Source: an uncultured Planctomycetia bacterium (lineage in GTDB: Bacteria; Omnitrophota; Gorgyraeia; Tantalellales; Tantalellaceae). Taken from it: a stretch of DNA of 64,000 nucleotides. Position 1 is the stretch's first letter; each line of letters begins with the position of its first letter. Both the position numbers and the translations under genes were made by a program. Below the pieces are notes generated by a model. The model was not told the DNA's origin and searched no databases. It saw only the letters and a program-made list of their open reading frames with translations. The stretch covers positions 135,701 to 199,700 of the forward strand of contig CAZGQR010000002.1 in assembly GCA_964527765.1 (NCBI GenBank), in the 5' to 3' direction. Below, one piece after another: positions 1 to 64,000 of the stretch.

Positions 1-3000
1 AAAGCCCTGGAGAAAGCGCTGGATATATATAAACCCTATCTTCTGGTCGCCTCTTATATGACGCGTTCCGTGATAGGCGGAATGATCAGGCATTACAAAA
101 CGTGCGTAACGATCGAGAACCGTTTCAGGGAAGGGGCTTTTGATAAGGCGCTTTCACAGATAGAAAAGCTGGAAACCGAGGGCGGCCTGAGCCCGGAAGT
201 CCTGTCTTTTATCGGGAAGAAAGCGGCGAGGATCGGAGACATCCAAAAGGAGATCACGTCGATAAAGGAAAGGTTCGAGTCCGGGGATCTTTCTCTGCGC
301 TCCGCCCGGAACCAGGCCAGGGACATGCAGAAAGAGTGTCCGGGATATCCGGACACAAAGGAATTATTCGAGTATTTTGAACAAAAGAGAATAGAAGTGG
401 CGGGATATTTGGACGGCGCCGGCAGCAGCATTGAACTGCGGCGACCGGATGAGGCTTTTTCATTGATCCGGAAGGCGATGGCGATCGACAAAGAGAACAA
501 AGCGATGGCCAGGCCCCTGGTAAGGATAGCGGAGCTGTACATTCAGGGTAAGGATTTCGACTCAGCGAGAAAGTGTATAGATATCCTGATAGATGTAGAA
601 GGATGGAGGGATGATCCGACAGCTGAAAAACTTATTGTTTTGATCTGGGAATTGTGCCGCTCCGGAAGATATGGGGATGCGATAGAGCTATCCGACCGGC
701 TTTTTGAGAAAAAAATAAGCAGATGGTATAAGACAAAACTAAGGAGAATAAAGTCGGTCGCCGGGGCCAGCACGATCCTGGATGATCTCGATATCCATCT
801 GGCGATGATCAGGAACGCCCTGGAAGCCGAGAAGGCCGAGGAAGCGATAGAGCAGAAGATCCTTAAGCAGTACCGTACGCGTCTCATCGAATATAAGAAG
901 ATCAGCCCCACCAAGACAGGTTTCAGGATAGACAGGTTCAAGCACCTGAAGCCGGAAGAGGTGCGGAAATTGTTCAAGATCGGGGATAGTTTTGAGGTAT
1001 TCGGCCCGCTTCCGGACGGGGATAAAAGCGAAAGTAACGGTCCTGTCGTGGATGTTTCCTTCCGGGTAACGGCGGTCGGGGAAAGGGGCTGGGTGGCGTT
1101 CGAGATGCCGCCGTCCGCTCTGGAAAAGAAAGAGGAATTCATCAGGGATATACCCAGAAGAGGTTTTATCAGGAAACAGCCCAATATCCCGTTCGAACTG
1201 CAGAAAAGCGTGCTGGATGACCTTAAATGGAAATTATGGGAATCATTAAGAGCCGTAGATTATGAGGCGATAGGGAAGAAGGCGTTTTTTGAGCCTACCA
1301 CGGGACATCCCATAATTGATATCGTCCTTGGGTTGAAGGAAGCCCCGAAAAGAAAGGGAAGCGTTTCCTATGGGGGAGAGGGCCCCTGGGATGAGTGGCA
1401 GAGGAAGGCCATTGCAAGCGCCACGGACCTTTCTATCCCGGTAACCATAATTCACGGCCCCGGCGGAACGGGAAAAACCACGGTCACCGTGGAAGCTACC
1501 AGACAGCTTTCCGGAGAGATAATCAGGCAATTTTCGAAGAAGAAGAGCAGGATCCTTATAACCTCCCAGTCCAACCCTGCGGTGGACAATATCTGGAAAA
1601 GGGCCGCGTCCAAGGGATTAAAATTCATCCGCCTGGCTTTCAAGAGCTCTTCCATAGATACCAAAGTGATGAGGAACTGGGAGAGAAGACAGAAACATCT
1701 GGAAGATGCCAGGAAGAGGTATTACGGGGAAGAAGGCGCAGGGCCGGTCTATATCGGCACCAACATGGGCTGGGCGAATGATCCGTATGTCCGCAATAGC
1801 GCTTTTTATCTTGAACCGGATGTGGTCATAATAGACGAGGGAGGCAGGTCCACTCCCGGCGAGACCCTTTACGCGATATCCAGGATCAAACCTGACGGTA
1901 AAGTGATCATAGTCGGGGACCATCTGCAGTTGAGGCCGCACGGTTTTACCAGGGAGGATGTGGTCCGGATAAAAAGCGCGCTTTCATATAAAGAGAGAGA
2001 ACTGGAAAGATTATACACAGAGGAAAATCTCAGCAAGGTCACGACGTCCCTCTTTGAGAAGCTCTGCCAGCGCAGGGATATAGACTATCATCTCCTCCCC
2101 GTGAACAGGCGCTCTCATCCCGCAATAACGGGGTTTGTCAACGCTTTCGGGTATCTGAGGCACGGCGTCAAACTTCTTCCGCGCGATTGGGATAAGGAGA
2201 AGAAGGAGCCCTGCGAGAAGGATATAGTCACCGTGATAGATTATGGTGACGGCAAGATCCATGAGAGACTGGAGAGGGACGGTCAGGACCGCGTGCTAAA
2301 TGGGCGTATATACAATACCAGAGAAGTGAACGAGGTGATCGCCGAGATAGACAGATTCCTCAATATGAAACACCGGGGCCGCCCCAGATATGGCCCTGCC
2401 GATATTACCATCATCACGCCTTACAAAGCCCAGATCAGAGCCATAACGGAAGCGCTGAAGATAAAGGCGATAGTGAACGATCTGGATGAAGGCGTGATCG
2501 CGGACAGGAAAGAAGCCGTCGCTGTATTATCCGACCTGCCCCTGAGGAAGATCTCAAAAAGGATGTTTCCCCATATTGTTCAGGACGTAAAGATCGCTTC
2601 CGGCATGATCGAAGAACTCATCGGGAAGTTGAAAAACAATACCCGCATTTCACCGAGGGAGATGAGGATATATGCCAGAATAATAAGGAACGCGGCTCTT
2701 TACAACATAAGAAAGAAACACGGCCCGCGCAGCGTCGGCTATAAGGACATAACGAGTATCAGGCGGGTAAAATTGACTGCCGAAGGCGTCGAAGATGAAG
2801 AAGAGGTCATGGAAGGGGATGAGGAGCTCGATGTAGCGACCATAGATTCCATACAGGGTTCGGAGAACAAGGTCATCATCTGGTCGCTTGTGAGGAGTAA
2901 CAGACAGAACGATATCGGCTTCCTGGGCGCTCATGACGGCCCGAACAGAAACCTTGTTGCCGCCGGGAGGGCGGAAGAATATCTGACCGTCATAGGCGAT

Positions 3001-6000
3001 ATAAGCCACACGCTCGCCTGGGCCGATTATGGTCTGGAAAAAACGAATTATTCGGACTTGAGAAAGGCAAGTATCCGCCAGACCGCCGCGGCGTTCAGAG
3101 ACGGCCTGGAGCATTGCCGGGCGAACAATACGATCATAAGGACAAGCACCGACAGGAGAACAGGCAGGAACTCCGAAAATGACAGGCCCCGCAGCCCCTT
3201 GGGCGGCGTGCACGAGGGGTTTCTCCAGCTCCCCATGAGGCTCTTTTTCCGGAGCGCGGCTTACTTATCGGGTGCTTTACTGGCCGGTTTAACTTCGCTG
3301 CTCTTTTCTCATTCGGCAAAAGACCCCGCACCTATAAAAAAAGATATAGGTGAAAAAGATACAGCCGGGTATGACAGGATCGAAAGCGACCCCGCCAAGA
3401 TCGACCCCGCCCGCCTTACTGAAGCGCTGAAAGAACACCTGGGCTTTTTGATGTTTCATGATAAGGACGCCCGGGCCCAGATTTCAAAGTATTTAGAAGA
3501 TAAGAAATGCCTGACGGCTGTTACAGAAGACGGGGAGGTTGCGGGGTGCCTGATCTTTACCGTCGATGAAGAGAAGCTGTCGGCGCGCCAAATGGACATA
3601 TACGTCAGATGCTACCAGGCGGATCGGGGCATCGGCAGGGCGCTCTGGGAAGAGGCGAAAGAATACTTTGCGCGGAAGGGCATAACCAAGGCGGAAGCCC
3701 TGTGCGACAGGCCCGTACAGAGGGATTTCTGGGAGCATATCAGGGAAAATTACGGCGGCCCGCTTGAAATGATCATCAGGGACAGGGATGAAGGCGCGGA
3801 ACGGTTTTACTCGGTTTATGCGTTCGCGCCGCTTGCGTTTCTGCCTTTTGTTACGGTGGTGCCGGGTCTGAGTATCCTTATACTGGCGAGCACTGCCGCA
3901 TTTGTCCTTCTTGCCACGCTTTCAAGCCGGGGGGATCTTCGTCGGTATGAAAAATCCCTGTTCCTTTCCTCGTTCGGCAACGCGCGCGGGTCCACCAACG
4001 ATACTGATAATATTGACATGGAAATGCTATACAAAGCCTCCAGGCCCATAACGATCAAGGATGTCGGCATACCCTGGGCGGTATTTCCGAAGACCGGGGT
4101 TATGAATAAGATCGAGTTCCGCAGCATACCCTGCAGTGTTCTGGATTCTTCGGCCGCCGTTTACCGGGACAGTAAAAGGGATAAATATGTGATATTTATC
4201 GCTTCGCTGCTTTTGCGCAAAAAACACAGATCGGACATAGCGCTGTATTTCGCTCTTATCGACATATTTCTGGTCCTGCATGACGGGATACTTGAAAGAT
4301 CGGGCGCCTTTGACCCGAAACGGACGAATATCCTGGCATCCCAGGGCGGATTTTACCGGGAGGTCGTTTGCGCCATGCTGAACGGCGGCATGGCTGAAGA
4401 ATTCAGGATAGCGGCCCGCTTGGAAACCGAATTAAGCGGCAGGGAAAAAGCGTCTTTCAGGGGCGAGGATGTCCTGAGCGAAGGGGACAGGGAACATTCG
4501 GACATGGAAAAGAGCGTCGCGGGCAGATCCATAATAAATTTCATCGAATGGATGAAGGAGCCGGAAGTCACGGTAGTGGATTTTTCCGGCGAGATCAAAA
4601 AGGCGGAGAAGGTGTACAGGCCCGCCAGGACGGACATGTCCGCCAGGAAGCATCAGAAGCGTATGGCTTTCTGGAGCGAACACAGACAGATGATAGGAAG
4701 GTTCATACGGGGAGAATACAGGGACGATCCGGACCGCGCGCGGATCCTGCGAAAACTGGACGGCGCGGAAAGTCTCGTTTTTATCAAAAGCGGCATAGTC
4801 CCGTTCTCCAGGACGAGAGTGCGCCCCCCGATAAAGAAAGGCGTGCGGAGTTTTGCCGGCAAGGAGAACTGGCTGCGCATCAGGACAAAGATAGAGAACG
4901 GCAGGCTGAGGATAGAGTATCTCCTGGCCGGTGATCCTTATTTCGCGCATGTAAGTGATAGTTATGAGGAGGGCAGCGAAACACCGCTTTCCTTAGGTAA
5001 AGAACTTATCGAGTGGATGACCGACAAAGAGCGCCCGATGCCGCAGTCGGTACTCTCTATCGAGGCCGATATAAAAGGCAGAGTCCACCTGGGCACGTTT
5101 GACGGTGAGAGCATGTACCTGGATCTCGGGAAGCGCTTCAAAGAGACCGAAGGCGGCCTTCGGAGGAAAGTATGGATAAAAGCCAAGGTCAGCCGCAGGG
5201 ACGCGAAAGAGCTGGCCGTGTACCTGCGTCCCGACGGTCCCGAGATCATGCGTTTCAGGCCGATATACAAGGATGCCTCCGGGAAAAAGCTGGACAGGCT
5301 CGAGAAAAGGAAGGACCTGATACTGGACATGTTCAGCAGGGACGCGCTGGTCCACTGGGCCGGAGGGGGCAAGGTGGACATGGACTCCGACATAGAGTTC
5401 ATCTGGCCGGTAGAAAAGATGAGGATAGTGAAACTCGGTGACGACATGGTCGCTTCCGCGGGAGTGGATTACGAAGGCGACGATATTCTGGTCAGGGGCA
5501 AGGTCAACGTTCCCGGCGAGAAAAGGATAGAGTTCTGCCGTCCGGACGGCAGGCAGGTCCCCGTGCAGGTCAGGTTTTATGACGAGGAGTCCGGAACTCT
5601 CCTGAACGAACTGAGCGAACTGCGAAGAAGATTCGCGAGCTGGGAGGCGGGAGAAGACGCGCCCAATCCCATGGTCATTTCCGGTATCTTCGGGAACGGT
5701 TTTGAGATCGCCGAGGATGTCTTTGTCAGGATACCGAAGGCGGAAAGGGTCAAAAGCGGAAGATACCTGGTGGTGTTCGCGCAGCCCGGGGAGTATAAAG
5801 GTATAAAATTATACGCCCTTAACGGGCAGAACGCCCCCCTTAAATTTATCAGCACCTACTATTTCCATAAGGGAAAAAGGATAAAAACGGGGTGGGATGA
5901 AGAGGCAGAGCTTCTGTCGGCAGAAGATGAGTCCGCCATCAAAGAGATTCTTTGCCGGTGCGGCTACATTGCTTTTTTAAGAGAATCAAGCTTTTCGGCA

Positions 6001-9000
6001 GATAAGCTGGCCAGGTACATTTTACAGACCCTCGGAAGGACGCCGTTAAATGGGGAGGACATCGTTAAAGTAACGGCAGTACATACTCATGCGGCCGGGA
6101 GGGCGATAGAAAAATGCCTCAGCGGGCTTGTCGGGAAAGGTAAGCTTCTCCGGACGGGTTCGGGAATGTACCTGCCGGTGGTCAGGCGAAAATGCGCGAA
6201 TATGGGTCATCATGCGCCCAAGATCTCCCTTGACGGAACGCACTACGCCTTCGGTATTTCTGCCGGAGTGTCGGATGATGCGACCGTGTTCCTGGCTGCC
6301 GAGGCGTCGAACGGGAAAAAATTCCCCATTGCGGTAGTCAAGGACGGAAAGCCCGTCCTATGGTACAGAGTGATTCGCAGAGCGGATGGCGGGGTCGCGT
6401 CCTGCGGCTTGAGATCTTGCCGGTCGGAGATCGAGCTGCTGGGCCGGAAGGGAACCTTCTTTTTTGAGAACTGGCGGGCGAACACGAAGCGCGGAAAGGG
6501 AAGGGGCGTCGCCGGCAGGATCGGGGACACCGTGATCAAGGGAAAACCCGGTGAATATTTCAGCGGGATAGTATCCGACGGAAAGATCGTCCGTCTCGAT
6601 GTATGGCGAAATCCCTGCCATCGCCCGTATAAAGTCGTTGCAAGGCCGCAGGGCGACAAGGGGGTACCGGTATATAAGGTCGATAAGGACTCCGAGGCGT
6701 ATAAACGGGAATATACCACGAAAGAGGACAAGATCAGGTTCTGGGAAAGGGAGCTCTATGACTTGAGCGGGGCAAAGCGCAGAAAGGCCATCCAGCAGCT
6801 GGAAAAGCTGGGAGCGAGGTTCGACGGGATAAGAGCGCTGACCCTCGTGGATTGCCTTAATTCCAACTACGGAGTATCCGAGGGCTGCCGGTTGTTCGTC
6901 AAAACGTTCGGCGTTATCGTTGACGCGTGCATAAAAAGCGCGTGGCGGGACGAGCGATCACGCAAAGAGTTGCTGGAGCTATTATATATCACGGATTCGA
7001 GTGTGATCCGGAAAGCTTTCCGCGGGATCGCTTCCCGGGACCCTTCCTTATACGCGGATATGCTGGGCGCTTACACGAAAAAGTATTCCGCCGACTATAA
7101 AAATCGACACGACGCATATCATCTCGCGTTGTTAGAGGCGCTTCGCGCGGACCTGAAAGCGAAGAGATTCGACAGGTTCCCGGACCGGGCGCTGGACGTG
7201 TTGCGGGAATGGTATGAGCATAAATTACGCAGCCCCGGAAAAACCCCGCACATAAGGGCGAGGACAAAAGAATACCTGAAAACGATCGAGAATTTCCGAA
7301 AAAAGAGCAGAAATTTCAGAAGAAAAAATAAGATCCGGCTTTACAGCATAGACCCCTTTACGGCCGGTCTGGCCGCGGCCGGGGTAAGCTCCCTGTTCGG
7401 GAGCATCGGCGTCAGCATACTCAGCCCTCTGGTATTAACGGTCGCAGCCATAATATTCTCGTTCAGCTGGTTTGCCGCCGGGGGCGAGGATGCGGGCAAG
7501 GGCAAGAAGGAGGACGCGAAAGCGAAAGGGCCGCAGAAAGATTCCCCGCTGGCCCACTTGCCCGACCTGCACAAGAGGTTTGCCGTCAAAAAGAAAATAG
7601 GCGTAGGGGGGATGGGGGTGGTATATCTGGTCTTTGACGTGAACCTCCGGCGCGAAGCCGCGCTTAAGATACTGTTTGACCAGAGCGAAAGAGCGCGGGA
7701 AAGGTTCCGGAGGGAGATCAAGCGCCTGCGCAGCCTCAGGCACCCGAACATAGTCAAGGTACTGGGTTCCAGTTCCGTGCGGAAGGATTACAAAGGCCCG
7801 TCCTATATCGTAATGGAATACGTGGAGGGCGAGTCCCTGATGAAGTTTTACAGAAAAAGAAAGTATAACAACGAGAAAGCGCTGCTGGAATTGATATCCG
7901 ATATTCTCCTGCCCGTCGCCAAAGGCATCAGGTACATACACGGCAAGAATATAATCCACAGGGACTTGAAGCCGGACAATATACTCATTTCAAAGACGGG
8001 CGTTCCCAAGATCGCCGATTTTGGCATAGCCAAGCTCGGCGCCGGAGCTACCAGGTCCGATGAACATTCACTGACAAAGACCGGCTATGTCGTGGGGTCC
8101 CCCAGTTACATGGCTCCGGAGACTTTCAGGAACATGATCGAGACATGGATACCCGATGATATTGAATCCCTGCTGCCTGATAAGAAGAGTCCGGGATACA
8201 AGGAATGGAAGAAGAGCCCGCGATATAAACCGTATGAATATTTGAAAGAGTTAAGAAGGTTGGTAAATAAAAGGCAGTTCAAAAAGATGTCGGTACAGGC
8301 GGATATATATTCCCTGGGGCTGATCTTCTGCGAGACCTGTACCGGTAAGCTGCCGTTCAAGTATGAAGGGGACGACGGGATAAAGAAGCTTAGATCGAAA
8401 GTCTTTGAACGTATCCCGCTCGATGAGATAGCTCCCAAACTGTATTCCGAGTTCCGGAAGCTGATAGAAGACATGCTGGATCTGGACCCCAATAAGCGCC
8501 CCACATCAAAACAGCTGGTCCGGAAACTGGAAAGGATCGAGAAGAAGCTCAAGAAGCGCCTGGAAGAGAAGAAAAAACCCGTGTTTAAGACCGTTCTTAA
8601 ATACGGCCTGATCGCCGCGGGCATCGGGGCGACGGCGCTGGTCACGCATCTTCTCTTTCCGGGACTGATCCGTTCCATACTGAACTGGCTGGGTATCGGT
8701 TTTATCCTGACGGCGGGAACCATGGTAAGCGTGACCGGTGACGGCGGCCCCGGGACAGAAACCGAGGAGCTGTCACGCTCAAGCGTCAAGGATCTTCTTG
8801 CCCTGGAAAATGAATTAAGTGATAGCAGCGCGGAAGTCCGCGCGGATGCGATAGCGAAACTGGGTCCTGTTTATACCGCGTTCATCGGTCAGGGCAGGGA
8901 TGTCAGGGACCGCGTTTTCAACCTGGAGCAGAAACTGGCCGATAATCATCCGGCTGTCCGCGAGGCCGCCGGGTCGGCGCTGAGATCCATCTACGCGGCA

Positions 9001-12000
9001 TTAGCCGCCGAAACAAAAAGCATCAGGCTTTATGAATCCAGGTTAAGAAGAAGAATGGGCGCGGATGTTCGGGAGGTATCTGTCCGCAGGGCTGCGGTAA
9101 CGGCACTGGGTCTTCTTTACGCGGCATTGATCGACCACGGGAGGAAAATCGATGTTTCGATGCTGGAACAGAGGTTAAAGGATCCCGATATGCAGGTTTC
9201 CGAAGCCGCGGCGAACGCGTTAAGCTCTGTCTATGTGGCTCAGATCAACGCCAAAGGGGATGTCGATATATCCGCATTGGAACAAAGACTGAATGCCGAT
9301 CGTCACCTCGTCCGCGAAAAGGCAATAAAAGCCCTGGGGCCGGTCTACAGGGCCTTGATCGAAAAAGGGAAGCAGGTCGATCTATCCGATCTAAAGAAAA
9401 TGCTGGGGAATGCCTGCTACTGGCAGGTCCGCAGGGCCGCAACAACGGCGCTGGGCCTTGTTTACGTTTCCCTGATCGAACAGGGAAGAAAGGAAGAGAT
9501 CGATCTACCGCTGTTGAGGGAGATGCTGAATGATATAGACCTGGGCATTCGCAGGGTCGCGGTCAGCGCGGTGGGGGAAGTTTATGCTGCCCTGATCAGG
9601 CAGGGAGAAAAGGTTGATTTTTCCGATATCGAGGAGAAATTGAACAGGTATGACGAAGAGCTCCGCAGGCGCGCGGCAGAACAGCTCTCCCTTATCCATG
9701 ACGCGCTGGAGGGAAGAGATAGGGAAACCGATCTATCCTCTCCGGAGGAAACAGGCCCCGCCGGTATCGCGGGGATAGAGTCCGGCATCATCCTGGATCA
9801 GGATTATGCAAAATACCTATTCTGGACAAGAGAGAAGCTTCCCTACCACGAAGCGGTCATAGATGAATATCTGGCGTCCTCCCAGCCTCAGATATTCATA
9901 AGTGATCTGAAGCGCCGGGCCGAACGGTGCGTCCGGAAAGGGTTTGATCCCGAGGACCGGAGACAGCTGTGGCTTGCCTTTGTCGGAGCGAAGCTGAACG
10001 GGATAGACATTACGCATCATGATTTTACTGAACGGGTTGAAAGATTGGTCGAATTCGATGAAAAACACCCCGGTTATTTTTCCGACCTTTTCGGCAAGAA
10101 CAAGAAACTTAAAGCGATAGAGATAGCTGCCGGCGAGACACACGTCGTGGACACAAGCGAAGTCGATCATGCGGTCCTGGATGCCCATCTGGAAGAACTG
10201 TCAAGTATAAAGGAAAGGGTGGACAGTTGCCGGTGGCTTTCGGAAGATTTCCCGAAGCATAAATACTTCAACCTGCGAAACCTGTATTACCAGTTAAAAC
10301 GCGAGCAGGCGAGACAGGCGGGAGAGTACACCGGCGGAAAGTTTTTCATAATATTACCTTCGGAAGACCGGATGAGGGAAGAGATCGCCGGGAACAGGAA
10401 ACTTTTCTACAGGATCGTTTTCAAGGCGGCGTATCTCCGTCTGGGCGATAGGGAAATATCGGGAAATTGTCTTGAGCTGATGCGGGACCTGGTAATAAGC
10501 GATATTCTGTCGGATGATGCCATGAAAGGACAGCTTCATTCCTCAGATCCCGAGACCAGGGTAACCGCGCTTAAGGTCTTCTATGAGGATTACAAGAACC
10601 ACCTGCCGGATGCCTCGGGAATAGGCATGGAAAAAGTCAGGGGCCTGCAAAAAGCGCTGGATGAACTGTCCGGGGAAATATACGCCGAAATGGCCAAGAT
10701 AAAGATCGTCCGCCGGAAAAGGCGCGAGACCTATCGCCTGATCCCGCAAGGATTTTTAAGCGTCTTTCGCGGGAGAGCCGGCATTATCGACTGCTCCTTT
10801 GACGCGGAATATCACGGTTCAGCTTTTACCCGGGCGATGCATGAGGATACGGGTTATTATTTTGTTTATAACAAAAAGCTGAAGGGATACGTGGGGCTGT
10901 GCGAAGGCCTGACGGAAAAAGGCGAAAAGGTCCTGACCGTAGATACCATTAATTCTCCCTCCCTGGACGGCGAGGAGATGCTGATCAATCTGTTCGTGGA
11001 ATTGGAAGAGGCGGCCAGAGAGCTGGGATGCAAGGGGATCGCCCTGCCGGAGAACATGGTCCGCTCCTTTAATTTTGATAACAAATACACCATTTCCGGC
11101 ATGGATGCGTACAGGAAAGCCAGGCCCATAAAGGTGGTTCCCGTGCATTCGAGCAGCTGGAAACGGCTTGCCGATACATTCGGGAAAGATTCATATAATT
11201 CTATGGAAAGCGGCAGGTTCAAGCTGCTTGATCTTGATTCCCTGCGCCCTCCCGCTCCGGTCAGCAAGAGCTATGAAGACGGCGACATCGGGATAGAACA
11301 GGTAGATGCCCGGGGCTGGCCGGAAATAAAAGACGACATAATGAAGGTGGAAGAAGAGTCCTTTACCGGTCCCCTGAGACAGACCGAGGAGGATATCTCG
11401 GAGACCTTTGAGGACCCTGATTCCATTTGCCTGGTCCTGAAGGATAAGGGCGCAATAGTCGGTTACATGATGGGAGGTCCCCTGGAGGACTATTATTACC
11501 TGGCCGGAATAGAGGAAGACCCCGGCTATGGCGAAGAAAATACCGTTTATATCGAGTCCATTGCCCTGTTGCGGCCATATCAAAGGTCGGGATTAGGCAA
11601 AAAACTCAGAAATAAATTCCTTGATATTGCTCAGCAGAGAGGGTACCGGCAGGTCAGCGGCCATATAAGAGAGGAAGTGGCCCGGAGCAGGGGGGATAAC
11701 ATACTGGGCGCATTCGGGGAATGGCAGGGGACGGACACCACTTTTTGTTATTACAGTAACCCCATCAGATCGAAAAAGGCGGAGAAAAAGCACGCGCTGC
11801 GCCTGATCTCGGAACTCGTCACCAGATCGCAGGATCATGACTGGGAAGCGGCCGACCGCGCGGGGGAACTTCCCGACTTGAAAGGCCTTTTGCTGGGGGC
11901 GACCGACGGGCACGGAAGGATCACGTTCCGGCCGGTCAGGAACTATCCGTTCGAATGGGCCATGCTCGGTTCCGAGGAAAAGGGGTGGGAGGCTGTTGTT

Positions 12001-15000
12001 TCGGAAAGCGGTGTCCGGAACGGGCGTTTTGAATTTACCGTGAGATTTACCAAAGAGGGCAGAGAGCCCGTGAAGAAGGTCTTTCAGGTAGGTCCTTACA
12101 CAAGGGAACTGACAGGCCGCAATAAAGCGGAAGGAAAAACGCTTACGGTGCTGGATATCGACGACCGCCCCGGACTTAAAGCCGTTGCCGAACTCATTGC
12201 CAGGCCTCCCGGATATAACTGGGAGACCGCCGAAAATGACGGCAGGATCCCCGACCTGAAAGGCCTCCGGCTGGGGGCCGTGGACGGCCGCGGAAGGATC
12301 AATTTTTCTCCCGTCAAGGGTTATCCGTTCCAGTGGCACGTGCTGGGGTTCTACGAAGAAGGATGGGAAGCCGTTATCGTGGAAACTGAGGCGTGGAAAG
12401 AATATTTTCAGTTCAGTGTGGAGCTTACCAAGCCGGGCAGGGAACCCCTCAGAAAGGTCTTCCAGATAGGTTCCCTCACGAAGGATCTGTCCGGACAGTA
12501 TACGGAAAAGGGAAAAACCTGCAAGGTGTTGGATATTGACGACCGTCTCGGCCTTAGGGCCATTTCCGGGCTTATTACCAGACCGCAGGATTATGACTGG
12601 GGCTCCGCCGTGCGCGACGGCAGGCTTCCCGACCTGAGGGGCCTGCGGCTGGGAGTGACCGGAACACAAGGAAAAATCAGTTTCCATCCCGTTACGAATT
12701 ATTTATTCCAGTGGCATGTCCTCGGCTTTGATGAAGAAGGGTGGGAAGCGGTTATCGTGGGCAGCAGCGTGCATAACGGGCATTTTCAGTTTCTTGTAAA
12801 ACTTACCAGAGAGGGAAGAGAACCGATCCACAGGATATTCCAGATAGGCCCTTATGCCAGGATCATATACGGCCAGAACAGGGAGCGAAGAACGAAAAGG
12901 CACGTTCTGGATATCGTGAGCCTGCGGGCCGTGGAGCGATTGATGAATAAGGAGGAATATGTCAGGAAAAACGGGAAGGCGGCCTGGAATGAAAGGACGA
13001 ATGTTTACGAAGTTGCGTCCCCGGAAACTTTAGATCCCGTTGAGAGCGAGGAACTGGTGCAGAAAGTATCCCAGAATTTACTCGCAGTTATCGCATCTAT
13101 GACGGACGAGGAACGTGAAATAGTCTTGCGAATAGTAAGAAGAGATACGGGTCACAACATCGTTTCCGAGGGGTATGCGCCGGCAGATGTCCTGAACGTG
13201 AAGAGGAAAATAAACAGCGCGCTTAATCCTTTGCTTGATGAATACGGCCTGATCGGCAAGCACGCCGTCGTCAAGGGCATCCGGGCGGACGAGAAGACAG
13301 GAGAGATGACGGCCCGGATAAAGATCGTGGGTTCCGACGAAGAAGTGCCGCCCCTTATCCTGTCCCCCGGAGGAAAGCTGGATGTCCGCGCCTTGAAAAC
13401 GGCATTTGAGAGCATGGAAGAAGTGAAGTCAAAATACAACAAGGGAATGATCCTTTCCATGCTGGACCTGCTCGAAGGATCACCGCCCGAACTTTATACT
13501 TATGACGTTCTTGTGGAGGACCTTTTCGGTTTTGTTTCGGGCGAGCGCGATCTTATTGCCCTTCATGAAAGCGCAGCTTCCGACCCCATGGCCTTGTTCC
13601 ATGAGGCCGGTGAGTATCTTATAAAGAAAAAGATATTAAAGCTGAAACTGAGGCATGAAAGACTGGTGATCTCGACAGGTAAACGCGAGACGTTCACTCT
13701 CAACCTGGGCGGCGAGGCGCTGGCCGTTGCCAGGAAGAACACGGCCAGTCCCCACTATCTTTTCAGGGCTTTGCAGAGACAGATATTCAAGGAGAGGGAC
13801 GGGGATCTGACGGTAAGGATAAAGAACGAGCAGAAGAAAAAACTGTCGCATTCAACTATAAAAAATATTCTTATCATAGGGCAAAAACTGGATGACAGGG
13901 ACTGGCGCGTAGCCACGGCCGCGATCAAGACATTGGCTTCCATTTATATCTTCCTGATCAAGCAGGGCAAAGACGTTGACCTTGCCGCGTTTAAGCGGAA
14001 GATCAAGAATAAGGACTGGTACGTGCGCAAGGCCGCGTTCGCCGCGTTAAAACGCGTTTGCGACGCTCAGGCCGAGCAGGTAAAGGGTACCGATGAAGAG
14101 GCGCTCGGCCTTATCCGGGAATTCGAGCACACTTACCGGTGGCAGAATATCGAAACCGCACCCGAATCGATGGATGCCATGCTCATCAACATGTTTGAAT
14201 GGGGTCAGATGTCCCTGGCCGAGCTGGAAGGGAAAACCGGGAGCAATGATATGAAAGTCAGTGAAGCCGCGGCCAAAGCTTTGTGTTCCGTCTATATTAC
14301 CGCGTTTAACGAAGGCGGGATCCCCAGGTCTTACCTGGAGAGGCAGCTGAACGACAAGAACTGGTATCTCCGCAGAGCGGCGATGGCAGCGTTAAGCTCT
14401 ATTTATGCTGATCTGGTCAGGCAGGGAGAAAAGGTCGATCTGTCCCTTTTTGAAGAGGGGCTGGAACATGATTACTGGCGCTTTAAAGAAGGGCGCCCGT
14501 TACTGGATGCCGTTTACGTCAGTCTGGTCAGGGAAGGAAAAATGTCCTCGTCCGATATAGAACAGAAACTGGATCACAGGCAACTTCATATCCAGGAATC
14601 CGCGACAAAGGCATTGGGCCCTGCGTATATGATAGAAGTTAAGCAGGGAAGAGTGCCTTTGTCCGCCTTGAAGCAAAAATTGGATCACCATAAGGACTGG
14701 CGTGTCCGCAGGGCCGCGCTTTCGGCATTGGAACCGTTTTGCATCGATGCGATCGAGCAGGACGGAGTTCTCGACGATGATTATGAAAAACATCTGATCT
14801 GGCAGAAAGAAGGCTTCCCCTATCAGGAAGAGGTGTTCAGCCGGTTCCTGGCCTCCCCCCGGCCGGATGACCCGCGGCGTTTTATAGATTCCCTGTTCAG
14901 GCAGAGGATCCTTGAGGGCATGGAGAAGGATGTAATGCCCTGCCTGGTGAACGCGCTGATCGCCGTTTCGGAAAGGAAGGAAAAGGTCATCCTGGCCCTT

Positions 15001-15558
15001 GACATTGATCTCGGGGAAGGCCAGATAAACACCCTTCTTGAAAAGTTGATCAGGGTGATCCCCGCGCTTAAAGACAATAACGAGGACCTGAAAAGGTTCC
15101 TGGATAATCTGCATGTGATCAAGGGCACGGGCAGGGATCTCAGTCTCAGGCTTAATAACGTGACCGATCCTTCCAGGGGTTCCGCGAAGAAGGAAGACGT
15201 GATAATCGTGACCAAGGACTCGAACGCGGAGCATTTCAGGGATTTCAAGGGCGCGGCTACCATGGCTGTTGTTGATGACGGCGCGTTCCCGGAGACGGCT
15301 TACCTGCCGCTTCTGGAGATCATGCTGTTTGCGATCAGCAAGCACCTCGGGTGGGATAAGAAGGCCCTTCTCAAATATTACGGGATGATACCGAACGTGG
15401 TTTCCGTAGAAGATCTGAATCCCGGGGATTATGCCGGGCTGTTCGGCGGGGATGAGAGGCTTCTGGTGATAAGGCTCGTGCCGGACGCCGTGCAGTTCGA
15501 CAAGGAAGAGCTCAGGGAGATGATGGACAGCATAAAGGTCATGCTGGCCAGGGCGTAA
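1..15558 (+). CDS. Giant multidomain protein (>=5166 aa; first ATG at 58, but the frame is open with no stop back to nt 1, so probably 5'-truncated by the window). Domain order: N-terminal helical region / SF1B Upf1-like helicase / GNAT-1 / TM hairpin / ~1100 aa unknown / TM hairpin / Ser-Thr kinase / TM hairpin / HEAT array 1 / unknown / GNAT-2 / 3x tandem 126-aa repeats / unknown / HEAT array 2 / conserved C-terminal domain
   Basis: Single uninterrupted ORF in frame 1. Recognisable motifs: helicase Walker A HGPGGTGKTT, motif II VVIIDEGG, ITPYKAQ and a GSENKVIIWSLVRSN motif-VI-like stretch; GNAT RGIGRAL and QRSGLGKKL motifs; kinase IGVGGMGVVY / ALKIL / HRDLKPDNILI / DFGIAK / SYMAPE. Strong AGGAGG RBS of the next gene follows 50 nt after the stop. 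No ATG-proximal SD at 58, so 58 is probably an internal Met. Confidence 0.85.
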   Translation, partial: KALEKALDIYKPYLLVASYMTRSVIGGMIRHYKTCVTIENRFREGAFDKALSQIEKLETEGGLSPEVLSFIGKKAARIGDIQKEITSIKERFESGDLSLRSARNQARDMQKECPGYPDTKELFEYFEQKRIEVAGYLDGAGSSIELRRPDEAFSLIRKAMAIDKENKAMARPLVRIAELYIQGKDFDSARKCIDILIDVEGWRDDPTAEKLIVLIWELCRSGRYGDAIELSDRLFEKKISRWYKTKLRRIKSVAGASTILDDLDIHLAMIRNALEAEKAEEAIEQKILKQYRTRLIEYKKISPTKTGFRIDRFKHLKPEEVRKLFKIGDSFEVFGPLPDGDKSESNGPVVDVSFRVTAVGERGWVAFEMPPSALEKKEEFIRDIPRRGFIRKQPNIPFELQKSVLDDLKWKLWESLRAVDYEAIGKKAFFEPTTGHPIIDIVLGLKEAPKRKGSVSYGGEGPWDEWQRKAIASATDLSIPVTIIHGPGGTGKTTVTVEATRQLSGEIIRQFSKKKSRILITSQSNPAVDNIWKRAASKGLKFIRLAFKSSSIDTKVMRNWERRQKHLEDARKRYYGEEGAGPVYIGTNMGWANDPYVRNSAFYLEPDVVIIDEGGRSTPGETLYAISRIKPDGKVIIVGDHLQLRPHGFTREDVVRIKSALSYKERELERLYTEENLSKVTTSLFEKLCQRRDIDYHLLPVNRRSHPAITGFVNAFGYLRHGVKLLPRDWDKEKKEPCEKDIVTVIDYGDGKIHERLERDGQDRVLNGRIYNTREVNEVIAEIDRFLNMKHRGRPRYGPADITIITPYKAQIRAITEALKIKAIVNDLDEGVIADRKEAVAVLSDLPLRKISKRMFPHIVQDVKIASGMIEELIGKLKNNTRISPREMRIYARIIRNAALYNIRKKHGPRSVGYKDITSIRRVKLTAEGVEDEEEVMEGDEELDVATIDSIQGSENKVIIWSLVRSNRQNDIGFLGAHDGPNRNLVAAGRAEEYLTVIGDISHTLAWADYGLEKTNYSDLRKASIRQTAAAFRDGLEHCRANNTIIRTSTDRRTGRNSENDRPRSPLGGVHEGFLQLPMRLFFRSAAYLSGALLAGLTSLLFSHSAKDPAPIKKDIGEKDTAGYDRIESDPAKIDPARLTEALKEHLGFLMFHDKDARAQISKYLEDKKCLTAVTEDGEVAGCLIFTVDEEKLSARQMDIYVRCYQADRGIGRALWEEAKEYFARKGITKAEALCDRPVQRDFWEHIRENYGGPLEMIIRDRDEGAERFYSVYAFAPLAFLPFVTVVPGLSILILASTAAFVLLATLSSRGDLRRYEKSLFLSSFGNARGSTNDTDNIDMEMLYKASRPITIKDVGIPWAVFPKTGVMNKIEFRSIPCSVLDSSAAVYRDSKRDKYVIFIASLLLRKKHRSDIALYFALIDIFLVLHDGILERSGAFDPKRTNILASQGGFYREVVCAMLNGGMAEEFRIAARLETELSGREKASFRGEDVLSEGDREHSDMEKSVAGRSIINFIEWMKEPEVTVVDFSGEIKKAEKVYRPARTDMSARKHQKRMAFWSEHRQMIGRFIRGEYRDDPDRARILRKLDGAESLVFIKSGIVPFSRTRVRPPIKKGVRSFAGKENWLRIRTKIENGRLRIEYLLAGDPYFAHVSDSYEEGSETPLSLGKELIEWMTDKERPMPQSVLSIEADIKGRVHLGTFDGESMYLDLGKRFKETEGGLRRKVWIKAKVSRRDAKELAVYLRPDGPEIMRFRPIYKDASGKKLDRLEKRKDLILDMFSRDALVHWAGGGKVDMDSDIEFIWPVEKMRIVKLGDDMVASAGVDYEGDDILVRGKVNVPGEKRIEFCRPDGRQVPVQVRFYDEESGTLLNELSELRRRFASWEAGEDAPNPMVISGIFGNGFEIAEDVFVRIPKAERVKSGRYLVVFAQPGEYKGIKLYALNGQNAPLKFISTYYFHKGKRIKTGWDEEAELLSAEDESAIKEILCRCGYIAFLRESSFSADKLARYILQTLGRTPLNGEDIVKVTAVHTHAAGRAIEKCLSGLVGKGKLLRTGSGMYLPVVRRKCANMGHHAPKISLDGTHYAFGISAGVSDDATVFLAAEASNGKKFPIAVVKDGKPVLWYRVIRRADGGVASCGLRSCRSEIELLGRKGTFFFENWRANTKRGKGRGVAGRIGDTVIKGKPGEYFSGIVSDGKIVRLDVWRNPCHRPYKVVARPQGDKGVPVYKVDKDSEAYKREYTTKEDKIRFWERELYDLSGAKRRKAIQQLEKLGARFDGIRALTLVDCLNSNYGVSEGCRLFVKTFGVIVDACIKSAWRDERSRKELLELLYITDSSVIRKAFRGIASRDPSLYADMLGAYTKKYSADYKNRHDAYHLALLEALRADLKAKRFDRFPDRALDVLREWYEHKLRSPGKTPHIRARTKEYLKTIENFRKKSRNFRRKNKIRLYSIDPFTAGLAAAGVSSLFGSIGVSILSPLVLTVAAIIFSFSWFAAGGEDAGKGKKEDAKAKGPQKDSPLAHLPDLHKRFAVKKKIGVGGMGVVYLVFDVNLRREAALKILFDQSERARERFRREIKRLRSLRHPNIVKVLGSSSVRKDYKGPSYIVMEYVEGESLMKFYRKRKYNNEKALLELISDILLPVAKGIRYIHGKNIIHRDLKPDNILISKTGVPKIADFGIAKLGAGATRSDEHSLTKTGYVVGSPSYMAPETFRNMIETWIPDDIESLLPDKKSPGYKEWKKSPRYKPYEYLKELRRLVNKRQFKKMSVQADIYSLGLIFCETCTGKLPFKYEGDDGIKKLRSKVFERIPLDEIAPKLYSEFRKLIEDMLDLDPNKRPTSKQLVRKLERIEKKLKKRLEEKKKPVFKTVLKYGLIAAGIGATALVTHLLFPGLIRSILNWLGIGFILTAGTMVSVTGDGGPGTETEELSRSSVKDLLALENELSDSSAEVRADAIAKLGPVYTAFIGQGRDVRDRVFNLEQKLADNHPAVREAAGSALRSIYAALAAETKSIRLYESRLRRRMGADVREVSVRRAAVTALGLLYAALIDHGRKIDVSMLEQRLKDPDMQVSEAAANALSSVYVAQINAKGDVDISALEQRLNADRHLVREKAIKALGPVYRALIEKGKQVDLSDLKKMLGNACYWQVRRAATTALGLVYVSLIEQGRKEEIDLPLLREMLNDIDLGIRRVAVSAVGEVYAALIRQGEKVDFSDIEEKLNRYDEELRRRAAEQLSLIHDALEGRDRETDLSSPEETGPAGIAGIESGIILDQDYAKYLFWTREKLPYHEAVIDEYLASSQPQIFISDLKRRAERCVRKGFDPEDRRQLWLAFVGAKLNGIDITHHDFTERVERLVEFDEKHPGYFSDLFGKNKKLKAIEIAAGETHVVDTSEVDHAVLDAHLEELSSIKERVDSCRWLSEDFPKHKYFNLRNLYYQLKREQARQAGEYTGGKFFIILPSEDRMREEIAGNRKLFYRIVFKAAYLRLGDREISGNCLELMRDLVISDILSDDAMKGQLHSSDPETRVTALKVFYEDYKNHLPDASGIGMEKVRGLQKALDELSGEIYAEMAKIKIVRRKRRETYRLIPQGFLSVFRGRAGIIDCSFDAEYHGSAFTRAMHEDTGYYFVYNKKLKGYVGLCEGLTEKGEKVLTVDTINSPSLDGEEMLINLFVELEEAARELGCKGIALPENMVRSFNFDNKYTISGMDAYRKARPIKVVPVHSSSWKRLADTFGKDSYNSMESGRFKLLDLDSLRPPAPVSKSYEDGDIGIEQVDARGWPEIKDDIMKVEEESFTGPLRQTEEDISETFEDPDSICLVLKDKGAIVGYMMGGPLEDYYYLAGIEEDPGYGEENTVYIESIALLRPYQRSGLGKKLRNKFLDIAQQRGYRQVSGHIREEVARSRGDNILGAFGEWQGTDTTFCYYSNPIRSKKAEKKHALRLISELVTRSQDHDWEAADRAGELPDLKGLLLGATDGHGRITFRPVRNYPFEWAMLGSEEKGWEAVVSESGVRNGRFEFTVRFTKEGREPVKKVFQVGPYTRELTGRNKAEGKTLTVLDIDDRPGLKAVAELIARPPGYNWETAENDGRIPDLKGLRLGAVDGRGRINFSPVKGYPFQWHVLGFYEEGWEAVIVETEAWKEYFQFSVELTKPGREPLRKVFQIGSLTKDLSGQYTEKGKTCKVLDIDDRLGLRAISGLITRPQDYDWGSAVRDGRLPDLRGLRLGVTGTQGKISFHPVTNYLFQWHVLGFDEEGWEAVIVGSSVHNGHFQFLVKLTREGREPIHRIFQIGPYARIIYGQNRERRTKRHVLDIVSLRAVERLMNKEEYVRKNGKAAWNERTNVYEVASPETLDPVESEELVQKVSQNLLAVIASMTDEEREIVLRIVRRDTGHNIVSEGYAPADVLNVKRKINSALNPLLDEYGLIGKHAVVKGIRADEKTGEMTARIKIVGSDEEVPPLILSPGGKLDVRALKTAFESMEEVKSKYNKGMILSMLDLLEGSPPELYTYDVLVEDLFGFVSGERDLIALHESAASDPMALFHEAGEYLIKKKILKLKLRHERLVISTGKRETFTLNLGGEALAVARKNTASPHYLFRALQRQIFKERDGDLTVRIKNEQKKKLSHSTIKNILIIGQKLDDRDWRVATAAIKTLASIYIFLIKQGKDVDLAAFKRKIKNKDWYVRKAAFAALKRVCDAQAEQVKGTDEEALGLIREFEHTYRWQNIETAPESMDAMLINMFEWGQMSLAELEGKTGSNDMKVSEAAAKALCSVYITAFNEGGIPRSYLERQLNDKNWYLRRAAMAALSSIYADLVRQGEKVDLSLFEEGLEHDYWRFKEGRPLLDAVYVSLVREGKMSSSDIEQKLDHRQLHIQESATKALGPAYMIEVKQGRVPLSALKQKLDHHKDWRVRRAALSALEPFCIDAIEQDGVLDDDYEKHLIWQKEGFPYQEEVFSRFLASPRPDDPRRFIDSLFRQRILEGMEKDVMPCLVNALIAVSERKEKVILALDIDLGEGQINTLLEKLIRVIPALKDNNEDLKRFLDNLHVIKGTGRDLSLRLNNVTDPSRGSAKKEDVIIVTKDSNAEHFRDFKGAATMAVVDDGAFPETAYLPLLEIMLFAISKHLGWDKKALLKYYGMIPNVVSVEDLNPGDYAGLFGGDERLLVIRLVPDAVQFDKEELREMMDSIKVMLARA
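1390..3010 (+). other. Domain of giant ORF: SF1B (Upf1/DNA2/NAM7-like, AAA_11/AAA_12-type) helicase
   Basis: WQRKAIASA..IIHGPGGTGKTT (Walker A at ~1456-1482), DVVIIDEGG (~1819-1845), IIVGDHLQLRP, YNTREVNEV, ITIITPYKAQIRAI, IDSIQGSENKVIIWSLVRS, NRNLVAAGRAEEYLTVIGD. Order and spacing are typical of Upf1-like helicases. Confidence 0.75.
3410..3780 (+). other. Domain of giant ORF: GNAT-family N-acetyltransferase-like domain 1
   Basis: Beta-strand/acetyl-CoA loop pattern ..VAGCLIFTVDEE..IYVRCYQADRGIGRALWEEAKEYFARKGITKAEA.. (R/QxxGxG/A motif). Confidence 0.55.
7565..8545 (+). other. Domain of giant ORF: Hanks-type Ser/Thr protein kinase catalytic domain, flanked by predicted TM hairpins at ~7340-7490 and ~8590-8745
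   Basis: GxGxxG (IGVGGMGVVY), VAxK-like ALKIL, HRDLKPDN catalytic loop (~7958-7981), DFG (~8017-8025), APE (SYMAPE). Hydrophobic stretches LAAAGVSSLFGSIGVSILSPLVLTVAAIIFSFSWF and LIAAGIGATALVTHLLF / ILNWLGIGFILTAGTMVSV lie on either side. Confidence 0.8.
8800..9700 (+). repeat. Domain of giant ORF: HEAT-like repeat array 1 (about 8 units of ~38-40 aa: VRxAAxxALGxVYxALIxQGxxVDxSxLEQxL)
   Basis: Recurring VRADAIAKLGPVY / VREAAGSALRSIY / VRRAAVTALGLLY / VSEAAANALSSVY / VREKAIKALGPVY / VRRAATTALGLVY / IRRVAVSAVGEVY units. Confidence 0.7.
11290..11700 (+). other. Domain of giant ORF: GNAT-family acetyltransferase-like domain 2
   Basis: ..ICLVLKDKGAIVGYMMG..VYIESIALLRPYQRSGLGKKLRNKFLDIAQQRGYRQVSGH.. 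(canonical QxxGxG/A acetyl-CoA motif). Confidence 0.6.
11830..12945 (+). repeat. Three tandem in-frame repeats of ~378 nt / 126 aa in the giant ORF (unit: DWExA..DGRxPDLKGLRLGxxDGxGRIxFxPVxNYPFxWxVLGxxEEGWEAVIVxS..F.F.V.LTKxGREPxxKxFQxGxxTxxLxGxxxEKxKTxxVLDIDDRxGL)
   Basis: Units at ~11830-12215, 12216-12590 and 12591-12945; roughly 50-60% aa identity between units judged by eye; no family assignment possible. Confidence 0.8.
13860..14790 (+). repeat. Domain of giant ORF: HEAT-like repeat array 2
   Basis: DWRVATAAIKTLASIYIFLIKQGKDVDL.., WYVRKAAFAALKRV, VSEAAAKALCSVYITAFNEG, WYLRRAAMAALSSIYADLVRQGEKVDLS, WRVRRAALSALEPF. Same repeat flavour as array 1. Confidence 0.65.
14935..15555 (+). other. 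C-terminal ~205-aa domain of the giant ORF, homologous (~60% aa identity) to the C-terminus of the downstream 1450-aa protein; family unknown
   Basis: [92 protein letters not shown] aligns colinearly with 19340-19957 of the next gene. Both proteins end with ML-A-K/R-A stop. Confidence 0.8.
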
Positions 15559-15607
15559 TGCGGTACATGATCGAAGAATAATATTCAAATAAATAAGGAG
15601 GAGAAAA

Positions 15608-18600
15608 ATGAGCGGTTTGCGCAAAAATCTTGTAAGAAGCATTGTTTTTATAACGGTCATTTCAATGGTCTGGCAAGGTGTTGTCTGGGCCGATCCGGGT
15701 GTTATCCAGCCGGATAGACTGCAGGTCAGGACCCTTTTTAGTCTCCCGGACATGGAAGAGCGGGTCTCTCCCCTGGTTTCCGGTTATGTCGTCAAAAGGC
15801 TTGCTGAATTTGAACGGGACCTAACGAAGCAACACCCTTCGCGCATCGAAGATGCGGCTAAGGAACTTATTGTACAGATCAAGAAAGACGCTGATATTCC
15901 GGAAGATCTTTTGAAAATCGCTGCTTCCTCCGCGAAAGGGGAACTGGTAGTAATCCTGGGTTCACATGCGGTGAGATATTACAATCACAGAAGAGAGGAC
16001 ACGCAGGATCCGGGTCCCGGCCGCAAGGTTATCAAAGACATGAAAATAGGGGGATATTTTTCAAGGCAAATACTTGAGGTTTCCGGTAAGGAATACTTCT
16101 CGGGCGGTGCCGAGGTCTACTGGTCCGAATGGGAAGTCGTTAATTCTAACACATTGCGCGCCAGGGGCCGGAAGGGCATAATCGCGAAACGCGGCCCGGA
16201 CGGGAAATTCGATATAATGAGCGGCGGGCTGCCGGTCGATCCGGTCGATAAAGAAGTAGAGGATCATATCCAGGCCTTGAAAGATAAAAATAAGAATGTC
16301 CGCATAGCCGCGATAGGGAATTTAGGCAAAATAGGCGATGAAAAGGCGGTTCAGCCCCTTATCAAGGTCTTGAGGAGTGCGGATTGGACTGTCCGCGGAG
16401 CTGCGGCAGTAGCTTTAGGCAAAATAGGCGATGAAAGAGCAGTATTGCCTCTTATCCAAGCCTTAAAAGATACGACTGCGTATGTCCGTTCCGCCGCCGC
16501 GGAAGCTTTGGGAAAAATAGGCGATAAAAAAGCAGTTGAGCCGCTTATCCAAGTTGCTTTAAAGGACCAGGAAAAACGTGTCCGCGGAACCGCGGCGGAA
16601 GCTTTAGGCGCAATAAATGATGAAAGTGCTGTCCAGTCTCTTATCCTGGCTTCAAAAGATGAAGATCTACATATCTGCGAAGCCGCAACGAAAGCTTTAG
16701 GCAAAATGGGAGAGCCGTCGGTTGAGTTGCTCGTCCAGGCCTTAAAAGATCGGGATGAACGTGTCCGCAAAACCGCGGCAGAGGCTTTAGGTGAAATAAA
16801 TGATGAAAGAGCAGTTCCGCATCTTGTCCGGGCTTTAAAAGATACGGAGTGGATTGTCCGTGGAAATGCAGCGATAGCTTTAGGTGAAATAGGTGACGAA
16901 AACGCGGTCCCGCTTCTTATCCGGACTTTAAGAGATGAAGATTCGTATGTCCGCTTTACTGCGGTGCATGCCTTGGGGCAAATAAGCGATGAAAGAGCAG
17001 TTAAACCTCTTATCCGGGCTTTAGAAGATGAAGATTTAGATGTCCGTGAAGCCGCAGCGGAAGCCTTGGGTAAGATCGGTAAACCGGCGATTGAGCTGCT
17101 TATCCAGGCTTTAACAAAAGATGAAAGTAAGAGTGTCCGCGCAGGTGCGGCGGAAGCCTTAGGCAAAATAGGCGATAAAAGCACGGTCCGGTTTCTGGCC
17201 CAGGCTTTAATAAAAGATGAAAATGAGCGTGTCCGCGAAGCCGCAGCGAAGGCCTTAGGCGAGGTGGGCGATAAAGAAGTAGCCGGGCTTCTGGTTCAAG
17301 TCCTTATCAAAAACGATGAAGACCCAGATGTTCGCAAAGCTGCGGTAGAAGCTTTAGGTAGGATAGGCGATGAAAAGGCAGTTCTGTCTCTTATCCGAAT
17401 TTTTAATGACAAGAGCATGGTGGGGTACATAGGGCGTGTTCCCGAAGCCATAATAAGATCCTTAGGCGAAATAGGCGGTGAAAAAGCGGCCGAGTTTCTT
17501 ATTCAGCTTTTGAAAGATGAAGATTATTCTGCTCGTATAATCGCGGCAGAAGCCTTGGGCAAAATAGGTGATGATAAAGCGACCCAGGTTCTTACCCGAA
17601 CTTCAAAACAGGATAAAGATATGTATGTCCGCCGAGCCGCAGCGGAAGCTCTGAAGGCAATACGTAATAAGGCCGCGGCAGCGGTAGAATACTTCTCAAG
17701 CGGTGCCGAGGTCAACTGGTCCGAATGGGAAGCCGTTGATTCTAATACGCTGCGCGCCAAAGGCCAGAAGGGCATAATCGCGAAACGCGGCCTGGACGGG
17801 AAATTCGATATAATGAGCGGCGGGCTTTTTGCTGATATCACCGCTTCGGATAACGAACCGGAAAATAATGAGCTAAACATTGCGAAGATCGTTCCTTCGG
17901 AAACTACCTGTCTTGGTAAGCCCACGGTGAGGCTTGATGTTGAGTTATTGGGAGGCGCGAAGGGACACTTCGTCGTTCCGGCCGGGACCTCAACAGGCGA
18001 GGACGAAGCCAGGACAGTGGGCGTTGAAAAAGCAGTGAAGAACCTGGCCGGGATCCATACTGAAGTCACGGATAGAGGATTGAAAGCCGATCAGCTGACG
18101 GATATTGCCCGGGTAATGCTGGAAATGGGCAAGGATAAACTGGGCGCTGAAGCAACCCTGTCTTATCAGATGGCTTCGGCCTGGGCTGCGGCCCGCCAGA
18201 GAGGTTTTGAGCCCTATGAATTTATCCGGGAGATCGCTCCTGATATTGCTTCCAGATCCGTTCCCAAAACGAAAATACAATATAACATCACCAACGGAGG
18301 GGAACATGCCGAAAATGATCTGAACATGCAGGAATTCATGGTTGTTCCTGTAGGCAGATCCACGGCGGAAGCGAACCGGATGTGTGATGAGATAGACAGG
18401 CAACTGGGGCTTATTTACCGGAGCCTGGGATTAAGCGCCGATCCCGATGATAAGGGAGTGGGAGAAAAACGCGGCAAGGAAGGCGGTTACAAGATCGCGG
18501 ACCTGACCAGCGAGAGATTAAAGGAGATCTACGCGAATCCCCCCGAAAAGAGCTTTGAATATCTGAACGTGGCCGAGTTAAAGAAACGCGGCAATATCGG

Positions 18601-19960
18601 TGTCCACGACTTTGTCCTGGAATGCATGGTCGCCGCCGTTAAAAACGCCGGTTACGTACCGTCGACTTCCGGGGAGATCGGGACCGTGGCTATTGCCCTG
18701 GACCCGGCTACCAGTTCCATGGTGGTCGAAGGACACAAGGACCTTTATCATTATGAAGGTGCGCAGATCGGCTCAAAAGATCTGGCCGGCATATTCGAAA
18801 GATGGGTTGCAAGATACCCCATAACTTCCATCGAGGACGGCATGGGTGAAAATGACTGGGACGGCTGGATGCGCCTTGTCGATAAAGTCGGCGACAAAGT
18901 CCTGTTGATCGGCGATGACAGTCTTGTGACCCAGGCGGCCCGCTTGACAAAGTTCATCGAGCTGCTCAGGGAGAAAGGGTATGTTGATAAAAAGACCGGT
19001 AAGGTTACCAGGAAGATCGGCATCCTGATCAAATTGAACCAGAATGGTTTTCTGATCACCGGCATAAATGATCCCGGTAAAGGTTACTTGGGAACTTTAG
19101 AGGTTATTCGCCTGGCGAAACGCCATGGGATCGAGGTTGTAGTATCTCATCGATCCAAGGAAGCGGAACCCGGGGAAAGGGAAGTCTCTATCGCTGAGCT
19201 TGCGGCCGGGGTGGATGCCTATGCCCTGAAGTCCGGCGATCATGTTCAGGGGATCCGAGCTGTCAAAGAGGACAGACTGGCCGAGATCGACAGGAGAGAA
19301 CGGGAACTTTTCGTGAAAAAGGTAATGGATAACGCCGAGACCGTGATACCCGGTCTTGTGGATGCGTTGATAACCGCTTCGGAAAAAGATAAAAAGGTCG
19401 TTCTGGCATTCGATACCGACCTTGGGGGAGGGCGGATGAACGTTCTGCTCGGAGAACTGATCGAGGCCATCTCCGGGCTTAAGGATAATAATGAAGATCT
19501 GAAGAGGTTCTTGGCCAATCTGTATATGATCAAAGGCAAAGGTAAGGATCTTGGTTCGAGGCTGGGCAATATAACCGATCCTTCCAAAGGTTCCGTGAAG
19601 AAAGAGAACGTTATAGTCGTAGCCAAGGGCTCAAATGAGGAATATTTCAAAAGCCTTAAAGGCACAGCTACCATGGCTATTGTCGACGACAGCGCGTTCC
19701 CGGAAACAGCTCACTTACCCTTGCTGGATGTTATGCTTCTGGCGGTCGGCAGTTATCTTGGGTGGAGCGAGAACAGACTGTATGAGATTTACAGCAGCAT
19801 TCCGGACGTTGAGTCTCTCAGTCTTGAGGAATATGTTAAATTGTGCAAGAAAGATCAAAGATCCCTGATAATAAAACTTGTGCCCAATGCCGTGCAGCTT
19901 GAGACAGAAAAGCGCAGGGAGATAATAGACGCAATAAAAGATATGCTTGCCAAGGCATAG
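15608..19960 (+). CDS. 1450-aa secreted/periplasmic (signal peptide) protein: N-terminal unknown region / 47-aa module / about 15 PBS-lyase-type HEAT repeats / second copy of the 47-aa module / complete enolase-like domain / shared C-terminal domain
   Basis: AAGGAGG RBS 8 nt upstream of the ATG; N-terminal [28 protein letters not shown] signal-like sequence; HEAT units [27 protein letters not shown]; enolase motifs (see the domain feature below). Confidence 0.85.
16091..16240 (+). repeat. Copy 1 of a ~150-bp intragenic direct repeat (about 90% nt identity to 17686-17835) encoding [47 protein letters not shown]
   Basis: Compared by eye with copy 2; long identical runs, e.g. gggcataatcgcgaaacgcggcc and gacgggaaattcgatataatgagcggcgggct. 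Confidence 0.8.
16255..17680 (+). repeat. HEAT repeat array (PBS lyase / HEAT_2 type, about 15 units of 31 aa) within the 1450-aa protein
   Basis: [73 protein letters not shown] and further units with a 93-nt period. Confidence 0.85.
17686..17835 (+). repeat. Copy 2 of the ~150-bp intragenic direct repeat ([47 protein letters not shown])
   Basis: See copy 1. The two copies bracket the HEAT array. Confidence 0.8.
17870..19200 (+). other. Enolase-like domain (full-length, ~440 aa) embedded in the 1450-aa protein; catalytic and metal-binding residues appear conserved
   Basis: Colinear with enolase: [12 protein letters not shown] (cf. PSGASTGxxEA), [23 protein letters not shown] (cf. INGGxHAxNxxDxQEFMI), [10 protein letters not shown] (cf. 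GDEGG), AIALDPATS (cf. AMDxAASE), [17 protein letters not shown] (cf. PIVSIEDxxxExDWxG), [10 protein letters not shown] (cf. LVGDDLxVT), ILIKLNQNG (cf. ILIKxNQIG), [13 protein letters not shown] (cf. ISHRSGETED, with an insertion), ALKSGD (cf. IKTG). Confidence 0.8.
19340..19957 (+). other. C-terminal ~205-aa domain of the 1450-aa protein, homologous to the giant-ORF C-terminus
   Basis: [112 protein letters not shown]. Confidence 0.8.
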
Positions 19961-19970
19961 GTTCGTACAG

Positions 19971-20000
19971 TGCATGACGCATGCAGGTTTAAACCCGCAT
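19971..20000. terminator. Possible bidirectional terminator hairpins between the convergent 1450-aa gene and the chorismate-utilising enzyme gene
   Basis: tgcatg-acg-catgca (perfect 6-bp stem) overlapping atgcaggttt/aaacccgcat (imperfect palindrome centred on gtttaaac) in a 44-nt convergent intergenic gap; no T-run. Confidence 0.3.
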
Positions 20001-20004
20001 TCGC

Positions 20005-21417
20005 TTATAGCTTACAGCTTTCTATAAGTGCCCGCGCTTTATCCAATGTTTCCCTGTATTCCGCTTCCGGGTCGGAGTCGGCGACGATGCCGCCCCCGGC
20101 CTGGAAATAGACATCCCGTCCTTTCATTATCATGGTGCGGATAGCGATATTCAGGTCCATGGTGCCGTGAAAACTGATATAACCTATCGAACCGGTATAG
20201 ACATTCCTTCTGGTCGGCTCCAGTTCGTCGATTATCTCCATGGCGCGTATCTTGGGGCACCCTGATATGGATCCCCCGGGAAACGCGGCTTTTATTATAT
20301 CGATAAGGCCCGTATCGCTGTTTATCCTCCCCTTTACCACGGATATGGTCTGGAACACCGTCGGGTAGGTCTCTATTCTCCTGTGCTCGGCGACTTTCAC
20401 GGAGCCCGGTATCGCTATCTTGCCGAGGTCGTTCCTTTCAAGGTCCACGATCATGGAGAGTTCCGCCCCGTCCTTGCCGCTTTTTCTCAAGGCGGCTTCA
20501 AAAGCGGAATCTTCTTCGGCATTGTTTCCGCGCGGCCGGGTGCCTTTCATCGGCCTGGTCTCGACGACGTCATCCCTGACCCTGAGAAAAAGTTCCGGGG
20601 AGGAAGAGATTATCCTGGACCGGCTGAAATTCAGATAAGCGCTGAAAGGGGACGGGTTTATCCTGTTCAATTTCAGGTAAAGCTCATAAGGGTGCAGCGG
20701 CCACCCGGTCCTGAATCTCTGCGACAGGCATGCCTGGTATATGTCGCCGGCGCGGATATAGTCTATGACCTTCCGTACGGATCTTGTATAACCCGCTTTC
20801 GAGAAATTCGACCTGAAGACGGGCTTAAAGGATCCCGCCGGCGGGGGCGTACCTGTTTTCAAAGGCGCGGACCTGACAGTCCCTTTTATTTTGTTCATGA
20901 GCCGGCCTGCTTTTTCATGCCCGCCGGAGCCGGTACCCAGTACGCTTATATATAATTGGCCGGGTTCAAGTTTGTCATGGATGAGCAGCGCCCGGTAGAA
21001 GGCGAAATATATATCGGGCAGGTTCAGGTCATCCTTTGATCTTTTCGGGAGTTTCTCGACGGCGTCCTTGAGGTCGTAGGATAAGTAACCGATCCCTCCT
21101 GCCGTGAAGGGCAGGGGAGCGGGGTTATCGGTCCTGTATGTCCTGATGATGGAGTCGAGACATTCAAAAGGGTTGCTCTTGACCGCGAGACTGTGGCCGT
21201 TGAACTTGAGCCGGAGGTCGTTATCCTTGCCGCTCAGGACAAGGAACGGTTCTATCCCGATAAATGAATACCTGCCCGCGTCGGTTTTCATGGAGCTGTT
21301 CAGAAGAGAGCTTTCCGGAAGATCAGCGAAGCGCATGAACAGTTCCTCCGGCGGACAGTTCAAGCTGATCTTTTCAATGACAGGCGCTCGGCTTATTTCG
21401 GGAAGATATCTTTCCAT
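20005..21417 (-). CDS. Chorismate-utilising enzyme, aminodeoxychorismate synthase / anthranilate synthase component I (PabB/TrpE family); PabB is favoured by the folate genes folC and folE in the window and the absence of trp genes
   Basis: C-terminal chorismate-binding motifs: RPMKGTRPRG, SISGCPKIRAMEIIDELE, RNVYTGSIGYISFHGTMDLNIAIRT, FQAGGGIVADSDPEAEYRET; overlaps the upstream GATase gene by 1 nt. Confidence 0.8.
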   Translation of the reverse strand: MERYLPEISRAPVIEKISLNCPPEELFMRFADLPESSLLNSSMKTDAGRYSFIGIEPFLVLSGKDNDLRLKFNGHSLAVKSNPFECLDSIIRTYRTDNPAPLPFTAGGIGYLSYDLKDAVEKLPKRSKDDLNLPDIYFAFYRALLIHDKLEPGQLYISVLGTGSGGHEKAGRLMNKIKGTVRSAPLKTGTPPPAGSFKPVFRSNFSKAGYTRSVRKVIDYIRAGDIYQACLSQRFRTGWPLHPYELYLKLNRINPSPFSAYLNFSRSRIISSSPELFLRVRDDVVETRPMKGTRPRGNNAEEDSAFEAALRKSGKDGAELSMIVDLERNDLGKIAIPGSVKVAEHRRIETYPTVFQTISVVKGRINSDTGLIDIIKAAFPGGSISGCPKIRAMEIIDELEPTRRNVYTGSIGYISFHGTMDLNIAIRTMIMKGRDVYFQAGGGIVADSDPEAEYRETLDKARALIESCKL

Positions 21418-21418
21418 G

Positions 21419-21976
21419 TTACATCTCTATGAAGTTCTTTATCAGCCTGTGGCCGTTCTCCGTAAGGAACGATTCGGGATGGAACTGCAGGCCCACCAGC
21501 GGCCATTCTTTATGCTCGAGGCCCATTATGACCTTGTCTTCGGTCCAGGCGGTGATCTCCAGGCAGGAAGGCACGTCACTTGCCCTGAGAGAATGATACC
21601 GCGCTCCCGAAAAAGGACTTGGAATACCCCTGAATATCTTCCCGCCGTTATGATAGATGGGGGAGGTTTTCCCGTGCACTATTTCGGAGACCCGCGAGAT
21701 CCTGCCCCCGAAAACGCCGGCGATGCACTGGTGCCCGAGGCAGATCCCCAGTATAGGCGTGCCGGGGCCGATTTTTTTTATGACCTCGTTCGATATACCG
21801 GCGTCGGCCGGCGTCCTGGGCCCCGGCGAGATAATGATCTTATCCGGATTCAGCGACTCTATTTCGTCTATACCGATCTTGTCGTTCCTTTTTACCAGGA
21901 GTTTCACGCCATGCTCGGCAAAGATCTGGTAGAGGTTATAAGTGAAGGAGTCGTAGTTATCGATCAAGAGGTACAT
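21419..21976 (-). CDS. Glutamine amidotransferase class I, component II of ADC/anthranilate synthase (PabA/TrpG)
   Basis: MYLLIDNYDSFTYNLYQ.., catalytic GICLGHQ, ..HPES near the C-terminus. Confidence 0.85.
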   Translation of the reverse strand: MYLLIDNYDSFTYNLYQIFAEHGVKLLVKRNDKIGIDEIESLNPDKIIISPGPRTPADAGISNEVIKKIGPGTPILGICLGHQCIAGVFGGRISRVSEIVHGKTSPIYHNGGKIFRGIPSPFSGARYHSLRASDVPSCLEITAWTEDKVIMGLEHKEWPLVGLQFHPESFLTENGHRLIKNFIEM

Positions 21977-22811
21977 TTGGCAACTTTCTCAGCGATTTTA
22001 CAACTTCCCGGGTAATACGGTCCGGGGTGGATGCCCCGGCCATTATACCCACATTTCTGGCGTTTCTGAACCACGCCGGTTTCAGATCTAAAGCGCATTC
22101 TATCCAGTAAGTTCTTTTATTTATTTTCCTGGATATCTGGTAAAGTCTTTTGGTGTTGGCGCTTGTTCTTGATCCGATGATGAGGACCAGGTCGTTCTTC
22201 TCGGGGAGAGACTTGATCTCTTTCTGTTTTATTCTGGTTATCCGGCACGTCGTATTGTAGAGTTTCACCCGGGGTATGATCTTCTTCAGGCGTTCCATTA
22301 TTTCGTTTATGTTATCGATCGTCTGGGTCGATTGCGTTATTACCGCAGCTCTTTTTATGCGGGCCAGTTTCCTGACCGGGATATCGCGGGGGGATTCTAT
22401 GGTTATGGGCTTTTTCCTGAGCTGTCCGGCGATACCTTTTACTTCCTCGTGGTTGTTGTCCCCGATTATTATTATTTTGCTGTTTTTCTCCAGGCGCCTG
22501 GCGATCCTGTATATATCCTTGACCATCGGGCATGTCGCGTCCACTATCTTGTATCCGCATGCTTTGGCCTTACGGAAGGTCCTTTTCGGGGCGCCATGCG
22601 CCCTTATGATGAGAATGTTATCCTTACCCGGCTTTATCCTGCTGATCTTCCTGATGCCTTTTTCTTCAAGTTCCCGGACGACAAAATCGTTGTGTACTAT
22701 GTCGCCCAGTACGCAGGCAGTCTTTTCCTTGTCGGCCAGCTTTTTGCTTATCTCTATGGCCCGTTTTACGCCGAAGCAGAATCCTGAACTTTTTGCGACA
22801 TTTATTTTCAT
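21957..22811 (-). CDS. ispH: 4-hydroxy-3-methylbut-2-enyl diphosphate reductase (IspH/LytB)
   Basis: MKINVAKSSGFCFGVKRAIEI.., VLGDIVHN, ATCPMV, GASTPD. Confidence 0.85.
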   Translation of the reverse strand: MKINVAKSSGFCFGVKRAIEISKKLADKEKTACVLGDIVHNDFVVRELEEKGIRKISRIKPGKDNILIIRAHGAPKRTFRKAKACGYKIVDATCPMVKDIYRIARRLEKNSKIIIIGDNNHEEVKGIAGQLRKKPITIESPRDIPVRKLARIKRAAVITQSTQTIDNINEIMERLKKIIPRVKLYNTTCRITRIKQKEIKSLPEKNDLVLIIGSRTSANTKRLYQISRKINKRTYWIECALDLKPAWFRNARNVGIMAGASTPDRITREVVKSLRKLPNVPLDR

Positions 22812-23914
22812 TTTTGCAGTTTCAGTGAAGCTGTTTTTGAAAGCGACTCCCGGATCAGCCGTTTGAGGGAGGTTTTATATTCCCTTTTCATCCGCAGGCC
22901 GGCCAGGATCGTATCCGCTTCCCGGAGGAGGGCGTCCGTTTTTTTCAGACAATACCTGTCGGCCCCGGCTGTTTTTATCAGCTGCCGGAATTTTAGGAGA
23001 TCCTTGCGGGTTTTCTTATTCTTTTCCAGGAGGTGTTTAAGAAGTTTCCTGTCCTTTCCGGCAAGGTTTTTATATGTTTTCCATACGAGAAGGGTTTTTT
23101 TGGATTCCGCGAGGTCGGAAAGGACGGATTTCCCGATTCTTTTGCTTGTGGAAAACGCGTCAAGCAGGTCATCCTGCACCTGAAAAGCCAGGCCGAGGGC
23201 GATCCCCAGTCTGGATAGTTTCCTCAGCTCCTGTTTTCCCGCACCGGCCAGTATGGCGCCGGTAAGTAGCGGGCTCTCGAAAGTGTATTTTGCCGTTTTC
23301 AGGGTATAGGTGAGCAGGATCTCTTTTTCTGTGATCTTCTCGACCTTTTTCGTGTCATTCACGACGTCGCTAAATTCGCCTATTCCCGTGCGCGCGGCTG
23401 TTTTGCTGAATTCCAGGATCGCCTGTTCTTTCCGGGCGGGGTCTTCGTCAAGCGAGAGCAGGGCGCGTGTTGCCAGGGCGAATATCACGTCACCGGCGAC
23501 AATGCTCAGGCTGACGCCAAGATCATCTTTCGACGGGACCCCGAACCTCTTGTTGAACAGTCTGTGCAGCGTCGGTTTTCCGCGCCGCAGGACCGATTTG
23601 TCGATAATGTCATCATGCACGAGCAAAAAGCTGTGCAATAGCTCCAGGGAAAGGGAGCATCGAAGGAGGTCCTTATAAGAGGATTTCCCTCTTTTGGTGT
23701 AGCCCAGGTAGCTTATGGCCAGCAGCATGGGGCGCAGCCTTTTTCCCCCGCGCTCGACGAAATCCTTAATGCCGCTGTAGAGAAGCGGGGAACCCGCCTT
23801 CAGGCCAAGGTCGGTCGCTGCATCTTTCAGGAATGATCTCAGTTCCGCATCTATGTCTTTTTTCAGTTTTTTCAGCATGTTCATTACTTTAACACAACTG
23901 TAATCCGGCGGCAA
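22808..23914 (-). CDS. Polyprenyl diphosphate synthase (IspB/GGPPS family; chain length not determinable). The true start may be the internal Met at ~23884 (MNMLKKL).
   Basis: First DDxxD motif LLVHDDIIDKS..RRGKPT, second FQVQDDLLD; overlaps ispH by 4 nt. Confidence 0.8.
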   Translation of the reverse strand: MPPDYSCVKVMNMLKKLKKDIDAELRSFLKDAATDLGLKAGSPLLYSGIKDFVERGGKRLRPMLLAISYLGYTKRGKSSYKDLLRCSLSLELLHSFLLVHDDIIDKSVLRRGKPTLHRLFNKRFGVPSKDDLGVSLSIVAGDVIFALATRALLSLDEDPARKEQAILEFSKTAARTGIGEFSDVVNDTKKVEKITEKEILLTYTLKTAKYTFESPLLTGAILAGAGKQELRKLSRLGIALGLAFQVQDDLLDAFSTSKRIGKSVLSDLAESKKTLLVWKTYKNLAGKDRKLLKHLLEKNKKTRKDLLKFRQLIKTAGADRYCLKKTDALLREADTILAGLRMKREYKTSLKRLIRESLSKTASLKLQK

Positions 23915-24003
23915 TAGATAAAATCGACCGTGTCGTTACGAATGAAATTTCTTGAAACAAAAGTAGTTATGTGCTATTTTCGTTAAGGAACAGGAGAGAT
24001 ATC

Positions 24004-25428
24004 ATGCCGAAAATAAAGACGGAGATCCCCGAACAGTACCGCGGCGAGTTCCTGAAGCAGCAGATCGGATTTATTAAGGGCAGAGTGTATCTTTTCTGTG
24101 TATTGACCATAGCTATTTATTTTTCGGCATCAGTGGCGGGTATAATAATAAATCCGCGCGCGTTCAAGCTCCTTGAACTTTCCATCGGCCTGGCTCTTGC
24201 GGCAGGCGCTGTTATCATCGTTTATGTCAACTACAGGGTCAGGACCCTCCGCGCCACAAAGGCCAATGCCTATTTATTTACCGCGCTTCTCCTGGCGCTC
24301 TTGACAAAACTGGGCATCGGTTATGCCGATATCCCGCTGGTCAGCGCTTCGCTCTTTGTCTTCAGTCTTTTTCTCGTGGCCATGACCATACCCTGGACGC
24401 CTTTCGAAGTGACCCCTATATGGGCCATGCACGTGATCGCCTTCACGGTTTCTTTTCTTGGTGTCAAGTATTTGCCGGAAGTGGTCGGGGAGGATTTCAG
24501 TCTGAGGGAATATCTTGACGGGATCCTGTTCCTGACGATGGCTTTCTGTCTATGCCTGGTGGTGCGGAGAAAGGAGACCGCCAGGGATATCGAGAACTTC
24601 GTGCTCCTCAAGGAGGTCGAGGACAAGAACGCTCAGATGAACAGGGAGCTCGAGTGGGCCACGCGCATCCATAAGACCATCATTCCTGATTCCACCAGTA
24701 CCGATAAAGTCGATATCGCGGTAGATTATCTTCCGGTATATTATATCGGGGGAGATTATGTGAAGTTCGACTTCCAGGACCACGACAGGCTGGTCTTTAT
24801 TATAAGCGATATCACCGGTCACGGAGTGCCGGCGGCCCTGCTCGTGAACAGGATGCATACGGAGTTTGAACGGCTTGCGAAAGAGAATAAAGAACCGGGG
24901 CTTCTGCTCAAGGAACTCAATGAGTTCATCAAGAGGGATTTCGAGGGGTCCGACATGTATCTCAGCGCTTTTTGCGGGCTTCTGGACCTTAAAAGAGCGC
25001 AGCTTTTATATTCCAATTACGGTCATCCGCCGCAGTACGTTTACAGCGAGAAAGAAGGCCGCATACACCGGCTTTCCGCCCAGACAAGCCTGCTGGGGAT
25101 ACCCGTGGATGATGAGAACGTCTATCAGGACGATATGAGGATCGGCGAAAAGGACAGGGTGCTGCTTTTCACCGACGGCATCATCGAGGCTGTCGGCCGC
25201 GGAGGGGAAGAGTACGGGAGCGAAAGGCTGGAGGATTTTTTGAGGAAACACCATGACCTGCCGCCTGAAGAGTTCAATGCGAACCTGCTGAAGGAACTGA
25301 ATGCGTTCAAGGATGAAAGTTTCAGGGACGATATATGCATCATGAGCATAGGCATAAAGCCTCACCCGTCGCTTTTTGAACTCGGCAGCCAGATCTTCAA
25401 ATATCAGCATAAGGAAGCCGAGGCTTGA
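24004..25428 (+). CDS. Membrane-anchored PP2C-family (SpoIIE/RsbU-like) serine phosphatase with an N-terminal polytopic membrane domain
   Basis: GGAACAGGAGAG RBS before ATG 24004 (the ORF track starts earlier at 23971); about 6 hydrophobic helices followed by GGDYVKFDF..FIISDITGHGVPAALL..LFTDGIIEA.., a SpoIIE phosphatase signature. Confidence 0.75.
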   Translation: MPKIKTEIPEQYRGEFLKQQIGFIKGRVYLFCVLTIAIYFSASVAGIIINPRAFKLLELSIGLALAAGAVIIVYVNYRVRTLRATKANAYLFTALLLALLTKLGIGYADIPLVSASLFVFSLFLVAMTIPWTPFEVTPIWAMHVIAFTVSFLGVKYLPEVVGEDFSLREYLDGILFLTMAFCLCLVVRRKETARDIENFVLLKEVEDKNAQMNRELEWATRIHKTIIPDSTSTDKVDIAVDYLPVYYIGGDYVKFDFQDHDRLVFIISDITGHGVPAALLVNRMHTEFERLAKENKEPGLLLKELNEFIKRDFEGSDMYLSAFCGLLDLKRAQLLYSNYGHPPQYVYSEKEGRIHRLSAQTSLLGIPVDDENVYQDDMRIGEKDRVLLFTDGIIEAVGRGGEEYGSERLEDFLRKHHDLPPEEFNANLLKELNAFKDESFRDDICIMSIGIKPHPSLFELGSQIFKYQHKEAEA

Positions 25429-25480
25429 CCCGGTCGTCGGATAGAACAGTATGAACTGTGAACTGAAAAGGAGATAGACA

Positions 25481-25792
25481 ATGAAACCTCGAAAGAAATT
25501 CCGCTCTCGCCCGAAAAAAAGCGGCGCTAAGAAAAGACAGAAGATCTTAGCCCAAAAGCGAAGATTAACGGCAGCCGGATACGACAAGGATCTTCTCGAT
25601 AAGATGACGATCATCGAGATCAGGGAGCTCCTGAAGAAAGCGGCAAGAAAGAAAGTCCAGGCCCCGCGGAAAGCCCGCAAAGCAAGACCCAAAAAAATCC
25701 GCAAAACAAGACCGAAAGTAAAACCGAAAGCAAGGCCAAAAGCCGGCGCGAAAGAAAAGGTAAAGCCGAAGACAGGATCAAAAAAGAGCTGA
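25481..25792 (+). CDS. Small highly basic Lys/Arg/Pro-rich protein with a SAP/HeH-like motif and a histone-H1-like tail (putative nucleoid-associated protein)
   Basis: Strong AAGGAG RBS; DLLDKMTIIEIRELLKKA (SAP/Rho-N-like helix-extended-helix) followed by KKVQAPRKARKARPKKIRKTRPKVKPKARPKAGAKEKVKPK. Confidence 0.6.
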   Translation: MKPRKKFRSRPKKSGAKKRQKILAQKRRLTAAGYDKDLLDKMTIIEIRELLKKAARKKVQAPRKARKARPKKIRKTRPKVKPKARPKAGAKEKVKPKTGSKKS

Positions 25793-25794
25793 GC

Positions 25795-27042
25795 CTACCT
25801 TAATTTGGCGTAGAACGAAAGGTTTTTTTCGGCTATTTTTGTCCAGCAGAATTCTTTCCTGGCCAGCTTAAAGCCGTTTTTCGCGATCTTTCTTCTGAAG
25901 GTGTAATTTTGGTTGAGCACGTGAAACGCCCAGCTCAGGTCTTTTTTGTTGAAAGGATTGACGATCAGGCAGTCGTGTTTGTTCTTAAGATATTTCCTGA
26001 TCCCCGCGCGGCTGCTGATTATTGCAGGCGTCCCGCAGGCCAGGGCCTCGGCGGCCGTCATGCCGAAGGGTTCGAATTTTGAGGGAAGTACGAAGAACTT
26101 GGCCCTGCGGTAGTAAGAGGGCATAAGTTTGTCCTTTATATGTTTTGTGAAAAACACCCTGTTCTTGATCTGCGACGAAACGATTATCTTCTGAAGGTCC
26201 TTTTTTAGTTTCTTTTCCTTGGGAATGGGGTTCTTGGAGCCGCCCCCTATGACAAGGAACAGGTCTTTTTCCTTTCTGACTATTTCCGCGAATGCCCGAA
26301 GGAGATAGTCGAGCCCCTTGTTGGTGTCGAACCTTCCGGTCCAGAACGCGTAGTTCTGCGGAACATCGACCCTTTTTTCCCTTTCTCTTTTTTTAAGAGG
26401 GCGGAATATTTCCGTATTCACGCCCGCCGGGATCACGATGTAGTTCTTGCCCCTGTAATTGTAGAATTTTCTGGAACGTTTTATCATCTCCGAGCTTGTC
26501 ATGACCAGGGCACGGACTTTCCTGAAGATCATTCTTTCGCGTTTGATCCTTTCCTTGAACCTGTAAAGTTTTTCCATCTCACCGGGTTTTCCGCCCATCT
26601 GTTCCTTTTTCCATGCTCCGAGAGAGTGGAAAGTGTGGACAAAAAAGCCGTTAAGGCGTTCGGTGAGCTTCATCGCGACGTATCCGGCGTCCCAGTAATG
26701 TGAGTGGAAGATGTCGTATTCCAGCCCTTCTTTTTTGATGAAACGTTCCATGTTCCTGGCGAACGTGTTCAGGCAGGGGAAGATCTTCTCTTTCGGGATG
26801 AATTTATTCCCGCCGCAGGGGATCCTTATGATCCGCACGTTCCTGCACACCCGCTCCATGGTTTTTCTGTTCTGGAACCTGCGCGTGTATATATCGACTT
26901 TTATCCCTTTTTTTGCGAGCGCCTTGGAAAGTTCCAGGACGTAAGTCACCTGTCCGCCGGTATCCGTTTTTCCCAAAATGGGCTTTGGATCAACATAACC
27001 ATGCGTGCTGAGCATGCAGATACTTTTTATATCCTTCTTCAT
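25795..27042 (-). CDS. GT4 glycosyltransferase with a sucrose-phosphate-synthase-like N-terminal domain (SPS-like sugar-phosphate synthase; acceptor unknown)
   Basis: CMLSTHGYVDPKPILGKTDTGGQVTYVLELSKALAKKG (cf. SPS GxDTGGQVxYvxEL); C-terminal GT-B half with E..E features (FEPFGMTAAEALACGTP). Confidence 0.7.
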   Translation of the reverse strand: MKKDIKSICMLSTHGYVDPKPILGKTDTGGQVTYVLELSKALAKKGIKVDIYTRRFQNRKTMERVCRNVRIIRIPCGGNKFIPKEKIFPCLNTFARNMERFIKKEGLEYDIFHSHYWDAGYVAMKLTERLNGFFVHTFHSLGAWKKEQMGGKPGEMEKLYRFKERIKRERMIFRKVRALVMTSSEMIKRSRKFYNYRGKNYIVIPAGVNTEIFRPLKKREREKRVDVPQNYAFWTGRFDTNKGLDYLLRAFAEIVRKEKDLFLVIGGGSKNPIPKEKKLKKDLQKIIVSSQIKNRVFFTKHIKDKLMPSYYRRAKFFVLPSKFEPFGMTAAEALACGTPAIISSRAGIRKYLKNKHDCLIVNPFNKKDLSWAFHVLNQNYTFRRKIAKNGFKLARKEFCWTKIAEKNLSFYAKLR

Positions 27043-27698
27043 TTTTGTTTTTTGCTTTCCGAGGCCAGCGAATAGTCCTTTTTTGCCGTTATATGCGCCA
27101 GTTTCCTGTGTTTGGAAATGATCCTGTGTTCTATGGCGAGGATCTTTTTATCAAACGCGTCGATCTTTTCTCTTTTTCTTGCCATCCGCGTCCTTAGGGT
27201 GTCCTTATATGTACGCGAAAGAAAGATCTTCTTGTCGACCCCTTTAAGCAAAGCGGCATATGTCCCGTCCACGATCAGGACCTTTGCATTTTTGCACGGG
27301 ATGGTCTCACTCCCGATCCTGTCCTCCTTGAAATAGACAAGGGGCTTCCGGAGCCGGGCGGTGCGGGAGTCCCTGAAACTCTTTATGTGCTTGTTCAAGA
27401 GGGAAAGCCTGACCTCTTTCGTGCCCACCCGAGACATGTCTTCGCGCCGCATCCTGTAATTGGTTTTCGGCGGGTAGCGGAAATAATCGTCCTGGTGGAC
27501 GGTTATGCTTCTGATGCCGTTTTTTCTCAGGATCCTCGCAAGTTCATGGGCTATTTCTGTTTTTCCCGAGCCGGACTCGCCTGAGACCGTGACGACGTAC
27601 CTGGAACGGGAAGAGCGTATCTCCGGGATCAGGACCCCGGCTATTTTCCGCGCCGCCCTAACGTGATATTTCCTTATTAGTAATATATCCCCGCGCAT
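27039..27698 (-). CDS. P-loop kinase of the uridine kinase / phosphoribulokinase (PRK) family, co-transcribed with the SPS-like GT (4-nt overlap); substrate unknown
   Basis: VTVSGESGSGKTEIAHELARIL...ITVHQDDYFR resembles Udk IGIAGGSGSGKTT...IxQDxYY. Confidence 0.55.
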   Translation of the reverse strand: MRGDILLIRKYHVRAARKIAGVLIPEIRSSRSRYVVTVSGESGSGKTEIAHELARILRKNGIRSITVHQDDYFRYPPKTNYRMRREDMSRVGTKEVRLSLLNKHIKSFRDSRTARLRKPLVYFKEDRIGSETIPCKNAKVLIVDGTYAALLKGVDKKIFLSRTYKDTLRTRMARKREKIDAFDKKILAIEHRIISKHRKLAHITAKKDYSLASESKKQK

Positions 27699-27744
27699 GT
27701 TATCAAGTTCCGGTCTTTAGCAAGGATGTTAAAGATAATTTCTA

Positions 27745-27772
27745 TTGCGATAAAGTATATAATACGTATAAT
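27745..27772 (+). promoter_or_regulatory. Candidate sigma70-like promoter for the gene at 27830 (TTGCGA-N16-TATAAT) in an AT-rich divergent region
   Basis: ttgcga at 27745-27750, tataat at 27767-27772. Confidence 0.3.
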
Positions 27773-27829
27773 ATTAGACAAGCGCAAGGGGTTTTTAAAT
27801 GGTGCTGTGCGCTTGGTTAAGGAGGGGTC

Positions 27830-28900
27830 ATGAAAGTAGCCATGATGGGCGCTTGGAACACTGATTCGGGGGCTTCGATACATGCGGAGCTCGTGGGAAG
27901 GGAGTGGGTGGAGAAAGGCATAGACCTAAGGGTCTTTTCCTTTTATAAAAATGCCTTTCACGGGACCGCGCTTACCAAAAAAGAGGACGAAGATTATGTT
28001 ACCAGATGTTTTAAAGCGTATGGATTCCCGAATCCCAAGATGGAGACCGCCCCGATCCTTGAAGCAGATTTTGATATATTCGTTGCCCAGGACCTGGGTA
28101 TGCTTCCCATGGCGCATCTTTTGGACATCTTTCCCGAGATCAAGAAAAAAGCAAAGACCGTGAGCGTTGTCCATGACGGGGAACTTTCCAGAAAACCCGG
28201 TTATTTTAAATTCGATTGGGACCATGTGGTATGTTTTGATGACAGGTATTATGATTTTTTGAAGCACGCGTATCCGGAGGGCATCCTGAGCATTATCCCG
28301 TACCCCTCATATCCTTTGAAGCCCGGCGATATGGCGAAAGCCAGAAAGGAATTGGGGCTTCCCAAGGATAAAAAATTGGTCCTTTTATTCGGCCAGGCCG
28401 CCGAGCACGCCTTGAATACGGTCCTTGTCCTGGACCGGCTGGTGGATAAGTACGATATATGCCTGCTTCTGGTCACGGAAGTCGAAAAAGTCCTTAGCGA
28501 GTTCAGGCGTATCCAGGACAGGGTGAAGTTCGATTTTAAGATCGTGAAAAGATCCCCGGGTCAGGAGCTTTTGTATAAATATCTCCACGCGTCGGATTGC
28601 CTGATCTACAACAAACATCAGGCGCCGGTGGTCGTGGTAGGGAGCAGCATATTCCAGTGTCTCGGTTCGACGTGCCCCATTCTCGCCCGGGACACCAATT
28701 ATACCTATGCTTTCAATAAGGAGATCTTGAAACACAGGCATTATTATGATCTGGAGGATAACCTGATCGATGTTTTTGAAAAAGGCAGGAGATATCAGAT
28801 GCAGCAGAGGAGCGTTGAAGATTACCTGGAAGATAACGCTGCTGAGCCGACCGCCGAGAAATTTCTTGCGCTTTTTGAGGACCTTTTGAAAAAAGGCTAA
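27830..28900 (+). CDS. Hypothetical protein, possibly a GT-B-fold glycosyltransferase-like protein
   Basis: AGGAGG RBS; N-terminal MMGAWNTDSGASIHAELV (GT4-like N-terminal glycine-rich start); C-terminal half KKLVLLFGQAAEH..ASDCLIYN.. resembles a GT-B C-domain; sits in a carbohydrate cluster. Weak. Confidence 0.4.
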   Translation: MKVAMMGAWNTDSGASIHAELVGREWVEKGIDLRVFSFYKNAFHGTALTKKEDEDYVTRCFKAYGFPNPKMETAPILEADFDIFVAQDLGMLPMAHLLDIFPEIKKKAKTVSVVHDGELSRKPGYFKFDWDHVVCFDDRYYDFLKHAYPEGILSIIPYPSYPLKPGDMAKARKELGLPKDKKLVLLFGQAAEHALNTVLVLDRLVDKYDICLLLVTEVEKVLSEFRRIQDRVKFDFKIVKRSPGQELLYKYLHASDCLIYNKHQAPVVVVGSSIFQCLGSTCPILARDTNYTYAFNKEILKHRHYYDLEDNLIDVFEKGRRYQMQQRSVEDYLEDNAAEPTAEKFLALFEDLLKKG

Positions 28901-28916
28901 GGGAAAGGAGCACAAA

Positions 28917-29840
28917 ATGGTGTTGAAGAGATATAAGGGTAATCCGATTCTGGCTCCCAGGGAAGAGAACCCGTGGGAATCGATTATGGTCTACAACTGC
29001 GCGGCGGTGTACGTGGGCGGGAAGGTGCACATTCTCTACAGGGCCCAGGGGGCAAAAACAGGCGTTTCGAGGATCGGGTACGCCTCCAGCAAGGACGGGT
29101 TCCATATCGACGAAAGGCTTGATCACCCGGTTTTCGGGCCGAACCCGGCAAGCGATCTTGAATATCTCGGCATAGAGGACCCGCGCCTGACGCAGATAGA
29201 GGACAGGATCTATCTGAATTATACCGCTTACGGCAGCAATATGGGTATGGTGTTTCCCGTGGTCGGTGTCCAGGCCGCATATACATCTATTTCCGTAGAT
29301 GACTTTCTGAATAAAAGATGGAACTGGGGGGAGAGGATATATCCCTTTTACAGGGTGGACAATAAGAACTCGTTCTTTTTCCCTGAAAAAATAAACGGCA
29401 AATATGTTTTTATACACAGGATTCCTCCGCACATGTGGATAGCATATTCCGACGACATGAGGGCCTGGGAGAACCAGAAGATATTAATGAGCCCTCAGTT
29501 CGAATGGGAATATTTTAAGATCGGAGGAGGCGCCCCTCCCATAAAGACGGAAAAGGGATGGATCTTGATATATCACGGCGTGGACAGGAGAATGCAATAC
29601 CGTCTGGGGCTCGCGCTTCTGGATCTGAAAGACCCCGGAAAAGTCGTGGCCAGATACGATAAACCTTTCCTTGAGCCCGAGACCGACTACGAGGTCACCG
29701 GCGTCGTGCCGAACGTGACCTTTACCTGCGGGGCTGTCGCGATAGACGACACTCTGTTCCTGTATTACGGGGGAGCCGATACCGTTGTTTGCGTGGCAAC
29801 AGCCAGGATCAAAGATGTCCTGGATCTTCTCGGAGTATAG
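28917..29840 (+). CDS. Glycoside hydrolase family 130 (DUF377) beta-mannoside phosphorylase/glycosidase-like 5-bladed propeller protein
   Basis: MVLKRYKGNPILAPREENPWES..YNCAAV..RIGYASSKDGFH..GIEDPRLTQIEDRIYLNYTAY..PEKINGKYVFIHR..GGGAPPIKTEKGWILIYHGV. Confidence 0.8.
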   Translation: MVLKRYKGNPILAPREENPWESIMVYNCAAVYVGGKVHILYRAQGAKTGVSRIGYASSKDGFHIDERLDHPVFGPNPASDLEYLGIEDPRLTQIEDRIYLNYTAYGSNMGMVFPVVGVQAAYTSISVDDFLNKRWNWGERIYPFYRVDNKNSFFFPEKINGKYVFIHRIPPHMWIAYSDDMRAWENQKILMSPQFEWEYFKIGGGAPPIKTEKGWILIYHGVDRRMQYRLGLALLDLKDPGKVVARYDKPFLEPETDYEVTGVVPNVTFTCGAVAIDDTLFLYYGGADTVVCVATARIKDVLDLLGV

Positions 29841-29899
29841 CTTGCTGCAAAAATGCGGCCGGGATCAGGGTCCCGGCCGCCTGCTGTGATGATCTGCCC

Positions 29900-32374
29900 A
29901 TGAGTAATGATCAGTCCAAACCGCCGGGAAACCCTCAAACTAGAGGTGCGCCCAAAGGGGCTGTCGTGGAAAGCCTGAAAAGCGCATTTCTCCGCAACCG
30001 GAAGTTTTCTCTCGCGAAGGACCTTTATACCGCCACCGATTACGATAATTTCCAATCCATTGCGATAACGATCCGGGACCGTCTCATCGAGAAATGGATA
30101 CTTACCCAGCAGAGATATCACGATGAGAACTGTAAAAGGGTGTATTATCTTTCCCTTGAGTTTCTTCCCGGGCGCCTTTTGGCCAATAACATATTCAATC
30201 TTGACCTGGAAGAGGAAAGCAAGAAAGCCATGGAGGACCTGGGTCTGGACCTGGAGGACCTTTACGAGCAGGAGATCGACCCGGGGCTCGGTAACGGCGG
30301 GCTGGGCCGGCTTGCCGCCTGTTTTCTGGATTCCATGGCCACGCTCGGCATACCGGCTACCGGCTACGGCATCAGGTACGATTACGGTATATTCAACCAG
30401 AGGATAGTCAACGGATTTCAGGTGGAACTTCCCGATGAATGGCTGAGCCTCGGGAATCCATGGGAGTTCGAGAGGCCGGAATTCACGCTGAAAGTGCAGT
30501 TTTACGGGAAGACCGTCAAGCGCAAAGATAAGAGCGGCAAACTGCGCGTCGATTGGATAGACACGAACGATGTCCTTGCGATGGCATACGATACACCCAT
30601 CCCGGGGTACGGGAACGAGGTGGTCAATAACCTGAGACTTTGGTCGGCCAGAAGCACGGCTGAATTCGACCTCGAATATTTTAACGACGGTGATTATATC
30701 CGCGCGTGCGAGAACAAGATCGTCTCCGAGAATATCTCGCGCGTGCTCTACCCGAGCGATAATGTGTATAAAGGTCTTGAACTGCGCCTGAAACAGGAGT
30801 ACTTTTTCACGGCGGCCTCGATACAGGATATAATCCGCAGGTTCAAGATGCACAATGAGGATTTTCGCTTCTTTCCAGACAAGGTCGCCATTCAACTGAA
30901 CGATACGCATCCCGCCATCGCCATCGCGGAGCTGATGCGCGTTCTGATAGACATGGAACAGCTGGACTGGGATGCCGCCTGGGATATAACGGTCAGGACG
31001 TTCGCTTATACGAATCATACCATCATGCCGGAAGCGCTGGAGAGCTGGCCGGAATCGCTTTTCGGGGAACTTCTGCCCAGGCATCTGGAGCTGATACACG
31101 AGATCGACAGGCGTTTCATGCGCGAGGTCGCAGGCCGTTATCCGCGGGATCATGACAGGGCCCGGCGCATGTCCCTGATAGAAGAGGGACCGGAAAAGAG
31201 ATTAAGGATGAGCCATCTCTGCATTGTCGGGAGCCATTCGGTGAACGGGGTTTCCCGCCTTCATACCGAACTTTTGAAAACGATGCTTTTCAAGGATTTT
31301 TTCGATCTTTACCCGGACAGATTTAACTCGAAGACGAACGGAATAACGCAGAGACGATGGCTCGGGAAAGCGAACCTGCGCCTGTCCGCGCTCATCAACG
31401 ACACGATAGGGGGCGGGTGGGTCACGGACCTGACCCGGCTGAAAAAACTCTCCTCTTTTGCCGCGGACAGTTCGTTCCGCGAAAAATGGAGATCCGTAAA
31501 AAGGGATAACAAGAGGCAATTCGCCGGGTATGTTAAGGACAAGACCGGGATCGTTATCGATACCGATTCCATTTTTGACGTTCAGGTAAAAAGGATCCAT
31601 GAATATAAAAGACAGGTCCTGTTCGCCCTTTATCTGATCTCCCGGTACGTGAAGATAAAAGACAGTCCGGGTAAGAATGTGGTCCCCAGAACGGCCATAG
31701 TCGGCGGGAAAGCCGCTCCGGGCTATGCCATGGCTAAACTTATCATTAAGTTCATAAACAGCATTGCCGATGTCATCAACAAAGACCCCGATATGAAGGA
31801 TAAGCTGAAAGTGGTCTTCATGGAGAATTATTGTGTTTCCCTGGCCGAGCGGATATTTCCCGCCAGCGACCTGTCGGAGCAGATATCCACCGCCGGCAGG
31901 GAAGCTTCCGGCACCGGCAACATGAAGTTCATGCTTAACGGGGCCGTCACTATCGGGACCTGGGACGGGGCAAATATAGAGATCGCGGAAGAGGTCGGCC
32001 CCGACAATATCTTTATCTTCGGCCTTAAAGCGCATGAGATCTTCGATCTAAAGTCTTCCGGCTATGACCCGCGGGAGTATGTAGAGAAAGATCCGGCCCT
32101 GAAAGAGGTGCTTCGCCTGGTCCGGGAGGATTTTTTCTCGCGGTCGGAACCGCAGATATTCAAGCCCCTTTACGATTCGCTCCTCGGGCATGACGAATTC
32201 ATGGTATTCGCCGATTTCAAAGATTATGTCTCCGCGCAGGATAAGGTCTCGCGCGCTTATCAGGACAAGGAAGAATGGACCAGAAGGTCCGTAATGAACA
32301 CCGCCGGTTCAGGCAGGTTTTCCAGTGACAGGACGGTGGCGGAATACGCGAAAGATATCTGGAAAGTGGGATGA
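29900..32374 (+). CDS. glgP: Alpha-glucan (glycogen/maltodextrin) phosphorylase
   Basis: LSLEFLPGRLLANN, GNGGLGRLAACFLDSMATLGIPATGYGIRYDYGIF, PLP-lysine motif EASGTGNMKFMLNG. Start chosen at the in-frame ATG 29900 (MSNDQ..); the ORF-track start at 29789 overlaps the GH130 gene. Confidence 0.9.
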   Translation: MSNDQSKPPGNPQTRGAPKGAVVESLKSAFLRNRKFSLAKDLYTATDYDNFQSIAITIRDRLIEKWILTQQRYHDENCKRVYYLSLEFLPGRLLANNIFNLDLEEESKKAMEDLGLDLEDLYEQEIDPGLGNGGLGRLAACFLDSMATLGIPATGYGIRYDYGIFNQRIVNGFQVELPDEWLSLGNPWEFERPEFTLKVQFYGKTVKRKDKSGKLRVDWIDTNDVLAMAYDTPIPGYGNEVVNNLRLWSARSTAEFDLEYFNDGDYIRACENKIVSENISRVLYPSDNVYKGLELRLKQEYFFTAASIQDIIRRFKMHNEDFRFFPDKVAIQLNDTHPAIAIAELMRVLIDMEQLDWDAAWDITVRTFAYTNHTIMPEALESWPESLFGELLPRHLELIHEIDRRFMREVAGRYPRDHDRARRMSLIEEGPEKRLRMSHLCIVGSHSVNGVSRLHTELLKTMLFKDFFDLYPDRFNSKTNGITQRRWLGKANLRLSALINDTIGGGWVTDLTRLKKLSSFAADSSFREKWRSVKRDNKRQFAGYVKDKTGIVIDTDSIFDVQVKRIHEYKRQVLFALYLISRYVKIKDSPGKNVVPRTAIVGGKAAPGYAMAKLIIKFINSIADVINKDPDMKDKLKVVFMENYCVSLAERIFPASDLSEQISTAGREASGTGNMKFMLNGAVTIGTWDGANIEIAEEVGPDNIFIFGLKAHEIFDLKSSGYDPREYVEKDPALKEVLRLVREDFFSRSEPQIFKPLYDSLLGHDEFMVFADFKDYVSAQDKVSRAYQDKEEWTRRSVMNTAGSGRFSSDRTVAEYAKDIWKVG

Positions 32375-32856
32375 TAGAAAGGCGGGCATGCATGGAAAGA
32401 AGCAGGGGAATAACGATCTACGGTACGGTGATCATCATATTCGGGGCTTATAATCTGATCGGCATCGGGAGCTACAAGCAGTTTTCGATGATGTTCCAGC
32501 CGCTCTCGTCGGTTCTCATCATAGCGCTTTACATGTTCACGATACTTTACGGTATTTGCGGCGTTTATTGCGGGATCAGGATATTAAAACTCGAGGACTG
32601 GGCAAGGCAGGTGATCGTGGGCCTGGCTGCCGTCAGCGTGATCTCGGGCCTCCTGCTGAACAGGATGGTGATGTCGAATTTCAGGGATTTTCTCCTGTCG
32701 GAACAATCCGGCATCTCGCCTGAGCTGATCGAGCCGGTGTACAGGTACACGGTGTTGCTCAGCGCCTTGATCACCGTGTTTGAATTGTCAGTGATATACT
32801 TTTTCACGCGCCCCAAAGTCGTTAACCAGTTCCGGCGGCGGGGATCTGTAAAATAA
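32371..32856 (+). CDS. Hypothetical small integral membrane protein (4 predicted TM helices)
   Basis: ATGA overlap with the glgP stop; hydrophobic segments TVIIIFGAYNLIGIG, VLIIALYMFTILYGICGVY, VIVGLAAVSVISGLLL, VLLSALITVFELSVIYFF. Confidence 0.5.
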   Translation: MIERRACMERSRGITIYGTVIIIFGAYNLIGIGSYKQFSMMFQPLSSVLIIALYMFTILYGICGVYCGIRILKLEDWARQVIVGLAAVSVISGLLLNRMVMSNFRDFLLSEQSGISPELIEPVYRYTVLLSALITVFELSVIYFFTRPKVVNQFRRRGSVK

Positions 32857-34904
32857 TGAAAAAATACGTTTTAAAAGAATCTGCCGGAAGGGTCGAGACA
32901 CATATCGATTTTAAAGGCAACCTGAACCGGCAGCAGTACGAGGTGGTGACAGGCGCGGAAGGGCCGTGTCTTGTCCTGGCCGGCGCGGGCAGCGGGAAAA
33001 CGAGAACGCTCATATACCGGCTCGCGTACCTGCTTGAAAGAGGCGTCTCTCCCAAAAATATCCTCCTCATGACCTTTACGAACAAGGCCGCGCGCGAGAT
33101 GCGGGACCGCACGGAGATGCTTTTGAAATACAGCCCCAAGGGGCTATGGAGCGGGACGTTTCATCATGTCGGGAACAGGTCCCTGCGCATGTACGCCCCG
33201 GAGATAGGATTTAAAAGGGATTTCGGCATACTCGATGAGCATGATTCCCGCGACCTTATAAAGGCCTGCATGAAGAAGGCGAGCGCCAGGTCAAAAGAAG
33301 AAAGATTTCCGAAGCCGTCCGTAGTCCGGTCGATAATAAGCCTTTCCGTGAACACCAAGGACACCGTCGAGGAGGTGCTGGAGGAGAGGTATCCCTATTT
33401 CGCGAGGTTCACGAAGGAGATCGAAGACATAAGGGATCTGTACGAAAAGAAAAAACAGCGTTCGGGCAACATGGATTTCGATGATCTTCTTTCTAAATGG
33501 AAGTGGATGCTTGAGAATGTGCCGGCGGCAAAGCGCCGGTTCAGCGAGCAGTTCAGATACATCATGGTAGATGAGTATCAGGACACCAACTTTTTGCAGG
33601 CGGATATAATAGACGCGCTCGGCGAACGTCACCGTAACGTTCTCGTGGTGGGGGACGACGCGCAGTCGATCTACTCGTTCCGCGGCGCCAGGGTAAAGAA
33701 CATACTTCAATTCCCGGAGAGGTTCAGTGACGCCAGGATATTCAAGCTGGAGACCAATTACCGCTCCACCCCCGAGATACTGGACCTCGCCAATGATTCC
33801 CTGCGGAATAACCGCGACCAGTTCGCAAAGGTGCTCCGGGCGGTGAATCCGTCCTTGGAGGTGCCGGCCCTTGTGGAAGTAAAGGACCTTTATTCCCAGG
33901 CGGGCTTTGTGGCCCAGAGGGTGCTGGAGATGCGCGAGGAAGGGGCGGAACTGAAGGATATCGCCGTTCTTTTCAGGGCTCATTACCAGTCGGCGGAACT
34001 GGAGATGGAACTTGTCAAGCGGGGTATCCCTTACATCGTCCGCGGCGGGATCCGTTTCTTCGAACAGGCCCATATCAAGGATGTGCTGGCTTACCTGAAG
34101 ATCACGGTCAACCCGCTGGATGAAATAGCCTGGGTACGGGCGCTGACGCTTTGTCCGGGGATCGGTCCCGGGTATGCTGAGAAGATATATGAATCTTTTC
34201 GCAAGAGCTCGAGGGACATCACCGCTTTTATACGGAGCCAGGATATTTCCGCAATTGTCCCCAAAAAGGCGCAGAAGGGATATGAGAAATTCCGGGATAT
34301 AATGAAAGCGATAACGGCTCCGGAAGCCGGCAGGGTCCCGGGGGAGCTGGTAAGCATGATACTGGAGTCGGGGTACGAGACGCATGTCCTGACCAATTTC
34401 GAGAACGCCAAGGACAGGATAGATGACATACGCGAGCTTATAAATTTTTCGCATGAATACGAGACCGTTAATACTTTTCTGAACGATATAACGCTGAGGG
34501 AGAGCTTCCGCGGGGAAACTGTCACCGACGGCCCGGAGGAAGATGAGCACCTCGTGCTTTCCACCATACACCAGGCCAAGGGGCTTGAGTGGGAGACGGT
34601 CGTGCTTATAGGGCTTTGCGAAGGGCAGTTCCCGCACCCCAAGGCCATCAAGGAAGAACCGGAGATGGAAGAGGAAAGACGTCTTTTTTACGTGGCCGTG
34701 ACAAGGGCGGAAAAATACCTTTACCTGATCCATCCCCTTACGCGGTATGATTACCAGATGGGTACGGTGATAGCCCGGCGCAGCCGGTTCCTGGAAGAGC
34801 TGCAAAGTGAAGATTATGAGGTGTGGGAAGTCGATTCCTCCCCGGCGCTGGAGGGCGGGACAGGCGAAAATGAAAATAATGATACGGTCATCGAACTTGA
34901 TTAG
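32856..34904 (+). CDS. ATP-dependent DNA helicase, UvrD/PcrA/Rep family (SF1A)
   Basis: LNRQQYEVVTGAEGPCLVLAGAGSGKTRTLIYRLAYLL, LMTFTNKAAREM, IMVDEYQDTN, LETNYRST, TIHQAKGLEWETV, YVAVTRA. Confidence 0.9.
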   Translation: MKKYVLKESAGRVETHIDFKGNLNRQQYEVVTGAEGPCLVLAGAGSGKTRTLIYRLAYLLERGVSPKNILLMTFTNKAAREMRDRTEMLLKYSPKGLWSGTFHHVGNRSLRMYAPEIGFKRDFGILDEHDSRDLIKACMKKASARSKEERFPKPSVVRSIISLSVNTKDTVEEVLEERYPYFARFTKEIEDIRDLYEKKKQRSGNMDFDDLLSKWKWMLENVPAAKRRFSEQFRYIMVDEYQDTNFLQADIIDALGERHRNVLVVGDDAQSIYSFRGARVKNILQFPERFSDARIFKLETNYRSTPEILDLANDSLRNNRDQFAKVLRAVNPSLEVPALVEVKDLYSQAGFVAQRVLEMREEGAELKDIAVLFRAHYQSAELEMELVKRGIPYIVRGGIRFFEQAHIKDVLAYLKITVNPLDEIAWVRALTLCPGIGPGYAEKIYESFRKSSRDITAFIRSQDISAIVPKKAQKGYEKFRDIMKAITAPEAGRVPGELVSMILESGYETHVLTNFENAKDRIDDIRELINFSHEYETVNTFLNDITLRESFRGETVTDGPEEDEHLVLSTIHQAKGLEWETVVLIGLCEGQFPHPKAIKEEPEMEEERRLFYVAVTRAEKYLYLIHPLTRYDYQMGTVIARRSRFLEELQSEDYEVWEVDSSPALEGGTGENENNDTVIELD

Positions 34905-34915
34905 AGGAGCGGATC

Positions 34916-35344
34916 TTGGCTGAGAGGCAGTTTGCCGCGGGCGGCATAGTGATCAAGAAAGAGAGAGGAAGGCCGAGGGTGCTCCTCATAAAGGACAGTT
35001 ACGGACGCTGGATCTGGGCCAAGGGGCACATCGAAAAGAAGGAAACCGTAGAAAAAGCGGCGATAAGGGAAGTTTCCGAGGAAACCGGCCTTAAGGAACT
35101 CCGGATAGTGGAGCGGCTGGGAAAACAGGAGTATTATTTTACGCTTAAAGGGAAGCGCATATTCAAAACGGTCTACGTCTTTCTGATAAAGGCCTCTTCC
35201 AGGGAGAAGCTGGCTATCCAGAGATCGGAGATACAGGCCGCCAGGTGGTTCTGGCCGGAAGAGGCCCTGGAAAAGATCGAGTATAAAGGGTCGCGTGACC
35301 TTCTGAAAAAAGCGATCAGCGTCTTCCGCAGAAAATTCTGTTAA
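34916..35344 (+). CDS. Nudix hydrolase (TTG start as drawn in the ORF track)
   Basis: Nudix box GHIEKKETVEKAAIREVSEETGL (Gx5Ex7REUxEExGU). Confidence 0.75.
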   Translation: MAERQFAAGGIVIKKERGRPRVLLIKDSYGRWIWAKGHIEKKETVEKAAIREVSEETGLKELRIVERLGKQEYYFTLKGKRIFKTVYVFLIKASSREKLAIQRSEIQAARWFWPEEALEKIEYKGSRDLLKKAISVFRRKFC

Positions 35345-35350
35345 TTTCTT

Positions 35351-35974
35351 ATGAACAATAAACCGATCAAAGCCATATTTTTTGACCTTGGCAACGTCAT
35401 CGTCGGCGTGGATCCGGAAGCGGCCGGCAGGAAGTACCACGCCCGCTGTAAGGCGGAAGAGGACGAGATCCTCGATTATATCAGGGATTCGGATAACATG
35501 AACAGGTACCAGCGGGGGAAGCTGACCTCTTCGCAATTTTACAATAAGACCTGCAGAGCTTTAAGAATGGATATGGCTTTCAATGAATTTTACGGCGTAT
35601 GGAACAGCATGTTTTATCCATACCCGGAGACAGAAGAAATCATAAGGGCCGTCAGGAAAGATTACCCGGACATTAAACTTATCCTCGTGTCCGACACGAA
35701 CGAAGCGCATTACGAATTCATAAAACAGCAGTACAGGGTCCTGGACCTTCTGGATGCGTGCATATTATCGTACGAAGTGGGAAGGCTTAAGCCGCATCCG
35801 GAGGTATTCAACAGGGCATTAAACGCCGCCGGCAGCATTCCCAGGGATACGTTCTATACCGATGACCGCCGGGACTACATTGACGCCGCCAGGATCATGG
35901 GCATCCGCGCTTTTCAATTTACCGGCCAGGAGCAGTTGAGGGAACAGCTGGCCAGGTGCGGGGTCCGCGTTTAA
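35351..35974 (+). CDS. HAD-superfamily hydrolase (subfamily IA-like); motif I reads FDLGNV (DxG rather than DxD)
   Basis: IKAIFFDLGNVIV.., ..LVSDTNEAH.., ..FYTDDRRDYIDAARIMG.. (motif III/IV-like). Confidence 0.65.
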   Translation: MNNKPIKAIFFDLGNVIVGVDPEAAGRKYHARCKAEEDEILDYIRDSDNMNRYQRGKLTSSQFYNKTCRALRMDMAFNEFYGVWNSMFYPYPETEEIIRAVRKDYPDIKLILVSDTNEAHYEFIKQQYRVLDLLDACILSYEVGRLKPHPEVFNRALNAAGSIPRDTFYTDDRRDYIDAARIMGIRAFQFTGQEQLREQLARCGVRV

Positions 35975-36867
35975 TCCGAATACCCCATTTCCCTGAGGGC
36001 CCGGGGATCTTTTTTCCACTTTTCGTGGACCTTCACCCAGAGATCGAGATACACGTGCCTTGACAGGAGGCGCTCTATGTCGGCGCGGGCGAGTTGGCCG
36101 ATCCTTTTCATCATCCTGCCGTCCTTGCCGATGACAATGGATTTTTGGGAGGCGCGTTCCACAAAGACCGTCGCGTGGATATTCAGCACTCCGCTTGTCT
36201 CATCCTCGCGCATTTCATCGATGACCACCGCGACCGAGTGGGGGATCTCCTCGTAGGTTTCCGTCAGTATCTTTTCCCTGATGATCTCCCGGACCAGGAA
36301 TAGCTCGCTCTTGTCGGTCAGCTGGTCCTCGGGGTAGAGAAAAGGGCCTTCGGGCAGGTAGGATTTTATTGTTTCCAGGAGCCTGTCCACGTCACCTTCA
36401 TCGAGCGCGCACATGGGGACGATCTCGCTGAAGGGATACAGTTTAGAGGCCTTTTCCATAATGGGCAGGAGAAGCCGTTTATCCTTCACTTTATCGGCCT
36501 TGTTGATCACGAAGATGACCTTTTTACCTTTTTTCGGATCGGGCAGGCGGGCGAAGATATTCTTGTCGTCTTTGTTGAACGCGGTCCTTTTCTCGGTAAT
36601 GAACAGGATTATGTCCGATTCCATCAGTGAGGACTGAGCGCGGGAAAGCATCATCTTTCCAAGAAGGTCATGCGGTTTGTGTATCCCGGGGGTATCGATA
36701 AAGATTATCTGGAAGCCCCTCTCGGTGAGTATGCCGCGTATGACGTCGCGGGTAGTCTCCGGTTTTTTACTGATGATGGCGACCTTTTCTTTTAGAAAGC
36801 CGTTCAGCAGTGTCGATTTCCCCACGTTCGGTTGTCCTGATATGGCAACGATCCCGGATCTTTGCAT
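35971..36867 (-). CDS. era: GTPase Era (GTP-binding domain plus C-terminal KH domain)
   Basis: GIVAISGQPNVGKSTLLN, TTRDVIRGI, DTPGIHKP, NKADKV; C-terminal KH-like region; 4-nt overlap with the HAD gene on the opposite strand. Confidence 0.9.
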   Translation of the reverse strand: MQRSGIVAISGQPNVGKSTLLNGFLKEKVAIISKKPETTRDVIRGILTERGFQIIFIDTPGIHKPHDLLGKMMLSRAQSSLMESDIILFITEKRTAFNKDDKNIFARLPDPKKGKKVIFVINKADKVKDKRLLLPIMEKASKLYPFSEIVPMCALDEGDVDRLLETIKSYLPEGPFLYPEDQLTDKSELFLVREIIREKILTETYEEIPHSVAVVIDEMREDETSGVLNIHATVFVERASQKSIVIGKDGRMMKRIGQLARADIERLLSRHVYLDLWVKVHEKWKKDPRALREMGYSD

Positions 36868-36899
36868 GATTAGAATAATTATAACACATTTCCCAACTA

Positions 36900-37110
36900 G
36901 TAGGGACGTTTCTCATTTTGTTCCTAGACCGTGAATGGTTTTAATCCCAGACCTGTCCCCAATTTTGTTCTCAGACCTGTCCCCCCCTTTTTTTAAGTAT
37001 TGGGGACAGGTCTAGGATTGAGTGCGGGGACAAGTCTGGGATTGAATTTGGGACAGGTCCAAGTTCAAAATTTTTTACGGTCTGAGTTCAATTTGAGAAA
37101 CGTCCCTTGT
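36900..37110. repeat. Complex ~210-bp imperfect palindrome built from a 22-bp unit (ttttRWTCyCAGACCTGTCCCC): three direct copies followed by three inverted copies, enclosed by an outer inverted pair (gggacgtttctca ... tgagaaacgtccc). MITE-like element or operator array in the divergent era/mgtE intergenic region.
   Basis: Direct copies at ~36917-36931 (partial), 36940-36961, 36965-36986; inverted copies ggggacaggtctaggattga (37013-37032), ggggacaagtctgggattga (37026-37045), gggacaggtccaagttcaaaa (37050-37070); outer arms 36903-36915 / 37093-37105; further tandem cgtcccttgtaa x2 at 37101-37124. Confidence 0.7.
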
Positions 37111-37133
37111 AACTCGTCCCTTGTAAAAAAAGA

Positions 37134-37161
37134 TTGGCAATTTGGATTTTAGCCGTATAAT
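37134..37161 (+). promoter_or_regulatory. Candidate sigma70-like promoter for mgtE (TTGGCA-N16-TATAAT), ~35 nt upstream of the start codon
   Basis: ttggca at 37134-37139, tataat at 37156-37161. Confidence 0.4.
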
Positions 37162-37195
37162 AATTATGTTAATATTTAAGCATAGGCGGTAAATA

Positions 37196-38569
37196 ATGGT
37201 TGAGCGCAGAAAAAACCCCAAAAAGCGGAAAGCGCGGACTATCGAGGAACGGGTCCGGCAGCTTAACGATCTCCTGGAAAAGAACAGGGACGAGGACATG
37301 CGGCATTTCCTCCATGAGATGGCTCCCGAGGATATCGCTGAAGTACTGGGAGAATTTTCCGCAGAAGATAAGTTAAGGATATTCAATTTTCTCGATATCG
37401 GGAATGCTGCCGTCGTTCTCGACGATACCGACCCCCAGAGCCGGCTTCAGATCCTCCAGAAGCTCGAGAGCGATAAACTGGCCAGGGTCCTTGATGAGAT
37501 GCCCGTTGATGAAGCGGCTGATATTATCGAGGAAGTGCCGGAAAAGGACAGGGAAGACATCCTGGACCTGATGGAGGAAAAGGATGCCGAAGAGGTCGAG
37601 GAGATCCTCGGCTATCCGGAGGACAGTGCCGGCCGGGTCATGAACCCCGAGTTTGTTTCTGTCAGGGAGAACAATGATGTCGAGGACGCCATCAGGCATA
37701 TCCGGAGCCTGGAAGTCGATGAGCAGGTTTTTTATGTTTACGTCATGGATGAGGATGAGAAGCTCCGCGGGGTGGTCCCCATCAGAAAACTATTGACCGC
37801 GCCGAAAGGTACCATCATAAAAGATATCCTGGAGGAAGATATCCGCGCCATTCTTGTCGATGAAGATCAGGAGAAAGCCGCCCTTCTGATGAAGAAATAC
37901 GATCTTTTCTCTCTGCCGGTCGTGGATAATGAGGGACGCCTGGTCGGGCGTATAACCGCCGATGATATCATAGATGTCATGGACGAAGAACGCGGGGAAG
38001 ATATAAGTAAAATGACCGGTACCATTGAAGAAGAACAGGGCACCGAGACGACGTTAAGGGCGACGCAGAACAGGCTTCCCTGGCTTATCACGTGCATGCT
38101 GGGAAGTATCATCACGGGGCTTGTCATACAGATGTACAGGATAACGCTTGCGGAAACCCTGGCGCTCATTTCGTTCATCCCGGTCATCACCGCGACCGGA
38201 GGGAATTCAGGGGTCCAGGCCTCGACTGTCGTGGTCAGGGAAATAGCCCTCGGGTCCATGGACTTTTCCCGGGTCGGGGAGGAAATATGGAGGCAGCTTA
38301 AGATAGCGCTCGGTCTCGGTCTTATGTGCGGGATAGTGCTGAGCATCCTGGCGAATATCTGGGTGAAAAACAGCATGATAGGCCTGATCGTGGGGCTGTC
38401 GATCTTTCTGGTCGTGGTCTGGTCGAACTTTGTCGGCGTGCTGACACCTGTCATCTTCAAAAAAATACATCTGGATCCGGCAATATCCTCCGGCCCGCTT
38501 ATTACCACGCTGAATGATATAATAGGGGTGTTTATCTATCTGAGCATCGCGACTTTTCTTTTGACATGA
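37196..38569 (+). CDS. mgtE: Magnesium transporter MgtE (MgtE_N domain, CBS pair, C-terminal TM domain)
   Basis: PEDIAEVLGEFSAEDKLRIFNFLD, tandem CBS-like segments, IPVITATGGNSGVQASTVVVREIALG, 5 C-terminal TM helices. Confidence 0.9.
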   Translation: MVERRKNPKKRKARTIEERVRQLNDLLEKNRDEDMRHFLHEMAPEDIAEVLGEFSAEDKLRIFNFLDIGNAAVVLDDTDPQSRLQILQKLESDKLARVLDEMPVDEAADIIEEVPEKDREDILDLMEEKDAEEVEEILGYPEDSAGRVMNPEFVSVRENNDVEDAIRHIRSLEVDEQVFYVYVMDEDEKLRGVVPIRKLLTAPKGTIIKDILEEDIRAILVDEDQEKAALLMKKYDLFSLPVVDNEGRLVGRITADDIIDVMDEERGEDISKMTGTIEEEQGTETTLRATQNRLPWLITCMLGSIITGLVIQMYRITLAETLALISFIPVITATGGNSGVQASTVVVREIALGSMDFSRVGEEIWRQLKIALGLGLMCGIVLSILANIWVKNSMIGLIVGLSIFLVVVWSNFVGVLTPVIFKKIHLDPAISSGPLITTLNDIIGVFIYLSIATFLLT

Positions 38570-38660
38570 CGGGAAAACGCGCGGCAAAGGCGTTGACACC
38601 ATTTGAAGCATTTGATATACTCAATTTCCCTTGTGGAATTTTTAAAACGGAGGTGACAAA

Positions 38661-38858
38661 ATGGGAAAGGTTTTGAGCTTATTGATCGGAGCGGTCGTGG
38701 CGCTTGTCGGGTTGATCCTTCTTATTGCCTGGTGGTATGAACTTTTATTCATTCTAAGGGGAGTGGTACCTCTAATGCTTATACTGGGCGGAGTGATAGC
38801 CGTCATAGCGGGTTTCAGCGAGCTCAAGGATGTCCTGAAAAAGAAGGAAGGAAAATAA
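38661..38858 (+). CDS. Hypothetical small membrane protein (65 aa, two TM helices)
   Basis: GGAGGTGA RBS; MGKVLSLLIGAVVALVGLILLIAWWYELLFILRGVVPLMLILGGVIAVIAGF. Confidence 0.5.
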   Translation: MGKVLSLLIGAVVALVGLILLIAWWYELLFILRGVVPLMLILGGVIAVIAGFSELKDVLKKKEGK

Positions 38859-38870
38859 GTCAGGTCCGGG

Positions 38871-39443
38871 ATGTTTTTGCGTACCAGGATTATAACAGGT
38901 CTAGCGGCGTGTCTTTTGTGCCTGGCATTCCAAGGGTGCCTTGAAGACCGGGCCGAGCTTGAAAAAAGAATACTGGCGCACGATCCGTCTTTCCAGAAGA
39001 CCCTCGACAGCAGGGACTCCCTGCGCGAACAGCTGGATTCCCAAAAGGCGATCTTTCTCAGGCGGGAAAGCGAGGCGAACAGCCTGATAAAGGCCCTGAA
39101 GCAGAAGAAGATAGACGCGAAGAAAGAATATTCAGCGCAGGTGGAAAAAATAAGACGGCAGATCCAGCCAGAAAAAAGACAGCTGCGGAGATCTCTCATA
39201 GATATAAAACGCCAGTATAAATGCAAAGAGCAGGAGATCGGCCATATAGACAAGGATATAAACGAGATCACCGCTCTGATAAAGAAAAAAGACGCGCTGG
39301 CCCTGACCCAGGATGAAATACGGACCTGGAACGAAAGATTGTCTTCTCTGATAAAGAAAAAAAACGAGATCAGCGCCGAAAAGGATAAACTCGGGAAAGA
39401 GATCGAGATAACGAAATTGAAGATAAAGGTCCTCGGGGTCTGA
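38871..39443 (+). CDS. Hypothetical exported/lipoprotein-like coiled-coil protein (Lys/Glu-rich)
   Basis: N-terminal MFLRTRIITGLAAC (LAAC lipobox-like) followed by an extended coiled-coil-type sequence (KKIDAKKEYSAQVEKIRRQIQ...). Confidence 0.5.
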   Translation: MFLRTRIITGLAACLLCLAFQGCLEDRAELEKRILAHDPSFQKTLDSRDSLREQLDSQKAIFLRRESEANSLIKALKQKKIDAKKEYSAQVEKIRRQIQPEKRQLRRSLIDIKRQYKCKEQEIGHIDKDINEITALIKKKDALALTQDEIRTWNERLSSLIKKKNEISAEKDKLGKEIEITKLKIKVLGV

Positions 39444-39462
39444 TAAGGCAAGGAGAATGTGA

Positions 39463-41028
39463 GTGAAAGTACTAAGAGCGCTGGTAAGCGTGTCGGACAA
39501 AACGGGACTGGAAAGCTTTGTTAAGGGGCTGAACCGGCTGGGTATCGAGATAATATCCACCGGAGGGACCGCCAGCGAGATCAGCTCGCTTGGTATCCCG
39601 GTAACAGAAGTAAGTTCTTATACCGCCTTTCCGGAGATGCTCGACGGAAGGGTCAAGACCCTTCACCCCAAGATACACGCCGGCCTCCTGGCCGTGAGAG
39701 ATAACGCCGAACACATGCGCCAGTTGAAAGCAAACGGTATCCTGCCGATCGATATGGTGGTCGTGAACCTTTATCCTTTCGAGGAAACGGTGGCCCGCAG
39801 CGGCGTGACGATGGAAGAGGCTATTGAGAATATCGATATCGGCGGGCCGACGATGCTTCGCAGCGCCGCCAAGAATTTCCGCTCGGTTGCCGTTGTCAGT
39901 TCTCCCGCCCAGTACGGTCAGGTCTTACGCGAGCTGGAAGATTCGGGAGGCGAACTTTCGGAACCTACCCTGAAGGGCCTGGCGGTGGAGGTTTTTGCCG
40001 GGACCTCCCGCTACGACGGTCTTATAACGCGTTACCTGTCGGAAGGAGCCGCTGCCGGCAGCGAAGAAAAGGTTTTTCCAGACCATGTCGATATAAAGAT
40101 GAGCAAGATCGGGGACCTGAGGTACGGAGAGAACCCGCACCAGCAGGCGGCATTTTACCGGGACGACGCCGCCGCCGGTACGGGAATAACCGATGCCGAA
40201 CAGATCCAGGGGAAGGAGCTTTCCTTCAACAACATACTCGACCTTAACACCGCCCGGGCGATAGTGATGGATTTTGACGACCCCGCCGTCAGCATTGTCA
40301 AGCATAACAACCCTTCAGGCAGCGCGACAGCCGGCACGCTGGAGAAGGCCTATCTGGACGCGCTTGATTGCGACCCCATGAGCGCGTTCGGCAGCGTCAT
40401 GGGTTTTAACCGCCCGGTCGACGGACGCACGGCAAGGACCATACTGGATAAAGTCGATTTTGTGGAATGTATCATCGCGCCGGAATACGAGGAAAAAGCG
40501 CTGGAGGTTTTTGCCGCCAAAAAGAACCTCAGGATTCTGAAGGTCTCTTTTTCCGGCCGCGCATCGCTGGGAGAAAAAGACCTGAAAAAGATCCCCGGCG
40601 GAATGCTGCTTCAGGATGCGGACGTAAAAGAACTGTCCCCCGGGGACGTAAAGGCGGTCACCGAGAAGAAACCTTCGGAAAAACTGCTGGACTCGCTGAT
40701 GTTCGGATGGAAGATCGTGAAATACGTGAAAAGTAACGCTATCGTGTTGTGCCAGGGGACAAAGACGGTAGGAATAGGCGCCGGCCAGATGTCACGGGTA
40801 GATTCAGTTATCATCGCCATCCGCAAGGCCGCCGGCAGGGCGAAGGGTGCCGTATTGGCCAGTGACGCTTTTTTCCCCAAGGCGGATTCCATCGAAGAAG
40901 CCGGCAAGGCAGGTATTGCCGCCATCATACAGCCGGGCGGGTCGATACACGACGATGAAGTGATCGCCGCATGCAACCGCTTCAACATCCCTATGGTATT
41001 TACGGGGATAAGACATTTCAGACATTAA
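39463..41028 (+). CDS. purH: Bifunctional AICAR transformylase / IMP cyclohydrolase PurH (GTG start, AAGGAG RBS)
   Basis: VKVLRALVSVSDKTGLESFVKGLNRLGIEIISTGGTA (MGS-like N-terminus), central AICARFT region, C-terminal ..GGSIHDDEVIAACN.. Confidence 0.9.
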   Translation: MKVLRALVSVSDKTGLESFVKGLNRLGIEIISTGGTASEISSLGIPVTEVSSYTAFPEMLDGRVKTLHPKIHAGLLAVRDNAEHMRQLKANGILPIDMVVVNLYPFEETVARSGVTMEEAIENIDIGGPTMLRSAAKNFRSVAVVSSPAQYGQVLRELEDSGGELSEPTLKGLAVEVFAGTSRYDGLITRYLSEGAAAGSEEKVFPDHVDIKMSKIGDLRYGENPHQQAAFYRDDAAAGTGITDAEQIQGKELSFNNILDLNTARAIVMDFDDPAVSIVKHNNPSGSATAGTLEKAYLDALDCDPMSAFGSVMGFNRPVDGRTARTILDKVDFVECIIAPEYEEKALEVFAAKKNLRILKVSFSGRASLGEKDLKKIPGGMLLQDADVKELSPGDVKAVTEKKPSEKLLDSLMFGWKIVKYVKSNAIVLCQGTKTVGIGAGQMSRVDSVIIAIRKAAGRAKGAVLASDAFFPKADSIEEAGKAGIAAIIQPGGSIHDDEVIAACNRFNIPMVFTGIRHFRH

Positions 41029-41037
41029 TACTGGCTC

Positions 41038-42354
41038 ATGCCGACCTATAATGAAACCCTTAAATATCTGGACTCTTTCGTTGACTACGAAAGGGCCGGT
41101 CTTGACGGCATTGGAAAAGATTTTGACCTGGACAAATTGCGCGCCGTGCTGGAAAAACTGGGGAACCCGCATCGCGATTACCGCTGCGTCCATGTCGCGG
41201 GGACCAAAGGCAAGGGGTCCGTATGTTCGTTTACCTCTTCTATCCTGGAGAGCGCCGGTTATCGTGTCGGCCTTTATACTTCGCCGCACCTGGTCACCGC
41301 TTTCGAGCGCATCAAAATAAATAACAGAAATATCGGAGAGGAAGATCTTATCCGCGCTGTCGGCCGCCTGCGGGAATACATCGACCCTGCTCCCGATAAA
41401 GGGTTTACTTTTTTCGAGGTGTATACGCTGGTCGCGATGCTGCACTTCAGCATGAAGAAAGCGGATTTTGCCGTTTTTGAGGTGGGGATGGGCGGGCGCC
41501 TCGATGCCACCAACGTGATCGACGCGGAGGTCTGCGGGATAAGCCCAGTAAGCTATGATCACACCCGGGTGCTCGGCGGAAGGATCGAACAGATAGCGCG
41601 CGAGAAATCAGCTATCATCAAGCGCGGCGCGCACTGCGTGAGTTCCCCCCAGCGCGCGGAAGCGCTTCGCGTGATCAGGCGGAAATGTTCCGAGGAAGGC
41701 GCTTCATTGTCGCTCGTGGGAAAAGATATAACCTACCGTATCAACAGTTTTGATGAGAAAGGGAGCAGTTTTGATGTCCGCGGCAGGGCAGGCCGTTATG
41801 AGGGATGCCGGACCGGGATGCTCGGGGATTTCCAGGTGTCCAATTGCGCCACTGCCATAGGCATCTGCGAGCACCTGCTTGGCGATAATGAAAATAATGA
41901 AGACGTGTTCAGGAGGGGTATCGAGCGCGTTTTCATCCCCGGAAGGATGGAGGTCCTGCGCCGCCGCCCGCTTATCGTTATTGACGGAGCTCAGAACGGC
42001 GACAGCGCGATGCGGTTGAGACATTCAGTTGAACAGATCTTCAGATATGATAGATTGATACTTTTGCTGGGACTTTCGCGCGACAAGGACATCAAGAACG
42101 TGTGCGCCTGCCTTGCGCCGCTTGCGGACGAGATAGTGCTTTCCCGTGCCTCGGTAAGCCGTGCCGCCGACCCGTACCTGATAAAGGGATATATAAAGAC
42201 CAGGAGCGTCAGCGTAACGGAAGACGTAAAGGAAGGACTCGGCACGGCGTTCAGCCTGGCGGGCGAGAACGATATGATACTGGCGACAGGCTCGTTTTAT
42301 CTTATCGGAGAAGTGCGGGAATTGATCCCGGAGCGGGTTTTAACCGGACATTAA
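41038..42354 (+). CDS. folC: Folylpolyglutamate synthase / dihydrofolate synthase (Mur-ligase family)
   Basis: YNETLKYLDSF.., VHVAGTKGKGSVCSFTSSILESAGYRVGLYTSPHL, VFEVGMGGRLDATNVI. Confidence 0.85.
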   Translation: MPTYNETLKYLDSFVDYERAGLDGIGKDFDLDKLRAVLEKLGNPHRDYRCVHVAGTKGKGSVCSFTSSILESAGYRVGLYTSPHLVTAFERIKINNRNIGEEDLIRAVGRLREYIDPAPDKGFTFFEVYTLVAMLHFSMKKADFAVFEVGMGGRLDATNVIDAEVCGISPVSYDHTRVLGGRIEQIAREKSAIIKRGAHCVSSPQRAEALRVIRRKCSEEGASLSLVGKDITYRINSFDEKGSSFDVRGRAGRYEGCRTGMLGDFQVSNCATAIGICEHLLGDNENNEDVFRRGIERVFIPGRMEVLRRRPLIVIDGAQNGDSAMRLRHSVEQIFRYDRLILLLGLSRDKDIKNVCACLAPLADEIVLSRASVSRAADPYLIKGYIKTRSVSVTEDVKEGLGTAFSLAGENDMILATGSFYLIGEVRELIPERVLTGH

Positions 42355-42373
42355 ACTTCGGTGCAGCTGCCTT

Positions 42374-43765
42374 ATGGATATGAATAATAACGATACGATC
42401 GCGGCGGTTTCCACTCCTCCCGGGGAAGGGGGGATAGGCATAGTGCGCATGAGCGGGAAAGATTCGCTCACTATCGCTGACAGGATATTCACCTCTTCCG
42501 GTGGGCGGCGGCCGTCTTCCTGCGCGAGCCATACGGTGCATCACGGGCACGTGAAGATGCCGGGATCGGGGGAAATGGTGGATGAGATCCTTCTTGCTGT
42601 CATGCGCGCGCCGAAGACCTATACCGGCGAAGACGTGGCGGAAATGAACTGCCACGGCGGGATCATGTCCGTGAAAAAGGTGCTTCAGCTGTGCATCCGC
42701 GAAGGAGCGAGACTGGCGGAGCCCGGGGAATTTACCAGGAGAGCTTTTCTGAACGGGAGGATAGACCTGCCCCAGGCGGAAGCCGTTCTGGACGTGATAA
42801 GGTCCGAGACCGACGCGGCGCAGAAGGTAGCGATCGAGCAGCTGCGCGGCGGGTTCTCCGGAGAGATACTTGACCTGCGCAACTCAGCGATCGAGGCATT
42901 GTCCATGATAGAGCTTGCGATAGATTTTTCGCAGGAGGACGTGGAATTTCCGCGCGCCGAAAAGATCACCAAACACGTGGAAGACCTGCTCCTTCGCGTT
43001 AAAAAGATGCTGGAGACCTCCGAGAAGGGAATGCTCCTGCGCGAGGGCGCCAGTGTGGTGATATGCGGCAGGCCGAATGTCGGCAAGTCAAGCCTCATGA
43101 ACGCCCTGTTGAAACATGACAGGGTGATCGTCACCCCCGTGGCGGGGACGACCAGGGACGTCATCGAGGAATTCATAAACATCGCCGGCGTCAAGGTCAG
43201 GATAAGCGATACCGCGGGCATCATTGACACGGAGGACAGGGTCGAGATAGAAGGCATTAAACGTTCCAGGGAAAAACTCGCCGCCGCCGACGTGGTGATC
43301 TTCATGCTGGACTCCAGCTGCCGGCTCTCCCCCAGGGACGAAAAGATATACGGGACGATCGGGAATAAAAAGAGCGTGATCGTCGCGAACAAGACGGACC
43401 TGCCGCGTAAACTGGATATCGAAAAAGCCAGGAAGCGATTCGCGCGGGAAGAGATACTGGAGGTCTCGGCCCTGAAAAAAGAAGGCCTGGAAAAGGTGGA
43501 GGACGCGATAGCCGGGAAGCTTTTCGGCGGCAGTATCGGGCCGCAGGAAGGGCTCATGGTGACGAACGTCCGGCATAAGGATATTCTCGGAAAGGCCGCC
43601 CGGGCGATGGAAAGGGCCATGAAGGTCACGGGCAGGAGTTACAACGGAGAGCTTCTCGCAAGCGACCTTAACGAGGCGGTCCACCAGCTGGGGCTGATCA
43701 TCGGCGAATCCGTTGAGGATGGCGTTCTGGACAGGATATTTTCGCAGTTTTGCATAGGGAAGTGA
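42374..43765 (+). CDS. mnmE: tRNA modification GTPase MnmE (TrmE)
   Basis: [23 protein letters not shown]-domain [25 protein letters not shown]-terminal ..FCIGK. Confidence 0.9.
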
Positions 43766-43775
43766 GGGAGAAAAC

Positions 43776-44342
43776 ATGGATAAGAAGAAAATAAAAAAGG
43801 CAGTGGAGGAAATACTGCACGCCATAGGCGACGATCCCGAGAGAGAAGGCATTAAAAACACCCCTCAGAGGGTCGCGGATATGTATGAGGAGATACTGGG
43901 GGGCACGTACAGGAATGCCGACGATGATATCGAGGTCTTTTTCGAAAAGGAACATGACGAGATCATCCTTCTTAAGGATATTCCCTTATATTCGGTGTGC
44001 GAGCACCACATGGTGCCGTTTGTCGGAAGGGCGCACGTGGCGTATATACCGGACGGGAACAGGATCACCGGGCTGAGCAAGATCGCCAGGGTCGTTGATA
44101 CCTTCTCCAGGAGGCTCCAGGTCCAGGAGCGCCTTACCACCGAGATAGCCGAAACCCTTATGCGGAAACTCAAGCCCAAGGGTGTCCTCGTGGTCATCGA
44201 GGCGGAGCATCTCTGCATGAGCATGAGGGGGATCAAGAAACCGGGTATTATCACCACCACGAGCGCCGTAAGGGGCATATTCCGCAGCAGCCAGAAGACA
44301 CGGTCGGAGGCCCTGTCGCTCATAAGGCACCAAAGGCGGTGA
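43776..44342 (+). CDS. folE: GTP cyclohydrolase I (FolE)
   Basis: ..[20 protein letters not shown].., ..RLQVQERLT.. Confidence 0.9.
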
Positions 44343-44459
44343 GAAACTTTAAATTGTTTGATTTTTGCCTCTACATATAATATAATTGTGAAAATCAAAT
44401 TAATACAACTGGGCTTATTATAAGGTCTTAGTGAGGATGAAAGAAGGGTTTTCAGGGAT

Positions 44460-44921
44460 ATGAGCGGACATGGTGCCTTGTGGCATTTTTTCCATAACGA
44501 TGTCATCATTGCTACCTTTTTCGGCTGGTTCACCGCGCAGATCATCAAGGTGATCATAGGCGTCGTGACGGAAAAACGGTTCAATTTCAAGTGGTTCGTA
44601 GGCACGGGAGGCATGCCGAGTTCCCATGTCGCGGGGGCAACGGCCCTCGCTACCAGCGTCGGCCTTTACGAAGGGGTCTCAACGGCGCTTTTCGGCGTAA
44701 CGCTCATGTTCACGGTTGTGGTGATATTTGACGCGCAGGGAGTGCGCCGGGCCACGGGCAAACAGGCTGAAATATTAAATACGATAATGGAAGACATCTA
44801 CTGGAAGAAAAAGATACATGAGGACAAGCTCAAGGAGCTCATAGGGCATACCCCGATACAGGTATTCGCGGGCATATTCATAGGGCTTGCCGTCGCGTTC
44901 GGGCTGTATTTGCTTTTTTAA
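44460..44921 (+). CDS. Divergent PAP2 / acid-phosphatase-vanadium-haloperoxidase-related membrane protein (YuiD/DUF212 family)
   Basis: ..FNFKWFVGTGGMPSSHVAGATALATSVGLYEG.. with about 4 TM segments, typical of the YuiD family. Confidence 0.6.
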   Translation: MSGHGALWHFFHNDVIIATFFGWFTAQIIKVIIGVVTEKRFNFKWFVGTGGMPSSHVAGATALATSVGLYEGVSTALFGVTLMFTVVVIFDAQGVRRATGKQAEILNTIMEDIYWKKKIHEDKLKELIGHTPIQVFAGIFIGLAVAFGLYLLF

Positions 44922-44935
44922 AAAGGAGAAAGATC

Positions 44936-45865
44936 GTGAGAAGAAATACCGGGTTCCTGCTGATCGTCTTTTTCATGGTCCTTATTATCACTGCGGCATC
45001 GTTCCTGGTCCTGAGGAAAGCGCCTGAAGGACTGATAGATACCGCCAGGCCGGATAAGGCGGAGCTGATATACGCGAAAGCGGAAGAGTTCCTGAAATCC
45101 GGCGAGCGGAACAGAGCCGCAGGCGCGCTGTCGATGCTGATCAATGAATACCCGGATTCCGAATACGCGGCAAAAGCTCTTAACAAACTGGCCTCCATCA
45201 GCCTCCATGAAGGCGATCACGGCAAAGCGCGATATTATTACAAAAGACTGCTCAAGGATTTTCCCGAGATAAAGGACGCCGCCGCGATCCGGTCCTCTCT
45301 GGAAGACATCAACATGAGGATGATGCTCTCGCCCGTTGTCACCGAAGGCAGCATTGAATACGAGGTCAAGCCGGGAGATACCCTTTTCGGCATCGCCGGG
45401 AACTCCAACACGACCGTAGCGCTCATAAAAAAGGTCAACTCCCTGCAGGGCGACGTGATAAGGCCGGGGCAGAAACTGAAGGTGATCACCTCAAGGTTCT
45501 CGATCCTGGTGGACAAATCCCGTAACGTGCTCATATTGGAAGCCGACGGCGAGCCGTTCAAGACGTACGGCGTTTCGACCGGCAAGGACAACTGTACCCC
45601 GGTCGGCGTATTTAAGATCGAGGAGAAAATGGTAAAGCCCGTCTGGTACAAGGTAGGCGCCGTTGTGGCCCCCGACAGCGAGGAATACGAACTCGGCGAA
45701 AGGTGGATGGGACTTTCCGTCGAAGGGTACGGCATACACGGGACGTCCGATGAAAGTACCATCGGCAAACAGATAACCCAGGGCTGCGTGAGGATGCGCA
45801 ACAATGATGTTATAGAGTTGTTTGATATCGTTCCCAGCGGAACCGAAGTGGAGATCGTGGATTAA
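44936..45865 (+). CDS. L,D-transpeptidase (YkuD catalytic domain) with a LysM domain and an N-terminal TM/TPR-like region; GTG start
   Basis: LysM: YEVKPGDTLFGIAG..LIKKVNSL..IRPGQKLKV; YkuD: GIHGTSDESTIGKQITQGCVRMRNND; AAGGAG RBS. Confidence 0.8.
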   Translation: MRRNTGFLLIVFFMVLIITAASFLVLRKAPEGLIDTARPDKAELIYAKAEEFLKSGERNRAAGALSMLINEYPDSEYAAKALNKLASISLHEGDHGKARYYYKRLLKDFPEIKDAAAIRSSLEDINMRMMLSPVVTEGSIEYEVKPGDTLFGIAGNSNTTVALIKKVNSLQGDVIRPGQKLKVITSRFSILVDKSRNVLILEADGEPFKTYGVSTGKDNCTPVGVFKIEEKMVKPVWYKVGAVVAPDSEEYELGERWMGLSVEGYGIHGTSDESTIGKQITQGCVRMRNNDVIELFDIVPSGTEVEIVD

Positions 45866-45866
45866 C

Positions 45867-46823
45867 ATGGCCATTGTGCTTGAGTTCGAAAAACCCATAA
45901 TAGACCTGGAAAACAAGATCGAAGAACTGAAAAGGTTCACCAAGGATGAAAGGATCGATCTTTCCGATGAGATAACCAGGCTTCAGGATCGGCTGGAGAG
46001 GCTCAGAAAAGAGGTCTTTGACAACCTGACGTCCTGGCAGAAGGTCCAGCTTTCCCGGCATCCTGACCGCCCTTATACGTTGGATTATCTAAGCATGATC
46101 GCCGAGGACTTTATCGAGATACACGGGGACCGTCATTTTGCCGATGACAGGGCTTTGATAACCGGACTGGCCCGTATCGGCAGCTGGAAGGTAATGGTCA
46201 TCGGACACCAAAAGGGCCGCGATATGAAGGAGAACCTGGAAAGGAATTTTGGATGCGCCCACCCCGAGGGATACCGCAAGGCGATCCGGCTTATGCAGAT
46301 GGCCGATAAGTTCGGTATACCCATAGTCACTTTTATAGATACCCCCGGCGCTTATCCCGGCGTGGGAGCCGAAGAACGCGGGCAGGCGGAAGCCATCGCC
46401 TATAACCTTCGGGAAATGGCGGGACTCGGGGTGCCCATTGTCATATTCGTTATCGGGGAAGGAGGGTCCGGCGGGGCCCTGGGCATAGGCCTCGGGGACA
46501 GGATATTCGTCCTGGAAAATTCATATTATTCCGTGATCTCGCCGGAAGGATGCGCGGCGATCCTCTGGCGGGAGCGTTCCAAAGCCCCCTTCGCGGCGCA
46601 GGCGCTTAAGCTGACGGCGCCGGAACTTCTCGAGCTGGGGATAATAGACGGCATAATACCGGAGCCCCTGGGAGGGGCTCACAGAAATCCGAAGCTGGCG
46701 GCGGAAGAGATCAAAAAGAACATAGACAGGGCGCTCGGGGAACTCTCCAAACTGACACCGGAAGAGCTAGTGGAAGCCAGATACGGGAAATACAGGGATG
46801 TGGGGATCTATAAAGAAGGTTAA
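45867..46823 (+). CDS. accA: Acetyl-CoA carboxylase carboxyltransferase subunit alpha (AccA). Start chosen at ATG 45867, since the ORF-track start at 45822 overlaps the previous gene.
   Basis: LEFEKPIIDLENKIEELK.., ..FIDTPGAYPGVGAEERGQAEAIA.., ..IVIGEGGSGGAL.. Confidence 0.9.
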   Translation: MAIVLEFEKPIIDLENKIEELKRFTKDERIDLSDEITRLQDRLERLRKEVFDNLTSWQKVQLSRHPDRPYTLDYLSMIAEDFIEIHGDRHFADDRALITGLARIGSWKVMVIGHQKGRDMKENLERNFGCAHPEGYRKAIRLMQMADKFGIPIVTFIDTPGAYPGVGAEERGQAEAIAYNLREMAGLGVPIVIFVIGEGGSGGALGIGLGDRIFVLENSYYSVISPEGCAAILWRERSKAPFAAQALKLTAPELLELGIIDGIIPEPLGGAHRNPKLAAEEIKKNIDRALGELSKLTPEELVEARYGKYRDVGIYKEG

Positions 46824-46832
46824 CCTAAAGTC

Positions 46833-47237
46833 ATGAGGACAATGATCGCCAACGACAATCATCTTTTAAAAGAAGCGAGCAAGAAACTTATAAATGCACT
46901 TAAAAGAAAAGGCGTCAACGAGGACGTTATTTTTGATATCCATGTCGGGTTTGAAGAGGCCCTTCGTAACGCCATGATACACGGGAATAAGATGGATTCC
47001 TCCAAGAAAGTCGCGATCGAGACGGAGATGGAGGGGAACACGGTGGTGATACGTGTTGAGGATGAAGGAGAAGGGTTCGATCCGGAAACGCTTCCGGACC
47101 CCACGCTGAACGAGAACTTGCTCAAAGAAGGCGGGCGCGGCGTGTATCTCATAAAGCATCTCATGGATGAAGTGAAGTATGAGAACGGCGGCAGAAGGGT
47201 CGTCATGAAAAAATACCTGGACAGGAAACATCTATAA
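46833..47237 (+). CDS. Anti-sigma-factor-type serine protein kinase (RsbW/SpoIIAB-like GHKL ATPase)
   Basis: ..EALRNAMIHGNKMDSSKKVAIE..VVIRVEDEGEGFDPE..GGRGVYLIKHLMDEV.. Confidence 0.75.
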   Translation: MRTMIANDNHLLKEASKKLINALKRKGVNEDVIFDIHVGFEEALRNAMIHGNKMDSSKKVAIETEMEGNTVVIRVEDEGEGFDPETLPDPTLNENLLKEGGRGVYLIKHLMDEVKYENGGRRVVMKKYLDRKHL

Positions 47238-47582
47238 ATGGAGGCGGATATGCAGATCAAGCTGGAGGAAAAAAGCGGGATATCGATCTTCAGGGTAGCC
47301 GGCGATATTGATATCAACAGCTCCCCGGAGGTGAAAAAATTCCTTGATAAGACGATATCACCGAAGAACAACAGGGTCGTGATAAACCTGAAAGAAGTGG
47401 GTTACGTGGACAGCTCCGGCCTTGCCACTCTCGTCGAGATCCTGAAAAACCTGCGCGCGTACGGAGGCACGCTGAAGCTGACCAACCTTTCCAATAAGGT
47501 CAGGGGGCTTTTCGAGATAACCAAACTGGACAAACTGTTCGATATCTCGGCGCATGAAGATGATGCTCTGAGTTCTTTCTGA
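47238..47582 (+). CDS. STAS-domain anti-sigma-factor antagonist (RsbV/SpoIIAA-like; could also be a MlaB-like STAS partner of the downstream Mla ATPase). An alternative start at 47250 has a better GGAGG spacing.
   Basis: ..FRVAGDIDINSSPEVKKFLDK..VVINLKEVGYVDSSGLATLVEIL..GGTLKLTNLSNKVRGLFEITKLDKLF.. Confidence 0.8.
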   Translation: MEADMQIKLEEKSGISIFRVAGDIDINSSPEVKKFLDKTISPKNNRVVINLKEVGYVDSSGLATLVEILKNLRAYGGTLKLTNLSNKVRGLFEITKLDKLFDISAHEDDALSSF

Positions 47583-47600
47583 GCGGGGGATGACTGAAAA

Positions 47601-48398
47601 ATGGAAAACCCGGTAGCGATCACAGGAAAAATAGCGATTGATCTTATAAAACACATACGGGATATACTGTCGCTTCTTTTCAACACCGTCTGGTGGATAG
47701 TCGTGGGCCCGTTCAAGGGCAAGGAGGCCAGCAGGCAGAATATCTTTCAGCAGCTGGTGTTCGCCGGAGTCCAGTCCGTTATTATAGTATTTTTTATATC
47801 CCTTTTCACGGGTATAGTCATAGCCATGCAAAGCGCCTATCAGCTGAGGCAGCTGGGCGCCATCATATATGTGGCTCCCATGGTAAGCATAAGCATGGCC
47901 AGGGAACTTGGGCCCGTTTTCACGGCTCTGGTGGTCGCCGGCAGGGTAGGATCGGCCATAGCCGCGGAACTGGGGACCATGAAGGTCTCCGAGCAGATAG
48001 AGGCCCTCGAGACCATCGCGCTCGATCCCGTGAGGTTCCTCGTAGTCCCGCGCTTTATCGCGCTTCTGGTGATGCTTCCGTGCCTGACGATCATGAGCGA
48101 TATCATAGGGATATTGGGGGGCTTTATTGTCGGGGTGTTTAACCTCCAGCTTAATCCTTACAGATATTTGAGATTTTCGTTCGATCTCATGACCTGGAAG
48201 GACGTGTGGACCGGGCTGATAAAAAGCGGGCTGTTCGCGGTCATTATTTCCATGATCGCGTGCTATGTGGGGCTCGAGACCCGGGGCGGCGCCGAAGGGG
48301 TCGGAAAATCAACAACGCTCAGCGTTGTCATCAGTTTCATATTGATAGTCCTTTTTGATTGCATACTGACAGGGCTGTTCTATTTCTCTAATATGTAA
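47601..48398 (+). CDS. mlaE: ABC transporter permease MlaE (phospholipid/lipid asymmetry maintenance family)
   Basis: ..FQQLVFAGVQSVIIVFFISLFTGIVIAMQSAYQLRQLGA.., ..EALETIALDPVRFLVVPRF.. Confidence 0.85.
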   Translation: MENPVAITGKIAIDLIKHIRDILSLLFNTVWWIVVGPFKGKEASRQNIFQQLVFAGVQSVIIVFFISLFTGIVIAMQSAYQLRQLGAIIYVAPMVSISMARELGPVFTALVVAGRVGSAIAAELGTMKVSEQIEALETIALDPVRFLVVPRFIALLVMLPCLTIMSDIIGILGGFIVGVFNLQLNPYRYLRFSFDLMTWKDVWTGLIKSGLFAVIISMIACYVGLETRGGAEGVGKSTTLSVVISFILIVLFDCILTGLFYFSNM

Positions 48399-48409
48399 GC
48401 GGTTCAAAC

Positions 48410-49210
48410 ATGGAAAAGAAGGAAGTCGTCATAGCGGTAAGGGACCTGGTGAAAAAATTCGGGGACAGGGTCATCCTCAACGGCGTCGATCTTGAGATAT
48501 TCAGGGGGGAGACGTTCGTTATCATGGGCGGTTCCGGCTGCGGCAAAAGCACGCTGCTCAGGCATATGATCGGGAATCTGAAGCCCTCTTCCGGCAGGGT
48601 CGCTCTGCTCGGCGAGGATATAACCGACCTTTACGGAGCCGAGCTGGACGATGTCCGCAAGAAGATCGGCATGTCGTTCCAGTCATCCGCGCTTTTCGAC
48701 TCCATGACGGTCGGCGAGAACGTGAGCCTGCCGCTTCGGGAACACACAAAGCTCTCAAAGAGCGTTATAGATATCATAGTTACGATGAAACTGGAGCTCG
48801 TCGGTCTCAGGGGGTTCGAGGATCTCATGCCCAGCGAGCTTTCCGGAGGCATGAAAAAAAGAGTGGGGCTGGCCAGGGCCATAGCGATGGACCCGCAGAT
48901 CATTTTTTATGACGAACCCACCGCCGGCCTGGACCCGATCGTGGCGGCCGTGATAGACAAGCTGATCATCGATCTTTCAAAGAAGCTGTCCGTTACCAGT
49001 GTCGTGGTCACGCATGACATGAAGAGCGTCATGACCGTGGGGGACAGGATAGCCATGCTGTACGAAGGAAAGATCCTTGAGGTCGGCACGCCCGACGAGA
49101 TAAAAAATTCCAGCAACGAAATGGTCCAGCAGTTCATAAAAGGCAAGCACGACGGGCCTATACGGTTTTTTCAGCAAAAAGATGATTATCTGGAGCATTT
49201 GACCCGATAA
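48410..49210 (+). CDS. mlaF: ABC transporter ATP-binding protein MlaF
   Basis: Walker A GGSGCGKST, signature LSGGMKKRVGLARA, Walker B IIFYDEPTAGLD. Confidence 0.9.
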   Translation: MEKKEVVIAVRDLVKKFGDRVILNGVDLEIFRGETFVIMGGSGCGKSTLLRHMIGNLKPSSGRVALLGEDITDLYGAELDDVRKKIGMSFQSSALFDSMTVGENVSLPLREHTKLSKSVIDIIVTMKLELVGLRGFEDLMPSELSGGMKKRVGLARAIAMDPQIIFYDEPTAGLDPIVAAVIDKLIIDLSKKLSVTSVVVTHDMKSVMTVGDRIAMLYEGKILEVGTPDEIKNSSNEMVQQFIKGKHDGPIRFFQQKDDYLEHLTR

Positions 49211-49227
49211 ACAAAAGGAGAATCAAA

Positions 49228-49821
49228 ATGAGACTTTCCAATGAGATAAAAGCGGGCCTGGTCGTTGTAGTGGCGATCATCATCGCTGCCATGTTTTTCC
49301 TTAAGACCGCGACTTTTTACCACCGTAAATACGCCCTGAAGACCTTTTTCACGTACGCGGGGGACCTTAAGACCGACGCCGTGGTGAAACTTGCGGGCAT
49401 CGAAGTGGGAAGGGTAAAGGTCATAGACTTTGTCTATGACCGGGCGACGAAGGTAAAATGCGTGCTCGAACTTGATACGGACGCCAGGGTCCGGGCGGAT
49501 TCCATCGCCTATATCGGGACCGCGGGGTTTGTCGGGGACGCGTACGTGGGCCTCACGCCGGGGACATCTGAGGAATTTCTCAAGGCCGGCAGTGTCGTGG
49601 AAAGCGAAGACCCCGTTCAGATGCGCCTTGTCTGGAAAAAGGCGGAAAATATAGCGGACAATCTTGACGGGATCCTCACCGAGGTAAGGTCCCTGGTCGT
49701 TGACAACAGGCAGAACCTGGATAACATAATCGTCAACCTGGAAGCGACCACCGAGAATTTCAAGGAGTTCAGCGCGGATGTAAAACAACATCCCTGGAAA
49801 CTTTTGTTCAAGGGGGAATAG
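49228..49821 (+). CDS. mlaD: MCE-domain substrate-binding protein MlaD
   Basis: N-terminal TM followed by ..AGDLKTDAVVKLAGIEVGRVKVIDF.. (MCE domain). Confidence 0.8.
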   Translation: MRLSNEIKAGLVVVVAIIIAAMFFLKTATFYHRKYALKTFFTYAGDLKTDAVVKLAGIEVGRVKVIDFVYDRATKVKCVLELDTDARVRADSIAYIGTAGFVGDAYVGLTPGTSEEFLKAGSVVESEDPVQMRLVWKKAENIADNLDGILTEVRSLVVDNRQNLDNIIVNLEATTENFKEFSADVKQHPWKLLFKGE

Positions 49822-49831
49822 GGGGTTCGAC

Positions 49832-50605
49832 ATGAAAAAATTCCTGATCTTACTGGTATGCGTTATGTTCACGGCATGCCTGAACCAGACCGCTTTCAGC
49901 GCTGAAGAAACGGTTATCGTTATCTCTTATGCCGGCGACGTAAAGGTCGTGCCCGCGGGCCAGGTCAAGCCCCTGGCGTGCAGACCGGGCATGCTCCTTT
50001 CCGAAGGCACCCGTATCATCACCGGGGAGGAGTCGTATGTGGAAATAGCTTTTGACAAGCCCAGGAGCAATATCTTAAAGGTCAAGGAGAACAGCGAGGT
50101 GGTCCTTAAGTTCAACGATTCCGACAAGGTCGAGCTTATAGACGGAAAAGTATTCGTCCTGCTGCGGGACCTCAAAAGAGGAAGCGCCTTTCGCGTGAGG
50201 ACGCCGTGCGCCGTGTGCGGCGCGCGCGGGACGGGCTGGGGCGTGATAACGGACAGCAAGATCACGGATGTGGCTGTTTTTGAGGCAAAAGTGTTCGTCA
50301 GGGGCCTTAAGAAAGACGGGTCAGCCATGGATGAGGAATACTGGATCGAAAAGGGGTTCGAGAGGAAGGTAAAAAAGTTTGAATCCCCTGGGGAGCTGTT
50401 AAAGGTCTCCGATGAAAGGCTGGCCGAGATGGAAGCGGAATTCGGCCTTGATGCAGGCAAGAAAAAGAGCAGGGAGAATAAATTTAAAGGTTTCGGCAAG
50501 AACAACACCATGCGGGAAGAACAGATGGAAAGTATCCTGGAACGTAAAGATGACGCACGGCTCGATAAGATGCGGGAAAAAAGAAGCAGCGGCGGAAAAA
50601 GATAA
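49832..50605 (+). CDS. Secreted FecR-domain protein, paralog 1
   Basis: Signal peptide MKKFLILLVCVMFTACLNQTAFSA; ..SYAGDVKVVPAGQ..PGMLLSEGTRIITGEESYVEIAFDK..LKVKENSEVVL..VRTPCAVCGARGTGW.. (FecR-like beta-sandwich). Confidence 0.65.
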   Translation: MKKFLILLVCVMFTACLNQTAFSAEETVIVISYAGDVKVVPAGQVKPLACRPGMLLSEGTRIITGEESYVEIAFDKPRSNILKVKENSEVVLKFNDSDKVELIDGKVFVLLRDLKRGSAFRVRTPCAVCGARGTGWGVITDSKITDVAVFEAKVFVRGLKKDGSAMDEEYWIEKGFERKVKKFESPGELLKVSDERLAEMEAEFGLDAGKKKSRENKFKGFGKNNTMREEQMESILERKDDARLDKMREKRSSGGKR

Positions 50606-50671
50606 AGAAAAAACCGTAAGAATAATATATATAATATGTTAGGTGAAACACTGGCTTTTGTATCTCTTATC

Positions 50672-50700
50672 TTGTCTTCTCTCCAGGCCTGGGTTATACT
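50672..50700 (+). promoter_or_regulatory. Candidate sigma70-like promoter (TTGTCT-N17-TATACT) for FecR paralog 2
   Basis: ttgtct at 50672-50677, tatact at 50695-50700; downstream GGGGAGGG RBS before ATG 50765. Confidence 0.35.
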
Positions 50701-50764
50701 TTAAATGTATAGTATTAAAATTCAAGTTGCCGGGCTTTTAACGCAATAAACAGGGGAGGGAAAA

Positions 50765-51748
50765 ATGAAAAAGTTCTTAACTATAATATTATGTCTTACA
50801 TTTGCCGGATATCTGGCCGGCGCCGCGCAGGCTTTGGAAAGAACCGTGAGAGTCGCGTCGTATGCCGGTGACGTAAAGATCGTGCCCGTCGGCGCGGCAA
50901 AAGGCGAAGCATGCCGGGCCGGCATGAAACTCAAAGCAGGCACCCGGGTCATCACCGGGGAAGAGGCTTCCGTCGAAGTGACCTTTGACAAGCCGGGGCG
51001 TAACGTTTTGAAGATAAAAGAGAACAGCGAGGTGGTGATAAAACTGGAAGATGCCGACAGGATCGATCTTGTCGACGGCGAGATCATTACCGTGCTGCGG
51101 GACCTTAAAAGAGGTGAAACGTTCCGCGTGAGGACACCCTGCGCCACGTGCGGCGCGCGGGGAACCGGCTGGAACACGAAAACGGACAAGAACATCACTA
51201 ACGTGGCTGTTTTCGACGGCGAGATCTTTGTCCGGGGCATCAAGAAGGACGGGTCCGCCATGGATGAAGAGTACCGGGTAAAGAGGGGGTTCGAAAGAAA
51301 GATAAGGAAGTTCGAACGCCCCGCGAAGATGGAAAAGATATCCGAAGCCAGGTTTTCCAGGATGGAAAGGGAAGTCGAAAGGCTGGTAAAACCAAAAGGC
51401 GAGCTTGGGGAAAAACCGGCCAGACCCTCGGTAATCACTCCTCGAAAACCGGAGGGGGTAGCGGAAAAGAAAGCCGAAGTAACAGAGAGAAGAGAGAAGG
51501 TAACGGAAAAGAGAGCCGAGATGGCGGAAAGAAAAGAGAAGGTAGCGGAAAAGAAAGCCGAAATAGCGGAGAGGAAAGAAAGGGTAGCGGAAAAGAAAGA
51601 AAAAATTATTGAAAAGCGCGAAAAAATCGAAAAGATGATAGAAAAAGGCGCGGCTATGAGAGAAGAGCGCAGGGAAAGCGTCATCGAGCGCAAGGATGAC
51701 GAAAGGATCGACAAGATCGGCGAAAGCCGTATTAATACCGACGGATAA
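50765..51748 (+). CDS. Secreted FecR-domain protein, paralog 2, with a C-terminal Glu/Lys/Arg-rich repetitive coiled-coil tail
   Basis: ~55% identity to paralog 1 over the FecR region (..SYAGDVKIVPVG..RTPCATCGARGTGW..); tail AEKKAEVTERREKVTEKRAEMAERKEKVAEKKAEIAERKERVAEKKEKIIEKREKIEK. Confidence 0.65.
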   Translation: MKKFLTIILCLTFAGYLAGAAQALERTVRVASYAGDVKIVPVGAAKGEACRAGMKLKAGTRVITGEEASVEVTFDKPGRNVLKIKENSEVVIKLEDADRIDLVDGEIITVLRDLKRGETFRVRTPCATCGARGTGWNTKTDKNITNVAVFDGEIFVRGIKKDGSAMDEEYRVKRGFERKIRKFERPAKMEKISEARFSRMEREVERLVKPKGELGEKPARPSVITPRKPEGVAEKKAEVTERREKVTEKRAEMAERKEKVAEKKAEIAERKERVAEKKEKIIEKREKIEKMIEKGAAMREERRESVIERKDDERIDKIGESRINTDG

Positions 51749-51754
51749 TATCAC

Positions 51755-52837
51755 ATGGCCGGAAAGGAGATGCGTTTGCCCTCAAAATATTTTCGAGCGT
51801 CGAAGATCTTCATTTTTCTGTTCATATTCCTGACAGCATCTCTATGGAGCTTTTCACCGTCGTTCGCTATTGACGAAGAAGTGATCGACAGGTACCCGTC
51901 CGCCGAACCTCCCCCTCAGGAAATGGAAAAAAGGGAAGAGAAGGAACACGTCTTTTATAAGCCGAAAGAGCGCCTTGAGGTCACCGCGTTCGCGGATGTG
52001 CAGCAGGGATACGATAACAACGTGGACCTTGACTCGGAACACCACAGGGACGGTTTCCTTCAGGGAACGGCGAACCTGGATGTCGGCTATGAGGCAATGG
52101 ACAACCTGAAGCTGAAGGGCGGCATTGATATCTTTGAGACGATCTATTACAAGTATAACGTCAACAACCTGTCGGATATCTCGCCCTACGCGGGATTCGA
52201 TCTTGAGATCAGCCCGGAGATCATCTCCCGCAATCGTTTTATTTTTGATTATTTTGCGTACCCGAACGAGAAGGAGAGCACGTATGCGGGGATCGCGCTC
52301 ACGTCTTACCTTCGCCACTATATCTCGGAGGATATCTATCATGAGGGAGGGTTTGAGTACCTGAGGCGCTGGTACCCGGACCGGAAGAGATTTCTCTCAA
52401 CTGCCGTAAAAGGCAATAAAGACCGCGTCGACAGCCGCTACAGGGTCAAGTACAATGTCGGCGTTTATACGGAGCGTTTTCTCGTAAAGGTGAGCAACCA
52501 GCTGAGCTATAACGATTCGAATGATCTGTACCAGGACTATTACGATTACTGGATGTACAGGCTGAAACCGTCGGTGATGTTCTTTTTCACGGATAAGTTT
52601 TACACGGACGTCAGCCTTATCTACAAATATACATGGTACAGGAACCGCACCACCACGCAGGACGCCAGCAAGAAAGAGCGCGATAATACCTACATGCTGA
52701 ACACGTCGCTATATTACGATATTTCAAAGAACATCACGTTCGGCGTCACGTATTCTTACAGCGAGAACGTGTCCAACGATCCGTTCCAGAAATATTCCGA
52801 CAGTATCGTGTCAGGCGGGATCTATTACAGTTTCTGA
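51755..52837 (+). CDS. Putative outer-membrane beta-barrel protein (hypothetical)
   Basis: N-terminal hydrophobic signal-like segment IFIFLFIFLTASLWSFSPSFA; Tyr/Asn-rich alternating amphipathic strands; C-terminal ..SGGIYYSF aromatic terminus typical of OMPs. Confidence 0.45.
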   Translation: MAGKEMRLPSKYFRASKIFIFLFIFLTASLWSFSPSFAIDEEVIDRYPSAEPPPQEMEKREEKEHVFYKPKERLEVTAFADVQQGYDNNVDLDSEHHRDGFLQGTANLDVGYEAMDNLKLKGGIDIFETIYYKYNVNNLSDISPYAGFDLEISPEIISRNRFIFDYFAYPNEKESTYAGIALTSYLRHYISEDIYHEGGFEYLRRWYPDRKRFLSTAVKGNKDRVDSRYRVKYNVGVYTERFLVKVSNQLSYNDSNDLYQDYYDYWMYRLKPSVMFFFTDKFYTDVSLIYKYTWYRNRTTTQDASKKERDNTYMLNTSLYYDISKNITFGVTYSYSENVSNDPFQKYSDSIVSGGIYYSF

Positions 52838-54753
52838 TGAAAAAGTTCGATACGATAAAATTAATCTACTTTGTCCTGGCGATTTTCCTTGCGGCCCTTT
52901 TTCTTTTCTTCTCCTACACAAGGGTATTCGATGAGTTTGAATACAGCACGCTCGATTTCAGATACAAGTCAAGACCACCGCAGGCCGTAAACAAGGACAT
53001 AGTCATCATCGAGGTAGGGGACGATTCCATAGAAAAAATAAGCAAGTGGCCGTTCCCCCGCAATTATCACGCGCTTTTGATCAAGGCCCTTAAGACCTCG
53101 GGGGCGGAGACCATTGTTTTTGATATATTCTTCAGCGAGGAAAAAGAAGGGGATGAGAAGTTCGCGGCGGCGGTCAGGGAGGCCGGCGAAGTGTACCTGC
53201 CGTATGTTTTCGATCTGGACAGGGACAGCACCGACAAAACGCGGGTCCATGCCGCCGGTTATACCGCACCCCTGATCGATGTGCTGGGAAAAGCGGCCAA
53301 GGGCACGGGATTTATAAATGTCGAGCCCGATATCGACGGCAAGATACGCAGGATACCTCCTTTTATCGAATACAAGGGGGTGTTCTATCCCCACCTGACG
53401 GTCCTGGTCGCGTTGAACCATTTCGGCTACAGGTTTGACCAGGTAAAGATAGTCCCCGGCGACAAGATGATCGCCGGGCAAGATGTGAGGATCCCGCTGA
53501 ACGAGGATTCTTCGATGCTGGTCAATTATCCCGCGACATGGGGCAAGGCGTTCCGCCACTATTCCTACGTTGATATACTGCAGTCTTATCTGGCCGATGT
53601 GACGGGCCAGGAACCCACGGTGGACCTGGGCGAGCTCAAGGACACGGTATGTTTTGTCGGGCTGACCGCGACCGCGGCCCCGGACGCTCACCCGTCCCCG
53701 ACGGAACCGCTGTATCCGGGGATCGGCGTACATACCAGTATCTACAACAGCATCATCGAAAAGGCCTTCCTGCGGAGACTGAACAAGTGGTGGAACCTTC
53801 TTATACTTGTCATCATGTGGCTCATCACCGGGTACATTACGCAGAAGAGCCGCAAACGGTTCGCTATATTGTCCATTTTGCTTGTCATGATACTGTACGT
53901 TCTTGTTGCCATGGTATTTTTCTGGCCGTTCGGCATATGGATAGATGTTTTTTATCCGCTCGTGAGCATAGGCGCCATTTACGCTATTTTTACGTTCAAG
54001 AAGTACCTGACCGAGACCCAGAAAAGGGAACTTATAGAAAAAGAACTTAACATAGCGAAAGATATCCAGCAGAGCTTCCTGCCAACGGAGATCCCGGCCA
54101 TAGGGGGCATGGATATAAGCGTCAGGATGGATACGGCGCGTCAGGTCGGAGGCGATCTTTATGATATAGTCCAGCTGGACGGCAAGAAGCTGGGGATCAT
54201 GATAGGGGATGTCTCCGGCAAAGGGGTCCCCGCCGCCCTTTACATGGCCAGGGTGGTAAGCGTGTTCAAGACTTTTGTCAGGGAAGGCACCGCGGCCGGC
54301 GTTCTTAAGAGCGTTAACGACCGGCTCGTGGGCGAAGGCGGGAGCAATCTCTTCGTCACGCTCACGTTCATGGTGTTCGATACGGAATCGGAAAGCATCA
54401 CTTTTGCCATCGGCGGGCATCTGCCGACCATCCTGGTGGAGCCCGACGGGAACGTGGAGCTCCTTGACGTGTCGGAAGGCTTTCCGCTGGGGCTGATAGA
54501 AGGGGATTTTTCCGAGGTCAAGCGGTACTTTAAGGCGGGAAGCACTTTTATTTTTTATACTGACGGCGTGACCGAAGCCATGAACGCCAGGGAAGAGATG
54601 TTCGGTCAGGACCGTCTTGTCGAACTGGCCAAAGGGCTGAGGGGGCTTTCGGCCAGGGAAGCCGTATCCGCCATACATGATGCGGTGTCGGCCTTTGCGG
54701 GAAAAGCGAAACAGCACGACGATATTACCGTGATAGCGGTAAAGTACAGATAA
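52837..54753 (+). CDS. CHASE2 extracytoplasmic sensor domain / TM region / PP2C-family (SpoIIE) serine phosphatase
   Basis: N-terminal TM, ~300-aa periplasmic region with CHASE2-like features (..IVIIEVGDDSIEK..WPFPRNYHA.. GFINVEPDIDGKIRRIP..), 3 TM helices, then GGDLYDIV..IMIGDVSGKGVPAALYMARV..FYTDGVTEA..ITVIAVKY. Confidence 0.75.
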   Translation: MKKFDTIKLIYFVLAIFLAALFLFFSYTRVFDEFEYSTLDFRYKSRPPQAVNKDIVIIEVGDDSIEKISKWPFPRNYHALLIKALKTSGAETIVFDIFFSEEKEGDEKFAAAVREAGEVYLPYVFDLDRDSTDKTRVHAAGYTAPLIDVLGKAAKGTGFINVEPDIDGKIRRIPPFIEYKGVFYPHLTVLVALNHFGYRFDQVKIVPGDKMIAGQDVRIPLNEDSSMLVNYPATWGKAFRHYSYVDILQSYLADVTGQEPTVDLGELKDTVCFVGLTATAAPDAHPSPTEPLYPGIGVHTSIYNSIIEKAFLRRLNKWWNLLILVIMWLITGYITQKSRKRFAILSILLVMILYVLVAMVFFWPFGIWIDVFYPLVSIGAIYAIFTFKKYLTETQKRELIEKELNIAKDIQQSFLPTEIPAIGGMDISVRMDTARQVGGDLYDIVQLDGKKLGIMIGDVSGKGVPAALYMARVVSVFKTFVREGTAAGVLKSVNDRLVGEGGSNLFVTLTFMVFDTESESITFAIGGHLPTILVEPDGNVELLDVSEGFPLGLIEGDFSEVKRYFKAGSTFIFYTDGVTEAMNAREEMFGQDRLVELAKGLRGLSAREAVSAIHDAVSAFAGKAKQHDDITVIAVKYR

Positions 54754-54773
54754 AGCCGCGGGTACAGATATAG

Positions 54774-56402
<1,629 letters not shown>

Positions 56403-56455
56403 CTTGACGGATACGGGTCTCGGCAATACAATTGTTTTTCTGAAGAATCGAACAT

Positions 56456-56543
56456 GCCGGAGTGGCGGAATTGGCAGACGCGCTGGACTCAAAATCCAGT
56501 GGGGTATCCCCCCATGTGGGTTCGACTCCCACCTCCGGCACCA
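56456..56543 (+). tRNA. tRNA-Leu (anticodon CAA), type II with a long variable arm, 3' CCA encoded
   Basis: Acceptor gccggag/ctccggc, anticodon stem ctgga/tccag with loop cuCAAaa, variable hairpin tgggg-tat-cccc, T-arm gtggg-ttcgact-cccac, discriminator A, CCA. Confidence 0.85.
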
Positions 56544-56587
56544 TACTTTCGAAACGGGAGTCGGCACCACCTAACAGGAAGGAAAAA

Positions 56588-58477
56588 ATGAACGAAAAAG
56601 TATTATCTCCACATGGCGGGTGCGGTCTCGTCAACAGGATCATCCCTGAGGTCGAGAGGAAGTACCTTTTTTCAAGGGCCTCCAAGTATAAGCCCTATAC
56701 CGTTACCAGCGAGGATCTTTCGATCTTTTACAGGATAGCCGACGGCACGCTGTCTCCGCTGGAAGGTCCGATGACCGAAAGCGAATTTTATAAGGTGCTG
56801 GATGAGGAATTCATAGAACGGAACGGCAAGAAATATGCCTGGACGATCCCTCTTGCCTTTCCCGTGACAAAGAGAGAGAAAGAGCGGCTTGAAACCGGGG
56901 AAACCGTCGTGCTGAAGAATGAATACGGGCTGATCATCGGCATCCTGGAAATATCGGATATCTATCATTTTGATAAGGCCAGGTACAATCAAGCCGTGTA
57001 CGGCACCGAGAGAAGGGACCACCCCGGCCCCCGCATAGTCAACAATGACCCCCGGGATTATCTCCTGGGCGGCAAGATATGGGCCCTTCCGCCGCTGAAC
57101 TACCCTTCCTACGGCAAGTACATGCTTTCCCCGGAAGAGGCCAGGGAAGTGTTCAGGGAGCGGAAGTGGGACAGGATCGTCGCGTTCCAGACCAGGAACG
57201 CCCTGCACCGCGCTCATGAATATACAATGGTGTACGCGGCGGAAAAACTCACGAAAGAAGGTTTTTTCGCCGGGGTCGTATTGAATCCGCTGGTGGGAGC
57301 GACCAAGAAGGACGATATTCCAGCCGATGTCAGGATGAGAACATACGAAGTCGAGCTTGATAAAAGGATCCTGGGCCACGGCGATAAAGATATCGGGTTC
57401 TGGAAGAAGAAAGGTTACGATTTCAGCGACCAGGTCTTTCTGATAGGGCTTGACATGAAGATGTTCTACGCGGGCCCCAAAGAAGCGGTCATGCACGCCA
57501 TCTACAGGCAGAATTACGGTTTTACCGACATTATCATCGGCAGGAAGCACGCGGACGCCCATTTTGATGACGGGGCGCCCGTCTGGGGGGATTTTGACGC
57601 CCAGCATAAATTTGAAGAATTGAAGGGCGAGCTTCTGATAAAACCGCTCAAGATAGGATTCGCGTCCTACTTCAGGGAGATAGAAAGAGTGGGGCTGGTG
57701 GAAGAATTTAAGACAAAGGGCTATCACCCGGTGACTATTTCCGGCAAGGAGCTGAGGAAAAAACTGGAAAATGAGGAGCCTGTCGACGAGCGGATCATGC
57801 GGGAACCGGTCGTGAAGGTCCTGGAGGACTTTTACCATAAAAAAAGGGAACGGGAGCAAAAGATAAAGAGCACGAACATCACCTGGCACGAAACGGGGAT
57901 ATCGAAACAGTACAGGGAAAAACAGAACGGCCACAGGGGCGCGGTCATCTGGATCACGGGGCTTCCCTGTTCGGGCAAATCCACGGTAGCCGTGGAACTG
58001 CAGGCTTTGTTATTTGAAGCCGGGTGCAAGACCTTCGTTCTCGACGGTGACAACATAAGGCACGGGCTCAATAAGGATCTGGGCTTTTCCCCCGAGGACC
58101 GCGAAGAAAATATAAGGCGCATCGGGGAGGTCGCGAAACTGTTCGCCGAAGCCGGGTTCCTGGTCATAACGGCTTTTGTTTCCCCGTACAGGAGGGACAG
58201 GGATAACGTCAGGGGGCTCGTGGCGGAAGGCGATTTTGTAGAGGCGTTCATAAAGGCCGGCGTTTCCACGTGCGAAAAAAGGGACGCAAAAGGCCTTTAC
58301 GGCAAGGCGCGCAGGGGAGAGATAAAGGATTTCACCGGGATATCGGCCCCGTACGAAGAACCGGAGCGCCCGGAACTCATAATCGACACGGAGATAGAGA
58401 CAAAAGAGGAAAGCGCGGGGCGCATTTTTAAATATCTGAAGGAAAAAGGATATATTTATAAAGAGATCTCATTTTAA
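56588..58477 (+). CDS. Bifunctional sulfate adenylyltransferase (ATP sulfurylase) / adenylyl-sulfate kinase (Sat-CysC fusion). Start placed at ATG 56588, after the tRNA that the ORF-track coordinates overlap.
   Basis: ATP sulfurylase: [11 protein letters not shown], ..[11 protein letters not shown]..; APS kinase: [65 protein letters not shown]. Confidence 0.85.
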
Positions 58478-58532
58478 ATTGACAGTGCTCCGGTGCGATG
58501 ATATATTGTTTTTTCAGTAATTTACCCGGTGT

Positions 58533-58608
58533 GGGGCTGTAGCTCAGCTGGGAGAGCGCGTGCATGGCATGCATGAGGTCAGGGGTTCGATCCCCCTCAG
58601 CTCCACCA
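58533..58608 (+). tRNA. tRNA-Ala (anticodon GGC), 3' CCA encoded
   Basis: Acceptor ggggctg/cagctcc with G3:U70, D-arm gctc-agctgggaga-gagc, anticodon stem cgtgc/gcatg with loop auGGCau, T-arm gtcag-gggttcgatccc-ctcag. Confidence 0.85.
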
Positions 58609-58632
58609 CTTTATTTTTTTTGACTTTTACTA

Positions 58633-58661
58633 TTGACAAACCGCCTCAATGAAAATATACT
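58633..58661 (+). promoter_or_regulatory. Strong sigma70-consensus promoter (TTGACA-N17-TATACT) for the speH polyamine cluster, followed by a ~125-nt U-tract-rich leader
   Basis: ttgaca at 58633-58638, tatact at 58656-58661. Confidence 0.5.
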
Positions 58662-58789
58662 TTTGTAAACTGGATTAATATATATCAGCTGAGCAGATAA
58701 GGTTAAGTGGGTCAGGGGAGTTTTTTTTCGCTCTGTTTTTTTTCGAACTTTCCTGGCCGGAAAGCGCTGACAAAAATGGAGGAAGAAAA

Positions 58790-59206
58790 ATGAAAGAGGT
58801 GAGAACGGAAACATTTGGTCCGCATTTGATGCTGGACCTCATGGAGTGCAACACCGAAAAGCTCGGGGATTACAACCTGGTATTTGACGTCCTGAACGAT
58901 CTTCCTGAAAAGATCGGTATGACAAAGATCACCCAGCCGTATGTATTCCCTTATTCGGGTCTTGTCCCGGAGGATAAAGGGGTGACCGGGACCGTGATCA
59001 TCGCCGAAAGCCACATCTCGGTGCATACATTTCAGGAGAAGGACCATTGTTTCGTGGATGTATTTTCCTGCAAGCATTTTGACGTGGACTTTGCCGCTGA
59101 GTACCTCATAAACGCTTTTGAGTCAAAGAGGTACGACAAGTACGTTGTTAACAGGGGCAAAAACTTTGTAAGATACGGACAGCCCGAAGAAGCAGCGGTC
59201 GCTTGA
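58790..59206 (+). CDS. speH: S-adenosylmethionine decarboxylase proenzyme, small (class 1b, SpeH-type)
   Basis: GPHLMLDL..C, ..IAESHISVHTFQEK.. (autoprocessing/pyruvoyl site ES). Confidence 0.85.
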   Translation: MKEVRTETFGPHLMLDLMECNTEKLGDYNLVFDVLNDLPEKIGMTKITQPYVFPYSGLVPEDKGVTGTVIIAESHISVHTFQEKDHCFVDVFSCKHFDVDFAAEYLINAFESKRYDKYVVNRGKNFVRYGQPEEAAVA

Positions 59207-59226
59207 CCCCGCGTTTGGAAATATCG

Positions 59227-60093
59227 ATGAATAAGCAAAGTTGCTTTGGGGGCTTGGACAGGGTATTCACGGAATGGGACAGGTCGGAGATAGCGATCCT
59301 CCCAGTCCCTTATGACAAGACAAGCACATGGATCAAGGGGGCCGACAAGGGCCCCCTTGCTATTATAGAGGCCTCCTCCGCCGTCGAGCTTTACGACATC
59401 GAGACGGACCTTGAGGTCTATAAGCGGGGCATACATACCTGCGGTCCGCTCGCGACAAGCTCTCCTCCGGAGGAGATGGTCCGCGAGGCCGAAGGAAAGG
59501 TCCTTGAGCTCCTGGAAGCGGGCAAGTTCGTCGTGACGCTCGGCGGGGAGCACTCGGTCAGTATCGGTCCCGTGAAAGCGCACAGCGCCAGATTCAAGGA
59601 CTTCTCCGTCCTCCAGCTTGACGCGCACCTGGACATGAGGGACGAATACGAGGGCAGCCGCTGCAACCACGCGTGCGTCGCATCCCGCGTGAGGGAAATA
59701 TGCCCGGTCGTCCAGGTGGGCATAAGGAGCATGTCCGTGGAAGAAAAGAGCGGCCTGGATGCCGAGAACGTGTTCTTTGCCAGGGATATCATCGGGGAAG
59801 GCGCCTGGATAAGCAGGGTGGTGGAACGGCTTTCACGGAACGTGTATGTCACCATAGACCTTGATGTCTTTGACCCGTCCATAATGCCGTCCACGGGGAC
59901 TCCGGAGCCGGGCGGGCTCACATGGTACCCGGTCATCGATCTTTTGAAAGCCGTGACCGAAAAAAGGAACGTAGCGGGTTTTGACGTCGTGGAACTCTGC
60001 CCGGTCGAAACCGACAGGTCACCGGACTTCATGGCGGCAAAACTGGTTTACAAGTTCTTAAGCTACATATACAAGGGCAGGCCTGTATCGTAA
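59227..60093 (+). CDS. speB: Agmatinase (ureohydrolase/arginase family). ATG 59227 is preferred over the TTG at 59203.
   Basis: ..GGEHSVSIG.., LQLDAHLDMRDEYEGS, VTIDLDVFDPSIMPSTGTPEPGGL. Confidence 0.85.
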   Translation: MNKQSCFGGLDRVFTEWDRSEIAILPVPYDKTSTWIKGADKGPLAIIEASSAVELYDIETDLEVYKRGIHTCGPLATSSPPEEMVREAEGKVLELLEAGKFVVTLGGEHSVSIGPVKAHSARFKDFSVLQLDAHLDMRDEYEGSRCNHACVASRVREICPVVQVGIRSMSVEEKSGLDAENVFFARDIIGEGAWISRVVERLSRNVYVTIDLDVFDPSIMPSTGTPEPGGLTWYPVIDLLKAVTEKRNVAGFDVVELCPVETDRSPDFMAAKLVYKFLSYIYKGRPVS

Positions 60094-60109
60094 AGAGGGA
60101 AGTGGAAAT

Positions 60110-61126
60110 ATGAAGAAAAAAGACATTCTTAAAGATCCCGTGAAGCACGTCGATATAAAAAGCTTTGACGCGACGGATATCGTGGAATCCATGAAGGAGA
60201 TGTCGTTCACCGCCCGCGATCTGGGCCGCGCGTCGGAGATATTCGACATGATGCTTCGCGACAAGGGCTGCACGATATTTCTGGCGCTCGCCGGCAGCAC
60301 CAGCGCCGGGGGATGCATGCAAGTTTACACCGATATGGTCAAGAGCAACATGGTCGATGCCGTGATCGCCACGGGCGCCAGCATCGTGGACATGGATTTC
60401 TTCGAGGCGCTGGGGTTCAGGCATTACAAGGGGACACAGAACATTGACGACAATAAACTGAGGCGCCTTTATATCGACAGGATATACGACACCTTCATCG
60501 ACGAGGAAGATCTCCAGAAGTGCGACGCGACCGTCGCGAAGATAGCCGATTCCCTCGAAAAGCGCCCGTATTCGTCCCGCGAATTCATACGGGAAATGGG
60601 CAAATACCTCACCAAAAAAGCGAAAAAGAAGGATTCCCTGATCCAGGCCTCTTACGAAAAGGGCGTCCCGATATTCTGCCCGGCATTCTCGGACTCCAGC
60701 GCGGGGTTCGGGCTTGTCCTCCATCAGTGGAAGAACAAAAAAGATCATCTCTCCATAGATTCGGTGAAGGATTTTCTGGAACTTACAAAAATAAAGATAG
60801 CGTCCAAGAGCTCAGGGCTTCTTATTATCGGCGGCGGGGTGCCGAAGAATTTCGTCCAGGATACCGTGATCTGTGCCGAGATCCTGGGGGAGAAGGTGGA
60901 CATGCACAAGTACGCCGTGCAGATCACCGTGGCGGATGCCCGCGACGGCGCCTGTTCGGGTTCCACGCTGCAGGAGGCGTCCTCGTGGGGCAAGGTCGAT
61001 ACGGCCTACGAGCAGATGGTCTACGCCGAAGCCACGTCCGTCCTGCCTCTTCTGGCCAGCTACGCCTACCATAAAGGAAGCTGGAAAAAACGCAAGAAGC
61101 GGAACTGGGCGAAACTGTTCGACTGA
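60110..61126 (+). CDS. Deoxyhypusine synthase-like protein (DHS family; in bacteria it often acts as a homospermidine synthase-type enzyme)
   Basis: ..SFTARDLGRASEIFDMM..CTIFLALAGSTSAGG..VDAVIATGASIVDMDFFEALG.. NAD-binding DHS fold signature. Confidence 0.8.
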   Translation: MKKKDILKDPVKHVDIKSFDATDIVESMKEMSFTARDLGRASEIFDMMLRDKGCTIFLALAGSTSAGGCMQVYTDMVKSNMVDAVIATGASIVDMDFFEALGFRHYKGTQNIDDNKLRRLYIDRIYDTFIDEEDLQKCDATVAKIADSLEKRPYSSREFIREMGKYLTKKAKKKDSLIQASYEKGVPIFCPAFSDSSAGFGLVLHQWKNKKDHLSIDSVKDFLELTKIKIASKSSGLLIIGGGVPKNFVQDTVICAEILGEKVDMHKYAVQITVADARDGACSGSTLQEASSWGKVDTAYEQMVYAEATSVLPLLASYAYHKGSWKKRKKRNWAKLFD

Positions 61127-61163
61127 CCGGACGCCCGCGCCGCGCTTTTTCACGAAGATCGAT

Positions 61164-63626
61164 ATGGCAAACTACGATTTCAATAAGATCGAGAAAAAAT
61201 GGCAGAAGCGCTGGAAAAAGGAAAAGCTCTTTGAGGCCGATATAAAAGATCCTTCCGACAAGTATTACTGCCTCATGATGTTCCCTTACCCCTCGGCGGC
61301 GCTTCACGTGGGGCACGGCCGCAACTATATCATAGGGGACGTCGTGGCCAGGTACAACATGATGAGAGGGCTGAATGTCCTGACGCCAATGGGGTGGGAC
61401 GCGTTCGGCCTTCCGGCGGAGAACGCCGCCATAAAGGACGGCCTTCACCCGAAGGAATCCACCATGGCCAATATCGCCAGGATGAAACGCCAGATGGATT
61501 CCTGGGGCGTCGAGTATGACTGGAGCCGCGAGGTCACATCATGCCGGCCGGATTACTATAAATGGACGCAGTGGATATTCCTTAAGCTCTTCGAGAAGGG
61601 CCTGGCCTACCGGAAGAAGGCGTTCGTCAACTGGTGCCCTTCCTGCAATACGGTGCTCGCCAACGAACAGGTCATCGACGGGGCCTGCGAGAGGTGCGAC
61701 AGCCAGGTGGAACAGAAGGAGCTGGAGCAGTGGTTTTTCCGGATCACCGATTACGCGCAGAAACTCCTGGATGACCTTGACAAGCTGGACGAATGGCCGG
61801 AGAAGGTAAGGATAATGCAGCGCAACTGGATCGGCCGTTCCGAGGGGGTGAATATAGATTTTCCGATAGCGGGTTCCGACAGGAAGCTCACCTGTTTCAC
61901 CACGCGCGTGGACACCATCTACGGCTGCACCTACATGGTCCTTTCCGCCGAACACCCGATGATAGAGGAGCTCATAGCGGGCAGCCCGGAGAAGGACAAG
62001 ATCAGGAAGTTCGTCCGCGAGGTCCGTAATGAATCGAAGATAAAACGGGTCCAGGCGGGGGAAGAAAAAAAGGGCATATTCACCGGAAAGCACGTGATAA
62101 ACCGGATAAACGGCAGGGAGATCCCGCTGTGGGTAGCCGATTACGTACTTATGGAATACGGCACCGGCGCCGTCATGGCGGTCCCGGCGCATGACCAGAG
62201 GGATTTTGAGTTCGCCAAGAAATACGGCCTCCCCATAGAGGTGGTCATCGATGACCCTTCGGGCCATCTGGAAGCGGATAAAATGACCGCCGCTTATGAG
62301 GATGAAGGCGTCCTTATCAATTCGGCGCAGTTCGACGGCAAGAACAATATAGACGCCATGGACGCCATAGCCGATCACATGGAAAAGGAGAAGATCGGCT
62401 GCAGGGCGGTCCATTACCGCCTGCGCGACTGGCTCATCTCGCGGCAGAGGTACTGGGGAGCCCCCATCCCGGTCGTTTACTGCGACAAGTGCGGCACGGT
62501 CCCCGTCCCCGAGGATGAGCTTCCCGTTCTGCTTCCGGAAGGCATCGAGTTCCGCCCGACGGGGGAGTCGCCCCTGAAAGACGCGCCTGACTTCGTGAGC
62601 GCGAAATGCCCCTCATGCGGCGGCGCGGCGCGGCGCGAGATCGATACCATGGACACCTTTGTCGATTCCAGCTGGTACTACCTGAGATACATATCCCCCA
62701 AAGAGGATAAAAAACCCTTTGACACGAAGGATGTGAACAACTGGCTGCCCGTGGACCAGTATATAGGAGGCGTGGAGCACGCCATACTGCATCTTTTGTA
62801 TTCCCGTTTCATAACCAAGTTCCTCTGCGACACGGGCCGGGTGGGGTTTGACGAGCCGTTCAAGCGGCTTTTCACGCAGGGGATGATCATAAGGAACGGC
62901 GCCAAGATGTCCAAATCCAAGGGCAACGTCGTCAGCCCGGACGAACTGATAAAGAAGTACGGCGCCGATACCGTCCGCCTGTACACGCTGTTCATCGGCC
63001 CTCCCGAGAAAGACGCCGAGTGGTCGGACAGGGGGGTCGAAGGGGCTTACCGGTTCCTGAAAAGGGCGTGGAACCTTCTTGAGATCCTGGAGGGCGCGCC
63101 CGAGTCGGGCGGCGATAAAGAAGCCCAGGAAGAACTTCTGCGCAAGATGCACCAGACCATAAAGAAGGTCACCGAGGACATAGACGAAGAGTTCCATTTC
63201 AATACGGCCATAAGCGCGGTCATGGAACTGGTCAACCGGATATACGCGGGGCTGAGCGAGAAGGGCGGGAACTGTTACGCGAAGAAATGCATCGAGGAGG
63301 TCATTAGGAATATGATCCTGCTCCTGGCGCCCTTCGTGCCGCATATAGCCGAGGAGATGAACGAGAAGATGGGAGCCCAAAAAAGCGCTTTCAAGTGCGG
63401 CTGGCCCGCCTTCCGTAAAGATATGCTTCAGGCGGATACGGTCGTCGTTCCCGTGCAGATCAACGGTAAACTGCGGGCCACCATCGAGCTTGCGCGCGGC
63501 CTGGAAGAGAGCAGGGTAAAAGAGATCGTTCTCGGCGACAAGAAGGTCAAGGAATGGCTCGCCGGCAAGAACGTGCGCAAGTGGATAATACTGCCGGACA
63601 AACTGGTGAATATAGTCGCCCAGTGA
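61164..63626 (+). CDS. leuS: Leucyl-tRNA synthetase. Start at ATG 61164 (MANYDFNKIEKKWQ); the ORF-track start at 60873 runs through the previous gene.
   Basis: ..YCLMMFPYPSAALHVGHGRNYIIGDV (HIGH), ..KMSKSKGNVV.. (KMSKS), editing and anticodon-binding regions. Confidence 0.9.
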   Translation: MANYDFNKIEKKWQKRWKKEKLFEADIKDPSDKYYCLMMFPYPSAALHVGHGRNYIIGDVVARYNMMRGLNVLTPMGWDAFGLPAENAAIKDGLHPKESTMANIARMKRQMDSWGVEYDWSREVTSCRPDYYKWTQWIFLKLFEKGLAYRKKAFVNWCPSCNTVLANEQVIDGACERCDSQVEQKELEQWFFRITDYAQKLLDDLDKLDEWPEKVRIMQRNWIGRSEGVNIDFPIAGSDRKLTCFTTRVDTIYGCTYMVLSAEHPMIEELIAGSPEKDKIRKFVREVRNESKIKRVQAGEEKKGIFTGKHVINRINGREIPLWVADYVLMEYGTGAVMAVPAHDQRDFEFAKKYGLPIEVVIDDPSGHLEADKMTAAYEDEGVLINSAQFDGKNNIDAMDAIADHMEKEKIGCRAVHYRLRDWLISRQRYWGAPIPVVYCDKCGTVPVPEDELPVLLPEGIEFRPTGESPLKDAPDFVSAKCPSCGGAARREIDTMDTFVDSSWYYLRYISPKEDKKPFDTKDVNNWLPVDQYIGGVEHAILHLLYSRFITKFLCDTGRVGFDEPFKRLFTQGMIIRNGAKMSKSKGNVVSPDELIKKYGADTVRLYTLFIGPPEKDAEWSDRGVEGAYRFLKRAWNLLEILEGAPESGGDKEAQEELLRKMHQTIKKVTEDIDEEFHFNTAISAVMELVNRIYAGLSEKGGNCYAKKCIEEVIRNMILLLAPFVPHIAEEMNEKMGAQKSAFKCGWPAFRKDMLQADTVVVPVQINGKLRATIELARGLEESRVKEIVLGDKKVKEWLAGKNVRKWIILPDKLVNIVAQ

Positions 63627-63648
63627 ATTCCGGCGGGGACCTGAAAAT

Positions 63649-64000
63649 ATGAAAAGGCTGTTTACGATAATAGCGCTGCTCTTCCTTACGCTGTCATCCG
63701 GCCCCGCCTTTCCGGAAACCCCCGCTTTGGAACGAACCGAAGATTACGCGCCGAACATGCCCGTCCGCGTGATCAGGAAGATCTCCCTCCCGGACGGTTA
63801 TCACGAGGGCCTTTTCTTTGACGTGGATTACATATGGGTGAGTAACGGGAAGGGCCAGAAGACCTGGATCATCGAGATAGACAGCGGAACAGTGGTGTCA
63901 AAGATAGAACCGGTCGGCAGTTTTACCGAGGGCATAGCGCCGGCCGGCGACGGCACTTACTGGGTGACGGACTGGGAAGACAAAAGACTGTACCGCGTGA
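63649..64000 (+). CDS. Secreted protein, 3'-truncated by the window; possibly a glutamine-cyclotransferase-like beta-propeller protein
   Basis: Signal peptide MKRLFTIIALLFLTLSSGPAFP; ..YHEGLFFD.., ..FTEGIAPAGDGTYWVTDWEDKRLYRV (cf. QC-family FTEGL..G.LY.ST motifs). Weak. Confidence 0.35.
   Translation, partial: MKRLFTIIALLFLTLSSGPAFPETPALERTEDYAPNMPVRVIRKISLPDGYHEGLFFDVDYIWVSNGKGQKTWIIEIDSGTVVSKIEPVGSFTEGIAPAGDGTYWVTDWEDKRLYRV

What the first reader, a model, noticed from the sequence alone, without database searches (positions are those of the whole stretch)
1..15558. Giant (>=5.2k aa) membrane-associated multi-enzyme ORF: helicase + 2x GNAT + Ser/Thr kinase + HEAT arrays + tandem repeats
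One uninterrupted 15.5 kb reading frame carries an SF1B Upf1-like helicase, two GNAT-like acetyltransferase domains, a Hanks-type kinase, at least three pairs of TM helices, two HEAT arrays and three 126-aa tandem repeats. About 40% of the length (roughly 3960-7320, 9700-11290 and 12945-13860) has no motif I can recognise. Combining nucleic-acid-remodelling, acetylation and phosphorylation activities in a single membrane-embedded polypeptide is not a described architecture. Giant genes of this kind are typical of poorly studied candidate-phylum bacteria and are functionally uncharacterised. A tool built on helicase, acetyltransferase and kinase activities is a plausible inference for effector, defence or predation-type functions, but that is speculative.
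Basis: partly seen in the sequence, partly recalled or inferred. Interest (0 to 1): 0.9.

Follow-up and report, generated by a model that had tools for sequence, protein, structure and literature searches.

The report
Omnitrophota-type giant multi-enzyme membrane protein gene
The reading frame is real, but it is only the last two thirds of a 7,859-residue membrane-tethered chain of enzymes of a kind already reported from Omnitrophota bacteria; the new point is that it shares both of its end domains with the HEAT-enolase gene next to it.

Summary

The ORF is cut by the window edge. A 99.97% identical public contig gives the full gene: 23,580 nt, 7,859 aa. The missing N-terminal third carries a signal-peptide-like start and a circularly permuted iPGM-like domain.

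This fits the giant ORFs and long multi-enzyme membrane proteins already described in Omnitrophota, so the claim of an undescribed architecture is overstated.

New details found here:
- The giant protein and the co-transcribed HEAT-enolase gene share the same N-terminal domain (31% identity) and the same 220-aa C-terminal domain (55% identity).
- Several internal modules exist as separate genes, or in other giant proteins, in Omnitrophota relatives.
- The 126-aa repeat folds confidently but matches no solved structure.
- A 1,150-aa stretch has no homolog among 1.84 billion representative proteins.

Catalytic motifs are intact. Function and membrane topology remain inferred. I favour a cytoplasmic-face, membrane-tethered enzyme scaffold. 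A surface or effector role is the main rival. There is no support for a defence system or an assembly artefact.

The parts
1..15558 (+). The 3' 5,185 codons plus stop of a 23,580-nt gene (7,859 aa). Window aa 1 corresponds to aa 2675 of the full protein P0001.
   Evidence: No stops in frame 1. Full-length protein P0001 and its contig L001. Only 5 nt differences between window and L001 over 15,558 nt. Uniform coding potential.
433..600 (+). TPR-like helical repeats, the end of a long helical region that begins upstream of the window.
   Evidence: TPR_19 E 2.3e-7, TPR_14 E 6e-5.
853..3006 (+). Cassette of an N-terminal region plus a Upf1/IGHMBP2-like SF1B helicase (aa 285-1002). Walker A GPGGTGKT at aa 486, DEGG at aa 612, GDHLQL, and motifs V/VI. 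It has an insert of about 115 aa at aa 822-936.
   Evidence: Pfam AAA_11/AAA_12. TIGR00376, 123 bits. PDB 4b3g and 2xzl. The same cassette occurs in the giant proteins P0005-P0007. Motifs located.
3469..3720 (+). GNAT acetyltransferase 1, with motif A RGIGRA at aa 1209.
   Evidence: Acetyltransf_1 E 3.7e-5, 24.4 bits against a cut-off of 20.7. Motif located.
3808..3921 (+). Hydrophobic hairpin B (two short helices joined by a PG turn). It is 49% identical to hairpin A in the part of the protein upstream of the window.
   Evidence: Hydropathy. Self-match of P0001 aa 1653-1694 with aa 3934-3978.
3931..7350 (+). Orphan segment of about 1,140 aa with no recognisable family.
   Evidence: No Pfam hit. 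No PDB sequence match. One marginal hit (E 8e-4) among 1.84e9 representative proteins. Nothing in GTDB genomes. It is nonetheless coding: LLR +0.2 to +0.39 in frame 1.
7351..7476 (+). Hydrophobic hairpin C. Its upstream flank carries 9 K/R in 20 residues.
7555..8520 (+). Hanks-type Ser/Thr kinase (GxGxxG, AxK, HRDLKPDN at aa 2653, DFG at aa 2673, APE), with an insert of about 52 aa before subdomain IX.
   Evidence: Pkinase E 2e-52. PknB 1o6y E 5e-30, with alignment. Motifs located.
8602..8736 (+). Hydrophobic hairpin D. Its upstream flank carries 10 K/R in 20 residues.
8758..9708 (+). HEAT array 1.
   Evidence: HEAT_2, HEAT and HEAT_EZ. 31% identical over 383 aa to array 2. Related to the HEAT array of P0004.
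9700..11289 (+). Conserved Omnitrophota module: a helical domain followed by a GNAT-like alpha/beta domain.
   Evidence: Separate proteins of 540-920 aa at 45-55% identity (P0011-P0020). In L084 a HEAT gene precedes the module-plus-GNAT gene, the same order as here. AF2 pLDDT 71. The weak Foldseek hits are mostly GNAT folds, none significant.
11338..11673 (+). GNAT acetyltransferase 2, with motif A QRSGLG at aa 3861.
   Evidence: Acetyltransf_1 E 4.4e-12. The same module-plus-GNAT arrangement occurs in P0015.
11791..12924 (+). Three tandem copies of a 126-aa domain (two helices plus a seven-stranded antiparallel sheet).
12925..13830 (+). Post-repeat region. Its first 100 aa or so travel with the repeat in P0002; the rest is unassigned.
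   Evidence: P0002 aa 3499-3819 aligns to window aa 4083-4412. No Pfam hit.
13831..14910 (+). HEAT array 2 plus the same tail motif as array 1.
14887..15555 (+). C-terminal domain (CTD, about 221 aa) shared with the next gene.
   Evidence: 55% identity, E 6e-84, to the C-terminus of the HEAT-enolase protein. DNA repeat D4. The CTD profile also hits the C-terminus of another Omnitrophota giant in L085, E 9e-4 among 491 sequences. No Pfam or PDB match.
15559..15607 (+). A 49-nt spacer with the ribosome-binding site AAGGAGGAG and no terminator, so co-transcription is likely.
15608..19960 (+). Paralogous partner gene of 1,450 aa: signal-like N-terminus plus NTD, a HEAT array flanked by a duplicated 47-aa element, a divergent enolase, and the CTD.
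   Evidence: Pfam HEAT_2 E 3e-153, Enolase_C E 6e-38, Enolase_N E 7e-11. Enolase alignment. NTD 31% identical to the giant's N-terminus, E 4e-26. CTD match.

Best explanation
Shown:
- Window 1-15558 is the distal two thirds of one genuine 23.6-kb gene. The organism is a diderm bacterium, most likely of phylum Omnitrophota.
- The 7,859-aa product is a modular chain, in this order:
  1. a signal-peptide-like N-terminus plus a conserved domain of about 150 aa (NTD);
  2. a circularly permuted iPGM-like domain;
  3. a transmembrane cluster;
  4. a TPR superhelix plus a Upf1-like helicase;
  5. a GNAT;
  6. a 1,150-aa orphan segment;
  7. a Hanks kinase;
  8. a HEAT array;
  9. a helical/GNAT-like module plus a GNAT;
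  10. three copies of a 126-aa beta domain with no solved structural relative;
  11. a second HEAT array;
  12. a conserved C-terminal domain of about 220 aa (CTD).
- The modules are separated by short hydrophobic hairpins.
- The next gene (HEAT array plus enolase) carries the same NTD and CTD. It follows after 49 nt, with its own ribosome-binding site and no terminator.
- Several modules occur as free-standing genes, or in other giant proteins, in Omnitrophota.
- The catalytic motifs of the helicase, the kinase and both GNATs are intact. The metal-binding residues of the iPGM-like and enolase domains are intact too.

Inferred:
- The gene grew by inserting or fusing autonomous gene cassettes between a fixed pair of end domains.
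- The hairpins tether the chain to the cytoplasmic membrane, with the cofactor-dependent enzymes on the cytoplasmic face.
- The HEAT arrays act as docking surfaces.
- The shared end domains give the giant protein and the HEAT-enolase a common targeting or assembly route.
- Together they form a membrane-bound platform. It places an RNA/DNA helicase, protein phosphorylation and acetylation next to two consecutive lower-glycolysis activities (iPGM-like, then enolase).
For: Real gene:
- No stops in frame 1, and native codon usage in every block.
- Collinear with an independent public contig at 99.97% identity.
- No long near-identical DNA repeats that could mislead an assembler.

Domains and active sites.

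Shared end domains:
- CTD 55% identical, E 6e-84.
- NTD 31% identical, E 4e-26.
- In the Omnitrophota MAG locus L085 three giant genes lie in tandem. Two of them share an NTD at 79% identity. The upstream one ends in a match to this CTD.

Modularity:
- The helicase cassette occurs in P0005-P0007, the HEAT array plus tail in P0004, and the repeat in P0002, P0008 and P0009.
- The 530-aa module occurs as separate genes, and in L084 in the same HEAT, module, GNAT order.

Cytoplasmic face:
- The flanks of the TM cluster and of hairpins C and D carry 6-10 K/R per 20 residues.
- The helicase, kinase and GNATs need ATP or acetyl-CoA (established biochemistry).

Likely co-transcription.

Class precedent: PMC10066038, bioRxiv 2023.11.21.568195 and bioRxiv 2026.06.07.730766.

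The giant's iPGM-like domain is an extra copy: a canonical stand-alone iPGM lies in the same window.
Against: - The N-terminus of both proteins looks like a cleavable Sec signal (K/R-rich start, hydrophobic core, VVWA followed by N/D-P). That would put the NTD, the iPGM-like domain and the whole HEAT-enolase outside the cytoplasm. The two CTDs would then sit in different compartments under the cytoplasmic-face model.
- Topology was judged only from hydropathy and charge. No dedicated predictor could be run.
- The 2026 preprint reports that many multi-enzyme giants are predicted as signal-peptide-plus-TM proteins.
- There is no expression or proteomic evidence for this gene.
- The assignment to Omnitrophota rests on 59-64% LeuRS identity, with mixed MAG labels, and on module homologs.
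- Conservation of the NTD and CTD beyond one other locus is weak or not significant.
Confidence: 0.65

Rival explanations
1. Exported, surface-displayed or host-directed protein. The signal peptide sends both proteins across the inner membrane, and the CTD is a sorting or anchoring domain. The chain then coats the cell or is inserted into a host or prey cell, where the ATP- and acetyl-CoA-dependent modules act as effectors and the HEAT and enolase parts act as adhesins.
For: - Signal-peptide-like N-termini are conserved in both paralogs and in P0005 and its neighbour.
- The HEAT-enolase has no other hydrophobic segment.
- Giant Omnitrophota proteins are proposed to be surface coats, adhesins or predation factors, and their HEAT and glycolytic domains are predicted to be extracellular.
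- A canonical cytoplasmic iPGM exists separately in the window.
Against: - The strongly positive flanks of the hairpins argue for a cytoplasmic location.
- A helicase, a kinase and GNATs are useless outside a cytoplasm.
- The 64-kb window holds no secretion-system, pilus or adhesin-type genes or domains among the ORFs scanned.
Confidence: 0.25
2. Polyprotein. The giant ORF is translated once and then cut into separate enzymes.
For: - Related giants carry strongly over-represented junction motifs. P0004 has G[AS]R[LM]A at 19 sites, P0006 has RSE[AS]R, and P0002 has [AS][AS]SLG.
- In P0004 the motif is conserved at the peptide level, not the DNA level.
- Cleavage has been proposed in the literature, but without known sites.
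Against: - This protein has no recurrent short motif above the level of a shuffled control.
- It has no protease domain or protease motif.
Confidence: 0.12
3. Anti-phage defence protein of the Mokosh type (kinase plus Upf1-like helicase).
For: PADLOC MkoA models hit the helicase (E 1e-48) and the kinase (E 4e-39).
Against: - The domain order is reversed, and the two domains lie about 1,700 aa apart.
- There is no PLD nuclease or MkoB partner.
- The NCBIfam defence models score far below their cut-offs.
- The neighbours are anthranilate synthase, IspH, glycogen phosphorylase and similar genes, not a defence island.
Confidence: 0.03
4. Assembly or annotation artefact: several genes fused by mis-assembly or by sequencing errors.
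For: The sequence is metagenome-derived and contains repeats.
Against: - An independent contig is collinear, with 5 nt differences in 15.6 kb.
- The internal repeats are only 50-56% identical at protein level, and TRF finds none at DNA level.
- There are zero stops in 5,185 codons, against 217-307 in the other frames.
Confidence: 0.02

Closest known systems
Giant ORFs (>20 kb) of Omnitrophota (Seymour et al. 2023, PMC10066038)
   Same: - The gene is 23.6 kb.
- It has multiple hydrophobic segments.
- Few of its domains are annotated and it is poorly conserved.
- The genome context and the homologs point to Omnitrophota.
   Different: That paper stresses adhesin-type domains (discoidin, laminin_G, dockerin). 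None is present here; the content is enzymatic.
'Multi-enzyme metabolic cluster' long proteins, signal-peptide-plus-TM or TM-only class (Nielsen & Lui 2026, bioRxiv 10.64898/2026.06.07.730766)
   Same: - Many different Pfam families tile one polypeptide, with HEAT scaffolding, GNAT and kinase-type content.
- It is membrane-anchored.
- It has a signal-peptide-like start.
   Different: - That catalogue starts at 10,000 aa; this protein has 7,859.
- A search of the paper's main text for PF13086, PF13087 and PF00069 found no mention of them.
- Text searches for terminal, tandem and paralog terms found no description of shared end domains or paralogous neighbour genes.
Archaeovorins (West-Roberts et al. 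2023, bioRxiv 10.1101/2023.11.21.568195)
   Same: HEAT repeats, GNAT domains, glycolytic-enzyme domains, many TM segments, and the same unresolved topology problem.
   Different: - Archaeovorins are at least 30,000 aa.
- They are defined by glycosyltransferases, methyltransferases, glycoside hydrolases, peptidases, NUDIX and SecA_DEAD domains. None of these is found here.
Upf1/IGHMBP2/Mov10-type SF1B helicases, including Mokosh MkoA
   Same: The helicase core motifs. In MkoA there is also a Ser/Thr kinase in the same polypeptide.
   Different: - This helicase is embedded in a 7.9k-aa membrane protein.
- There is no CH, zinc-knuckle or nuclease partner.
- It has an insert of about 115 aa in domain 2A.
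- It is not in a defence context.
Membrane-anchored RNA degradosomes (RNase E or RNase Y scaffold with an RNA helicase and enolase)
   Same: A membrane tether, an RNA-type helicase and enolase, plus another glycolytic enzyme, encoded together. This resemblance is drawn from general knowledge, not from a test.
   Different: No ribonuclease domain was detected. The helicase is SF1B rather than DEAD-box. The association is inferred only from gene adjacency and the shared end domains.

Membership tests
Omnitrophota giant ORF (Seymour et al. 2023) | ORF longer than 20 kb | tested here: met
   Full gene is 23,580 nt on L001. The window holds 15,558 nt of it.
Omnitrophota giant ORF (Seymour et al. 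2023) | Encoded in an Omnitrophota genome | tested here: inconclusive
   Best LeuRS hits are 59-64% identical, to MAGs labelled Omnitrophota or 'uncultured Planctomycetia'. Module homologs come from Omnitrophota/Omnitrophica MAGs. No rRNA or marker-set phylogeny was possible.
Omnitrophota giant ORF (Seymour et al. 2023) | Multiple predicted transmembrane helices | tested here: met
   Hydropathy shows an N-terminal segment, a cluster of 3-4 helices and four hairpins in the full protein; three of the hairpins lie in the window. No dedicated predictor was available.
Long multi-enzyme proteins (Nielsen & Lui 2026) | Length of at least 10,000 aa | tested here: not met
   7,859 aa.
Long multi-enzyme proteins (Nielsen & Lui 2026) | Many distinct Pfam families tile the polypeptide, with none dominating | tested here: met
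   Metalloenzyme/iPGM_N, TPR, AAA_11/12, Acetyltransf_1 (twice), Pkinase and HEAT.
Archaeovorin (West-Roberts et al. 2023) | At least 30,000 aa, with glycosyltransferase, methyltransferase, glycoside hydrolase, peptidase and NUDIX domains | tested here: not met
   None of these families appears in the Pfam scans of the whole protein. Length is 7,859 aa.
Archaeovorin (West-Roberts et al. 2023) | SecA_DEAD / SecA preprotein-binding domains | tested here: not met
   The only P-loop helicase is Upf1-like AAA_11/AAA_12. There is a single Walker A motif in the window part.
Upf1-like SF1B helicase | Motifs I, II, III, V and VI, and similarity to Upf1/IGHMBP2 cores | tested here: met
   GPGGTGKT, DEGG, GDHLQL, IDSIQGSE and VAAGRA, with alignments to 4b3g. 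TIGR00376 scores 123 bits, below its equivalog cut-off of 349. It is therefore a member of the superfamily, not an IGHMBP2 ortholog.
Hanks-type Ser/Thr kinase | G-loop, VAIK lysine, HRD, DFG and APE motifs | tested here: met
   Alignment to PknB 1o6y. HRDLK at aa 2653 and DFG at aa 2673.
GNAT acetyltransferase | Pfam Acetyltransf_1 above the gathering score, and motif A (Q/R-x-x-G-x-G/A) | tested here: met
   24.4 and 46.7 bits against a cut-off of 20.7. RGIGRA and QRSGLG. The third, GNAT-like fold at 9700-11289 rests only on non-significant Foldseek hits.
Mokosh type I (MkoA/MkoB) | MkoA helicase (with or without kinase) together with a PLD-nuclease partner | tested here: not met
   The MkoA models hit only the generic helicase and kinase cores, in reversed order. 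No PLD or nuclease is present in the protein or its neighbours.
RNA degradosome-like assembly | A ribonuclease scaffold (RNase E, Y or J) that binds the helicase and enolase | tested here: not met
   No RNase family appears in any scan. Physical association is not testable with these tools.

The most novel reading that the evidence does not exclude
The conserved N-terminal (signal-like plus about 150 aa) and C-terminal (about 220 aa) domains may define an undescribed 'bookended carrier' family in Omnitrophota.

In this reading, tandemly encoded proteins share the same two ends. Between those ends, arbitrary cargo cassettes are inserted: extra copies of central-metabolism enzymes such as iPGM-like, enolase, pentose-phosphate and glycogen enzymes, together with helicases, kinases and acetyltransferases. 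The ends would serve as a common targeting or head-to-tail assembly system. That system would build a membrane-bound or surface-bound enzyme platform. Here it would be a degradosome-like or metabolon-like pairing of a helicase with iPGM-like and enolase activities.
Probability: 0.2. Interest if true: 0.7.

Novelty: new member of a known kind. Interest (0 to 1): 0.45.

Why it matters
Giant genes take up a large share of the small genomes of Omnitrophota, yet nobody knows how they are built, exported or used.

This example is small enough to work with. Its modules have intact active sites, and its partner gene shares both end domains. That gives concrete handles:
- the end domains can be used as profiles to find and classify the whole family;
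- the free-standing versions of the modules show where the cassette borders lie;
- the 126-aa repeat and the 1,150-aa orphan segment are candidates for new folds.

As a finding in itself it is an ordinary member of a known, if poorly understood, class.

Tried and rejected
- **Exact look-up of the HEAT-enolase protein:** not on record.
- **Collection scans:** the GTDB genome scan with the orphan segment found nothing. The metagenome scans with the CTD alignment and with the repeat region found nothing. The repeat alignment was too variable to search with.
- **CTD in more distant giants:** hhalign of the CTD against the C-termini of P0004 and P0005 was not significant. phmmer and hmmsearch of the CTD against the other giants were not significant either. 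Wider conservation is therefore claimed only for L085.
- **Repeat unit of P0005:** a profile of its roughly 95-aa repeat does not match the orphan segment.
- **Recurrent junction motif:** none was found in this protein, with exact or reduced alphabets and a shuffled control.
- **In-frame Shine-Dalgarno plus start codon:** I tested whether the GAR[ML]A motif of P0004 encodes one. Its codons vary synonymously, so the conservation is at the peptide level and the idea was rejected.
- **Protease and nuclease motifs:** HExxH and related patterns are absent.
- **Mokosh, MADS, BREX and PLuB defence models:** they hit only generic helicase or kinase cores, far below their cut-offs.
- **dN/dS between the window and L001:** not informative, with only 5 differences.
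- **afdb50 fold library:** not available.
- **Self-hit in the representatives library:** that library did not return the protein itself. 'No homolog' therefore means none in that library.
Full report
**Observation.** Frame 1 of window 1-15558 has no stop codon in 5,185 codons. Frames 2 and 3 have 307 and 217. The frame ends at TAA 15556-15558. A codon-usage score trained on housekeeping genes of the same window is positive in frame 1 (+0.20 to +0.54 bits per codon) for every 1.5-kb block. It is negative in the other two frames, and this includes the stretches without recognisable domains. The frame is open at base 1, so the gene is cut by the window.

**Full-length gene.** A protein search returned a 7,859-aa protein, P0001, that covers the query at 100% identity. 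Its gene lies on a 113-kb ENA metagenome contig, fetched as L001, and is 23,580 nt long. Window and contig differ at 5 of 15,558 positions in the gene and at 13 of the next 10,000. They are collinear. No DNA-level tandem repeat or long near-identical repeat lies inside the gene. A mis-assembly or a fusion by sequencing error is therefore very unlikely.

All are confirmed (window aa coordinates).
- *Helicase.* Pfam finds AAA_11 and AAA_12 (E 2e-22 and 8e-27) at aa 464-821. The last helicase motifs follow at aa 937-1002, after an insert of about 115 aa. The closest solved structures are IGHMBP2, Upf1/Nam7 and Dna2. The Walker A, DEGG, GDHLQL and motif V/VI residues are present.
- *GNAT1.* aa 1162-1235, weak but above Pfam's cut-off. 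Motif A is RGIGRA.
- *GNAT2.* aa 3780-3890, E 4e-12. Motif A is QRSGLG.
- *Kinase.* It aligns to PknB with all catalytic motifs and has an insert of about 52 aa after APE.
- *HEAT arrays.* The two arrays (aa 2920-3236 and 4611-4970) are 31% identical to each other, including a shared tail motif.
- *Repeats.* The three 126-aa repeats are at aa 3931-4308 (nt 11791-12924), 50-56% identical.
- *Hairpins.* Three hydrophobic hairpins lie at aa 1270-1307, 2451-2492 and 2868-2912. Each is two short helices joined by a PG or SP turn.

**The part outside the window.** The first 2,674 residues add the following:
- A signal-peptide-like start, [31 protein letters not shown].
- An iPGM-like domain.
- A cluster of three or four hydrophobic helices.
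- A fourth hairpin, 49% identical to the one at window aa 1270-1307.
- A long helical or TPR-like region.

The iPGM-like domain is circularly permuted relative to solved iPGMs. Chain residues 235-495 come first, then residues 4-191. The metal ligands are kept, and the catalytic Ser position holds a Thr. A canonical stand-alone iPGM of 542 aa, with Pfam E-values near 1e-68, lies at window 54774-56402. The copy in the giant protein is therefore an extra, divergent one.

**The neighbour is a paralog.** The next gene (15608-19960, 1,450 aa) follows after 49 nt that hold an AAGGAGGAG ribosome-binding site and no terminator-like hairpin. It encodes a HEAT array and a divergent enolase. The enolase keeps the metal ligands and most catalytic residues. 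The Glu211-equivalent position is uncertain.
- Its last 221 residues are 55% identical to the last 221 of the giant protein (E 6e-84). This is also visible as a 300-nt DNA repeat at 71% identity.
- Its first 154 residues, including the same VWQGVVWA(D/N)P motif, are 31% identical to the giant's N-terminus (E 4e-26).
- The two co-oriented genes are therefore paralogs that share both end domains and differ in what lies between them.
- Inside the HEAT-enolase gene, a 47-aa element (140 nt, 91% identical) flanks the HEAT array on both sides. This looks like the trace of a recent insertion or duplication.

**Relatives and modularity.** No protein other than P0001 covers more than 10% of the query, but individual modules recur.
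- The helicase with its upstream region occurs in three giant proteins of 4.8-7.3k aa. One of them is named Candidatus Omnitrophota by NCBI. These also carry PLP-dependent, HAD, HD, glycogen-debranching, GH77 or glycogen-phosphorylase domains.
- The HEAT array plus tail occurs in a 7,836-aa protein with amylase, PEP-utilizer and sigma-70 domains.
- The 126-aa repeat occurs in a 4,626-aa giant, in a 1,168-aa protein with a metallophosphatase domain, and in an 882-aa protein.
In one locus a HEAT-repeat gene is followed by a gene encoding this module plus a GNAT, the same order as inside the giant protein.
- In the locus of P0005, three giant genes lie in tandem. Two of them share an N-terminal domain at 79% identity. 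The upstream one ends in a sequence that matches the CTD profile built here (E 9e-4 among 491 sequences). The NTD profile hits the N-terminus of the downstream one (E 1.2e-3).
- Comparison with the C-termini of more distant giants was not significant.

**Unassigned parts.**
- *The 530-aa module.* It gives a moderate model (pLDDT 71) with a helical N-half. Its C-half draws weak Foldseek hits that are mostly GNAT folds: the ICL2 acetyl-CoA-binding domain, Rv1916, SSAT and SpeG, at E 0.008-0.5, none significant. A third, degenerate GNAT-like domain is plausible but not shown.
- *The 1,150-aa segment at nt 3901-7350.* It has no Pfam hit and no PDB sequence match. It has no relative in GTDB genomes. 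Among 1.84 billion representative proteins it draws only one marginal hit, at E 8e-4. That library did not return the protein itself, so absence is relative to that library.
- *The CTD.* It has no Pfam or PDB match.

**Context and taxonomy.** The rest of the window encodes ordinary chromosomal functions:
- anthranilate synthase, IspH and polyprenyl synthase;
- two PP2C/SpoIIE phosphatases;
- glycosyltransferase, GH130 and glycogen phosphorylase;
- UvrD, MgtE, PurH, MnmE and Era;
- AccA, MlaEF, an L,D-transpeptidase, iPGM, sulfate adenylyltransferase/APS kinase, deoxyhypusine synthase and LeuRS.

Among the ORFs scanned there is no defence island, mobile element or secretion system. MlaE points to a diderm envelope. 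LeuRS is 59-64% identical to MAGs labelled Candidatus Omnitrophota or uncultured Planctomycetia. Together with the module homologs, this makes Omnitrophota or a close PVC relative the likely source, but it is not proven.

**What is known.**
- Giant ORFs above 20 kb are reported in most Omnitrophota genomes. They are described as poorly conserved, TM-rich and of unknown role (PMC10066038).
- West-Roberts et al. describe Archaeovorins of at least 30,000 aa with HEAT, GNAT and glycolytic-enzyme domains. They note the same conflict between predicted extracellular location and intracellular-type enzymes, and state that cleavage points are unknown.
- Nielsen and Lui catalogue 916 long proteins of at least 10,000 aa. 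These include a 'multi-enzyme metabolic cluster' class and signal-peptide-plus-TM and TM-only topologies.
- The present protein fits this kind. It is shorter than the last two thresholds and lacks the domains that define Archaeovorins.
- Text searches of those papers for terminal-domain, tandem, paralog and cleavage terms found no description of shared end domains or paralogous neighbours.

**Mechanism.** The anatomy, the intact active sites, the shared end domains and the modular relationships are shown. The rest is inferred. I favour a membrane-tethered scaffold with the enzymes on the cytoplasmic face, for two reasons. The flanks of the TM cluster and of hairpins C and D carry 6-10 Lys/Arg per 20 residues. 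The helicase, kinase and GNATs also need ATP or acetyl-CoA.

The signal-peptide-like N-termini argue the other way. They would place the iPGM-like domain and the whole HEAT-enolase outside the cytoplasm. This conflict is unresolved and is the main weakness of the explanation. The pairing of a helicase with iPGM-like and enolase activities on a membrane tether recalls RNA degradosomes. No ribonuclease was found, so that remains an analogy.

**Polyprotein processing and the other rivals.** Polyprotein processing is suggested for some relatives by strongly over-represented junction motifs. This protein has none, and it has no protease. A Mokosh-type defence role is rejected: the order is reversed, there is no nuclease, and the context is housekeeping.

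**Verdict.** The finding is a new member of a known, poorly understood class, with some new and testable anatomical details.

Noticed in passing
L082 (P0004), L086 (P0006), and proteins P0002, P0008, P0009: Related giant proteins carry lineage-specific short motifs that recur at module borders. P0004 has G[AS]R[LM]A at 19 sites in 7,836 aa (GARMA seen 7 times, 0.004 expected). P0006 has RSE[AS]R, P0002 has [AS][AS]SLG, and P0008 has GLEE. In P0004 the codons vary synonymously, so the conservation is at the peptide level. These are candidate processing or junction sites. Text searches of the two giant-gene preprints found no such sites described, and one states that cleavage points are unknown. 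The protein studied here has none.
   Followed up: partly
window 54774-56402; L001 10697-12370 (P0001 aa 233-790): A canonical stand-alone iPGM lies in the window. The giant protein's N-terminal part, upstream of the window, holds a circularly permuted iPGM-like domain (PDB 2ify residues 235-495, then 4-191). It keeps the metal ligands and has Thr at the catalytic Ser position.
   Followed up: partly
window 16091-16230 and 17687-17826: A 140-nt direct repeat at 91% identity, encoding a 47-aa element EYFS(G/S)GAEV.WSEWE..., flanks the HEAT array of the HEAT-enolase gene. It may be the footprint of a recent module insertion or duplication.
   Followed up: partly
L085 1-34304: In an Omnitrophota MAG, three giant genes lie head to tail (over 5,107 aa, 4,767 aa and over 6,252 aa). 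The third carries pentose-phosphate enzymes (Ribul_P_3_epim, Rib_5-P_isom_A). The second and third share a 79% identical N-terminal domain.
   Followed up: partly
C-termini of P0001, P0002, P0004, P0005, P0006, P0008 and the HEAT-enolase (window 19930-19957): Most of these proteins end in a helix followed by small residues: ...MLARA, ...MLAKA, ...ATMA, ...EQAA, ...YLAAA, ...VLSAA, ...GREA. The endings are reminiscent of ssrA-like ...LAA tails. Their significance is unknown and was not tested statistically.
   Followed up: no
window 23971-25428 and 52837-54753: Two PP2C/SpoIIE-type phosphatases, one of them with a CHASE2 sensor domain, are encoded in the same window. They are possible counterparts of the Hanks kinase module.
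   Followed up: no
window 11593-12687 (-) and 14500-15753 (-): Long antisense ORFs of 364 and 417 aa overlap the giant gene. They are probably shadow ORFs of a GC3-rich coding strand. They were not examined.
   Followed up: no

Follow-up and report, generated by a model that had tools for sequence, protein, structure and literature searches.

Two neighbouring, co-oriented genes whose products end in the same C-terminal domain (CTD) lie in the window, by which we mean the whole 64-kb stretch of DNA analysed here. The first is a giant open reading frame (1..15558, plus strand) of at least 5185 amino acids (aa); since the frame is open from the first base of the window, the N-terminus of the protein probably lies upstream. 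It encodes an SF1 helicase (AAA_11/AAA_12), two GNAT domains, a Ser/Thr kinase and two HEAT arrays, together with hydrophobic segments, three tandem repeats of ~127 aa and the CTD. The second gene (15608..19960, plus strand) encodes a protein of 1450 aa that consists of an N-terminal module (NTD, ~165 aa; 15608..16102, plus strand), a HEAT cassette, an enolase and the CTD. Its HEAT-repeat array (16244..17689, plus strand; HEAT_2, 3.4e-153) is part of an inserted cassette bordered by a 49-aa direct repeat, the left copy of which (16094..16243, plus strand) is 82% identical to the right copy (17690..17836, plus strand). The enolase domain that follows (17861..19306, plus strand; Enolase_N and Enolase_C) is divergent and contains insertions, scoring 212.5 bits against TIGR01060 for an equivalog cut-off of 300; judged from its alignment to PDB 4yws, its catalytic motifs are retained (STG, NGGxHA, QEFM, ALD, IEDG, GDD, IKLNQ, SHRS and K-[ST]-G). 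An ortholog (P0004) has the same NTD and CTD around the same enolase and lacks the HEAT cassette, which shows that the cargo between the two modules is exchanged inside a fixed frame.

The two neighbouring proteins end in old paralogous copies of one domain

Copy 1 of the CTD forms the last 221 aa of the giant protein (aa 4946-5166 when numbered from the ATG at nt 58; 14893..15555, plus strand; HMM, 5.7e-86). Copy 2 makes up the 217 C-terminal aa of its HEAT-enolase neighbour (aa 1234-1450; 19307..19957, plus strand; HMM, 3.6e-81), and tblastn found exactly these two copies in the window. The C-terminal ~220 aa of the two proteins align by BLASTP with 121/221 identities (55%), 74% positives and E = 1e-84, and the CTD segment was also the top match (E 1e-67) when the full-length proteins were compared. 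The alignment is colinear, with one 4-residue gap region, and reaches the final residue of both proteins (...IKVMLARA* and ...IKDMLAKA*), as the preliminary description of this DNA had proposed; the domain itself is somewhat longer than described there (218-221 aa by HMM and AlphaFold boundaries, instead of ~205 aa) and somewhat less conserved between the copies (55-56% identity, instead of ~60%). Its described position after HEAT array 2 in the giant protein and after the enolase in its neighbour is also correct, with HEAT matches until ~aa 4895 and the CTD from aa 4946 in the former, and Enolase_C at aa 997-1228 and the CTD from aa 1234 in the latter. The tails MLARA of copy 1 (15541..15555, plus strand) and MLAKA of copy 2 (19943..19957, plus strand) are both instances of the family motif hydrophobic-[LI]-x-x-Ala-COOH.

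As the two genes are direct neighbours in the same orientation and each encodes HEAT repeats, the likeness could in principle be a trivial by-product of recent local duplication, gene conversion or shared low-complexity or HEAT-like sequence, with no function of its own, but we consider this extremely improbable. The copies share only 66% nucleotide identity and 50% identity at third codon positions, with a longest exact match of 13 nt, which points to an old duplication kept by selection rather than to a recent copy or gene conversion. Furthermore, each copy is closer to relatives in other organisms than to its neighbour, the domain is common to hundreds of protein clusters (see below), and its structural model is a compact, globular alpha/beta domain with no repeat. 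Together these observations refute a recent or low-complexity origin, and by these measures of divergence the two copies are old paralogs.

The CTD defines a family of proteins with unrelated cargo

An exhaustive HMM search for the CTD yielded at least 307 protein clusters (counted at 50% identity), 158 of them at E <= 1e-10. The family spans proteins of ~650 to 5900 aa, the longest carrier having 5873 aa, many of them otherwise unrelated and nearly always with the CTD as their last domain: among the best 150 of the 307 clusters, its end lies no more than 15 aa from the C-terminus in 147, and it coincides with the last residue of the protein in 119 of 137. The terminal residue is Ala in 138/142 family representatives vs 15% of background ORFs, and this Ala, D37 and P139 are the most conserved positions of the domain, the last three residues following the pattern [S/T/A/R/K]-[K/R/A/S/N]-Ala-COOH (e.g. 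-SKA, -ARA, -TKA). The cargo found between the two modules is mutually unrelated and comprises enolase, iPGM, PGK, PTA, 6PGL/GlcN6P isomerase, amylase-like proteins, SF1 helicase and methyltransferases as well as Pkinase, HATPase, PAS, HD, HTH, sigma-70 r2 and HEAT/TPR domains. Several CTD paralogs occur per genome. Tandem CTD genes were seen at four independent loci (the window, L008, L015 and contig JBAROK010000027.1), with a recurrent order in which a CTD-ending gene is immediately followed by one that starts with the N-terminal module. All labelled members of the family are from Omnitrophota, including Ca. Tantalella remota, except for one MAG labelled Planctomycetia; the family thus appears to be restricted to Omnitrophota.

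Neither the two copies nor the family consensus matched Pfam or NCBIfam, even at E <= 1-5, apart from a sub-threshold Toprim signal discussed below. The preliminary description could not assign the domain to a known family, and this holds for the family as a whole: the CTD is an autonomous, conserved module with no significant Pfam/NCBIfam or fold match and, to judge from these searches, is a previously undescribed domain family.

The CTD is paired with an N-terminal module

Of the best 150 CTD proteins, 115 have at least 600 aa, and in 84 of these an iterated HMM detected the NTD, always at the very N-terminus. In the ~390 kb of fetched loci, it is present in 8/9 complete CTD genes, and each NTD found is accompanied by a CTD, on its own ORF or on the one that follows. 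P0014, an apparent exception, is a split gene with its NTD on the upstream ORF; at least one member (P0062, which has PTA as its cargo) has no NTD and no obvious signal peptide. The two modules also co-diverge, their pairwise identities co-varying with r = 0.75 (0/300 permutations as high).

The NTD of the second ORF begins with a basic n-region that leads into a hydrophobic segment (aa 8-26) and the sequence VWA-DP, followed by LQVRTLF ... RYYNH ... Y-F-x-x-Q. The hydrophobic stretch of the NTD is preceded by a K/R-rich flank and followed by an acidic one, as in an N-in orientation, and a V-x-A site is present, features that resemble a signal peptide by a simple hydropathy and charge heuristic; the segment is long enough that it may instead serve as an uncleaved anchor. 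No further hydrophobic segment is present in 41 of the 84 NTD-bearing members. The NTD had no match in Pfam and is, on this comparison, an undescribed module and the partner 'bookend' of the CTD, the two appearing to form a pair around freely exchangeable cargo.

The predicted fold of the CTD

The AlphaFold model of the CTD (copy 1; pLDDT 93.5) shows a sandwich of three layers, alpha/beta/alpha, built of nine helices and five strands of the parallel type, in which the C-terminal tail is the end of a folded helix (pLDDT ~82-92). Conserved polar residues are located at the C-terminal ends of strands, namely D37 on beta1 (96%), T107 on beta3 (83%) and D128-D129 on beta4 (~70%), and N102, Y137-x-P139, E142 and K/R150 are conserved too. 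The Asp-bearing strand is the first of the domain, with only a helix before it, and at the second position past D37 only 59% of members have an acidic residue. The preliminary description had accepted that its interpretation would fall if the CTD were a common enzyme fold found in unrelated contexts; the core is indeed a common, Rossmann/flavodoxin-like sandwich, but neither a specific enzyme family nor such contexts emerged, and comparison of sequence and fold with enzyme and ligand-binding families gave no significant match.

Weak signals of the Toprim type were seen. The Pfam Toprim model (PF01751) gave 12.6 bits on copy 2 only (cut-off 23.1, E 0.16) and no match on copy 1 or the family consensus, and the Toprim-domain protein PDB 1t6t matched weakly (E 0.44-0.93) around VVLALDxDLGEGEI. 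By these sequence measures the CTD does not qualify as a member of this family: the score is below the gathering threshold, and the pattern of a conserved Glu on the first strand and a DxD on a later strand is lacking. It is not a CheY-like receiver (PF00072) either, having neither the phospho-acceptor Asp at the end of beta3 nor a Pfam match.

Discussion

Our analysis identified a conserved domain at the very end of two adjacent Omnitrophota proteins and of a large family of proteins with unrelated cargo. The preliminary description attributed to this domain a shared targeting, sorting or docking function, or co-assembly of its carriers into one complex. An autonomous terminal module on unrelated cargo, paired with an NTD, agrees with the first of these proposals; the analogy in logic that it drew with T9SS CTDs or dockerins does not extend to the fold, and no secretion or sorting apparatus adjoins any of the ~15 CTD loci (the 64-kb window and ~330 kb of related loci), nor was a partner, receptor or sorting enzyme for the CTD identified at them. 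The terminal position, the near-invariant Ala and the pairing with the NTD nonetheless make up the kind of architecture that a common tag for targeting, docking or assembly should have. That the CTD is such a tag, specific to the phylum and acting in localisation or assembly, is a serious possibility to which we give slightly less than even weight; a putative co-assembly of the two neighbouring proteins is plausible.

The NTD, with its basic n-region, hydrophobic segment and VWA|DP site, would bring the protein to or through the cytoplasmic membrane via Sec, and the alpha/beta domain of the CTD would then dock it to a common partner. The docking surface could be formed by the polar pocket (D37, T107, D128-D129, N102, Y137-x-P139-x-x-E142 and K/R150) together with the free ...x-x-Ala-COOH end, and candidates for the partner are a component of the envelope, a scaffold of HEAT/TPR repeats and the NTD of a neighbouring protein. 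Diverse enzymes, including both window proteins, would in this way be brought together in one place, in what may be the multi-enzyme assemblies that have been proposed, at the surface or in the periplasm, for Omnitrophota giant proteins. Some features argue against such a tag. Cargo that depends on ATP, SAM or acetyl-CoA (kinases, helicases, methyltransferases, GNAT and HTH domains), which makes up much of the total, is hard to reconcile with a location in the periplasm or at the surface, and P0062 lacks the NTD. The 220-aa alpha/beta domain, as modelled, is far larger than and unlike known sorting signals, and its best-conserved residues are polar and modelled at the C-terminal strand ends, where ligand and catalytic sites are classically found.

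This last point raises the question of whether the CTD is rather a ligand-binding or catalytic Rossmann-like domain, for example with an Mg2+/phosphoryl or nucleotide pocket like that of receiver, HAD or Toprim domains, that regulates or complements the cargo to which it is fused and is last simply because it is tolerated there. The confident three-layer model, the conserved residues of its pocket, the weak Toprim-like signals near VVLALDxDLGEGEI (Pfam and 1t6t) and the abundance of signalling domains (Pkinase, PAS, HATPase and HD) among the cargo would all agree with this. We nevertheless find it rather unlikely, since no enzyme or ligand-binding family is significantly matched in sequence or fold, the position two after D37 is so often not acidic and D128/D129 are kept in only ~70% of members; moreover, a ligand-binding or catalytic role leaves the terminal Ala, the strict end position, the near-obligate pairing with the NTD and the missing cargo theme unexplained. 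A role in secretion, with the CTD read by a dedicated, unlinked export machine that carries its cargo, as effectors that are cytoplasmic or already exported by Sec, beyond the outer membrane or to the inside of a prey or host cell, would resemble in its logic the T9SS C-terminal domain or the BID domain of Bartonella T4SS effectors. It would account for the strict C-terminal position and invariant end residue, the N-terminal signal-like segment, the several paralogs per genome and the ATP-, SAM- and acetyl-CoA-dependent cargo and eukaryote-like modules (Ser/Thr kinases, HEAT, TPR, methyltransferases and helicases), which would make sense inside another cell, and Omnitrophota have been described as host-dependent or predatory (PMC10066038; 10.1101/2023.11.21.568195). 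It is, however, improbable in view of the lack of secretion-system genes near any locus examined, the unlikeness of the CTD in fold and size to known secretion signal domains, the presence among the cargo of multi-pass membrane giants that are unlikely to be translocated, and glycolytic cargo (enolase, iPGM, PGK and PTA) that looks metabolic rather than effector-like.

A tag of the kind that we favour has partial counterparts in known systems. Like the CTD, the T9SS C-terminal sorting domain (Por_Secre_tail) of Bacteroidota is found at the extreme C-terminus of unrelated cargo with an N-terminal Sec-type signal, is restricted to a phylum and has several paralogs per genome; it is, however, a beta-sandwich of ~80-100 aa with Pfam and TIGRFAM models, whereas the CTD has 220 aa, an alpha/beta fold, a terminal Ala and no model. 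The CTD does not belong to Por_Secre_tail, having no Pfam/NCBIfam match and an alpha/beta/alpha fold rather than a beta-sandwich, and no T9SS genes (PorU/PorV/SprA and others) were seen in the 64 kb and the ~330 kb of related loci. The dockerin-cohesin pairs of the cellulosome and the docking pairs of PKS/NRPS are likewise modules at protein ends, which join several enzymes in a single complex as the bookends may do, and the order of a CTD gene followed by an NTD gene would fit the PKS arrangement, in which the C-terminal dock of one protein pairs with an N-terminal dock encoded by the following gene. Dockerins are ~70-aa Ca2+-binding repeats and PKS docks short helices, with no likeness to the CTD in sequence or fold; membership of the dockerin family (PF00404) is refuted by the different fold and the lack of a Pfam match, and the NTD, unlike these docks and dockerins, opens with a signal-like hydrophobic segment. 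Giant adhesins of the RTX/LapA type, which carry an N-terminal retention module and a C-terminal T1SS signal, and autotransporters share with the CTD family conserved end modules for export or anchoring around a large, variable middle. T1SS substrates have no N-terminal hydrophobic signal and an unstructured C-terminal signal, and autotransporters end in a beta-barrel, so that the CTD family matches neither. Toprim, HAD and receiver-type domains resemble the CTD in their three-layer alpha/beta sandwich with acidic residues at strand ends, and the CTD motif hhLALDxDLGEGEI resembles the DxD strand of Toprim; the Toprim-like CWB2 cell-wall-anchoring module of the Clostridioides difficile Cwp proteins would be a precedent for non-catalytic anchoring on variable cargo. 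The short conserved motif at a free C-terminus may also be compared, purely by analogy, to signals read by TPR receptors, namely PTS1 (-SKL), read by Pex5, and the EEVD motif, read by TPR co-chaperones; the large proteins of Omnitrophota are rich in TPR/HEAT arrays. The CTD tail differs from these signals in that it is modelled as the last part of a folded helix, and the loci examined revealed no receptor.

Within Omnitrophota, the closest parallel is with the Archaeovorins and other giant multi-enzyme proteins, of at least 30,000 aa, and extracytoplasmic multi-enzyme/HEAT assemblies have already been proposed for the giants of this phylum (West-Roberts et al. 2023, bioRxiv 10.1101/2023.11.21.568195; 2026 preprint 10.64898/2026.06.07.730766). 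The CTD family belongs to the same phylum and is built from the same kinds of part: HEAT/TPR arrays, kinases, enzymes of cytoplasmic type (glycolytic and others), and predicted transmembrane segments and signal peptides. In the window, too, HEAT arrays share one polypeptide with hydrophobic segments and many enzyme domains, and labelled relatives place the window in Omnitrophota (one MAG being labelled Planctomycetia); its proteins, one of 1450 aa and the other of at least 5185 aa with its 5' end beyond the window, do not reach Archaeovorin length. The CTD family is defined by its NTD/CTD bookends on proteins of ~650 to 5900 aa, and common terminal domains or NTD/CTD modules are not reported in either preprint (10.1101/2023.11.21.568195; 10.64898/2026.06.07.730766).

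The two modules provide sequence handles (a ~165-aa NTD and a ~220-aa CTD with a terminal Ala) that mark a large class of Omnitrophota multi-enzyme proteins, and as they are absent from Pfam and NCBIfam, they could be registered as new domain families, which would improve the annotation of this poorly understood phylum. Omnitrophota are known for giant multi-enzyme proteins, and the handles make the binding of the CTD, a possible cleavage of the N-terminal segment, the site of the tagged enolase, iPGM and PGK and the ends of the giants accessible to experiment. It is conceivable, though doubtful, that the NTD and the CTD with its -x-x-Ala-COOH end constitute a new sorting or self-assembly system specific to Omnitrophota, in which exported bookended proteins are captured via the CTD (by a receptor, by HEAT/TPR arrays or by the next NTD), either forming a multi-enzyme layer outside the cytoplasm, with lower-glycolysis enzymes among its members, or loading effectors for delivery into prey; in both cases such a system would be a smaller, modular counterpart of the giant proteins of the phylum. 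If the docking interpretation is true, the bookends would also be a natural scaffold system for co-localising arbitrary enzymes.

Results

Two neighbouring proteins end in an old pair of domain copies

The giant ORF (listed at 58..15558) and the adjacent, co-oriented HEAT-enolase ORF (15608..19960, 1450 aa), both on the forward strand, end in the same C-terminal domain (CTD), found at nt 14893-15555 (copy 1) and nt 19307-19957 (copy 2), and nowhere else in the window. The preliminary description had proposed a shared colinear domain with the same end relative to the stop, and a BLASTP comparison of the C-terminal regions bears this out: 121/221 residues are identical (55%), with 74% positives and an E-value of 1e-84, in a colinear alignment that reaches the final residue of both proteins (...MLARA*, ...MLAKA*). 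The extent and identity first given (~205 aa, ~60%) had to be revised to 218-221 aa and 55%. At the nucleotide level, the two copies share 66% identity, falling to 50% at third codon positions, their longest exact match is 13 nt, and each has nearer relatives in other organisms than in the neighbouring gene; they are therefore paralogs from an ancient duplication that purifying selection has maintained. A recent duplication or gene conversion is ruled out by the third-position divergence and by these closer outside relatives.

The giant ORF encodes an SF1 helicase (AAA_11/AAA_12), two GNAT domains, a Ser/Thr kinase, two HEAT arrays, several hydrophobic segments, three tandem repeats of about 127 aa and, last, the CTD. 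Its frame contains no stop from base 1 to the listed ATG at 58 (window 1-120), which gives a minimum length of 5185 aa, and its N-terminus probably lies upstream of the window. The tandem repeats (window 11794-12951, giant aa 3913-4298) are 51-53% identical and unmatched in Pfam; a giant protein at L004, one of the loci fetched from other genomes and metagenomes, contains related repeats. Both HEAT arrays are followed by a 58-aa junction motif (D-[QD]-D-Y-x-K-x-L-x-W ... P-Y-x-E-x-V ... L-A-S; window ~9780-9960 and ~14740-14890; 43% identity), and the CTD follows the second motif copy only. The sequence behind HEAT array 1 was checked for a cryptic second CTD, which was rejected (hhalign probability 0.4%), the junction motif being all that is repeated there.

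The second ORF opens with a hydrophobic segment at its N-terminus, followed by a large HEAT array (HEAT_2, 3.4e-153), the enolase and the CTD. The fused enolase (window 17861-19306) retains all catalytic motifs, carries insertions and scores below the TIGR01060 equivalog cut-off. A separate iPGM of the ordinary, unfused kind is also encoded in the window (54774-56402), and other CTD proteins contain fused iPGM, PGK or PTA; the glycolytic enzymes of the family thus appear to be additional copies.

The CTD defines a family with an invariant C-terminal end

Searching 1.84 billion representatives exhaustively with an HMM of the CTD alone recovered 307 clusters (E <= 1e-3), of which 158 reach E <= 1e-10, among many otherwise unrelated proteins of up to 5873 aa. 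We analysed the best 150 of these 307 clusters: the CTD stops no more than 15 aa short of the C-terminus in 147/150 and coincides with the protein's last residue in 119/137. The terminal residue is Ala in 138/142 representatives, versus 15% in background ORFs, within a tail motif hydrophobic-[LI]-x-x-Ala-COOH. Numbering from giant aa 4946 as residue 1, the other positions conserved across the family are D37 at the end of beta1 (96%), N/D102 (97%), T107 at the end of beta3 (83%), D128-D129 at the end of beta4 (about 70%), Y137-x-P139-x-x-E142 (96/98/88%), K/R150 (93%), Y163 (91%) and L195-x-P197-x-A199. All members with a taxonomic label, distant ones included, belong to Candidatus Omnitrophota, except for one MAG labelled Planctomycetia. 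The genome labelled 'uncultured Planctomycetia' (L002/L006) carries a 3547-aa member whose flanks (proC, PNP, ileS) are syntenic with an unlabelled metagenome locus (L018), home of the CTD protein P0009; its label may stem from an error of binning or taxonomy, or the family may extend beyond Omnitrophota.

The CTD is predicted to adopt an alpha/beta fold without a specific relative

The absence of a known family, as first suspected, held up. Neither CTD copy nor the family consensus gave a meaningful E-value in Pfam, NCBIfam or PADLOC, and profiles of 4 or 41 members matched no PDB sequence. An AlphaFold model built from 41 diverse members is confident (pLDDT 93.5, pTM 0.91) and predicts an N-terminal helix and a beta-alpha-beta-alpha-beta-alpha-beta unit, followed by three helices, the fifth strand and a long helix at the C-terminus. 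A Foldseek search of this model against the PDB returned nothing at E <= 1e-3, with TM-scores of at most 0.35. Together, the profile and fold searches indicate that the predicted core is of a very common fold class and that the whole domain is without a specific relative. Membership of the Toprim, HAD or receiver families was considered and not accepted; Toprim-like signals around VVLALDxDLGEGEI are weak and far under threshold, and the Glu-bearing strand of Toprim is absent from the CTD. An affiliation with defence systems was likewise rejected, the one weak PADLOC match (GajA, E 0.0045) concerning a single copy and neither its paralog nor the consensus.

A second module opens most CTD proteins

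The HEAT-enolase protein begins with an N-terminal module (NTD) of about 165 aa (window 15608-16102, forward strand), made up of a basic n-region, a hydrophobic stretch and the motifs W-A-[DN]-P, L-Q-P-x-T-x-F, ... R-Y-Y-N-P ... Y-L-x-x-Q, for which Pfam has no match. With K/R ahead of the hydrophobic stretch, acidic residues behind it and a V-x-A site, it would fit, on these heuristic grounds, a Sec signal peptide or an N-in anchor. An iterated HMM places the NTD at the extreme N-terminus of 84/150 CTD proteins, that is 84/115 of those of at least 600 aa, and many of those without a detected NTD are fragments. Across the roughly 390 kb of loci that were fetched, it starts 8/9 complete CTD genes, and no NTD was found there without a CTD in the same or the next ORF; the giant protein is likewise likely to start, upstream of the window, with an NTD. 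P0014, an amylase-like protein that ends in the CTD and seemingly lacks an NTD, begins 4 nt downstream of an NTD-starting ORF of 555 aa that is read in another frame (L017 160-4387); the two are either one gene with a frameshift or one unit that is naturally split. The gene of P0009 is cut by a contig edge, and P0062 (PTA) is a genuine CTD member without an NTD. Pairwise identities of NTD and CTD co-vary (r = 0.75; 0/300 permutations as high).

Cargo varies within the frame

Pfam scans of 68 CTD members identified cargo of unrelated kinds between the two modules (enolase, iPGM, PGK, PTA, 6PGL/GlcN6P isomerase, amylase-like, carbamoyltransferase, PRTase, deaminase, Pkinase, HATPase, PAS, HD, methyltransferases, beta-CASP, CofD, HTH, sigma-70 r2 and TPR); many of the 68 have no Pfam match whatever. 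The NTD is present in members with iPGM, helicase or kinase domains. P0004 (872 aa), an ortholog of the HEAT-enolase protein (76% identity over enolase and CTD, 60% over the NTD), lacks residues 159-754 of the window protein, which is exactly the HEAT cassette; cargo is therefore swapped inside a fixed NTD/CTD frame. The HEAT array is flanked by a 49-aa direct repeat (window 16094-16243 and 17690-17836; copies 82% identical) and, given its absence from P0004, looks like an insertion between NTD and enolase, or like a repeat-mediated gain or loss.

CTD genes lie among housekeeping genes

Loci were gathered with the closer CTD alignments (5 from genomes, 6 from metagenomes). CTD genes occur in tandem in four places: the window, L008 (at least 3552 aa, then 1330 aa after 16 nt), L015 (5734 aa, then 2003 aa) and contig JBAROK010000027.1 (1296 aa, a giant without a CTD, then 1663 aa), the last followed by trpE-trpG-ispH-polyprenyl synthase-SpoIIE-GT4 as in the window. 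CTD genes with very different bodies occupy the slot upstream of the conserved trpE-trpG-ispH-polyprenyl synthase block (window 20005-23914; L004, L005, L012), those of L004 and L005 also adjoining trpE/ispH, and this slot appears to be a hot spot for variable CTD genes in several Omnitrophota genomes. Flanks across the fetched loci are housekeeping genes (for example trpE/G, ispH, polyprenyl synthase, proC, ileS, recA, his and pur genes), as is the rest of the window: trpE/G, ispH, polyprenyl synthase, PP2C phosphatases, GT4, GH130, glycogen phosphorylase, uvrD, era, mgtE, purH, folC-like, mnmE, folE, L,D-transpeptidase, accA, mlaE/F, FecR-domain proteins, iPGM, sat/cysC, deoxyhypusine synthase and leuS. 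At window 49832-51748, a pair of neighbouring FecR-domain proteins (257 and 327 aa) precedes a family-less ORF and a CHASE2-PP2C (SpoIIE) protein, and the 50-52 kb stretch has unusually high GC and AT skew.

Discussion

NTD and CTD are strictly terminal and almost always paired, the free C-terminus is invariant, and the cargo is arbitrary; from these four features we infer a frame for localisation or assembly and not a cargo-specific functional domain. For the CTD itself, we tentatively favour a role as a localisation or assembly tag, to which we give somewhat less than an even chance. Its large size, its predicted Rossmann-like fold and the conserved polar pocket at the strand ends of the model make a ligand-binding, regulatory or catalytic domain a serious rival, one that we consider rather unlikely. 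The two readings are compatible, since the ligand of the pocket could be an envelope polymer or a peptide of a partner. That the CTD is a dedicated secretion or translocation domain seems quite improbable; a co-occurring secretion or sorting apparatus, as envisaged in the preliminary description, was found neither in the 64-kb window nor in the fetched loci, where no conserved partner or secretion gene stands beside the CTD genes.

If the CTD is a localisation or assembly tag, NTD and CTD may, by analogy, follow the same terminal-module logic as T9SS C-terminal domains, dockerins, PKS docking pairs and RTX adhesins. Head-to-tail docking of a CTD with an NTD would predict the gene order observed here, in which a CTD-ending gene precedes an NTD-starting gene. 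Extracytoplasmic, HEAT-scaffolded multi-enzyme assemblies have already been proposed for Omnitrophota giant proteins, in papers that note the same paradox of cytoplasm-type enzymes predicted outside the cell and in which NTD and CTD are both undescribed (10.1101/2023.11.21.568195; 10.64898/2026.06.07.730766). Both modules are also absent from Pfam, NCBIfam and the PDB. Terminal modules framing variable cargo are of an already known kind; what is new is the NTD and CTD themselves, their fold, the invariant terminal Ala and the restriction to Omnitrophota. The observation of a domain shared by two neighbouring proteins thereby grows into a family of over 300 clusters, accompanied by the NTD as a partner module, whose function we infer.

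Follow-up and report, generated by a model that had tools for sequence, protein, structure and literature searches.

The array of direct and inverted repeats between era and mgtE is very probably a miniature, non-autonomous mobile element, an internal-deletion derivative of a RAYT/TIRYT-type element whose gene encodes a 159-aa HUH/Y1 enzyme (REPIN-like, a "TIR dimer"). It lies at positions 36902–37107 of the window, by which we mean the whole 64,000-nucleotide stretch of DNA that was analyzed, and is an ordinary representative of an established class, resembling REPINs in layout and logic. The preliminary description had offered a MITE, an operator or a cruciform-forming element as possible readings; the occurrence of related copies at unrelated loci, and of the same ends around a Y1 gene, speaks for the first of these.

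The element consists of units of 23–24 nt with the core YAGACCTGTCCCC, three in its left arm and four in its right arm. Its boundaries, AGGGACGTTTCTCA (left) and TGAGAAACGTCCCT (right), form the outer inverted pair noted at the outset, which is 14 nt long. Three direct units followed by three inverted ones had been described. The direct units are present as stated; the right arm has a fourth, degenerate unit at its outer end. The features of the element and its surroundings are as follows.

35971–36867, minus strand: era (GTPase with KH domain; Pfam MMR_HSR1 and KH_2), the left neighbor, reading away from the element.
36878–36886, minus strand: putative −10 box of era with TG extension, TGTTATAAT, assigned from the sequence.
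36902–37107, no strand assigned: the whole element, a 206-bp imperfect palindrome, non-autonomous, missing from the orthologous spacer of relatives.
36902–36915, plus strand: left terminal inverted repeat, AGGGACGTTTCTCA; the gene-less copies L060 and L093 and the left flank of the Y1 gene of L125 have this terminus too.
36916–36986, plus strand: left arm with three direct units of the left type (repeat families D1 and D2).
36916–36938 (degenerate, TAGACCGTG), 36939–36962 and 36963–36986, plus strand: the individual left-arm units.
36987–37001, no strand assigned: hairpin apex or loop, comprising a C-run, a T-run and AAGTAT.
37002–37093, minus strand: right arm with four inverted units of the right type (repeat families D3, D4 and D6).
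37002–37025, 37026–37049, 37050–37073 and 37074–37093 (the last degenerate), minus strand: the individual right-arm units.
37094–37107, minus strand: right terminal inverted repeat, TGAGAAACGTCCCT, also present in L060, L093 and L125.
37101–37112 and 37115–37126, plus strand: tandem CGTCCCTTGTAA dimer (family D5), two exact copies with a 14-bp period.
37125–37161, plus strand: ancestral control region of mgtE, with an A-tract ahead of TTGGCA-16-TATAAT (37134–37161).
37196–38569, plus strand: mgtE (Pfam MgtE_N, CBS and MgtE), the right neighbor, reading away from the element.

The two non-degenerate units of the left arm have the core CAGACCTGTCCCC and are separated by the T-rich spacers typical of the left type (TTTTGTTC / TTTTAATC), whereas the spacers of the right type are GTTCAA and GATTGA. 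The motif GGGGACAG occurs in the units starting at 37002 and 37026, with its reverse complement at 36953–36960 and 36977–36984. The left terminus itself looks like a variant of the unit core, with GGGAC-GTTTC replacing GGGAC-AGGTC. No stem forms within a unit; pairing is with the opposite arm only, and the element as a whole is a single inverted repeat, with outer arms at 36902–36964 and 37045–37107 (63 nt, 75% complementary) and further inner arms. No GTAG tag is present in the window element, and CGTC occurs only in the terminal ...AAACGTCCC. The tandem CGTCCCTTGTAA dimer, which had been recognized correctly, duplicates the last six nucleotides of the element together with six nucleotides of flank. 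In L060, similar duplications are found at both junctions: TGTCAATA stands twice just outside the left end (10326–10341) and TCCCTGA twice at the right (10593–10612). Such short tandem duplications at the junctions may be a trace left by the mechanism of insertion or may have arisen by slippage.

The repeats exceed chance expectation. A 13-mer core with up to two mismatches matched six times in the 64-kb window against 1.39 matches expected, a count that none of 100 shuffles reached, and the four best matches all lie within the element. Folding of both strands, which had been proposed as a check, yielded z-scores of −12.8 for the plus strand (a hairpin with an RNA MFE of −118.5 kcal/mol, compared to −61.6 ± 4.4 for shuffled sequences) and −9.8 for the minus-strand hairpin; overall, values for the window element ranged from −12.8 to −15.7, and L060 (−12.5) and L093 (−13.4) folded equally strongly. 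The element is not an assembly artefact, being identical in six assemblies obtained independently for this species, except for the C-run at its apex (7 or 8 C). The C-run, at 36981–36987, is its sole polymorphism among the assemblies: L001, L005 and L006 have 8 C, and the window shares its 7 C with L002, L003 and L004. The six assemblies represent one population, and their sequence identity is therefore uninformative with respect to selection.

A scan against Rfam gave no M-box and no other family; the sole matches, to generic long-hairpin miRNA models, fell far short of the gathering scores, and the M-box/ykoK model RF00380 had no match in the mgtE leader at the gathering threshold or at E ≤ 1. 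As the element moreover lies upstream of the mgtE promoter, a riboswitch can be rejected, in agreement with the original argument against an M-box. A resemblance to the T-arm of tRNAs (GGATTCAATCC) is superficial and found no tRNA or Rfam support. The 64-kb window contains neither a second copy of the element nor a Y1 gene, and matches to solo termini elsewhere in it are at chance level, the one at 52046 being located in coding sequence.

Comparison with related genomes, which had likewise been suggested, shows that the element was inserted into the spacer between the divergent promoters of era and mgtE. The synteny UvrD-NUDIX-HAD-era / mgtE-small ORF-...-purH is kept in relatives. In two of these, L009 (MgtE 86% identical) and L250 (76%), the era-mgtE spacer measures only 100 and 99 nt, respectively, lacks the element and contains just two back-to-back promoters, that of mgtE consisting of an A-tract and ATTGGCAATTnnnnTTTTAnnnGTATAAT. 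In the alignment, the roughly 230 additional bases of the window fall exactly between the two promoters; the relatives keep both promoters in so short a spacer without the element, which is therefore an insertion and not an ancestral part of the locus. The window comes from a Candidatus Omnitrophota bacterium; all MgtE homologues we found belong to Omnitrophota, the nearest named relative being Ca. Makaraimicrobium thalassicum with 80% MgtE identity.

Relatives conserve the mgtE control region whether or not they carry the element. Its promoter, which the preliminary description had placed just downstream of the array, is found there intact, with its −35 hexamer 27 nt from the element. On the other side, the element abuts the −10 region of era. 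The era promoter of L009 reads TTGCAA-17-TATAAT on the minus strand; no −35/−10 pair of this type was detected in the window, where the former position of the era −35 is filled by the left end of the element. Judging from these sequences, the TG-extended −10 may compensate for the lost −35. The element would be an untranscribed passenger between divergent promoters, whose arrival displaced the old −35 of era and left a TG-extended −10 in place.

The start of era merits a remark of its own. Public assemblies place it 14 codons downstream (284 aa, compared to the 298-aa ORF in the window), and because gene callers choose this start, the exact era sequence has no database record. The upstream ATG is only about 10 nt from the −10 box, so that use of this start would imply a leaderless mRNA or one with a very short leader. 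On the other side of the locus, directly downstream of mgtE, a 65-aa ORF (38661–38858, plus strand) has a precomputed Pfam match to MamI (PF26391, a magnetosome protein family) and occupies the same position in all relatives examined (L001, L007, L010, L250, L251); it could either reflect magnetosome biology in Omnitrophota or merely be a small membrane protein.

Two other relatives have different filler in the same spacer. In the Ca. Makaraimicrobium-like relative with 80% identity (L010, 2288–2312 and 2378–2416; also L011) it contains other GC-rich palindromes, ATTGGGGACATGCCCCCGGGGGACAC and GGGGGGATATGCCCCCGGGGGCATGTCCCCCC. These share ATTGGGGACA with the window units, so that repeats of this kind seem to land repeatedly in the era-mgtE spacer. 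In L251, a relative with 74% identity, the spacer is 209 nt long and carries TTTCAGGGACGGCAGGGC at 1855–1875, which resembles the solo terminus AGGGACGG and may be a decayed remnant of a terminus of the family. In a relative with 87% identity, the contigs L007 and L008 end (position 1) 12 nt upstream of mgtE, and these ends look like assembly breaks at repeats.

Copies of the unit had been recommended for a search elsewhere, and their discovery at other loci favors a mobile element. A metagenome scan for two adjacent cores yielded at least 113 loci, and in many of those listed a run of direct units precedes a run of inverted ones. L060 and L093, two of these loci, belong to a single 104-kb contig of an Omnitrophota genome, sampled in the hypersaline-sediment series that also yielded the window, and lie about 10 kb apart. 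Both are gene-less and have the termini and the left and right signatures of the window element. One has a DUF4416 gene on one side and an ArsR-feoAB operon on the other; the second lies between two co-directional genes. Like the window element, both are intergenic. In two Logan assemblies of the feoAB locus (L246 and L247, position 1), the sequence breaks or starts 9 nt inside the terminus of the element, as expected from its being a repeat. As judged by the shared termini and arm signatures, the window element belongs to a dispersed family. Its copy number can be bounded from below, with two copies on the one 104-kb contig and at least eight matches on six contigs of the metagenome-assembled genome (MAG) nzgw316; for the window's own genome, one copy is seen within the 64 kb covered. 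An exact 21-mer of the right terminus had no match among the GTDB representative genomes, so apparently neither this subfamily nor the species is represented there. At the junctions of the copies examined there was no consistent target-site duplication or target motif: some have direct flanks of 3–4 nt (ATTA in L044, AATT in L207, ATC in L093), others none.

The connection to an enzyme comes from arrays that enclose a gene. Locus L111 contains a 159-aa Y1_Tnp ORF between arrays of opposite orientation, and tblastn searches found Y1 homologues beside arrays in 11 further loci among the 113 listed. The layout [<<< Y1 >>>] is explicit in L044, L119, L046 and L022 and is also seen in L111 and L202. 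Overall, arrays with this core stand on both sides of Y1 genes in numerous metagenomes as well as in named genomes belonging to several phyla. A homologue search recovered proteins from Omnitrophota MAGs and, in addition, P0130 (159 aa, Y1_Tnp), which is 65% identical to the L111 protein and whose gene (L125) is flanked by left and right ends of the window type. Its left flank reads GGGACGTTTCTCATTTTGTTCCCAGACCGTAAATAATTTTAATCCCAGACCTGTCCCC... and its right flank ...GGGGACAGGTCCAAGTTCACATTTTCTTACGGTCTGGGTTTAATTTGAAAAACGTCCC; the inverted arms, of about 80 and 105 nt, are of the same two types as the window arms, and gene and ends together make a compact unit of about 760 bp. The left-type ends of the window, L125, L060 and L093 are 86–87% identical to one another and the right-type ends 82–91%, whereas left and right ends share only 66–79%. 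At these levels of similarity, the ends of the window element are those that flank the RAYT-like gene. In full-length elements the Y1 gene occupies the place of the window element's apex; the left flank of L125 runs on through ...GTCCCCTTTTTTAATTTTTTTGAAAG into the gene. Because the gene-less copies retain the polarity of the gene-bearing element, we consider them internal-deletion derivatives of it.

P0130 comes from sample 3300017987, which also contains the species of the window. Tetranucleotide correlations with the window were 0.886 for L125 and 0.952 for L060, compared to 0.907–0.961 for chunks of the window itself, values that fit a shared genome without discriminating against close relatives. 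The link of the window to L125 and L060 is thus one of shared sample or series, near-identical ends and compatible composition, not of physical linkage. On all 12 of its contigs (two places listed and ten similar), P0130 is found in one neighborhood, ClpB – Y1 – hypothetical – Na/H exchanger – Lon, and a second homologue, P0123, has a single context on all of its 15 contigs.

By profile and predicted fold, P0130 is closest to the RAYT of E. coli, TnpA_REP. It matches Pfam Y1_Tnp, and its best NCBIfam model is REP_Tyr_transpos (NF047646), at 71.3 bits and thus under the cutoff of 80; the IS200 model gives 21 bits against a cutoff of 55. In comparisons with a 26-sequence profile of the clade, E. 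coli TnpA_REP (4ER8) obtained an E-value of 1.7e-7, as opposed to 1e-3 for ISDra2 TnpA. An AlphaFold model (pLDDT 88.7) superimposed onto 4ER8 with a TM-score of 0.76 over all 159 residues, compared to 0.5–0.56 for the dimer subunits of IS608 and ISDra2. The HUH motif (H60, H62) is invariant and Y120, which aligns with chain position 115 of 4ER8, nearly so, at an overall sequence identity to E. coli TnpA_REP of about 13%. From the model and profile comparisons, the enzyme associated with the window family is a Y1 protein of the RAYT type. P0130 and its close relatives (156–161 aa) consist of the Y1_Tnp domain only, with no C-terminal HTH; longer, more distant homologues have a weak HTH (P0210: Sigma70_r4 / HTH_3). 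Searches of plasmids with the Y1 protein found only relatives of at most 42% identity.

The family extends beyond the window's sediment series. A scan for two adjacent cores in one genome per species returned at least 112 loci, and the matches listed (L133–L212) come from Omnitrophota, Verrucomicrobiota, a PVC-group MAG, Planctomycetes, Clostridia, Actinomycetota, Acidobacteriota, Flavobacteriales and Nitrospirales. The 11-nt core occurs in arrays across at least eight phyla (Omnitrophota, Verrucomicrobiota, Planctomycetota, Clostridia, Actinomycetota, Acidobacteriota, Bacteroidota, Nitrospirota). The Omnitrophota MAG nzgw316 shows the dispersal of the family within one genome: among the matches listed, one copy carries a Y1 gene (L202), another is a compact hairpin (L207), and solo ends stand at several places (L133, L146, L154, L162, L202b).

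Other arrangements were also seen in these scans. In human-gut and other Clostridia (L074, 3095–3231; similarly L089, L122, L144 and L190), a different subfamily has units GGGGGGACAGGTCTTAAATGAGACAAGG arranged in the opposite way (>> AT-rich ~70 nt <<), with no Y1 gene within the fetched flanks. L083 (363–514) and L107 (556–830), and also L185, L186 and L227, are purely direct arrays of 7–9 or more units with the core GACCTGTCCC, periods of 24–33 nt and no inverted partner; L083 also holds a GA microsatellite and may not be bacterial.

The location between divergent promoters, abutting one and close to the other, together with a unit period of about two helical turns, as in operator or iteron arrays, would suit a multi-site operator through which a dimeric or oligomeric regulator, bound to the 23-nt units, controls era and/or mgtE. 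We regard this as very unlikely, and reject a dedicated operator as formulated in the preliminary description: L009 and L250 retain both promoters with no unit in the spacer, the same element stands upstream of the ArsR-feoAB operon and between other genes on another contig, the same ends flank a transposase gene in L125, and no regulator gene adjoins the element. Least credible of the alternatives is a structural DNA or RNA element maintained by host selection, such as a cruciform, a supercoiling sink, an insulator or a bidirectional terminator, whose likeness to a transposon would be historical only. The hairpin potential is indeed very strong, there is a terminator-like stem with a T-run at 37042–37068, the sequence is 100% conserved over the six assemblies, and REPs are known to have been co-opted for such roles (PMC3733652). 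Against this reading, the assemblies stem from a single population and sister lineages do without the element, which, lying upstream of both promoters, should not be transcribed. The cruciform option raised originally holds as to the capacity to form a hairpin, which is a property of such mobile elements and not a separate explanation.

A third alternative is a classical MITE derived from IS200/IS605 ("PATE") and moved by a multi-copy, horizontally spreading TnpA of the IS200 type instead of a single-copy RAYT/TIRYT enzyme. The Y1 gene and its ends do form an IS-like unit, the Y1 genes of different species are found in different neighborhoods, distant relatives of the enzyme occur on plasmids, and the left terminus often has TA or CA beside it, recalling insertion 3' of a short target. 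The scores on the RAYT and IS200 models (71 and 21 bits), the best match to TnpA_REP by both profile and fold, the single contexts of P0130 and P0123 and the long terminal inverted repeats make this origin improbable, if less so than the two preceding ones.

In the RAYT/TIRYT-type derivation, the full-length element would comprise, from left to right, the terminus AGGGACGTTTC, two to three left-type units, the Y1 gene, three to four units of the right type and the terminus GAAACGTCCCT. The window copy lacks the gene and its arms abut, so that either strand can fold into a mismatched hairpin of about 100 bp. The Y1 enzyme, supplied in trans, would recognize units of the GGGGACAGGTC type as well as the distinct terminal unit, with cleavage presumably at the latter, and would cut and rejoin single-stranded DNA in the manner of E. 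coli TnpA_REP and the TnpA of IS200/IS605. By analogy with these enzymes, we infer that the element is mobilized on single-stranded DNA by HUH/Y1 chemistry in trans. More tentatively, and with the balance of probability against it, the iterated 23–24-nt GGGGACAGGTC units, together with the distinct terminal unit and the conserved asymmetry of left and right, might make up multi-site ends to which a minimal Y1 nuclease, lacking an HTH, binds as several protomers, in a layout like that of Tn7 and Mu but operated by an HUH enzyme. If so, the family would represent a widespread, largely undescribed branch of RAYT/TIRYT systems, with a mode of recognition other than the single hairpin plus GTAG solved for E. 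coli.

For annotation, the array should be labeled as a repeat or mobile-element relic, not as a regulatory site of era or mgtE. The locus and its counterparts provide a matched set of empty site, filled site, further gene-less copies and gene-bearing copy in an uncultivated phylum, and a natural insertion that replaced the −35 hexamer in the promoter of an essential gene. With its very small enzyme (159 aa) and unusually regular ends, the family should be a convenient system for studying how RAYT/TIRYT repeats are recognized and moved.

Compared with known systems, the window element has the generic features of a MITE: it is small and non-coding, has terminal inverted repeats and is related to an autonomous element. 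A text search of the literature for the core motif string returned only unrelated primer sequences. The ends of Tn7 and Mu have three to four sites of about 22 bp each, in unequal numbers on the left and right, with a distinct terminal site, and are bound by DDE transposases. The likeness to these is one of layout only, since the gene associated here encodes a Y1 HUH enzyme; we had considered multi-site DDE ends of the Tn7/Mu/IS21 kind (three versus four sites of ~22 bp) and rejected them, as the neighboring genes are Y1 transposases and no DDE gene is nearby. With IS200/IS605, the family shares the HUH/Y1 superfamily, a small autonomous unit and, presumably, single-strand DNA chemistry. It differs from them in that the ends of IS200/IS605 elements are subterminal hairpins without long terminal inverted repeats, and in the low score on the IS200 model.

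E. coli TnpA_REP (Messing et al. 2012, PMC3479197; 4ER8) is the best structural and profile match, with conserved HUH motif and aligned tyrosine, and BIMEs resemble the array in that their repeats are clustered in alternating orientation. TnpA_REP, however, recognizes a single imperfect hairpin with a 5' GTAG, and no such hairpin exists within one arm here. Like REPINs (Bertels & Rainey 2011, PMC3116915; PMC3337134; PMC5581495), the copies are non-autonomous, extragenic, dispersed hairpins of two inverted arms, occurring as doublets and singlets, and they are tied to a Y1 gene flanked by the same sequence, which in REPIN systems is found at one locus per genome; REPINs themselves number tens to hundreds per genome. 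They differ in that REPIN arms are single REP palindromes of 20–40 nt with a GTAG (or CGTC) tag, whereas the units here are iterated, not self-complementary and GTAG-less, and in that P0130 scores under the curated RAYT cutoff.

TIRtrons, or TIRYTs, are RAYT-like genes with long TIRs in place of REPs (Di Nocera et al. 2013, PMC3733652); many of their TIRs have GGGGWSAS in common and make up moderately abundant families, whose copies are single, dimeric or grouped. Quentin et al. (2018, PMC6006769) assign most TIRYTs to subclass 2.1, which carries a C-terminal HTH. This subclass is probably the counterpart of the window family, with the reservation that an enzyme of just 159 aa without a C-terminal HTH does not fit it. 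The likeness to TIRtrons lies in a RAYT-like Y1 gene between long TIRs instead of REP hairpins (L125 and other loci), in the core GGGGACAG, which fits GGGGWSAS, and in the presence of gene-less dimers (window, L060, L093, L207) along with singles in one MAG. What sets the present family apart is its occurrence in Omnitrophota and, apparently, the construction of its arms from three to four tandem units of 23–24 nt and a distinct terminal unit, with a conserved asymmetry between left and right.
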